Below are positions 1-24,869 of a stretch of DNA of 24,869 nt, in pieces. The DNA comes from an uncultured delta proteobacterium. Its GTDB lineage: Bacteria > Desulfobacterota > Syntrophobacteria > BM002. Location of the stretch: positions 1-24,869 of the forward strand of contig CAVQGX010000041.1 in NCBI GenBank assembly GCA_963712115.1, in the 5' to 3' direction. Numbering within the stretch: position 1 is the stretch's first letter; every line of letters begins with the position of its first letter. The position numbers were made by a program, and so were the translations under genes. Below the pieces are notes generated by a model, which was given only the letters and a program-made list of their open reading frames with translations, was not told the DNA's origin and did not search any database.

Positions 1-43
1 TAATTCACATTCTGCTGGGATTTAATCTGGCACAACGTATGGT
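1..43 (-). repeat. Repeat family B, partial copy at window edge
   Basis: TAATTCACATTCTGCTGGGATTTAATCTGGCACAACGTATGGT aligns by eye with 4169-4211 and with the reconstructed empty IS site (2029-2036 joined to 3328-3360). Confidence 0.6.
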
Positions 44-118
44 CCCCTGTCAACGCTCGCCCCTCTATGGTATTCTACTTCTGCCCTCGGACAAACTGGG
101 AAAAAGGGAGATGAGCAA

Positions 119-472
119 ATGAGACTCACAGGTAATGTTGCAACGTTGACTATTCTCGTGGTTCTATTCGCGGGGATGGCTTCCGCGTCGGAAGCGGAGA
201 GTGGTAATGAGCTTTACCAGCTTCTTGCTTCTGAAAGTCCTTACAGCCGGTACGTGGGAGAAAGCTATATCCTTGGAGTCATGGATGCTACGCATTCCAT
301 TGATAGAGTTTGGCGCCTACCTGTGCGATGGACCATACCCCCAGACGTCACAAATGGGCAAATATTCGAAGCAGTTAAGAAGTATCTGGATCAGCATCCT
401 GAAGAAAGGGATAAAACCGCATACGTCCTAGTCAATATTGCTCTTGGAAACGCATTTCCACCTAAGAAATAA
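119..472 (+). CDS. Secreted Rap1a/Tai-like immunity-fold protein
   Basis: Signal peptide (ASA|S-like). Motifs GNELYQL, YILGVMDA, IPPDVTNGQ, VKKYLDQHPEER and ALGNAFP match the Rap1a/Tai family pattern. GGGAG RBS upstream. Confidence 0.7.
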   Translation: MRLTGNVATLTILVVLFAGMASASEAESGNELYQLLASESPYSRYVGESYILGVMDATHSIDRVWRLPVRWTIPPDVTNGQIFEAVKKYLDQHPEERDKTAYVLVNIALGNAFPPKK

Positions 473-558
473 AGCCTTGTAAGAAAGAAGCGGAGCCAGT
501 GACTCCACCGATGTTCTTGGAAAAACCGAGTTGGAGTAGTGAGGACTTTTGGGTCTTA

Positions 559-807
559 TCAATCTGCTACAATCAGAACTTCGCAACTCTCTCCTTTGTT
601 GCCGCTCCATCTATTTCCCAGGTTTTGACTAGGCCGTCTGTTGATGAACTGCCCGCAATACAGGCAGTCCAAGAGGGCCTTGTGGTACTTTGCGTACTTT
701 TCACGGCCTAAGAGCTGAGGAAATAGGCAGACAATATGCAAAAATCTTTGATGTGGGCATTCTCCCTCAACGAAGTGGTAACAAGATTTGATGCGATCAT
801 ATGTCAT
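559..807 (-). CDS. Small Cys-rich hypothetical protein
   Basis: ORF 559-825; ATG at 807 used. Contains CxHxxxxxCxH and CxxC. No family recognised. Confidence 0.35.
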   Translation of the reverse strand: MTYDRIKSCYHFVEGECPHQRFLHIVCLFPQLLGREKYAKYHKALLDCLYCGQFINRRPSQNLGNRWSGNKGESCEVLIVAD

Positions 808-1110
808 GAAGCTTTTCCTCAGCAAATCTTCTCTTATGCGTTATCTAATGGTAGATTCTTTCTGTCGCCATTCACTGATTTAGTTGTGAGGAAACGCCTT
901 AGAAAAGGCTGCCAGGCATACGTTTCATAGACCTTGAAAAAACTCGTGTAATGCCCACCCAGCCGACTCCATAAATTTATTGGATGTAGGAAGTGTTGCA
1001 GCCATGCTCTCATGACATTAACCAGTTCGTACCCGCTCAGTCGATTGAAAATGGAGTTTCTGAGGCAAGTTCTATCTCTTCAAAAAACACACAAAGTATT
1101 CTAGCTCAGA

Positions 1111-1251
1111 CTATCTAATATCTTTGTATTTTTGTGTAAGTCCTTCTCGTACTAGTAGCATCCGTTTTTTTAGTAGCCGCTTCCGCCGCCAGTACTCGTA
1201 TGTCATACCGAGTGTGAACACCAGCGGTAAATACATAATATGGACCTGCAT
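1111..1251 (-). CDS. Small single-TM hypothetical protein
   Basis: GGAGG 6 nt before ATG 1251. Hydrophobic stretch followed by basic RRKR. Confidence 0.35.
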   Translation of the reverse strand: MQVHIMYLPLVFTLGMTYEYWRRKRLLKKRMLLVREGLTQKYKDIR

Positions 1252-1304
1252 CATGCACCTCCAACCTCTCCTCCACTGGATGCGGCGGGATATCACCTAA
1301 GCGT

Positions 1305-1664
1305 TCAAACCACCTCCTCTAGGAGGCTTGGCACTAGCGAACGGAGTTCTTCCTGCGTCATATTCTGGGAACTGTAAACTTTTACCTGCTCTTCAATTCG
1401 TCTTAGGAGCGCATACTGCATCCACTCCCAATGTGCTCTCTCCGTATCATTAAAGGATACTTCGGTCTCTCCTAAATGATTCCCTCTTTGGTAGCAACTA
1501 GGACAGAGCATTCTGTTGACCTTCGGCATTCTATTGTTGCATACTTCTCTAGCACAAACACGGTTGGTGCGCTTTGGCTCACGAGTGGCGTCTCTTTTCT
1601 CAACACCCGAGTTAAAATTGTCAGCCTTGTCAACCTGTCTGCGGGCATTGGGGGTAGAAATCAT
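1305..1664 (-). CDS. Hypothetical protein with putative Zn-binding Cx4C...CxxC motif
   Basis: AGGAGG at 1675-1680 upstream of ATG 1664. Contains CAREVC...LCPSC. Confidence 0.5.
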   Translation of the reverse strand: MISTPNARRQVDKADNFNSGVEKRDATREPKRTNRVCAREVCNNRMPKVNRMLCPSCYQRGNHLGETEVSFNDTERAHWEWMQYALLRRIEEQVKVYSSQNMTQEELRSLVPSLLEEVV

Positions 1665-1968
1665 TATTTCCAAACCTCCTGGACAACCTGCTAATAGATT
1701 CCTGATCTGCTAATTGAAACTCTTCGCCTTCTATTAACACAAACCGTACCAACTCAAGTGACTTGTTTTTTAATAAAATTTCCGAATAGTTATCCATTTT
1801 GCATCAGATACGATAACTCAGAAGATTGGTAAGTTAATTCATAGAGTGGAAATAAATTTCCCTTTTTCTGAAGACGGAAGTACTCATGGAGTATCCATCC
1901 TACGCAGAGAAATCGTCATCTTGGCACTTGACCGGTGGGGGAACCAAAGAGAAAGTGAGGTGGATAAG

Positions 1969-2036
1969 AAAAACCCAACCGACCCGAAAGCCGATTGGGG
2001 TCACTGTAAAACTTTATATTACATCCCTTAATTCAC
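1969..2036 (-). repeat. Repeat family B copy with minus-strand intrinsic terminator; its other part lies at 3328-3361, beyond the IS
   Basis: Minus-strand RNA CCCAAUCGGC-UUUCGG-GUCGGUUGGG-UUUUU pairs fully using G-U pairs. Shares ATTACATCCCTTAAT with 4158-4172. Confidence 0.7.
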
Positions 2037-2094
2037 ACCTATGAAAAAGCTGGTTGTCAAGTAAAAAAGCTCTGTTAACTGCCCGCCTGGAACC

Positions 2095-2226
2095 ACTATA
2101 TTGGGCTCATCGCCAAACACCTATCCGTGTTCACCTAAAGGTGTCACACTATCATGCGTCTGATAAACGGCGTCCCAATCACTTCGTCGGCCTCACCTTT
2201 GGTGGGCCATGTGAATTAACGGGTTA
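2095..2226 (-). ncRNA. Bridge/seek RNA of the IS1111 element (ends approximate)
   Basis: Two hairpin-containing internal loops whose unpaired strands match the target site (2211-2219, 2179-2187) and the predicted circle junction (2117-2124, 2151-2155). Confidence 0.8.
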
Positions 2227-3240
2227 CGCACAAACAGGATAGGTCTCCTTGTAAGGTGTTTGGTTTTTCCAGATGTAGAAAACGTACTGCAAGATCTTAT
2301 GGGCTGTGGCCACAATGGCCTTTTGATAGCCCGCCTTGACGATTCTTCTCCGGAAGAAAACACGCAACCTGCAGTTTTGCATTCTGGCTGCAGCCTGGGC
2401 AGCCTCGACCAGGGCGGTTCTCAGGTAGCGGGATCCTTGTTTGGTGATCCTGCCCCTTTTCTCTTTGCCAGCACTAGCATCTAAAGAAGGCACCAGACCG
2501 GCGTAAGAAGCCAGGTTCCGATATGAGCGAAAGCGGGAGATATCGTCTACCTCCGCTACAATGAACATGGCTGTGATAGGTCCAATGCCAGGGATAGTCA
2601 TAAGAAGTTGGGCTGTGTGATTCTCCTTTGCCAGGGCACGCACTGTTTTGGTTAAGGGCTCGATCTGCTCTTGGAGCCTTTCATAGAGCACAAGATAGGT
2701 CTCAACGTGTTGGCGGTGGTAATCTGGCAAGTCAATCTCTTCGAGATACCTCAGTCCCTGAACACCAAAAAGATCGCTAAAAGGACTTCTAAAATTGTTC
2801 TTCATCAGCAGGATATGGATGCGGTTCTTCATGCGGGTGGCATCTCGGACCAATTTGTTTCTATGCCGCAGGAGTTCTTTGAGTTTACGGGTCTCAAGGC
2901 TGCTGACATGAACGGTAGAGATCAAATCAGCCCTGAGAAGCTGAGCCAACATATGAGAGTCCACCTTATCGTTTTTGATCTTGGCCGAAGCAATGGCCTT
3001 GGTCTTCACTGGATTGGAGATCGTAACTTCAAAACCCTCTCCAGTAAGAAGATCATACAGCCAGTACCACGATGCCATAGATTCAATGACGATCTTGGTC
3101 TCGTCTCCTAGCTTGGCGAAGTAAGCCAAAATGTCCTCCTCCACATTCTGGAGGTTGGCTCTGGTGAAGATCTTTCCATGTGCATCGATTGTAGTAATAA
3201 AAGATGTTTTCTTGTGTAAATCAATCCCGGTATAATACAT
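2224..3240 (-). CDS. IS110-family DEDD transposase/recombinase
   Basis: RuvC-like GIDLHK, VIES and KNDKVD motifs; HhH-like TIPGIGPITA; LASYAGLVPS..SAGK catalytic-Ser region; ITKQGSRYLR; KAIVATAHK. AAGGAGG RBS. Confidence 0.97.
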   Translation of the reverse strand: MYYTGIDLHKKTSFITTIDAHGKIFTRANLQNVEEDILAYFAKLGDETKIVIESMASWYWLYDLLTGEGFEVTISNPVKTKAIASAKIKNDKVDSHMLAQLLRADLISTVHVSSLETRKLKELLRHRNKLVRDATRMKNRIHILLMKNNFRSPFSDLFGVQGLRYLEEIDLPDYHRQHVETYLVLYERLQEQIEPLTKTVRALAKENHTAQLLMTIPGIGPITAMFIVAEVDDISRFRSYRNLASYAGLVPSLDASAGKEKRGRITKQGSRYLRTALVEAAQAAARMQNCRLRVFFRRRIVKAGYQKAIVATAHKILQYVFYIWKNQTPYKETYPVCA

Positions 3241-3244
3241 GGTG

Positions 3245-3311
3245 GCTACCTCCTTTTGTTGCTAGTTATCCCCAAGGCCCATTTAACACCTAGGGCCTCG
3301 AAGGAGGTAGC
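3245..3311 (-). promoter_or_regulatory. Hairpin sequestering the transposase RBS
   Basis: 11-bp perfect inverted repeat GCTACCTCCTT (3245-3255) / AAGGAGGTAGC (3301-3311) includes the Shine-Dalgarno sequence. Confidence 0.6.
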
Positions 3312-3501
3312 TTTTTCATATGATCACTTCGTTGGGTTTCAAGCTGCTACAAAATATAGTTATCTTTCAACGCTTCACTGGTTTTGGCAACGAACTCCCA
3401 CAAACAGGACACTCTTTATCGTCTGGCTTAACCATACGGTGAGCATGCACTTGGGGCATTTAACAGGGTGGACTTTGACTCGTTTGGTTTCCATATGATG
3501 G

Positions 3502-3885
3502 TTATTTCTTTTTGGATTGAACTCTTGGGATGTAGAAGGGAACTAATTTCGTGTCCATAGATTCGAACTGGAAGACTTCAGCCTCTATTCGGCTACCAGG
3601 TTCTACTGACAGAGTGCCGTATGCTACCTTTCCTTTTACTGTTGCAGTTTTATTAATTGTTAGGAAGGCGTGGCAAACTAGTTCGCCTTCGAAATAACCA
3701 GAGATAGTGATGTTTACAGCTTCAGCACTACCGCTAACTTTGCCATTTAGGCCAATCTCTAAGGTCTTTGACTCTATGTCTCCCGTAAATGAACCTAAGA
3801 TGATCAAATCCTCAGATGTTTTTAGTTTGCCTTCTAAGCAGGAGTTTTCCAAAATGAGGGTAATCTCTTGTCGCTTAAATCGCAT
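3502..3885 (-). CDS. Bactofilin (CcmA-like polymer-forming cytoskeletal protein)
   Basis: Beta-helix repeats TLILENSCLEGKL...LIILGSFTGDI...LEIGLNGKVSG...ITISGYFEGEL...LTINKTATVKGKV..GTLSVEPGSRIEA. Confidence 0.9.
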   Translation of the reverse strand: MRFKRQEITLILENSCLEGKLKTSEDLIILGSFTGDIESKTLEIGLNGKVSGSAEAVNITISGYFEGELVCHAFLTINKTATVKGKVAYGTLSVEPGSRIEAEVFQFESMDTKLVPFYIPRVQSKKK

Positions 3886-4107
3886 TTCTCCAAACCTCTA
3901 TACGGTGGATTATTCTTCTTATTCTTCCTCTAGCTCGTTGATGCAGTATTCTTTACAAATGAATAGTAAGATTGCCCTCAACTCTGTTCGGGATATCTCA
4001 GCTGGTCAGGTCAGACGAGCAGGAAAACAGATTTGATTTGCAAAGATTAGGTACTGAAGAAACTCAAGCTGCGGTCAGGTTACAGAATAAAGGGAGAAAT
4101 GGCAAGA

Positions 4108-4212
4108 AGAAAACCCCCACTGACCGAAGGCCAATCGGGGGCACTGCGAAACTAGAGATTACATCCCTTAATCTGCACTTGGCTGGAATTTGATCTGACA
4201 CAAGATATTGTG
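4108..4212 (-). repeat. Repeat family B, intact copy (NrdR-like box, AGGGAUG-loop hairpin, terminator)
   Basis: Near-palindrome CACAAGATATTGTG (4199-4212); AGATTA-CATCCCT-TAATCT hairpin; CCCCC...GGGGG stem followed by a T-tract on the minus strand. Confidence 0.7.
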
Positions 4213-4381
4213 AGCATAAAAAAGGCGAAGCCTTAATTGCTCCGCCAGGATTCTTCTGGAAAAGTAATAGCTAAGTGAGATTCCTTGCATCCTCCGTTGA
4301 GGTCGGCAGCATCTAAAGAAATCACCGTGATGTAGTCGATCATAGTCTGTGTGCCCGAAAGCGAGAACACAGTGACCTTGG

Positions 4382-4675
4382 CTATGGCAATTTCTTAAGT
4401 ATCTTTGCAAGCTCTTCCTTTGAAAAAGCCCTGAGAGTCTTTGTCCTTACATCTCCAGCGGAGCCTAACCGCAGAAGGAATGCCATAGCGACCTCATCAC
4501 TGGGAGCCTCACCGATTACTACATAGTCATATTCTCCCATGGTTGTGTAGAAACCAATCAGTTTTCCTCCCATTTTTTCAAAGTTTTTGATGGCTTTGTC
4601 AATCCGCCTAGGTGCGATCTTGATGGCCTTGATCGCCTCATCAGTCAAATTAGCTAAAAGAATATAGGTCGGCAT
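4382..4675 (-). CDS. GYD-domain protein
   Basis: MPTYILLANLT...GGKLIGFYTTMGEYDYVVI...GDVRTKTLRAF. AAGGAGG RBS before ATG 4675. Confidence 0.88.
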   Translation of the reverse strand: MPTYILLANLTDEAIKAIKIAPRRIDKAIKNFEKMGGKLIGFYTTMGEYDYVVIGEAPSDEVAMAFLLRLGSAGDVRTKTLRAFSKEELAKILKKLP

Positions 4676-4775
4676 ATAGCTATCCTCCTTTGGCAAAATG
4701 GTGTGCGTGCGCCGTAGCTGGAGATTTAGAATTGTAAACTCTTATTAGACTACATGGTCAGAAGGAACTTTGGCA

Positions 4776-4870
4776 AGAAAAAAAGACCCCACCGGCCGGG
4801 GCATCGTGGCCGGCGGTGGACAGTCGAAAGGTAAAGGTATGCCCCTTGCGTCAGTGCAAACCAGAATTTC
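4776..4870 (-). terminator. GC-rich intrinsic terminator, probably a divergent family-B copy
   Basis: A-tract plus CCCCACCGGCCGG...GGCCGGCGGTGG stem. Followed by CAGTCGAAA..TATGCCCCTT, similar to CACTGCGAAA..TACATCCCTT in family B. Confidence 0.55.
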
Positions 4871-4878
4871 TCATTTTA

Positions 4879-4938
4879 CTCTATGCTCCATGCCCTATGC
4901 TCTATGCTAGATAGCTTGGTCCAACCACCGACCATTTT
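4879..4938 (+). repeat. Family-A spacer S1 (CTATGCT-type heptamers plus partial terminal motif)
   Basis: CTATGCTCCATGCCCTATGCTCTATGCT, then TAGCTTGGTCCAACCACCGACCATTTT, nearly identical to 16146-16172. Confidence 0.75.
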
Positions 4939-4950
4939 ATAAATGCTACA

Positions 4951-4979
4951 TTGACAAGGTACTGATTAAACAATATAAA
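4951..4979 (+). promoter_or_regulatory. Sigma70-type promoter
   Basis: TTGACA-17 bp-TATAAA upstream of the CDS at 5056. Confidence 0.65.
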
Positions 4980-5055
4980 ACTCAGTTATTAAAAAAAACT
5001 CAGAAAGGTGAAGTTCGATTTGTAAACCAAAGCATAATTCACTTTTACGAAAAGA

Positions 5056-6105
5056 ATGGAGTTGAATAAAAAAAATATAAAGTTCACCTCGCACTGCCTA
5101 TTAATAATCGTAACGGCATATTGTTGCTTTGCCGCCAGCCTTGTAGAGGCTCAAAAGCCCTTACCTAAAGAATCTGGTTTTTCTGGATACATCGAATTGC
5201 TTGGAGCATACATAAGCACTAATTCGCAATTAAACACAGACAATAAAAACGACAGAACGGATTCTTTGGACAAGTCCGGCGAGCGTGTTTCTAAAGTCAG
5301 GCCACTTCCGCTGGGACTAATTGCTTATACCTTCACCGAATTACGTACTCAACTCTTTTTGGGTGTGCTGCCAGAAGCTGTGGTGCAAGGTCAGTTCCAA
5401 GTTGAAGCAGGAGTGCGGCACGATTTATCGAATGGCACCAGTTTGCGTGCTTCAGCCATTCCCATTACACCCTTTGAGGAGGAAACCTGGGAGGACCCAT
5501 TTGTTGTAGGTCAGGATCGCAAAAAGACTGATATCACATCCTATGGTTTTAAGCTGGCGGCTGAGAACATCCGGGCATCTGGCATAGGCTTGGAATACAG
5601 ATGGCTACAGCAAAAAATTGATAACGAAAAAAGCGGTACATTTTTAATATCACAGCCAGGTAGTCCCCTTACACTCGAGGACCTAGATGACCTGAAGCGA
5701 GATTCGAAATCTCACCGCTTATCAGCTGAATATTCATTTGAGTTGATGCCCCGAATGAGTTTAAAGCCAATTCTCAGGTACACCCGCGAAGATGCCGAAG
5801 GTGATGCAAACAGTTTTCACGCTTTGACCACGCAATTGTCTTTTTCATATTTCGGGGATCAATTTCAGGCATTCGTTAATGGCATTGCCAAAGGTGAATG
5901 GTATGATGATACTCATCCAGTATTTGATAAGACCCGTCGGGATTTCAATTTGGGCCTGTTCGCAATCCTTGGTTACAAAGAACCGCTTGGATTAAAAAAA
6001 TTTAGAATCGACTGGTTAAATGGTTTTTTTATGTCGAACTCAAATATCAACTTTTATGAGTCTACCAACTATATAACTGCCCTTGGCATTGCCTACAACT
6101 TTTAA
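5056..6105 (+). CDS. Outer-membrane beta-barrel protein, DUF2860-like
   Basis: Signal peptide, ESGFSG N-terminal motif, TWEDPF..G..R..TD, alternating beta-strands, C-terminal aromatic signal GIAYNF. Confidence 0.8.
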   Translation: MELNKKNIKFTSHCLLIIVTAYCCFAASLVEAQKPLPKESGFSGYIELLGAYISTNSQLNTDNKNDRTDSLDKSGERVSKVRPLPLGLIAYTFTELRTQLFLGVLPEAVVQGQFQVEAGVRHDLSNGTSLRASAIPITPFEEETWEDPFVVGQDRKKTDITSYGFKLAAENIRASGIGLEYRWLQQKIDNEKSGTFLISQPGSPLTLEDLDDLKRDSKSHRLSAEYSFELMPRMSLKPILRYTREDAEGDANSFHALTTQLSFSYFGDQFQAFVNGIAKGEWYDDTHPVFDKTRRDFNLGLFAILGYKEPLGLKKFRIDWLNGFFMSNSNINFYESTNYITALGIAYNF

Positions 6106-6175
6106 GCTGACGCTTGGCAATCTATAGATTTTTAAATCGAATGCATAGTGGCCATCTGCCTGAGTAGGCGCTTTC

Positions 6176-6470
6176 GGTCGGGCCAAATTTCCTTCTGTTT
6201 AGCCGGTTAGCCAGTTTTGCCTGTCTCCAATTCGCAAGCCGAAATTCGAAATTTCTTCCCCATGCTCCATGCCCTCACCTATTACAACAAATGACAGCGC
6301 AGCGTAGTGACCTAATGGACGCCGAAGGCACATGACGCGAAGCGCTAGCTGCCCCCTGCAAGCTGCCTGTTGCCTGCTGAACATCCCCGTCTAGCCCGAC
6401 CTCACGTCTCGCGCGTCTCGCTGGAGCCATCCGCTCACCGCTTACTGAATTGTTCGCTTGGCCCGACCAC
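6176..6470 (+). repeat. Family-A spacer S2, bounded by inverted ends (MITE-like)
   Basis: GGTCGGGCCAA (6176-6186) / TTGGCCCGACC (6458-6468). Full 29-bp motif at 6442-6470. Confidence 0.9.
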
Positions 6471-6494
6471 CGACCCGGACCGACCCGGAAAAAA

Positions 6495-6523
6495 TTGTGA
6501 TTTTGACAAGATTTTAGTAGAAT
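6495..6523 (+). promoter_or_regulatory. Putative sigma70 promoter
   Basis: TTGTGA-17 bp-TAGAAT upstream of the CDS at 6673. Confidence 0.4.
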
Positions 6524-6672
6524 AATGCCATTTGACTTGAGCTATCGATTATCCCAGCCGCTTTCGTCAGGACAGGGACGTTCAAAAGGACAGTTACGGG
6601 GGTCGGAAGTGGCAGTCAGCGACGACTGCTGCATAATTCCCAATAAGATTTGGCAAAAAAAGGGGGGGCGTT

Positions 6673-7578
6673 TTGGATAATGATGCCAAAACCAGGGAGG
6701 AGCTCATTGCGGAGATAAAAGATCTCCGAGCCCGCCTTGCGGAAACCGAAGAGGCTTTACTCGCTGCCAGTAAAAGCAGAAATAATCATGTGCGTAAACA
6801 TGCCGAGGACGAAATCCAGTGGGCCAAAGAAAGAAACCACGAGCGGGCGAGAGCCGACGAACTATTGCAATTTGAAAAAAGCGAGCACCGGCATTCCGAG
6901 AAAGAACTGGAGAAAACGCGTGAGCAGCTTCAGGATGTTTCCTTTAGACTTCTCTTGGCCGAGGAAACGGAGAGAAAACGAATCGCCCAGGAGATTCATG
7001 ATGGCATCGGGCAACATTGGTCCACGGTTAAACTTCGAATGGAAAGAATTCTAAGCCAGCTTGATAAAGAGATCGCCACGCCCTTGAGGGATATCCTTCC
7101 CATCATTCAGGTGGGCCTAGAAGAAACCCGTCGAATTCAAATGAATTTGCGGCCCGCCCTCCTGGACGATTTAGGGATATTGGCTACCATTAACTGGTTT
7201 TGCCGGGAATTTCAACAGGCCCACCCGGACATCCGCGTGGAAACGAAGATCGATGTCCAAGAGGATGATATTCCCAATCCCGTAAAGACCGTCATTTATC
7301 GGGTTTTGCAGGAAGCCCTTAACAATATTTCCAAACATAGCCAAACGACTCTTGTCAACCTCTCCTTACACAAAGAAGAGGGAACGATAGAATTCACTAT
7401 TCAAGACCATGGTCAGGGATTTGATATGAATGCGGTTATTTCTCTGAAGAGTTACGACAAAAGACTGGGGCTCTCCGGTATGAGAGAGAGAACTCATCTT
7501 TCAGGTGGATCCTTTTCGATTGAGTCCACAAAGGGGATAGGCACCACCATCTGGGCATCATGGCCTTTGCCTGTTTAG
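6673..7578 (+). CDS. Soluble NarX/UhpB-type histidine kinase (HisKA_3 + HATPase_c)
   Basis: ERKRIAQEIHDGIGQ H-box, LRPALLDDLG, YRVLQEALNNISKHS N-box, DHGQGF, LGLSGMRER. TTG start. Confidence 0.92.
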   Translation: MDNDAKTREELIAEIKDLRARLAETEEALLAASKSRNNHVRKHAEDEIQWAKERNHERARADELLQFEKSEHRHSEKELEKTREQLQDVSFRLLLAEETERKRIAQEIHDGIGQHWSTVKLRMERILSQLDKEIATPLRDILPIIQVGLEETRRIQMNLRPALLDDLGILATINWFCREFQQAHPDIRVETKIDVQEDDIPNPVKTVIYRVLQEALNNISKHSQTTLVNLSLHKEEGTIEFTIQDHGQGFDMNAVISLKSYDKRLGLSGMRERTHLSGGSFSIESTKGIGTTIWASWPLPV

Positions 7579-7833
7579 CCGGTCTTATCAGCTAGCAGCG
7601 GTCAGCTTGCAGCCCGCAGGTAGTTAATTAGGGAATTAGGAAATTAGGAAATTAGTCAAATAATTGATCGTTCACCGTTTACCGTTTACCATTTACCACA
7701 CCAACGACTTCAACGACTTTTACGCTTTTAACGAATTGACTAATTCTCTAATCAACTAATCAACAAAAAGCTATGCGTTCCGCTTACCGCTCACTGCTCA
7801 CCGTTTACTGAATTGTTCGCTTGGCCCGACCAC
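7571..7833 (+). repeat. Family-A spacer S3
   Basis: Starts CTGTTTAGCCGGT. Contains AATTAGGA, TTTACCG, CAACGACTT, CTAATCAA and GCTCACT tandem repeats. 29-bp motif at 7805-7833. Confidence 0.9.
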
Positions 7834-7945
7834 AGCCCGCACCAGCTCGCCACTTAGATACTGACGATAGATGTATTCCCAAAAGACTGAGTCACTGCCA
7901 GACCAAACAGATGGACTAAATTCCTTCGCTTCGGACTTGGCCTTA

Positions 7946-8668
7946 TTAAGTGCTACCAAATACCTTTTTTAAAATATCCGTAGTCCTTGCTACAGGGTCA
8001 GTTCTGATCTTCTTCTCCTCTTGGCCCACCATGTAAAAGAGTCCATCCAAGGACTCTTCTGTCACGTAATGATCGAGGTCAAGAGATTCGGCCTTTGCAA
8101 AAGGAATCGTCGTGTACTTGTCCATCATGTTCTTATAAGCGCGGGTAACCCCTACTTCATTCATGCTCGATGAGACACTGGGCTCGAAGGCGGCATAGAG
8201 CTTGTCGTGCATTTTCTCTCTGAAGTAGTCGGTTGCAGCAGTATCATTACCTTTGAGGATCTTTTGAGCATCTTCAAAGGTCATCTCCTTGAGGGCTTCG
8301 ACAAAATAGGATTTTGCTTGGGGAGCGGCATTTTCTGCAGCCCGGTTCATACTACGAACAAAATCATCAACTTGTTGTTGAAAACCAAATTTCTTGAGGG
8401 TGTCTGCAACTGTGCGTATTTTTTCTGGCACAAGAATCTTGATAGCCTCATTGCCAAAGTAGCCATTTAGAGTAGCCACGGAGCTTACCGCATTATCAGT
8501 ACCCTGAGAAAGGGCCTCCTTTAGACCGGCGATAATGGTGTTCTCATCAAGGCTTTCCTGGGAGGCCGGGGTAATTATTTGCTTAGCTTTATCCCAAAAC
8601 CCCGCCTCACCGGAAGAAGCCAGCACCACAAGAGCCAAAAATCCCATTATAATCAATATGTTTCTCAT
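7946..8668 (-). CDS. DUF4197 family secreted protein
   Basis: GLKEALSQG, GYFGNEAIKILVP, SMNRAAENA, AATDYFR, LDGLFYMVGQEEKKIRTDP..RTTDILKKVFG. Confidence 0.9.
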   Translation of the reverse strand: MRNILIIMGFLALVVLASSGEAGFWDKAKQIITPASQESLDENTIIAGLKEALSQGTDNAVSSVATLNGYFGNEAIKILVPEKIRTVADTLKKFGFQQQVDDFVRSMNRAAENAAPQAKSYFVEALKEMTFEDAQKILKGNDTAATDYFREKMHDKLYAAFEPSVSSSMNEVGVTRAYKNMMDKYTTIPFAKAESLDLDHYVTEESLDGLFYMVGQEEKKIRTDPVARTTDILKKVFGST

Positions 8669-8906
8669 ATTTTCAACTCTTTCCTTGTAATCTCTAAACT
8701 ACTAACTAACAACGCGAGGTAATTTCGCTGTCTGTTCACACTCTCTTCACCTGCTTGCTTGTGAGGTTACCTGCGTGTGCAACTCGTAAGTTGAGATAAA
8801 TTTGTCTCTGATAAATGACTCTATTTAGGCTGTGTTAACTGTGTTTTTTGTTGCATCACCTATAATTCAACATGTTTTCTACTCTAGCAAAGCGACCACT
8901 GTACTG

Positions 8907-9368
8907 CTACGCTGCTTCTACTGACAACTCCGAAGTGCAGTGTCCACAACGTGCGGCTTTGATGGGTATTGTCGATAGACAGTGAGGACACTCTTTGGTT
9001 GTCGGTTCCGCTGGCGGAGCCTCTTCTTGGCGCTTCATTTTGTTGAGGCCACGGATTAGCAGAAAAACTGAAAAGGCCACAATGATAAAGCTAATGATGG
9101 TATTTGCGAACATACCGTAGTTGATTGTGACCGCACCGGCCTTCTGCGCATCAACAAGGGCAGCATAGGGTCCAGCGGTGGCGCCTTGTTTGAGAACGAT
9201 AAACAGGTTGCTGAAATCAACATTGCCCAAGAGCAAGCCAATTGGCGGCATGATGATATCGGCGACGAGTGATTTGACAATTGTACCAAAGGCCGCACCA
9301 ATGATGATACCTACAGCCATGTCAACTACGTTACCTCTCATGGCAAACTCTTTGAATTCTTTTAACAT
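8907..9368 (-). CDS. mscL: Large-conductance mechanosensitive channel with C-terminal CxxC...CxxC extension
   Basis: [44 protein letters not shown]; [16 protein letters not shown]. Confidence 0.96.
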
Positions 9369-9461
9369 CTTTTACTCCTTATGCTCTTACAGGTATTTGC
9401 GATCCTTCTAGAATCCTTTTTCCTGCTTTTCGTGCTTTTATTTGTGATACGCGATGAAAGG

Positions 9462-10157
9462 CTACTCTTTAAGCTTTATCCGCAAATGCCCTTCGCGAAT
9501 CTTAATATCCTCAACCCCTTTGGAAAATTGATCCCAGAATCCCCCCTCGCTGCCGAATTCTTCCACCAGGTTCTTATTCTTAATATCGCCCCACCAGGCA
9601 CTGGGCAGGGGGACTCCACCCAAGCTCACCCCGCGTATGGCCACAATTGGCCGATCCTCTTTGTAGCTAAGTGTGACGCCAAAAAACAGCCGCAGTGTTT
9701 TCCCGCCGAGGATAGGAAAATCTTCATCCATAGGTACTAACAGTTTCACACTTATCAAATCGTCGGCAAGATCAATCGCCACACGCTTTGCTGTCTCTGG
9801 ATCTTTGGCAATGAGTGCATTTAATTCCTTTTCCGAAAGGCTGATTTCTCTTTTGGCGTCGTCCTCACTATAACGTTCAGGCTCGAGCGGCCTACTTGGA
9901 TGGTAGGGCTTCGCTTTCCTGACGGGAGGCTTTTCCTTGACCGCCGATACCTCTAACTTGGCAAGCTTTGAATCTAGCACCTGCTGTTCCTTAACACTCA
10001 GGCGCGTCGGCTCAAACTGGGAAGCATAAATGTTTTTCTTGACCCACCAAGCTGAGAGCAGAGCGCCAACAATGATGGCGATGAAAGCGATCAATAGGAC
10101 GTGGTGCCATCCAAAACGACTCTTTTTCGGAAGGGTTTTAAAGTCTGTTTCAGTCAT
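9462..10157 (-). CDS. Membrane-anchored hypothetical protein
   Basis: 231-aa ORF with one N-terminal TM helix, in an apparent operon between the AsmA gene and mscL. Conserved-looking SEKELNALIA and GVSLGGVPLPSAWWG. Confidence 0.75.
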   Translation of the reverse strand: MTETDFKTLPKKSRFGWHHVLLIAFIAIIVGALLSAWWVKKNIYASQFEPTRLSVKEQQVLDSKLAKLEVSAVKEKPPVRKAKPYHPSRPLEPERYSEDDAKREISLSEKELNALIAKDPETAKRVAIDLADDLISVKLLVPMDEDFPILGGKTLRLFFGVTLSYKEDRPIVAIRGVSLGGVPLPSAWWGDIKNKNLVEEFGSEGGFWDQFSKGVEDIKIREGHLRIKLKE

Positions 10158-10179
10158 AGCTCTAAATTTACAATGTCCT

Positions 10180-12186
10180 TTATTTACCGAACGGGAGTCC
10201 CTTGATAAGACGCTTGGCCTTTTCCTCTGAAGGAATCGACTCGCCTTCGCTCTTCCCCAGTTCTTCCATGCCCTTTTTCAAGCCAGAAGCATCGGGTACC
10301 TTGCCTTGGAGACTCTTTCTAATTATAGACTCTAGGTCTGGACGGAACTGTGGGGAAGAAAACGTACCTGTCACCAGCACAGGCACCGCAATTCCTGACC
10401 GGTCAGTTGTATCGCCCTGCCCCTTCATCGTGGCTACAAACGTTGGTTCCACCCGAAAATCGAGGGTCTCGTCCACCAGATCGGCCTTACCCTTCGCCAA
10501 TATGCGCAGGAAGGGATTCAGTAATGTGGTGTTTAGGGTGTTGAAGACACCATTGGTTATCGTAAAAGGCGCACGAAGCTCGGCAAAGTCAGTCCTCGGT
10601 TTTTCCATACCTTTCTCTTTACCGAAGGCGGACTCAATGTTGCGAACCATTCCCGCCAAGTCGATGCCCACGATGGCCCCGTCATTGAAGTCCAATTCGC
10701 CCTTGCCGTTCAGCATGGGCTTTATCTTTTCGGCGCTATCTCCCGTCATAGCCAAAGCCACTTGGGCACGCATAGTTCCCTCAAGGAAATCCTTTTCCAT
10801 CAGGTCTTTGAGCAGGGGGCTAACCTTAACCCCGTTCATCTGCAAGCTGAGCTCAGTGGCGGGGGTATTTCCACGCGCGTCCAAAGTTGCCTTCGATTTC
10901 ATATCCCCCTCGTAAAGTCTCATGCTGAGGGGATCCAAGTTCATAACGCCCCCACGACCCCTGATCGTCAGATCGAGATCCTGAATGCGAGCGTTTTTGA
11001 CCTTGAGTTTGTCTATGTGGACTCTACCATCCACAACTAACTTTCGCAGTGGAGTGTAATCGGTCTTCTTTGCAGGGGGAGCAGCAGCTTCAGTCTTGCC
11101 AAGCTTGTCCTGAGAGACCGGCAGGTAACGATCGAGGTCAATCTGGTCCAGTTTGAGATCGAAGGTCACATTGGGCTTGGAAAACTCTTTGAGATTAGCA
11201 AAGAACTTGAGCTTGGAGTCGTCAAGTTCCAGGGCTCCGTCCTTCAAAGTCAGTGTTTGCGCATTACCCTGAACGGAAACTTTCAGAGCCAACCGCTTCA
11301 GCACATCTGGATCGGCTGGAGTTAGCGGCAGCGGTTTGCCGAAAGCAGTGGCCAACTTTCTGGGCGAAAATGGCTCAATCTGGACGTCCAGATCGTATAC
11401 GGGGCGAGTCGTCGCATCCGTTACCTGGCCCTGGAACTTTGCGTCCACCGTTTCAACAATACTTGCCGACAAATCCATGGTTAGTGCGCCCTCGCCGGGT
11501 TTCTTGCCCAGGGGACCTATTTTCCCTTTCAGTGAGAAAGCCTTGCCTTCAACGAGTCCGGACAAAGAAATGCTGATGGGTCGGTCCAGAGAAATCCCAT
11601 CCAAACTTAGGGTTAACTCTTTGAGCTCGTGCCGCTCTTGTCGGACGTGGTCGATCAAGAGAATGTTACCGTCCTTTATTGTGAACGTTCCAACGACAAG
11701 GCTCTCTATGGGAAGCCCCCCTCCCCCTCTGTCTTTCGGTTTTTTCTCTCTTGCTTCAGGTTTTGCCTGGGCGTCGCTCTTAACCTTTCCCAGCCCCTCC
11801 CAGTTGGCCTTACCGTCTTTGGATTTCTCCAGAACAATCCTCGGTTGGACCAGAACAAATTGTTTTACCTGGATATCTTTGAAGAGCAAGGGTAGGAGCT
11901 TAACCTGAAACTCGAATGATTTTATTGTGATAAAATCTTTTTCCTTGAAACCGGGTGGGGCACCCAAGCGAAGGTCTGACAAGGCCAAGCCTGCCCAGGG
12001 AAATAGGGAGAGCTTCAGGTCGCCGCCCAGGGTGAAAGGACGCCCCGAGGCCTCAGACACCTTACTTTCAATCAAGGGCTTGTACTTCTGGACGTCAACA
12101 AATCTGGGAATGATTAGAAGGGCCAGGAAACAAAGTATTAATGCGGTTGCGGTTATGAGCAACACCCACTTGATGACCTTTTTCAT
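10180..12186 (-). CDS. AsmA family protein
   Basis: N-terminal TM, YKPLIESKVSEASGRPFTLGGDLKLSLFP, LDQIDLDRYL, LNGKGELDFNDGAIVGIDL, TDFAEL, VPVLVTGTFSSP. Start moved to MKKVIK (AGGTGG upstream). Confidence 0.92.
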   Translation of the reverse strand: MKKVIKWVLLITATALILCFLALLIIPRFVDVQKYKPLIESKVSEASGRPFTLGGDLKLSLFPWAGLALSDLRLGAPPGFKEKDFITIKSFEFQVKLLPLLFKDIQVKQFVLVQPRIVLEKSKDGKANWEGLGKVKSDAQAKPEAREKKPKDRGGGGLPIESLVVGTFTIKDGNILLIDHVRQERHELKELTLSLDGISLDRPISISLSGLVEGKAFSLKGKIGPLGKKPGEGALTMDLSASIVETVDAKFQGQVTDATTRPVYDLDVQIEPFSPRKLATAFGKPLPLTPADPDVLKRLALKVSVQGNAQTLTLKDGALELDDSKLKFFANLKEFSKPNVTFDLKLDQIDLDRYLPVSQDKLGKTEAAAPPAKKTDYTPLRKLVVDGRVHIDKLKVKNARIQDLDLTIRGRGGVMNLDPLSMRLYEGDMKSKATLDARGNTPATELSLQMNGVKVSPLLKDLMEKDFLEGTMRAQVALAMTGDSAEKIKPMLNGKGELDFNDGAIVGIDLAGMVRNIESAFGKEKGMEKPRTDFAELRAPFTITNGVFNTLNTTLLNPFLRILAKGKADLVDETLDFRVEPTFVATMKGQGDTTDRSGIAVPVLVTGTFSSPQFRPDLESIIRKSLQGKVPDASGLKKGMEELGKSEGESIPSEEKAKRLIKGLPFGK

Positions 12187-12261
12187 AATCCACCTAACAA
12201 CCTTTGCCTGAACTTCCCACCATGTTCCTTGCACAGGTGGGTCAGTCTGAGGATAAATTTT

Positions 12262-12741
12262 CTACACTAAAGCACCCTTGATGATATTCGTAACTGTTGA
12301 TCCGGCCTCAGACTGGCCAAAGTCCAGGATGGTCTTGACATATTTGTCTACCATGCCAGCATCCAAACCTAGTTTGGCGAAACTTTCCGTTAGACCGGCC
12401 ATCCCTCCAGTCAGGTTGGATTTACCACCAAGCGCTGGGGTAAGACCTCCAATCTGTCGGGATAAATCGCTGGTTTTGGGTGCAAATTCCAGGAGGGAAT
12501 CAACACCAGGGAGGGCGCTGGTCACCTTGGCAAAATCTTCAGCACTTACTTTCTGTTTCACGTAGTCAAAAATAGTTCCAGCCCCGCCCTTGGCCTGAGA
12601 TTCGGTGACTCCAAGGCTTTGAGTTAGCAGCGGTATTAATTTCATCACATCTGCACGGACAGTTTGGCTGGCTAAGAAAATAAGCATGGATACTAGGACG
12701 AATCTTTTAGGTAGTTTATATATCTTCATCATTCTCCTCAT
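12262..12741 (-). CDS. DUF2780 (VcgC/VcgE-like) secreted protein
   Basis: Signal peptide, LTQSLGVTESQAKGGAGTIF, ALPGVDSLL, FAKLGLDAGMV. True start may be 12732 or 12729. Confidence 0.85.
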   Translation of the reverse strand: MRRMMKIYKLPKRFVLVSMLIFLASQTVRADVMKLIPLLTQSLGVTESQAKGGAGTIFDYVKQKVSAEDFAKVTSALPGVDSLLEFAPKTSDLSRQIGGLTPALGGKSNLTGGMAGLTESFAKLGLDAGMVDKYVKTILDFGQSEAGSTVTNIIKGALV

Positions 12742-12847
12742 GGGCCGTGGGGTAGGTGTTCTCTAAACGAGTTCAGGTGGTACGTATCTAAGTATCGTCT
12801 GGCTTTTTGTCAATTGGAAGTGACTGAAGAGAGAAAGCGGGAAGAGG

Positions 12848-13062
12848 GGATTTTGAATTGCGGATGTGGGAAGGCATAGAGTAAAGAATTTTGAATTCGC
12901 CCTATGCTCCATGCCCTCACCTATTACAACAAATGACAGCGTAGCGTAGTGACCTAATGACGGCCAAGCCAAGTGACATAAATAGCCTTGCTCCTTGAGC
13001 CCTGCGCCTTATGCCTTTCTTACCGCTCACCGCTTACTGAATTGTTCGCTTGTTCCGACCAC
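12848..13062 (+). repeat. Family-A spacer S4
   Basis: 67-bp core module at 12924-12990. Terminal motif at 13034-13062 with two substitutions. Confidence 0.9.
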
Positions 13063-13097
13063 GACCCCACGACGGCCCCACGGCCCTGTTTCAGATC

Positions 13098-13432
13098 TCA
13101 CACGAGGTCAGAAAGCCCAAGCCGCTCGAGTGTTTCAGCCTTTTGCAAGCCTGACTCAGAGTCCCAGCCTCGGAGTTCATAAAATTCCTTGCGCATCTCT
13201 TCGAATACATCCCTATCCAAAGTTTGACCCTTTCGACTAATTACTTCTTCGCCCGGCCCGGGGACGATCACATCGGGGTTCATGAACACGGTTTCAACGG
13301 GATCAACAAAATTGAATTCTTCCGGAACATCATCTACTTTGGGTCGCCGTCCTTCCCGTAAAAGAACGCAACGTTGAAGATTGAATATTCTTTCGCCATA
13401 CTGATGAAGCCCGGCTTCATCAGTTTCGATGC
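13098..13432 (-). pseudogene. Duplicated 3' fragment (~110 codons) of the AOR gene
   Basis: Protein identical to the AOR C-terminus except D>E and A>P. No native start; the GTG at 13442 lies inside the repeat. Confidence 0.9.
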
Positions 13433-13474
13433 GTTCGCTCACCGCTTACTGAATTGTTCGCTTGGTCCGACCAC
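13429..13474 (+). repeat. Family-A spacer S5 (minimal)
   Basis: ATGCGTTCGCTCACCGC followed by the motif at 13446-13474. Confidence 0.9.
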
Positions 13475-13509
13475 GACCCCACGACGGCCCCACGGCCCTG
13501 TTTCAGATC

Positions 13510-15408
13510 TCACACGAGGTCAGAAAGCCCAAGCCGCTCGAGTGTTTCAGCCTTTTGCAAGCCTGACTCAGAGTCCCAGCCTCGTAGTTCATAAAATTCC
13601 TTGCGCATCTCTTCGAATACATCCCTATCCAAAGTTTGACCCTTTCGACTAATTACTTCTTCGCCCGGCCCGGGTACGATCACATCGGCGTTCATGAACA
13701 CGGTTTCAACGGGATCAACAAAATTGAATTCTTCCGGAACATCATCTACTTTGGGTCGCCGTCCTTCCCGTAAAAGAACGCAACGTTGAAGATTGAATAT
13801 TCTTTCGCCATACTGATGAAGCCCTGCTTCATCAGTATCGATGCCGGTTACGGCGGAAAAAATTCTACTCTCGAGGGTAGGATCTCCAACGTGATCGGGG
13901 GTATTCCAGGAAACCATCAAAGGCCAGACGGAATCACACAACAGCAGGCTGTCTTTGACGTAGGTTCGATCGATGATTTTAGCTGCCGCCATGGCCTTTC
14001 CTTCATGGGTATTCAGATCCCACGCCTTCTCGCTTCCCCAGAATTTGGTGGCCGCGGCCCGAAATACCTCGGATGTTACCGGTGAAGATTTGGGATCGGC
14101 TTGATTCATGACCCATAAACCGGTTAACCAACTTATTTCGTGAAGCATGGCAATTGGCTGTCTAGGTTCCAAGGCGTACAACAGACCGTTCATAAGATAT
14201 TCCCGTGCAGAGTAACTGGCACCATCTCCGACGCCGGATACCTCGTTTGAAAAATACGCCCTGGCTTTTTCACCGAGCTTCTCGCCGACTCGAAGGAGGC
14301 CTTCGGCCAGAATATCGCCAAATCCTTCTCGACGAGCAATCATATTGGCGAGATTCTCAAAAAACTCACGGGTGCCCAGCTTTGAGATATCAAGCCCGGT
14401 CTGCTTATCGGTAAGGTAGCCGGACCTGTAGCAAGTGTCCAACCATTGAACGACATTGTACATTTCCATTGTGCAGATCGACAAATCATTACAGATCCCT
14501 GTGGCATCAACAGCGGTCTCCATGGACTCTCCCTGTCTTCCCAAAACCCATGGAAAATAGACGAACATGGATTGACATTTTCTCACAACGTTCTTCCCGG
14601 ACGCCGTACGAAAAGAGTTTCTATACTTACAATCGAGACCGCATTGGAAACAAGACGACTGTCCGGTTCGACGAACCTGTTCCTCAGGAAAAGGGGCTAG
14701 GAGTGGGTCACGCTTATTTAAATGGATTGTCAATTTATTGAGTTCTTTTAATTCCTCCGCTTTTGCTACCAATGGACTTCCCGTTCCCAGTACCGCTACG
14801 GCCTTGAGGTTTTTAGATCCCAGCACCGCACCGAACCCACCAGTGGCGCTCCCTTCATTGTCTGTCATCAGATTGGCACTCCGGCACATGTTTTCACCGG
14901 CCACACCGGTGGTTACGAATCGCACATTTTTTCCATGCGACTTTTTTAAGATGTCCCGAACCTCATAAACACCCTTTCCCCAAAGCGAAGAACCATCTAA
15001 AATTTGGGCTTCCCCGTCGTGGATCCAGAGATAGACCGGCTTTGCCGATCGTCCTGAGATGACCACACCGTCGTAGCCTGCTTTTTTTAAGTAGGGACCG
15101 AAAAATCCGCCAAGGTTCCCATAACAGAACCCTTCCGGCATCAACATGGGGGACTTGCCAACGACTTCAAACCGGGAAGCACCTTGGGCACCGGTAGCCC
15201 CCAGAGGACCAGTCATGAAAATCAGGTGATTCTCAGGATCAAAAGCTCCTACATTGGGCCCTACTTCCTCCCAGTAAATCCGAGTGGCAATCCCTCGCCC
15301 GCCCAGGAAACGGTCTGCATAGTCCATGGTCTTCAGTTCGCTGATTCGCAGTTCAGAGAGATCTATCTTGAGTATCTTGCCACACCACCCATATATGCTG
15401 GTCGTCAT
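13510..15408 (-). CDS. Tungsten-dependent aldehyde:ferredoxin oxidoreductase family protein
   Basis: YGWCGKILKIDLS, FLGGRG, GGFFGPYLKKAGYDGVVISG, GFGAVLGSKNLKAV, Fe-S CxxCxxxC (CFQCGLDC) plus DSLLLC, REGFGDILAEG, FYELRGWD..TLERLGL. GGAGG RBS. Confidence 0.93.
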   Translation of the reverse strand: MTTSIYGWCGKILKIDLSELRISELKTMDYADRFLGGRGIATRIYWEEVGPNVGAFDPENHLIFMTGPLGATGAQGASRFEVVGKSPMLMPEGFCYGNLGGFFGPYLKKAGYDGVVISGRSAKPVYLWIHDGEAQILDGSSLWGKGVYEVRDILKKSHGKNVRFVTTGVAGENMCRSANLMTDNEGSATGGFGAVLGSKNLKAVAVLGTGSPLVAKAEELKELNKLTIHLNKRDPLLAPFPEEQVRRTGQSSCFQCGLDCKYRNSFRTASGKNVVRKCQSMFVYFPWVLGRQGESMETAVDATGICNDLSICTMEMYNVVQWLDTCYRSGYLTDKQTGLDISKLGTREFFENLANMIARREGFGDILAEGLLRVGEKLGEKARAYFSNEVSGVGDGASYSAREYLMNGLLYALEPRQPIAMLHEISWLTGLWVMNQADPKSSPVTSEVFRAAATKFWGSEKAWDLNTHEGKAMAAAKIIDRTYVKDSLLLCDSVWPLMVSWNTPDHVGDPTLESRIFSAVTGIDTDEAGLHQYGERIFNLQRCVLLREGRRPKVDDVPEEFNFVDPVETVFMNADVIVPGPGEEVISRKGQTLDRDVFEEMRKEFYELRGWDSESGLQKAETLERLGLSDLV

Positions 15409-15816
15409 TTGTTCCTCCTCTGGGGTTAGGTTTTTACATGTTGCAATGAGAAAAATTAGGGCTTCGTGGACTGGCCGCTCTAGTCAAAGATTATACACCA
15501 GACTCTGGCACGGATTGTCTCAAAACAAGGCCAGACATGATCGTGTCCTGATTCGTGGGGTTTAATTACTTTTTCTGCTGAAGCCGTATCCTTTTCCGCC
15601 GTTGATATCTTTACTTACGGAGAAACACGGAATCAGCAATTGTAGAGTTAGTCTAATGGGCCGCAAGGGAAGTTTCAAGATTGGTTTCATAAGAGGGAAT
15701 TTACATTTATTCCCTTTGGGTTCAGAATCACCCGGCAAGACGGATACGGCAAGTCTATGGACGTCCCCCGATGTTACTTATTTACAAATGGACGTGCCTA
15801 TTTTCCCCTCATAGCC

Positions 15817-16104
15817 TTATTCACCACAGCATTTTTTGTACTTCTTCCCGCTACCACATGGGCAGGGCTCATTGCGTCCAACTTTCTTTTCGGCTATCTT
15901 CGTCTGCGGTGTATCTAATAATATTTCTAAATCGGTGATGTCCTCTGGTTTATCTGGCTCCAATCCAATTGTATAGTTCCAACCCTTTTCTTCAAATATC
16001 GATGCTACTTCTTTCAATCTTTCTTCGGTTTGTACATTAACAACAGCGGGTCTCTTTGCAGTACCTAATTTTGTCTTCTTTTTGCCATCATAAATTTTTT
16101 CCAT
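15817..16104 (-). CDS. SEC-C metal-binding motif protein (PBPRA1643-like)
   Basis: [18 protein letters not shown]...EDITDL and C-terminal [18 protein letters not shown]. Alternative TTG start at 16119. Confidence 0.88.
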
Positions 16105-16145
16105 CTTTTCACCATTCAATAAATATCATAGGATTCATCTAATAT

Positions 16146-16276
16146 TAGCCTGGTCCGACCACCGACCATTTTCGCTTTGCGCCATGCGCTCTTCCTCTTA
16201 CGACAAATGACAGCGCAGCGTAGTGACCTAATGACGGCGAAGCCAAGTGACATAAATCGCCTTGAGCCCTGCGCCT
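16146..16276 (+). repeat. Family-A spacer S6 (partial motif plus core module; left part of the spacer split by pagL)
   Basis: TAGCCTGGTCCGACCAC at 16146-16162; core module at 16198-16264; ends CCCTGCGCCT. Confidence 0.85.
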
Positions 16277-16340
16277 CCTATCTTATCTTGTTCCAACCTC
16301 TCGCCAAATCACTATACAAGTCGAATTAGGCCGAAACTGA

Positions 16341-16877
16341 TTAGAATAAATAACTTAGCTCGAGCACGTGAAGCTCCAAGCCTGGATTCCGATTATAGAT
16401 GCTCGCGTTGGACATGTGCTGGAACCGATAGCCCACACCCAGATTAGCACCGAGTTTGAAACTTATGCCCACATGACTAATAAATTGAATGGGCCCCCCA
16501 AAGTTTTCCCGGCCGAACTGATGCTCACTCAGAAGTGCAGCACTGATCCCACCGCTCAGCAAAATTAGACCGTGAACCATACTCAGTGCAATGCTCGGAC
16601 CGACCGAGCCAATGAAACCTGTTTCCCCTCCACCCCTGAGAGCACCGGCTGAGAGGTGAATCCTCGTACTCACAAACCAACCTGGAGTTAGTCCCCAACT
16701 CCATGGGAGCCCATAGGTCGCAAACACCTCATATTGCTCAAAGTCTTCATTGCTGTCTGTTGCAGAGAGACCCGCTCGAAAACCAACCGCGATCCAGTCG
16801 GTTTCCTCGGCGCGGCCCGCTTGGGGCGAAAAGATGCTCAGCAACAGTAGTATCAACCAGACAGTGTTAAATCGCAT
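16341..16877 (-). CDS. pagL: Lipid A 3-O-deacylase / acyloxyacyl hydrolase (PagL family)
   Basis: Signal peptide, beta-barrel pattern, catalytic YRFQHMSNA...NPGLE motif, C-terminal F. Confidence 0.88.
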   Translation of the reverse strand: MRFNTVWLILLLLSIFSPQAGRAEETDWIAVGFRAGLSATDSNEDFEQYEVFATYGLPWSWGLTPGWFVSTRIHLSAGALRGGGETGFIGSVGPSIALSMVHGLILLSGGISAALLSEHQFGRENFGGPIQFISHVGISFKLGANLGVGYRFQHMSNASIYNRNPGLELHVLELSYLF

Positions 16878-16882
16878 GGTGT

Positions 16883-17007
16883 CCCTGCGCCTTGCGCCCT
16901 AAGCCCTGTGCCTTTTTTACCGCTCGCTGCCCTAAGCCCTGTGCCTTTTTTACCGCTCACTGCTTACCGGTTTACTGCTTACTAAATTGTTCGCTTGGCC
17001 CGACCAC
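16883..17007 (+). repeat. Family-A spacer S7, with an internal 30-bp direct duplication
   Basis: Starts CCCTGCGCCT. GCCCTAAGCCCTGTGCCTTTTTTACCGCTC occurs at 16896-16925 and 16929-16958. Motif at 16979-17007. Confidence 0.9.
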
Positions 17008-17024
17008 GGTTCAAACGGCTCACA

Positions 17025-17327
17025 TTACTCTTCTGGGCAGCATTCTTCTAAGTGTTTTTCCAATCCTTGTGAATAATCTTCAAGCTTGGCTTTGGCCTCC
17101 TCGAGTTCTTCGATAATTTTGGAGAGTTCAAATTCTCTGGCCTCAACTTTGACCAACATCATCCCAAATGATTCGGCTAATTCTGCCAGCAGACTTGGAT
17201 ATCTGCCTTTCTTGGCAAGCTCAAATAATTTATCAGCATCTGATTTCTCATATCGACCAGCCGCAATCTTCTTACATGCAGAATTAAGCATCTCAAATAA
17301 ATCAAGATAATAACGTTCAAGATCCAT
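17025..17327 (-). CDS. Small HAMP-like/coiled-coil hypothetical protein
   Basis: KKIAAGRY...LAELAESFGMMLVKVEARE..L resembles a HAMP linker followed by a coiled coil. AAGGG RBS. Confidence 0.7.
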   Translation of the reverse strand: MDLERYYLDLFEMLNSACKKIAAGRYEKSDADKLFELAKKGRYPSLLAELAESFGMMLVKVEAREFELSKIIEELEEAKAKLEDYSQGLEKHLEECCPEE

Positions 17328-17408
17328 TTTGTTTTCCCTTCATATCAATGAGTCTGAGTAGAGAACGGCAAAAAAGAATCTGACCTCTTTTTGCCCCATT
17401 CCCTTTGT

Positions 17409-17880
17409 CTGTTTAGCCGGTTAACCAGTTGAGCCGGTTTAGCCTGTCTGCCACTCGCATCAAAAGAAGTCCGCGTTCCGACTTCCGCGTTTAAATGTCT
17501 CGCTAGTCTCGCAGGGCACTCCATGCCTATGCCCCATGCTAAATGACTTGGCCAGTAGTCAGTAGGCAGTAGCCAGTAGTTGAAAGGAACTCAATTTTGA
17601 TTGCTTTTCTCCTGAATTCTGGATTCTGACTCCTCTCTCCTTACGCTATGCGCTCTGCGCTCTGCGCTTTGCCTTCCCCAATCCGCAATCCGAAATCCGC
17701 AATCTACAATCTAAAATCTACAATCTGATCTCTGCCCTCTGACCTCTGACCTCTTTCTTCTTTCCCCGTCTCGCTAGTCTCGCCGGCTCACGCAGTGAGC
17801 TCCCTTGCGCCCTATGCGTTTCTTCCCGCTCACTCAGCTTACCGTTACCGCTTACTGAATTGATGGCTTGGCCCGACCAC
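17409..17880 (+). repeat. Family-A spacer S8 (longest mosaic)
   Basis: Starts CTGTTTAGCCGGT. Contains TTCCGAC, GTCTCGC, CTATGCC, CAGTAGN, ATTCTGN, TGCGCTC, AATCCGC and TCTGACC repeats. Motif at 17852-17880. Confidence 0.9.
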
Positions 17881-17909
17881 GGATCGACCTGCTCCGTTGA
17901 CAAATCAGA

Positions 17910-18842
17910 CTAAGAGTGAGTTGGTGAGACCCAGGACTCCTGCTGGAGAGGAGTGTGGCTTTTGACAAGCAGAATCAGCCGTTCTGCAATATCGTGCACA
18001 ATATCATCAGGCACACCATCAGGCGTCTTCGATTGCAGACGTAGATCGAGCACATCATTGACATAGTCTACAACCACGAAAAAACCATCAGGAGTTAACG
18101 AAATTTCAGTAGAGAATAAATCAAGCTTACAAAGCCTTGCAATAGAAACGACTGTTTCGTGCAAGCTTCCTAGACGGTAGCGGCTTTCTTCGGCGAAAGT
18201 GACTGGGGCATAGAAGCGTTTACGACTATCCCACCAGCAAGGATACACCTTTCCCCCGCAGTAGATAACGCGAAACCATGCCGGACGAAAGTCAAGCTGA
18301 GCTGAAACTACATGAGCTTGCAACAGGTATCTATCGCTGGGGTGATCCCGTCGGGCCGAGAGCACTTCACTGAGCGAGGTGGCTTTGTTGACCACTCCTT
18401 CGCCACCACCGCCGTGTGCGGGTTTGATAGTAAATCTATCACCCAGTGGGCTAAGATCAAGGGGTCCCAGCACTGGCTGTTGCTCATACGATGGGAGAAC
18501 GATGGTATATGGAGTGTGAAGGCAGAATCTCGTTAGGAGGTGATGCATTGTGGCTTTGTCCCAGGTACGAGTTGCGTGCTCATAAGGGTTGATCCGATAC
18601 ACAGCGTTATCGCGGGCCCACTGTACGATAGGCAGAACACGTGGATCGGCATCCGAAGCTCGGTCAAAGAATGCCCGGAAGCTAAGCCGATTATCGTTAA
18701 GAGCCCGCAAGTGTTGCATGAGGTTCTCAGGCGTAATCTGCATGAGTGATATACCGTGCGACCGACAGGCGCTGTCGAGCAGCGAAACAAAATCAGCGTC
18801 GTATTCCCAGTTCCATAAAAGGCAGAGATCGTAACCACTCAT
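17910..18842 (-). CDS. ATP-grasp-fold hypothetical protein
   Basis: RINP...WDKATMH, FTIKPAHGGGGEGV, YLLQAHV, LFSTEI, VVVDYVND. GAGGAG RBS. Confidence 0.7.
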   Translation of the reverse strand: MSGYDLCLLWNWEYDADFVSLLDSACRSHGISLMQITPENLMQHLRALNDNRLSFRAFFDRASDADPRVLPIVQWARDNAVYRINPYEHATRTWDKATMHHLLTRFCLHTPYTIVLPSYEQQPVLGPLDLSPLGDRFTIKPAHGGGGEGVVNKATSLSEVLSARRDHPSDRYLLQAHVVSAQLDFRPAWFRVIYCGGKVYPCWWDSRKRFYAPVTFAEESRYRLGSLHETVVSIARLCKLDLFSTEISLTPDGFFVVVDYVNDVLDLRLQSKTPDGVPDDIVHDIAERLILLVKSHTPLQQESWVSPTHS

Positions 18843-19339
18843 GGCTTTGATCTCCTCTTTCTCTGCCCTCTAACAGATTGCGGGGATATCGATCTCTCAC
18901 GCATGACGAGCTCTCTCATTTGGTGCCATCAACCCGCTCCAAAGATAGGAAACAGCCGAGCTTCACGGCCAGTGACCAACCAGGAACCACCCGGACTGTA
19001 CACGTTAGCACAAGATACTAAAGTCAGTCAAAATGGGTTTCATGTTGTATGTATTTCATCTTGTATGTTGATTTGTCAAAGCACTTGCCTATGACTTTAA
19101 GTGAGCCTAATTGTAATGCGGTGTACAAGCCGCTACCTCATCCCTAAATCTACAGTCTCAGTACCAGGGAACCTACCACAAGATGGACTGGCTGGTCAAA
19201 AGGTAGGCGAGTTAAGATTAAAGTAATGTTCAGTCAGGCCAAAAAATGGCGTTTAATTTGCACAAGATGCAAACAAAGACTTGCCCCAGTAACTACAGGG
19301 GCAGCTGGTGTTTAACCTTCTGCGAGGCTGTGAATCGTC

Positions 19340-20473
19340 ATGATAAACATACTTTTGTGGCTGGGAGCGGTACTCTGGATTCTCCTTTTTATTCAGTTAA
19401 TCGTAAATCGTGCCCTGGCACGAGATCTGTCCAGGACCAAACTCGAAGCGGTCAAGAACCCGCCATTTGTCTCCATCGTAGTTCCAGCACGCAACGAAGA
19501 AAGATCCATTCGAGAAGCGGTTGCCTCATTTTGCACACAAGACTACCCGCTCTTTGAGGTCCTGGTAGTGGACGACCGTTCCACGGACGCCACCCCCCAG
19601 ATTCTTGCAGAGCTCCGGACGCGCTTTTCAAACCTGAAAGTGATTGACGGACGAGATCCGCCCGATGGCTGGCTGGGAAAGCCTAATGCCCTCGAGATTG
19701 GCAGGAAAGAGGCGAAAGGTCAATGGCTACTCTTTGTGGATGCTGACGTGGTCTATGCCCCTGATCTTCTCGGCCGCGCTATTGCCCACGTCGTGCGCGA
19801 GGAGGCGGACATGCTCTTTCTTGCTCCCAACTTTACCACAAAAGGAGTCATGGAAGCGGTTCTCATGTCGACCATTTATCTTGTCGGTGCCGCAGCTTTT
19901 CCCGCTTATCTGGCAACTCATTCAAAGAGTAAACGTTTTGCAGGCGGTGGTGGGGTTTTCAATTTGGTGCGCAGGGATGCTTTGACTGCTTGCGGTGCCT
20001 TCGAGAGCATCAAAGACGCTGTGGTCGACGATGTAGCCTTGGGATACAAAGTGAAGGCTGCAGGCTGCAGGCTTGCGGGGGCCATGGCTGGATCACTTAT
20101 ACGTATCCGAATGTACCACAGTGCCTCAGAAACTGTTGAAGGCTTCACTAAGAACATTTATCCACTGGCGCGACAACTTCCCTGGCTTTTACCAATCCCC
20201 TTCGTGGGCGGTCTACTTCTTACTCTACTGCCATACTACAGCTTCTTTGATGGTTTGCTCGCTGGATTCATAAGTGTTCCGGCTGCGACATCGCTCATTT
20301 TCATGCACATGGTTCTTGGCTGCATCTCGCTTTTCTTTCAACAGCCCTGGTACATAGCTTTTTTGAACCCCTTGCGAGAGGTTGGCTGGTGGTGGATTAT
20401 GCTGCGGTCTCTAGTTGTTTATCATCGGAAGGGAATCGTCTGGCGAGGCAGGAGCTATAGGAACAAAAACTGA
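19340..20473 (+). CDS. Membrane GT2 glycosyltransferase (HpnB/CrtQ-like)
   Basis: VSIVVPARNEE, VVDDRSTDAT, GWLGKPNAL, LFVDADV, VVDDVALG, RMY, C-terminal WRGRSY; N- and C-terminal TM helices. Confidence 0.9.
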   Translation: MINILLWLGAVLWILLFIQLIVNRALARDLSRTKLEAVKNPPFVSIVVPARNEERSIREAVASFCTQDYPLFEVLVVDDRSTDATPQILAELRTRFSNLKVIDGRDPPDGWLGKPNALEIGRKEAKGQWLLFVDADVVYAPDLLGRAIAHVVREEADMLFLAPNFTTKGVMEAVLMSTIYLVGAAAFPAYLATHSKSKRFAGGGGVFNLVRRDALTACGAFESIKDAVVDDVALGYKVKAAGCRLAGAMAGSLIRIRMYHSASETVEGFTKNIYPLARQLPWLLPIPFVGGLLLTLLPYYSFFDGLLAGFISVPAATSLIFMHMVLGCISLFFQQPWYIAFLNPLREVGWWWIMLRSLVVYHRKGIVWRGRSYRNKN

Positions 20474-20492
20474 ACTGCATTAGCAAAAATAC

Positions 20493-20727
20493 AGTTATTA
20501 GTTATAAGTCATACGTTATTGGTCATACTTAATTCCACAATCCGCAATCTGCAATCTAAAATCCACAATTGCTCCATGCCCCTACCTCTTACAACAAATG
20601 ACAGCTTAGCGTAGTGACCTAATGACGGCGAAGCCAAGTGACATAAATAGCCTTGAGCCTTGCGCCCTAAGCCCTGTGCCTTTTTTACCGCTCACCGCTT
20701 ACTGAATTGTTCGCTTGGTCCCACCCC
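20493..20727 (+). repeat. Family-A spacer S9
   Basis: AGTTATT and AATCCGC heptamers, core module at 20589-20655, motif at 20699-20727. Confidence 0.9.
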
Positions 20728-21102
20728 ATTTCCAGTGGAAGCTTGACTCGCCAAACGTTCTTCGATGTCTTTTTTCCTCCCGATTCTGTAAGCGTCAACA
20801 ACCCCAATGATCCAGCAGACAATTATCAATAACAAGACGAGATTGAATGCGAAGCTCTCGGAAGTGGTGGATGCCTGGGTGGCTGCCTTCGAAATCGTAT
20901 TCATATCGATTGCACCACCTTCCGACTGAATCTTTTCGACGATGGCAAGGGCTTGTTGCGATGCTTTCACTACAATTACCGAGAGGCCCGCTAAGACTGC
21001 AAGCATGAAAGCAATACCCCGTTTATAATGTTTTAGAATGACCTGACCCAGGCCTGGAAATACAAGACCTGACAAAAGCGCTCCTTTTAATGAGTTATTC
21101 AT
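20692..21102 (-). CDS. Small membrane protein with LS..PGLGQ motif (DUF5683/TM2-like)
   Basis: ALLSGLVFPGLGQVILKHYKRG...WIIGVVDAYRIG. Start at MNNS after GGAAGG. The C-terminus reads into the repeat. Confidence 0.8.
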   Translation of the reverse strand: MNNSLKGALLSGLVFPGLGQVILKHYKRGIAFMLAVLAGLSVIVVKASQQALAIVEKIQSEGGAIDMNTISKAATQASTTSESFAFNLVLLLIIVCWIIGVVDAYRIGRKKDIEERLASQASTGNGVGPSEQFSKR

Positions 21103-21175
21103 TGTGCCCTTCCGGTCTGGTGAAATGATTTGTTCTGCGTCAATTTCCTGTCGTCTCAAATTGCTATGGTTCAGC

Positions 21176-21625
21176 CTATGGTAACTGCCGATTCTCTGAC
21201 ACTAAAAAAAAGGACTTCACCCTCGCAACTATTTGGTTTTCGGTTAATCTATCGGTGGTTTCGACTGCTGCAATCCTGTCTTTCTGGCCTTTTATTTTCT
21301 CAATTTCTTTTGCCAGTTCAAGTTTCGCCTCACCGGGGCCAAAGATGAAGATATTGTCGGCTTTGCCGGCCTCTTTAATTACCATCTGATAGAAGTTATG
21401 AAACTGGTGTTTGCGGCGTTCGTCCGCTTTTTGCTCTTTTGATACTGACTGAGCCACGGAAGTGCCAGCAGCCTTCCATCCGCCTGATGGACGAAAGTGG
21501 CTTTCGGCGTGTGACTCGATACGCTCAACCTTTGTTTGGCCGCCTTCTATTGAAACCAAAATTGCCTCCTTGTGATCGATCCAGATGCCAATCTTTTTCT
21601 TCATCATGTGCCCTAATTTTGCCAT
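21176..21625 (-). CDS. eRF1-domain-like / host-attachment (baeRF-like) protein
   Basis: IGIWIDHKEAILV...FHNFYQMVI...IFIFGPGEAKLEL...DRLTENQIVARV. AGGAGG RBS. Confidence 0.75.
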   Translation of the reverse strand: MAKLGHMMKKKIGIWIDHKEAILVSIEGGQTKVERIESHAESHFRPSGGWKAAGTSVAQSVSKEQKADERRKHQFHNFYQMVIKEAGKADNIFIFGPGEAKLELAKEIEKIKGQKDRIAAVETTDRLTENQIVARVKSFFLVSENRQLP

Positions 21626-21912
21626 ATTGCCTCCTTTATCCTGTCAATGGCTACTCAAATGTGATTTCCTTTAAGCAGCCGAATCATATTTCCAACCGGA
21701 AAAGCAACCTGATGGGGTGAATTTGCTGATTGTATTTTACCGCCTCTGATATACGCCACTTGCCGATGCATTCACTTTTCATGTCTGCTCATTTGTCGTG
21801 CTGTTATAACGATGTGGATCAGCCCAGGGCAAACCAGCGAAGCCTTTTACCCGTCGGTGCGGCATCCAGGGATTATACACCCGATTATACACCCATGGTG
21901 TAGATTTCGATA

Positions 21913-21963
21913 ACATCCCTTAGTTCACAGTATTCCCTCCTGAAATCTCAACACAAAATGTAG
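21913..21963 (-). repeat. Repeat family B, degenerate copy
   Basis: ACATCCCTTAGTTCAC...AATCTCAACACAAAATGTAG. The terminator hairpin is absent. Confidence 0.5.
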
Positions 21964-21971
21964 AGCACGTC

Positions 21972-22470
21972 GTGGTCGGGCCCATTTGCGTAAAACTAAA
22001 AAGTAAAAGAACGTCCTCCTTCATATATTTTTTTACCCATTTCTTACCCGGTAACAAATGGGTAAATTTACCCATTTTATACACGGTAAGTTTTGGGTAA
22101 ATTTTGTCTTGGAAATGTTCTGGTCAACGAGGAACTGATCAAGGAAGGTCTGGGGTGGGTCTACGTTCGCTATTGCACACTGCCTCTCTGCAGCGACAAG
22201 TGGAATGGTCTCGAACTTGAGGCGAGATCCGGGAAGCGAGGCCTCTGGAGAGACACAGGTGGGATTCCCCCCTGGGAATACAGAAGACAAAAGAAGCAGT
22301 GATTCGCGGCTGTCTATTTTTTTCATTCTCTTTCGCCTTTCGTCTCGCTCGACCTCACGTCTCGCTCGTCTCGCTGGCTCACGTAGTGAGCTCCCTTGCG
22401 CCTTGAGCCCTCTGCCTTGTGCCTTTCTTACTGCTCACCGCTTACTGAATTGTTCGCTCGGCCCGACCCC
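21972..22470 (+). repeat. Family-A unit S10: inverted end, nuclease remnant, mosaic and terminal motif
   Basis: GTGGTCGGGCCCA at 21972-21984; mosaic at ~22340-22441; motif at 22442-22470. Confidence 0.8.
22093..22302 (+). pseudogene. C-terminal remnant of a thermonuclease (SNase-like)
   Basis: VNEELIKEGLGWVYVRY...LELEARSGKRGLW...PPWEYRR is the typical thermonuclease C-terminus. The N-terminal catalytic half is missing and there is an in-frame stop just upstream. Confidence 0.8.
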
Positions 22471-22570
22471 ATTTCGAACATTTGACATGTACAACTTAAT
22501 AATACTTGTCTTTTCTTAATGTAGTAGGATAATAGCCTGGAGTCTCCAGATAGATTATGGGGGAAGTGAG

Positions 22571-22996
22571 ATGATGAGCTCGTCGAAAACCTTAAAAGTT
22601 CTTGCTTTAAGTTGTTTGCTGTTGTTGGTGGGATGCTCGCAGAAGCGCCCTGTCCTCTATCCCAATTACCATTTGCAACAGGTGGGAGATGAGACGGCTC
22701 AAACTGAAATCGACGAGTGTATAAGCTTTGCCAAAGAGCATGGTGCCTCTTCAAGTTCCAGCGGCAAGGTAGCAAAAAAGACTGCGGGAGGTGGGGCGGT
22801 TGGCGCTGCAGGCGGAGCTGCTACCGGGGCCGTGTTAGGTAGTGTCGGGCGCGGTGCAGCGGCAGGTGCTGCCGGTGGTGCCGCTGTAGGGTGTCTCCAG
22901 GGACTTTTCGGTTCACGTGAGCCAGACCCTGTATTTCGGCAATTTGTTGACAGATGTCTCCGCGAAAAGGGATACGAGCCCATTGGCTGGAAATGA
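22571..22996 (+). CDS. Glycine-zipper lipoprotein
   Basis: Lipobox LVGC, DIDEC-like EIDEC, GGGAVGAAGGAATGAVLG..GAAAGAAGG, FVDRCLREKGYEPIGW. Confidence 0.85.
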   Translation: MMSSSKTLKVLALSCLLLLVGCSQKRPVLYPNYHLQQVGDETAQTEIDECISFAKEHGASSSSSGKVAKKTAGGGAVGAAGGAATGAVLGSVGRGAAAGAAGGAAVGCLQGLFGSREPDPVFRQFVDRCLREKGYEPIGWK

Positions 22997-23064
22997 TTAC
23001 ACCTCATCCTGTTAGCTTCTTGATGCACAATCCCCAGCAACTGCATTCTTTTCCTGGCTACGTT

Positions 23065-23272
23065 GTGGTCGGGCCAAATTATTGTTCTGTTTAGCCGGTG
23101 AGCCAGTTTGGTCGGTTTAGCCCATGGCCATCAGCACAAAAGAATTCCACGTTACCCGTTCCGACTTCCGCGTTTAAATCCTCGTCTCGCCCGACCTCTC
23201 GTCTCGCCCGTCTCGCTGGAGCCTTCCGCCTACCGTTTACTGCTTACTGAATTGTTTGCTTGGCCCGACCGC
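23065..23272 (+). repeat. Family-A spacer S11, bounded by inverted ends (MITE-like)
   Basis: GTGGTCGGGCCAA (23065-23077) / TTGGCCCGACCGC (23260-23272), 12 of 13 bases complementary. Confidence 0.9.
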
Positions 23273-23397
23273 GCGCCTGACAGCCCTAGAATAAATGGTT
23301 TAGTTGACAGATCAGGTCAATTGAAGGGATTTTTTAGGAGGTAGGATGGAAACACTTTTGATTTTTGCAAGAGTCAAACGTAGACTTGACCCCTTTA

Positions 23398-24708
23398 CTA
23401 GATTGGCCGGACCCTGAAGCTTAATACACCCCAGAAGAACCCAGCTAGACCCGCAACCAGAGCTCCAAGATCCAGATAGGTGAAATAGAACTTGTTTGCA
23501 ATGCTAAGCCGCCTTTTCGGTACCCCGATCTTTGCGGGAACTGTACGGGGGATCCAGCCATATTCTCCTCGGCCTACCAACACTTTGTTCCACGTAATTT
23601 TCCGTTTCTTAGCAACGTCAGCAAGCAACAGAATCGTGCCTTTGGGAACCTTGAAAATCGCAGCTGAAGATTCGCTGGGTGCCCGGCGCAGGTTCACCTT
23701 CTCTTCAAGCACTTCGACGAAGAGATGATCCGACTGGTGCAGCGTTTTGTTCCAGTCAGGGCCGAGAACATAGTGAAGGTAATGTGCCGGCCCGTAAAAC
23801 AAGAGGAATCCGATGGCCAAGCCAAAACCACCCTTTAAAAGGCTGAGAACCAGATGGGGAATGATTTTTGTCCGAATAGCAAGAAACACCGCCACAAGGG
23901 TCAAAATCCCGAGGGCAGCCGGAATGGCAATGCGTGCGTCCAAGATAAGCTGAAGCCTTAGGGAAAGCAGGGCCAACGGCTCTTTGTCAGCCAGGAAGTA
24001 ACGCAGGTAATTGAGGAAGAGGAAATAGATTATACCGATGCTGGCGCAGGAGTATATCAGGAATTCAAGTTTCTGCCTTCTCACCACCTGCACAAAAACA
24101 TTCTGTTCAATTCCCTCAATCAGATCTGGGTATTCTCGCCATTGGCATTTATAGATTGCGATTTCGGTCTGTTTGCCTTTGAGAAGAAAGTTGCCCACCT
24201 TTTTCAGAGCAAAGTCCTCTTTTTGAAACAGTGATGCCATGCTGCTGGAGACGTAGATCTCATTCCCCTTGGCAAGACCTTTCACGCGAGCCGCCAGATT
24301 CACCGCATCTCCGAATATATCACCCCCCTCCACCAGGGCCTTGCCTGCATGAACACCAATACGCACCCTCAGTCTAAAGGCCACATCCTCATTTCGCCGC
24401 TTCTCCAAGATCTGTTGGATAGCTATGGAAGCCTTCAAAGCATTTCTAGGTGACCTGAAAGACGCCATAATGGAGTCACCAATGTGCTTCACAATTTTGC
24501 CCCGGTACCTTTTGATTACCGGAGAAATAAGCCGATTGTGCAGGTCTATCATCAGCCGACCATCAAGGTCCCCATACTCATCCCAATATGCCGTTGAGTC
24601 CTCCACATCGGTAAACAGAATGGTGACTGGTTTGCGTGACCGACGTATCTGTCGGGAAACGCTTCTGAAAAAACTCTCTCTATAAACGTTTGACACTGCA
24701 GTCCTCAA
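23398..24708 (-). CDS. Class III adenylate cyclase fused to TM helices and an SH3b-like domain
   Basis: TILFTDVEDST, VKHIGDSIMA, VRIGVHAG, DIFGDAVNLAARV (K/D residues suggest ATP specificity); several hydrophobic segments; VNLRRAPS..AIFKVPKG..WNKV..GWI. TTG start. Confidence 0.88.
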   Translation of the reverse strand: MRTAVSNVYRESFFRSVSRQIRRSRKPVTILFTDVEDSTAYWDEYGDLDGRLMIDLHNRLISPVIKRYRGKIVKHIGDSIMASFRSPRNALKASIAIQQILEKRRNEDVAFRLRVRIGVHAGKALVEGGDIFGDAVNLAARVKGLAKGNEIYVSSSMASLFQKEDFALKKVGNFLLKGKQTEIAIYKCQWREYPDLIEGIEQNVFVQVVRRQKLEFLIYSCASIGIIYFLFLNYLRYFLADKEPLALLSLRLQLILDARIAIPAALGILTLVAVFLAIRTKIIPHLVLSLLKGGFGLAIGFLLFYGPAHYLHYVLGPDWNKTLHQSDHLFVEVLEEKVNLRRAPSESSAAIFKVPKGTILLLADVAKKRKITWNKVLVGRGEYGWIPRTVPAKIGVPKRRLSIANKFYFTYLDLGALVAGLAGFFWGVLSFRVRPI

Positions 24709-24869
24709 TTCTTTTTATAGAGCATCACCAAGCACTGCTGACATAAATATTGGGCCTTCGAAGCGGGTATACCCGCGAACAAGAAGGAAGCTGCATGAGA
24801 CAGAACGGCTGCAATATTGATGCCTATCGATTTCATGGTTATCTGGTCACAGTTGTTCCATCGCGACCA

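Follow-up and report, generated by a model that had tools for sequence, protein, structure and literature searches.

The kind of system treated here was already described in 2024. The closest described members are the IS1111 seekRNA elements ISEc11, ISKpn4, ISPa11, and ISPst6 (Siddiquee et al. 2024, PMC11187229). As far as that account describes them, they share with the locus analyzed here a recombinase of about 340 amino acids (aa), subterminal inverted repeats, a long noncoding region downstream of the gene, an RNA beginning directly behind the gene, two short matches to the target that lie on opposite strands and overlap at the insertion point in the same 5' order, and natural retargeting among relatives. 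In the IS1111 seekRNA the guide complementary to the transposase-sense strand comes first, an order reversed with respect to IS110-type RNAs (PMC11187229). The hallmark given there for the IS1111 recombinase is a length of 330 to 350 aa with the motif GL-P----S(t)G; TA appears as an occasional variant, and SA is not among the variants named in that passage of the paper. Our locus differs from the four elements, as they are portrayed in the same source, in that 38 of 48 relatives have SA, and not SG or TG, at the catalytic Ser, and in that a palindromic host repeat of 13-7-13 design is targeted, not attC or a Tn21 end. Whereas those elements are known by RNP, transposition, and reprogramming experiments (PMC11187229), ours is known from its sequence alone.

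The bridge RNA of IS621 (Durrant et al. 2024, PMC11208160; Hiraizumi et al. 2024, PMC11208158) is a second point of reference. To the extent that these two papers set out its design, the likeness lies in two internal loops and in target guides that read different strands and both include a 2-nucleotide (nt) core; a DEDD + Ser active site is shared as well, and the bases after the 3' guide may correspond to the handshake bases of IS621, which match the other DNA partner (PMC11208158). In contrast to IS621 as presented in both papers, the RNA lies 3' of the gene here and not 5', and its guides come in mirrored order relative to the gene; CA/TG takes the place of CT as the core; the donor guide on the 5' side is weak, at 5 nt and with no core; and there are long subterminal inverted repeats, which may share in end recognition. 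A third comparison is offered by ISPpu9 and ISPpu10 of Pseudomonas putida, REP-targeting elements of the IS110 family (PMC12288879). From the description available in that paper, these are alike in fixed-position insertion in a multicopy short palindromic repeat and in carrying a gene for a small RNA downstream of that for the transposase, and the repeat used here differs in having two 13-bp arms, a 7-bp spacer, and two spacer types, all within a longer module.

Within the window, by which we mean the whole 24,869-nt stretch of DNA that was analyzed, positions 2038 to 3324 together with one CA very probably constitute an intact, minus-strand IS1111-group member of the IS110 family with a downstream structured guide RNA, the RNA occupying the right-end noncoding region of the element. 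It is a further case of the described kind, in an uncultured sediment lineage. Its main parts are as follows.

2038..3324, minus strand: body of the insertion sequence, 1287 bp, or 1289 bp with one copy of the CA core.
2224..3240, minus strand: intact recombinase (transposase) gene, 338 aa, identified by Pfam, NCBIfam, and alignment to IS621; stop codon at 2224-2226.
2040..2051, unstranded: right-end copy of the subterminal inverted repeat, TATGAAAAAGCT, a 12-bp inverted match in a BLAST search of the element against itself, kept in relatives.
3309..3320, unstranded: left-end copy of the subterminal inverted repeat, the partner of 2040..2051 in the same search.

The recombinase has the domain composition of the IS110 family, with an N-terminal DEDD RuvC-like domain (PF01548, DEDD_Tnp_IS110; 88 bits, E 6e-25) and a C-terminal Tnp domain (PF02371, Transposase_20; 101 bits, E 4e-29), and it scores 270 bits against the NCBIfam model NF033542, "IS110 family RNA-guided transposase," for which the cut-off is 140. 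In an alignment to the IS621 recombinase (8wt6, E 2e-13), the catalytic positions of IS621 line up with GID(7), IES(53), NDKVD(91, 94), and the serine of LDASAG, the IS621 residue numbers being those given in the relevant part of PMC11208158; the catalytic D, E, D, D, and Ser are thus all present. These positions are kept in 47 to 48 of 48 full-length relatives. The motif GLVPxLDxS(A/G), which reads GLVPSLDASA in the window protein, is found in all 48, and the catalytic Ser is followed by A in 38 and by G in the other 10. With 338 aa and the Ser in 48/48, the protein agrees in size and motif with the IS1111 group, and the initial annotation was right to call an IS1111-type element with an intact 338-aa recombinase. 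The closest plasmid-borne relatives have less than 40% amino-acid identity, and those from metagenome-assembled genomes (MAGs) have 64 to 75%.

The remaining architecture is also that of the IS1111 group as characterized in PMC11187229 and PMC11208160. The subterminal inverted repeats, set in from the element ends by 2 and 4 bases, are 12 bp long, within the group's range of 7 to 17 bp, and the noncoding DNA is longer downstream of the recombinase gene (186 nt, 2038-2223) than upstream (84 nt, 3241-3324), with the RNA scaffold lying in the longer part. Two further signals were seen near the right end. A conserved TTGACA on the minus strand (2055-2061) points outward, 17 nt from the right end and in the same place in relatives, a placement like that in the junction promoters of circular IS forms; no convincing -10 hexamer partner was found by eye across the predicted circle junction. 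Also, a terminator-like hairpin of 11 pairs followed by a T-run lies on the minus strand at 1974-1999, in the host-repeat flank 38 bp beyond the right end, where read-through transcripts from the element or from an upstream host gene could end.

The genome holds four copies of the element, with identities of 100, 96, 91, and 90%, which are named here by their contigs (C41 for the window copy, C42, C48, and C36). The 338-aa frame is intact in the window copy and in C48, and C42 and C36 each carry a one-base indel/frameshift near codons 43 to 45, which in a MAG could be an assembly error. The two indels (at locus L002 on C42 and locus L004 on C36) lie within about 10 bases of each other, at element positions of about 212 and 221 in the transposase sense, and such clustering could reflect a sequencing artifact or a hotspot.

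The candidate guide RNA would be a structured RNA of about 125 nt or more, encoded just past the stop codon on the same strand as the gene. Its scaffold and the parts of its first, target-binding loop are the following.

2103..2226, minus strand: conserved scaffold of the putative bridge/seek RNA, 124 nt from the stop codon to GGCGAUGAGCCC; the extent of the candidate RNA is taken from conservation in alignments A1 (10 sequences) and A2 (47 sequences).
2220..2223, minus strand: 5' strand CCCG of the stem that closes the target loop, with its partner UGGG at 2174-2177; 99.5% of cells paired.
2210..2219, minus strand: 5' side of the target loop, UUAAUUCA+CA, complementary to the transposase-sense flank strand beside the right end (8 nt) plus the core.
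2188..2209, minus strand: hairpin that splits the target loop, UGGCCCACC-AAA-GGUGAGGCCG, with compensatory changes.
2178..2187, minus strand: 3' side of the target loop, ACGAAG+UG+AU, reading in the sense of the left-end flank (5-6 nt) and the core.
2111..2172, minus strand: second (donor) loop, with closing stem CGCCG (2172-2168) against UGGCG (2115-2111) and a hairpin at 2148-2127.

The structure tested on 47 distinct aligned relatives (A2) consisted of four helices, namely, a closing stem and a hairpin for each of the two internal loops. In this arrangement 94.7% of 1175 cells were paired, against 30 to 43% when the 3' partners were slid. Compensatory changes occurred in 5 of 25 pairs, and the observed number of compensatory cells was reached by none of 500 shuffles; covariation is limited, as the scaffold is very conserved and partly fixed by the search pattern. 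Specifically, the pattern used to fetch the 72 metagenome relatives itself fixes part of the scaffold, so that invariance in that part is not evidence. Compensation in the hairpin that splits the target loop consists of GC to AU at columns 20/40 (4 sequences) and AU to GC at columns 24/35 (5 sequences), and the stem closing this loop shows no variation, so that its pairs are neutral for or against it. The minus-strand fold is better than all 200 shuffles (minimum free energy z-score of -3.26). Three G-U pairs, invariant or present in 46 of 47 sequences, are possible only on the minus strand, and their retention there argues that the minus strand is the RNA strand.

Other searches for signs of the RNA gave less. 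A scan of positions 1800-3600 against Rfam 15 (E up to 1) returned no bridge-RNA family and one chance viral match, and no sigma-70-like promoter for the RNA was found on the minus strand. In two RNA-library runs (X15 and X16) contigs cover the element at 90% likeness or more and leave its left flank uncovered; relatives or library DNA could be their source, and since contigs cannot show RNA ends or strand, they are not counted as evidence of transcription. In four related loci (L060, L066, L106, and L056), either the target loop's 5' half or the stem closing it is missing or has been replaced, and the remaining scaffold is kept. These may be decayed copies or RNAs with a different start.

The target loop is symmetric, with 10 nt on either side: 8 flank bases and CA on the 5' side, and 6 flank bases, UG, and AU on the 3' side. 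The 5' side (2210-2219) agrees with window positions 2028-2037 at 10 of 10 bases, as does the 3' side (2178-2187) with the reverse complement of 3323-3332. When the 185-nt right end was shuffled 200,000 times, the 10-mer TTAATTCACA arose in 29 shuffles, the 8-mer ACGAAGTG in 665, and both together in none, so that these exact matches to the occupied junctions are not due to chance. The AU that ends the 3' guide equals the first two bases of the element, which starts with AT in 52 of 52 junctions; its position in the RNA is fixed by the search pattern, and the label "handshake-like" rests on its placement. The guide segments read by the initial annotation all stand on the minus strand where it places them, namely, UUAAUUCAC (2219..2211), ACGAAGUGA (2187..2179), AUGAU (2155..2151), and AUAGGUGU (2124..2117), with the hairpins between them and the stop codon at 2224-2226.

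The four genomic copies, diverged as they are, carry three different 5' guides, each of which fits its own flank. They are listed here in the plus orientation of the window.

Window copy (C41): left flank TTAATTCAC; 5' guide UUAAUUCAC; right flank after the terminal TCAC, TTCGT; 3' guide match, 9/9.
C42 copy: left flank TTAATTCAC; 5' guide UUAAUUCAC; right flank after the terminal TCAC, TTTTC; 3' guide match, 7/9.
C48 copy: left flank GTAATCCAC; 5' guide UUAAUCCAC; right flank after the terminal TCAC, TTTCA; 3' guide match, 8/9.
C36 copy: left flank TTAATTTAC; 5' guide UUAAUUUAC; right flank after the terminal TCAC, TCTTC; 3' guide match, 7/9.

As the flank changes from TTCAC to TCCAC and TTTAC, the 5' guide changes along with it. 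We then extended the comparison to five MAG loci with proteins 67 to 74% identical, one right end from a congener, and the 72 metagenome loci found by the scaffold pattern. This gave 82 RNA instances, 76 of which were parsed; L043, L045, L056, L060, L066, and L106 were dropped as truncated or variant before the guide and junction counts. Among the 76 there are 29 distinct 5' guides and 38 distinct 3' guides. The 5' guide agrees with its own flank at a mean of 7.43/9 over 54 unique events, against 3.75/9 over 2740 swapped pairs, with at least 7/9 in 45 of the 54 events and 6/9 or fewer in the other 9. For the 3' guide the corresponding means are 4.83/6 over 53 events and 1.93/6 over 2682 swapped pairs. 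By position, the family-wide matches are distributed as follows.

First core position: 47/53.
Second core position: 50/53.
Flank positions f1 to f7: 39-50/53.
Flank position f8: 25/53.
Other flank, positions t-1 to t-5: 44-50/52.
Other flank, position t-6: 15/52.

These rates indicate that about 7 + 2 + 5 bases are specified across the family; the window copy itself appears to pair at 8 + 2 + 6 = 16 positions. Of the two DNA strands, written in the transposase sense, the top one is complementary to the 5' guide and the bottom one to the 3' guide. The guides of one loop thus fit opposite target strands, overlap at the insertion point, and covary with the target among relatives, which is the pattern of a seekRNA, and these comparisons support natural reprogramming of the guides among relatives. 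By extension from the family, the window element would be potentially reprogrammable, as the initial annotation proposed. The comparison of flanks that the initial annotation had proposed as a check comes out in its favor, both in the four genomic copies and family-wide, as does its central reading of a two-loop guide RNA 3' of the gene, given the conserved fold and the covariation of guides with flanks.

One could also suppose that no RNA is involved, the guide-like segments either working as DNA or being target sequence that the element has passively acquired. The Rfam result and the nature of the RNA-library contigs, which are not direct evidence of RNA, would suit this proposal. We nonetheless regard it as extremely improbable, as the segments lie 170 to 190 bp inside the element, in a conserved internal loop whose flanking stems keep G-U pairs that only the minus strand can form, and as the two segments read opposite target strands and overlap at the core. 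Moreover, the same layout acts experimentally as RNA in ISEc11, ISKpn4, ISPa11, and IS621, according to the results reported in the pertinent sections of PMC11187229 and PMC11208160.

Where exactly the element ends is a separate matter. CAC is identical at 2036-2038 and 3325-3327, and the window copy alone cannot place the crossover more precisely. The initial annotation had removed 2037-3327 (1291 bp), leaving a 14-bp target TTAAT-TCAC-TTCGT with a 4-nt TCAC core and a circle junction CATATGA-TCAC-ACCTATG. It is true that TCAC stands at both junctions of the window and C42 copies, and that AUAGGUGU agrees at 8/8 with ACACCTAT at the occupied left junction. The 14-mer TTAATTCACTTCGT also occurs once elsewhere (C20:217702), unoccupied and in an unrelated context, where about 0.04 occurrences are expected for a random 14-mer. 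Four lines of evidence disagree with this version. First, two of the four genomic copies have CCAC or TTAC in place of the left TCAC, and CAC is common to both junctions in all four. Second, among 99 copies of the host repeat with full flanks, three of which are the occupied copies and read ACC, the bases that follow TTCAC are ACT in 68 and the first of them is A in 94, whereas removal of 1291 bp would put TTC there, and TTCAC-TT occurs in 0/99; the whole genome has 55 occurrences of TTAATTCACAC and 6 of TTAATTCACTT, where 2.3 would be expected for each. Third, metagenome run X1 includes a contig in which exactly 1289 bases are skipped (2039-3327; 3 bases ambiguous), not 1291, although with 23 letters on its shorter side it is weak alone, and many paralogous X1 contigs follow the left flank to 2038, not 2036. 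Fourth, in the relatives, read in the RNA sense, the left-end junction is N-TG-ATCATATG in 52/52 and the right-end junction is CATAGG-TG-N in 47/53, and TG is the only dinucleotide common to both.

The repeat consensus, the copy registers, the X1 contigs, and the relatives' junctions together place the ends two bases away from those first proposed, and a TCAC core is very improbable. On the revised reading, the core copies are these.

2036..2037, unstranded: left copy of the core dinucleotide CA (TG in the RNA sense), placed by the junction statistics of relatives.
3325..3326, unstranded: right copy of the core dinucleotide CA, placed by the junctions of the genomic copies and relatives.

By these junctions, the shared core is the dinucleotide CA on the plus strand of the window, TG in the RNA sense; the inserted DNA, as delimited in this way, is 1289 bp including one core; and the reconstructed empty site is TTAATTCA-CA-CTTCGT, that is, TTAATTCACAC|TTCGT. 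The predicted circle junction should then be CATATGAT-CA-CCTATG, two bases shorter than first given. A target of 14 bp holds as a total, near the approximately 7 + 2 + 5 positions found family-wide, and its composition has to be revised. No back-joining joint of the circle junction was seen among the metagenome contigs examined, which cannot show its absence. An orthologous empty site was unreadable, no close ortholog of the flanking gene having been found (orthologs are ~70% identical), and in 61 related genomes the element appears only as fragments at contig ends, except for one right end with its flank.

In 6 of the 53 related insertions, the right-end dinucleotide is CA or CG and not the donor TG. 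In five of these six, the dinucleotide is Watson-Crick complementary to the core part of the insertion's own 5' guide, and the left-end dinucleotide is always the donor TG (52/52). Loci with such a CA or CG complementary to their guide (UG or CG) are L042, L048, L061, L073, L091, and L094. Two further loci bear on the same matter: L111 has guide UG and junction TG, and L101, with CA both in its guide and at its junction, occupies a site that fits the guide of a sibling and not its own. The CA/CG junctions, together with L101, could come from recombination between unlike cores or from mobilization in trans.

The second loop is predicted to read the joined element ends, and its two sides are the following.

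2155-2151, minus strand: 5' side of the donor loop, AUGAU, complementary to left-end bases 1-5 (ATCAT); 5 nt.
2124-2118, minus strand: 3' side of the donor loop, AUAGG+UG, equal to the right end plus the core, 7 nt, followed by U at 2117.

Judged by its sequence, this loop is only half convincing. The 3' side is clear, AUAGGUG being invariant in the 47 distinct A2 sequences and present in 73 of the 76 parsed RNAs. The 5' side is weak, as AUGAU stops short of the core and AG stands at the place of core pairing. At its base, the donor hairpin has a pair (columns 81/106) that holds in only 25 of 47 sequences, and RNAalifold finds an alternative local pairing, UUAUCA with UGAUAG, which would hide AUGAU and which shows one-sided changes only. 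Of the donor loop in the initial annotation, then, AUAGG-UG on the 3' side is retained, the eighth base (U2117) is not, as it matches the target flank and not the donor, and the 5-nt AUGAU does not reach the core. Comparing by eye the base after the donor guide with the first flank base, we see U with T and G with G in two groups and disagreement in a third. End recognition may also involve the long subterminal repeats, a role suggested by the seekRNA authors for the IS1111 family in the part of PMC11187229 that treats it.

The target belongs to a host repeat.

2009..2037, plus strand: host repeat that supplies the target, with arm AAACTTTATATTA, 7-bp spacer CATCCCT, and arm TAATTCACA...; it resumes past the element, from ~3327 to ~3491.

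The element sits in the right arm of the palindrome AAAGTnTnnATTA - CATCCCT - TAATTCACACTtt, with 13-bp arms and a 7-bp spacer. A 15-mer of the repeat has 102 genomic matches with at most two mismatches, a few of which are unrelated chance matches, so that about 100 copies of the repeat exist. There is a second spacer type, AAGTATG/CATACTT, in which relatives with guide UUAAUCCAC sit, and the right-hand module of the repeat recurs in the genome at 70 to 85% identity. The repeats occur mostly in co-oriented arrays, 0.7 to 1.4 kb apart, downstream of small genes. Their arms read AAAGTGTGGATTA / TAATTCACACTTT, and they are antisense to the small genes between copies, as on contig C3 (106-128 kb, L005). 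A second hairpin after the palindrome keeps G-U pairs on the strand of the repeat. Many metagenome contigs show related elements flanked by the same arms. When 14 repeat copies were folded singly, they had no long hairpin in common other than the 13-7-13 palindrome, and an Rfam scan of a 19.5-kb repeat array returned nothing.

We considered whether the repeat is an integron attC and rejected this identity, as the canonical attC, CCTAAC...GGTTAGG, differs from the 13-7-13 repeat; the element therefore falls outside the IS1111-attC subgroup. The genome does have an integron integrase on another contig (TIGR02249, 487 bits, cut-off of 265), with attC CCTAAC...GGTTAGG beside it. At that locus (C27:1-3300, L006), the region upstream of the integrase, as far as the contig end, holds at least four attC-like repeats with the pattern (C)CTAACGGCCGAGCTCAGCGGCGGGGCTG...CCCCGTCCG..GCAGCGA.TGGTTA(GG). 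In its sequence the 13-7-13 architecture looks like a lox/dif-type core site.

The window copy could, alternatively, be a structurally intact yet immobile relic, the match of guide to flank recording a single past insertion. In line with this, the 14-nt target specified by the window copy has no exact unoccupied site in the genome, two of the four copies are frameshifted, and the copies differ by 4 to 10% and hence are not recent duplicates. Against it, the open reading frame is intact, as is every catalytic position; the window copy has a 3' guide that is perfect against its own variable flank, which suggests little drift since insertion; one X1 contig resembles an empty allele (weakly); and 16 sites lie within one mismatch of the specified target. 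A further 77 sites differ from it at two positions, and the guides of the C42 copy have four exact unoccupied sites in the genome. On balance we consider a relic unlikely.

On the main reading, that of an RNA-guided recombinase, the element would work as follows. The recombinase combines its DEDD RuvC-like domain with a Tnp domain that bears the catalytic Ser; by analogy with the family, the RNA would be made and bound by the recombinase, and a circular intermediate and the strand-exchange chemistry would likewise follow the family pattern. The 5' side of the target loop, UUAAUUCA-CA, would pair with one target strand on one side of the crossover, and the 3' side, ACGAAG-UG, with the other strand on the other side, both covering the same core; the final AU, matching the first two element bases, would behave as a handshake guide does. 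The second loop may read the joined element ends, clearly with its 3' side and weakly with its 5' side. The recombinase-RNA complex would then take the circle (CATATGAT-CA-CCTATG) to TTAATTCA-CA-CTTCGT, with strands exchanged at CA. A repeat of about 100 copies would offer many near-cognate landing sites, and mutations in the guides would retarget individual copies.

Beyond this, we put forward one joint proposal as speculative and rather unlikely, namely, that the family records how IS1111-type recombinases handle unlike cores and, as a second reading, that the 13-7-13 repeat, with its two spacer types, belongs to an unrecognized recombination system and is not REP-like. If the CA/CG junctions were true products of recombination between nonidentical cores, the core would be read via wobble-tolerant RNA pairing, and each junction would take its core from a fixed partner, which would show with what polarity strands are exchanged when the layout is mirrored as in IS1111.

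Taken together, the window element leaves the known mechanism unchanged and should not surprise a specialist. It is a well-documented natural case of a system that is under development as a genome-editing tool, and its pattern of guide use (7-8 + 2 + 5 bases), combined with the junction statistics, amounts to a design rule for work with this ortholog. The four copies in one genome represent natural guide swaps, and the family as a whole presents a compact recombinase with a highly conserved RNA scaffold that has apparently been retargeted at least 29 times in nature in sediment bacteria of the Desulfobacterota type.

Follow-up and report, generated by a model that had tools for sequence, protein, structure and literature searches.

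A clustered 29-nucleotide repeat as the probable right-hand end of mosaic intergenic arrays in an uncultured sulfate-reducer lineage

Bacterial interspersed mosaic elements (BIMEs) of enterobacteria are built from REP units, BOX elements of Streptococcus pneumoniae have a modular A-B(n)-C build, and the STRR of cyanobacteria are heptamer direct repeats. BIMEs are intergenic, occur in high copy number and are candidate protein-binding sites; in them a short conserved unit in either orientation is combined with other motifs in a set order. BOX elements and MITEs are non-coding, measure 90-500 bp, lie between genes, and have conserved ends with short terminal inverted repeats and a variable number of internal units. 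Chromosomal integron arrays alternate a same-orientation repeat with unrelated gene blocks, the order of which varies among relatives. The arrays described here resemble each of these systems in the properties named. According to MacGregor (2015, PMC4679880), TAACTGA heptamer direct repeats are found in Beggiatoaceae, cyanobacteria and Bacteroidetes, and Microcystis may show a same-orientation heptamer pattern along its chromosome. TAACTGA and STRR repeats are like our arrays in being abundant intergenic tandem heptamers with indels in 7-nt steps. Our arrays are unlike them in joining dozens of heptamers to a hairpin core and conserved termini, in belonging to a Desulfobacterales lineage and in not lying at ribosome-binding sites. 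In this uncultured marine-sediment lineage of sulfate reducers, heptamer mosaics dominate the intergenic DNA; their termini are conserved and inverted, their cores are DNA mini-hairpins, their polarity is linked to replication, and they turn over very fast. What we document is this repeat architecture, in place of a claim for a new gene-capture machine.

The window (the whole stretch of DNA that was analysed, 24,869 nucleotides, contig C41) had been described in a first-pass annotation as a candidate gene-cassette array delimited by a 29-mer. All nine starts given for the 29-mer were recovered at 0-3 substitutions on the + strand (Table 1), and none of 100 shuffles contained any match. The two partial copies were also present, and blocks of 1-5 genes in either orientation do follow each copy. 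Similarity was said to stop abruptly at GACCAC. This does not always hold: two sub-variants run on beyond it, one as ...CCCCATTTYC (20699, 22442 and C44:930) and the other as ...CCACCGACCATTTT (4912 and 16146).

Table 1. Positions of repeat termini, elements, modules and other features in the window
Feature	Position	Strand	Remarks
29-mer right terminus (R-end)	6442..6470	+	exact consensus, 0 mismatches; closes element E1
29-mer R-end	7805..7833	+	exact consensus; closes element E2
29-mer R-end	13034..13062	+	2 mismatches
29-mer R-end	13446..13474	+	1 mismatch; copy produced by 412-bp tandem duplication
29-mer R-end	16979..17007	+	1 mismatch; 17 nt ahead of the stop of the 100-aa gene
29-mer R-end	17852..17880	+	2 mismatches; closes element E3
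29-mer R-end	20699..20727	+	3 mismatches; ...CCCCATTTCC sub-variant
29-mer R-end	22442..22470	+	2 mismatches; upstream of glycine-zipper gene; position kept in G009, G012 and metagenome contig L143
29-mer R-end	23244..23272	+	2 mismatches; closes element E4
Short R-end variant (..GCTTGGTCCAACCACCGACCATTTT)	4912..4938	+	closes short heptamer array
Short R-end variant	16146..16172	+	93% identical to 4912-4938
Element E1	6176..6470	+	inverted terminus GGTCGGGCCAA, then CTGTTTAGCCGG module, heptamers, core, heptamers, 29-mer
Element E2	7559..7833	+	degenerate left module (CTGTTTAGCCGG), then heptamers, 29-mer
Element E3	17394..17880	+	longest mosaic array: left module, at least 5 heptamer runs, 29-mer
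Element E4	23065..23272	+	complete unit; 13-bp inverted termini GTGGTCGGGCCAA ... TTGGCCCGACCGC at its bounds
Inverted terminus, L-end-like GTGGTCGGGCCCA	21972..21984	+	with R-end at 22470 brackets 97-aa ORF
Core module, 25-mer, genome-wide	12935..12959	+	GCGNAGC and GGCGAAGCC mini-hairpins; further window copies at 6293, 16209, 20600
412-bp tandem duplication	13024..13847	+	R-end and AFOR 3' end; 300 nt at 99%; both copies match AFOR 3' ends of relatives
IS110/IS1111-family insertion sequence	2009..3329	-	3 more genome copies; sits within a different repeat family; no tie to 29-mer

When the 4.9-Mb genome was searched, the 29-mer was found 12 times, at up to 4 or at up to 6 substitutions alike: nine times on C41, twice on C44 and once on C53. 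Since every copy is carried by these three small contigs, which total 62.7 kb, the clustering is real; as mapping of the motif had been meant to reveal, it is confined to one region and not evenly scattered. It may be added that the assembly is 94% complete with 5.99% contamination, and that strain variants exist in this very region.

Complete left-to-right units with 13-bp inverted termini lay at 23065-23272 and 6176-6470 in the window, and three more, of 87-345 bp, on contig C94 of the congener G012. Just 3-4 of the nine window copies had a recognisable left terminus. With one mismatch allowed, the 13-mer gave 24 matches, compared with 1-8 for six shuffled-motif controls, and 13 of the 24 were on C41, C44, C53 or C62; in relatives, matches with one mismatch are at background level, and exact ones alone are informative. 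The 18-nt left end (one mismatch or fewer) was found in 10 of 18 congeners, with 18 matches against none for the reversed control. A single terminus of 13-18 nt leads into at least three different internal sequences, and G012 has same-strand clusters of its own, in which the inner sequence differs and the terminal ..CTTGGCCCGACCAC is the same.

Period-7 arrays made up 2,115 of the 4,676 TRF arrays (4.3 per 10 kb), 12 of them in the window. In these arrays dozens of different heptamers are concatenated, and from the g-module (TTTACCG CTCACCG) through to the terminus a single 7-nt register is unbroken. The core 25-mer, which forms the mini-hairpins, was present in 102 copies across 39 contigs, and CGTCTCGCCCGACCTC in 69 copies genome-wide. 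Like BIMEs, the arrays are intergenic mosaics in which a short conserved unit is joined to other motifs, and their abundant intergenic tandem 7-nt units are of the STRR or TAACTGA type. The 13-mer GTGGTCGGGCCAA even has a REP-like GTGG head. Unlike in BIMEs, however, the unit is not itself a palindrome, its interior consists of heptamer tandem runs, and the terminus variant is limited to one region. In one case, pagL splits an otherwise continuous array into two halves.

We compared the folding of the arrays with that of a real attC site from the same genome. The 129-nt stretches ending at the 29-mers (eight of the nine window copies) folded no better than shuffles, z lying between +0.03 and +2.27 for eight arrays and at -0.41 for one, while the attC site (C27:1637-1750) folded at -26.8 kcal/mol (z = -4.63; 0 of 200 shuffles as good). 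The first-pass statement that the spacers are not attC sites was thus correct. The integron integrase (TIGR02249, 487 bits) was found at a sole place, C27:2356-3300, beside its own attC repeats of ~117 nt, and none was found on C41, C44 or C53. The window blocks lie on both strands, hold 1-5 genes and reach 5 kb, whereas an integron cassette is as a rule one ORF without a promoter, in the same orientation as the rest; the spacer modules, moreover, are genome-wide. With no hairpin, no adjacent intI and genes in both orientations, the reading as an attC cassette array was rejected.

A recombinase serving the array had been postulated. Besides inserted IS elements, no recombinase was detected on C41, C44 or C53. 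A search of the genome and parts of G012 for a cognate transposase of the 13-mer ends gave none, the ends of the IS4-like, IS630-like and IS110 elements, as well as those of the insertion sequences carried by C53, being different from the 13-mer. The genes within left-to-right brackets in G012 included no transposases. The flanks compared around the terminus copies showed no shared or consistent target-site duplication; GGATCC stands on both sides of one G012 unit, where it may simply prolong the inverted repeat. Of four Y1 genes in the genome, the one beside core-type repeats (C56) scored as IS200 type (151 bits) and had 28 bits for REP_Tyr_transpos against a cut-off of 80, so that, unlike for BIMEs, no RAYT was found. 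The arrays differ from BOX elements and MITEs in the apparent lack of a target-site duplication, in the lack of a detected cognate transposase, in an orientation tied to GC skew, in the many copies without one terminus and in positions kept across species.

The core copies were opposite in strand to the sign of the local GC skew in 73 of 102 cases, and in 47 of 62 where |skew| exceeded 0.02, counts that are not independent, given the common history of neighbouring copies. The strand of the R-end agreed with the skew in the window and at 8 of 10 other loci, the remaining two having near-zero skew. The arrays are polar relative to the replication skew, which explains the uniform orientation of the 29-mer. 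The proposed gene capture and shuffling platform is not supported by these arrays: all other modules of the spacers occur genome-wide, and the 29-mer follows the skew as those modules do. The nearest relative of a core copy was on the same contig in 34 of 100 cases (3.7 expected). Arrays resemble their neighbours more closely than they resemble remote arrays, and this accounts for the local cluster of the 29-mer. In a collinear control region with 13 orthologous gaps, 10 had spacers of unrelated content in both the present genome (G000) and G002, and the other three had insertions of 185-374 nt in the former only. Contigs C44 and C53 are 98.5% identical haplotypes in which a core/heptamer segment is swapped between identical flanks. 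The interiors of the arrays turn over very fast.

In congeneric genomes the genes that lie between the copies are rearranged or widely separated, while synteny is retained in two control regions. In closed relatives, the scattering was stronger than in two of three control regions, which makes the locus unusual and a dedicated mechanism conceivable. Other repeat-dense regions are likewise mosaic in gene order. Cargo order does vary, but homology with relatives stops at gene ends, 10-130 nt away from the 29-mer, array-free junctions (DUF4197/MscL/AsmA) included. A fixed recombination junction at GACCAC is contradicted by this and by terminus-gene pairs that are inherited across species. For the DUF2860 block, homology with G002 and G016 begins at 4938/4943, at the end of the R-end variant 4912-4938. 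The R-end is 15-35 nt from the AFOR stop in G000, G005, G012 and G014, and is upstream of the glycine-zipper gene in G000, G009, G012 and L143; in L143 the 29-mer is exact and the adjoining 229 nt are 80% identical. Arrays are inherited at fixed positions beside particular genes, and at least some R-end copies were consequently inherited, not captured.

We consider it probable that a genus-specific, non-coding, modular family of intergenic repeats has the 29-mer as its conserved right-hand end, and that these repeats form BIME/BOX/MITE-like mosaics in a flexible region prone to recombination. The evidence does not support a dedicated cassette platform. A full unit opens with the inverted 13-mer GTGGTCGGGCCAA followed by AATTAT..CTGTTTAGCCGG, goes on with heptamer tandem runs in varying series and with a core of ~60 nt made up of GNA-loop mini-hairpins, and closes in ...TTACTGAATTGTTCGCTTGGCCCGACCAC. 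Every spacer retains a different subset of modules in a constant order, as in BIME and BOX mosaics. The 12 (probably 13) copies of the terminus variant in ~60-100 kb may stem from local spread, or from gene conversion between direct arrays that lie close together, and presumably not from site-specific gene capture. With such long and similar direct repeats in nearly every gap between genes, the region would be prone to RecA-type or slippage rearrangement, and events of this kind would explain the tandem duplication, the strain variants and the disrupted gene order; recombination between direct arrays may still shuffle genes. That the terminal 13-29 nt are so strictly conserved suggests a putative bound protein, transposase-like or architectural. 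The mosaic architecture explains the poor assembly of these genomes and between-species homology ending at gene borders, and would explain scrambled gene order in flexible regions. It offers a tractable case of how short polar repeats shape bacterial genome plasticity, and a warning that alternation of a repeat with unrelated genes is insufficient to call a cassette array.

An integron-like outcome could also arise with no integrase, if homologous recombination between same-orientation arrays looped genes out as circles that re-enter at any array, so that single genes are shuffled, duplicated or lost. We regard this as possible but rather unlikely. Gene blocks do recur in other orders in congeners, with arrays at the junctions examined, and such mosaic order extends to other repeat-dense regions; the glycine-zipper and 100-aa genes are 8 nt apart in G009, and in G000 a left end follows the first and a right end precedes the second; and the position of pagL, the inclusion of an R-end in the 412-bp duplication, a second mscL copy (95% identical) on C38 and the module swap between C44 and C53 all fit. 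Yet array-free junctions break as well, the collinear control C30 keeps its gene order with arrays in most gaps, fast spacer turnover by itself makes homology seem to stop at gene ends, and no circle or deletion junction was shown, the Logan contigs being too short. In a speculative form, to which we give equally little weight, portable homology would be provided in this Desulfobacterales genus by the polar mosaic arrays that separate almost all genes of its flexible genome, an integrase-free functional analogue of the integron through which general recombination loops out, duplicates and re-inserts single genes, the 13-29-nt terminus being the docking site of a putative polarity-setting protein. 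A true site-specific platform, in which a dedicated recombinase or transposase whose gene lies elsewhere would recognise the GTGGTCGG end in order to take up genes, is very improbable. The clustering in one orientation, the variable cargo order and the conservation of the terminal 13-14 nt across species with different inner sequence are what it would predict, but the IS elements have non-matching ends, the integron integrase has its own attC family, terminus-gene junctions are inherited, block structure is not constant, and replication polarity, common to unrelated modules, explains the orientation.

The 29-mer might instead be a selected cis-acting signal, such as a boundary element placed before promoters or a site where a nucleoid protein or a regulator binds, with its clustering reflecting a co-regulated neighbourhood and not mobility. 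Its exact conservation in another species, where the adjoining gene region is 80% identical, the occurrence of TTGAC[AT] within 45 nt after 6 of 12 copies (2.2% of random 45-mers) and the terminator-like score of the short variant TGGTCCGACCACCGACCA-TTTT speak for such a role. We nevertheless judge it improbable, since six of the nine window copies adjoin gene 3' ends and two adjoin 5' ends, a promoter scan gave no enrichment (21 sites, 21.9 expected), no good -10 boxes follow TTGACA, and the neighbouring genes have no common function. That assembly or binning produced the clustering, either because the three contigs belong to a co-assembled related strain with a genome-wide motif or through chimeric joins at repeats, is scarcely credible. 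The contamination level, the duplication of the C32 end by C53 (98-99.5%) and of C53 by C44, and the start of C44, C53 and C62 inside arrays would agree with it. C41, however, has no duplicate elsewhere save for the IS and mscL, the locus is linked through C53 and C44 to one end of C32, a contig of 172 kb, G012 has independent same-strand clusters of the same kind, and junctions such as AsmA-array-AFOR are found in G005 as well.

The blocks had also been said to differ in base composition. Their genes do range from 0.386 to 0.545 in GC content, but mostly fall within the 5-95% range of the genome itself (0.427-0.540 in 1-kb windows).

When the window was searched with the 29-mer TTACTGAATTGTTCGCTTGGCCCGACCAC at 0–3 substitutions, nine copies were obtained, all on the + strand, and none in 100 shuffles; these are the same nine one-orientation copies, at the same coordinates, as in the first-pass annotation. 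The genome-wide mapping proposed there was carried out on the G000 assembly (4.9 Mb, 70 contigs, completeness 94%, contamination 6%; the window is the entire contig C41). Even at 6 substitutions, only 12 copies were present, nine of them on C41, two on C44 and a single one on C53. A 13th has probably been lost to truncation of C62, whose sequence opens inside the module preceding the 29-mer. C53 and C44 overlap at 98.5% identity, and each also overlaps the 172-kb contig C32 at its end, with 96–99.5% identity. Therefore, the copies were assigned to one chromosomal region, existing in more than one strain variant.

In an extended alignment, the conserved stretch continued for ~20 nt upstream of the 29-mer (CCGCTCACCGC...), and the sequences farther upstream were mosaics assembled from shared pieces. 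The spacers keep a 7-nt register and consist of joined heptamer runs and a few longer modules in constant order: a left module (GTGGTCGGGCCAAATTAT..CTGTTTAGCCGGTTAGCCAG), heptamers of the AATCCGC and CCATGCC types, a ~60-nt core (..ACAACAAATGACAGCGNAGCGTAGTGACCTAATGACGGCGAAGCC..), heptamers of the GCTGCC, CCTTGCG and CGTCTCG types, TTACCGC/TCACCGC heptamers, and the 29-mer, which forms the right-hand terminus (R-end). Because the left module opens with 13 nt that, reverse-complemented, match the last 13 nt of the 29-mer, two units in the window (see table) are bounded by inverted termini. At ≤1 mismatch this 13-mer gave 24 matches in G000, compared with 1–8 for six shuffled-motif controls, and 13 of the 24 were on C41, C44, C53 or C62.

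All remaining spacer modules occurred genome-wide. A 25-mer of the core was found 102 times on 39 contigs, and CGTCTCGCCCGACCTC 69 times. TRF reported 4,676 tandem arrays in G000, of which 2,115 had period 7, with dozens of different units; the density of period-7 arrays was 4.3 per 10 kb, and the 12 in the window are average. Within the core, GCGNAGC was retained in 94 of 102 copies (N = C 35, A 28, T 20, G 11), and a second hairpin had the form GGCGAAGCC in 41 copies and the swapped-stem form GCCGAAGGC in 26. Mini-hairpins with GNA loops are stable in DNA. Loop-only variation together with swapped stems is the pattern expected of such mini-hairpins, and suggests a structure that is read in single-stranded DNA or in RNA. 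The window gave no matches with Rfam at gathering thresholds or in a tRNA scan, and a literature search of limited coverage yielded no paper on heptamer or mosaic repeats in Desulfobacterales. When two haplotypes that are 98.5% identical were compared, a core/heptamer segment had been replaced between identical flanks, showing that modules are exchanged on a strain time-scale.

Locations of features (contigs of G000; positions without a contig are in the window)
Feature	Location	Remark
Units with inverted termini	23065-23272; 6176-6470	
Core module	6293-6345; 12935-12990; 16209-16264; 20600-20655	
TTGAC[AT] sites	15-45 nt past R-ends at 6470, 17880, 20727, 22470, 23272; C44:930	next gene on any strand
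IS110-family transposase gene	2224-3240	sole recombinase gene in window
IS110/IS1111 element	~2009-3329	
Second repeat family	1970-2032; 4110-4172; 21905-21929	GC hairpin, then TTACATCCCTTAAT
mscL copies	8908-9379; C38:31271-31742	95% nucleotide identity; flanks unrelated
pagL plus short flanks	16267-16892	
23-codon frame	23340-23410	Shine-Dalgarno + ATG
~117-nt attC repeats	C27:1-118, 490-606, 1637-1750	before IntI
IntI	C27:2356-3300	TIGR02249, 487 bits
Chromosomal integron	C27:1-3300	L139 = C27:856-4800
tnpA and long core-type repeats	C56:7625-8362 (L135)	contig end
~186-bp MITE	L105:18799-18983	on C30
Control	C30:100-120 kb (C30:100001-120000 = L105)	collinear in G002, G011 and G013
Control	C31:100-120 kb	5-12 kb blocks in G002, G011, G013
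Control	C20:100-120 kb	largely missing from G002, G011, G013
Repeat-dense	C38:1-20 kb	mosaic or absent in G002, G011, G013
Repeat-dense	C14:30-50 kb	mosaic or absent in G002, G011, G013
Repeat-dense	C44	mosaic or absent in G002, G011, G013

Of the 102 core copies, 73 were opposite in sign to the GC skew around them; among the 62 with |skew| above 0.02, 47 were. The window has a skew of -0.061 and elements on +; on C44 and C53 the skew is positive and the elements are on -. Ten further loci were taken from G000, from three congeners and from two metagenome contigs; in eight of them the R-end strand agreed with skew, and the remaining two had near-zero skew. Thus, the uniform orientation appears to be a property of the entire repeat system that tracks replication direction (judged from GC skew only), and not of this array specifically. 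The single orientation reported earlier was confirmed as such; core modules across the genome follow skew too. In the closed relatives G002 and G011 (9 and 17 core copies, respectively), no clear strand switch was visible with so few copies.

The nearest relative of a core copy was on the same contig in 34 of 100 cases (3.7 expected), and local array variants were evident on C14, C18, C30, C38 and C42; the 29-mer cluster is the strongest case of likeness among neighbouring arrays. On balance, we favour a reading in which a BIME/BOX/MITE-like mosaic repeat family, made up mostly of heptamers, has the 29-mer as its conserved right terminus, and in which the clustering of the 29-mer results from local spread, or from homogenisation, among adjacent direct arrays in a flexible, strain-variable region. 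No protein that would account for the conserved 13–29-nt terminus was found.

We examined the occurrence of the termini among relatives. At ≤3 mismatches the 29-mer was present in 3 of 17 congeners, with 1–3 copies per genome; 23 genomes from outside the genus had none. Exact copies were found on two metagenome contigs. A wider distribution was seen for the terminal ..CTTGGYCCGACCAC and for the left end (18 nt), the latter being present in 10 of 18 genus members (reversed control, 0). Exact 13-mers, used alone because matches at 1 mismatch were at control level in relatives, numbered 12 in G012, 7 in G011, 4 in G013, 1 in G007 and 0 in G002. Those of the closed genome G011 were scattered; G012 had same-strand clusters (seven on + across 10.5 kb of C122, five on - of C103, three complete units on C94), with interiors that differ from G000 (..TTAACTTGGCCCGACCAC). 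An R-end was located 15–35 nt from the stop of the aldehyde:ferredoxin oxidoreductase (AFOR) gene in G000, G005, G012 and G014; the same position had the left-module type in G002, G011 and G017, and nothing in G010. Upstream of the glycine-zipper gene, an R-end was present in G000, G009, G012 and the metagenome contig L143, where the 29-mer was exact and the neighbouring 229 nt merely 80% identical. Since the same terminus position recurs in several species, the copies beside these two genes, at least, are inherited, the terminus being constant while its surroundings drift.

The genes between the 29-mers are ordinary chromosomal genes on both strands: DUF2860, HisKA_3 kinase, DUF4197, MscL, AsmA, DUF2780, AFOR, a SEC-C-motif protein, PagL, a GT2 glycosyltransferase, a glycine-zipper lipoprotein and an adenylate/guanylate cyclase, with a few ORFs lacking a family match. 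In the closed genomes G002, G011 and G013, about half of the window genes had no nucleotide match, and the others matched singly, hundreds of kilobases apart (in G011, AFOR at 2.45 Mb, AsmA at 1.31 Mb, DUF2860 at 3.48 Mb and DUF4197 at 3.28 Mb). In draft congeners, window genes reappeared on common contigs in changed order: cyclase, DUF2860 and a 100-aa gene in G016; cyclase adjoining GT2, and also glycine-zipper, 100-aa gene and AFOR, in G012; glycine-zipper and 100-aa gene separated by 8 nt in G009. AsmA adjoins AFOR in G005, as in the window. The G000 genome is 1.3–1.7 Mb larger than its closed relatives. From the comparison with control and repeat-dense regions (see table), the window is therefore part of the flexible genome, and scrambling characterises this compartment as a whole and is not peculiar to the 29-mer locus.

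The first-pass annotation had proposed a dedicated cassette-capture platform with a fixed junction at GACCAC. The homology borders followed gene ends, 10–130 nt from the R-end, and also occurred at array-free junctions such as DUF4197|MscL|AsmA, so that the fixed junction did not hold. Of the 13 intergenic gaps compared in the collinear control, 10 had spacers of unrelated content in both G000 and G002, and three were G000-only insertions; such rapid spacer turnover by itself makes homology seem to end at the gene. With no fixed junction, inherited termini and an orientation explained by replication polarity, the platform is not supported. A weaker idea, that direct arrays drive gene shuffling via general recombination, can draw on a tandem duplication in the window, pagL between two array halves, the mscL duplicate and the junctions of G009 relative to G000; we consider it a less likely reading.

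The non-attC character claimed for the arrays was borne out by the IntI model and folding. The arrays folded no better than shuffles (z -0.41 to +2.27), in contrast to a genuine attC of C27, a long hairpin with ATAAC...GTTAT ends (-26.8 kcal/mol, z = -4.6). C27 carries a canonical chromosomal integron, with at least three attC hairpins separating ~0.5-kb small ORFs, and its array continues past the contig start. None of the four Y1 transposase genes of the genome was near the 29-mer locus. When IS ends and the genes within left-to-right brackets of G012 were examined for a cognate transposase, none fitted. In the read survey for circles or deletions, runs had ≤48% of the sampled words, and the four examined were short Logan contigs inside genes; candidate joints had sides of 20–42 nt within repeats and were indistinguishable from other repeat copies. 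TTGAC[AT] occurred within 45 nt after 6 of 12 R-ends, compared with 2.2% of random 45-mers; no convincing -10 box followed these sites, and an outward promoter at the R-end was rejected, the promoter/terminator scan showing no enrichment.

Several further elements were observed. On C56, an IS200/IS605-type tnpA (149 aa) adjoins an inverted pair of long, TGAC-periodic core-type repeats, a version also present on ~9 other contigs; the gene was considered as a RAYT, and scored as IS200-type instead. The core module may originate from this locus or be mobilised by it. Genomes of the genus each contain dozens of copies of a separate, classical MITE (~186 bp, inverted ends of the CTAGCCCGGATGTTTCATGAAT type); many sites were seen in G002, G011 and G013, and a clean empty site in G002. 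The IS110/IS1111 element has three other genomic copies (C42, C36, C48) and, in the window, interrupts one copy of the second repeat family. The mscL pair arose either by duplication of this one gene or from a second strain present in the bin. The pagL segment splits an otherwise continuous array; its two halves share the 10-nt CCCTGCGCCT and, when joined, are similar to the array at 20640–20693. Finally, the 23-codon frame enters the oppositely oriented cyclase gene at its 3' end; the frame may be what is left of a gene truncated at a rearrangement border.
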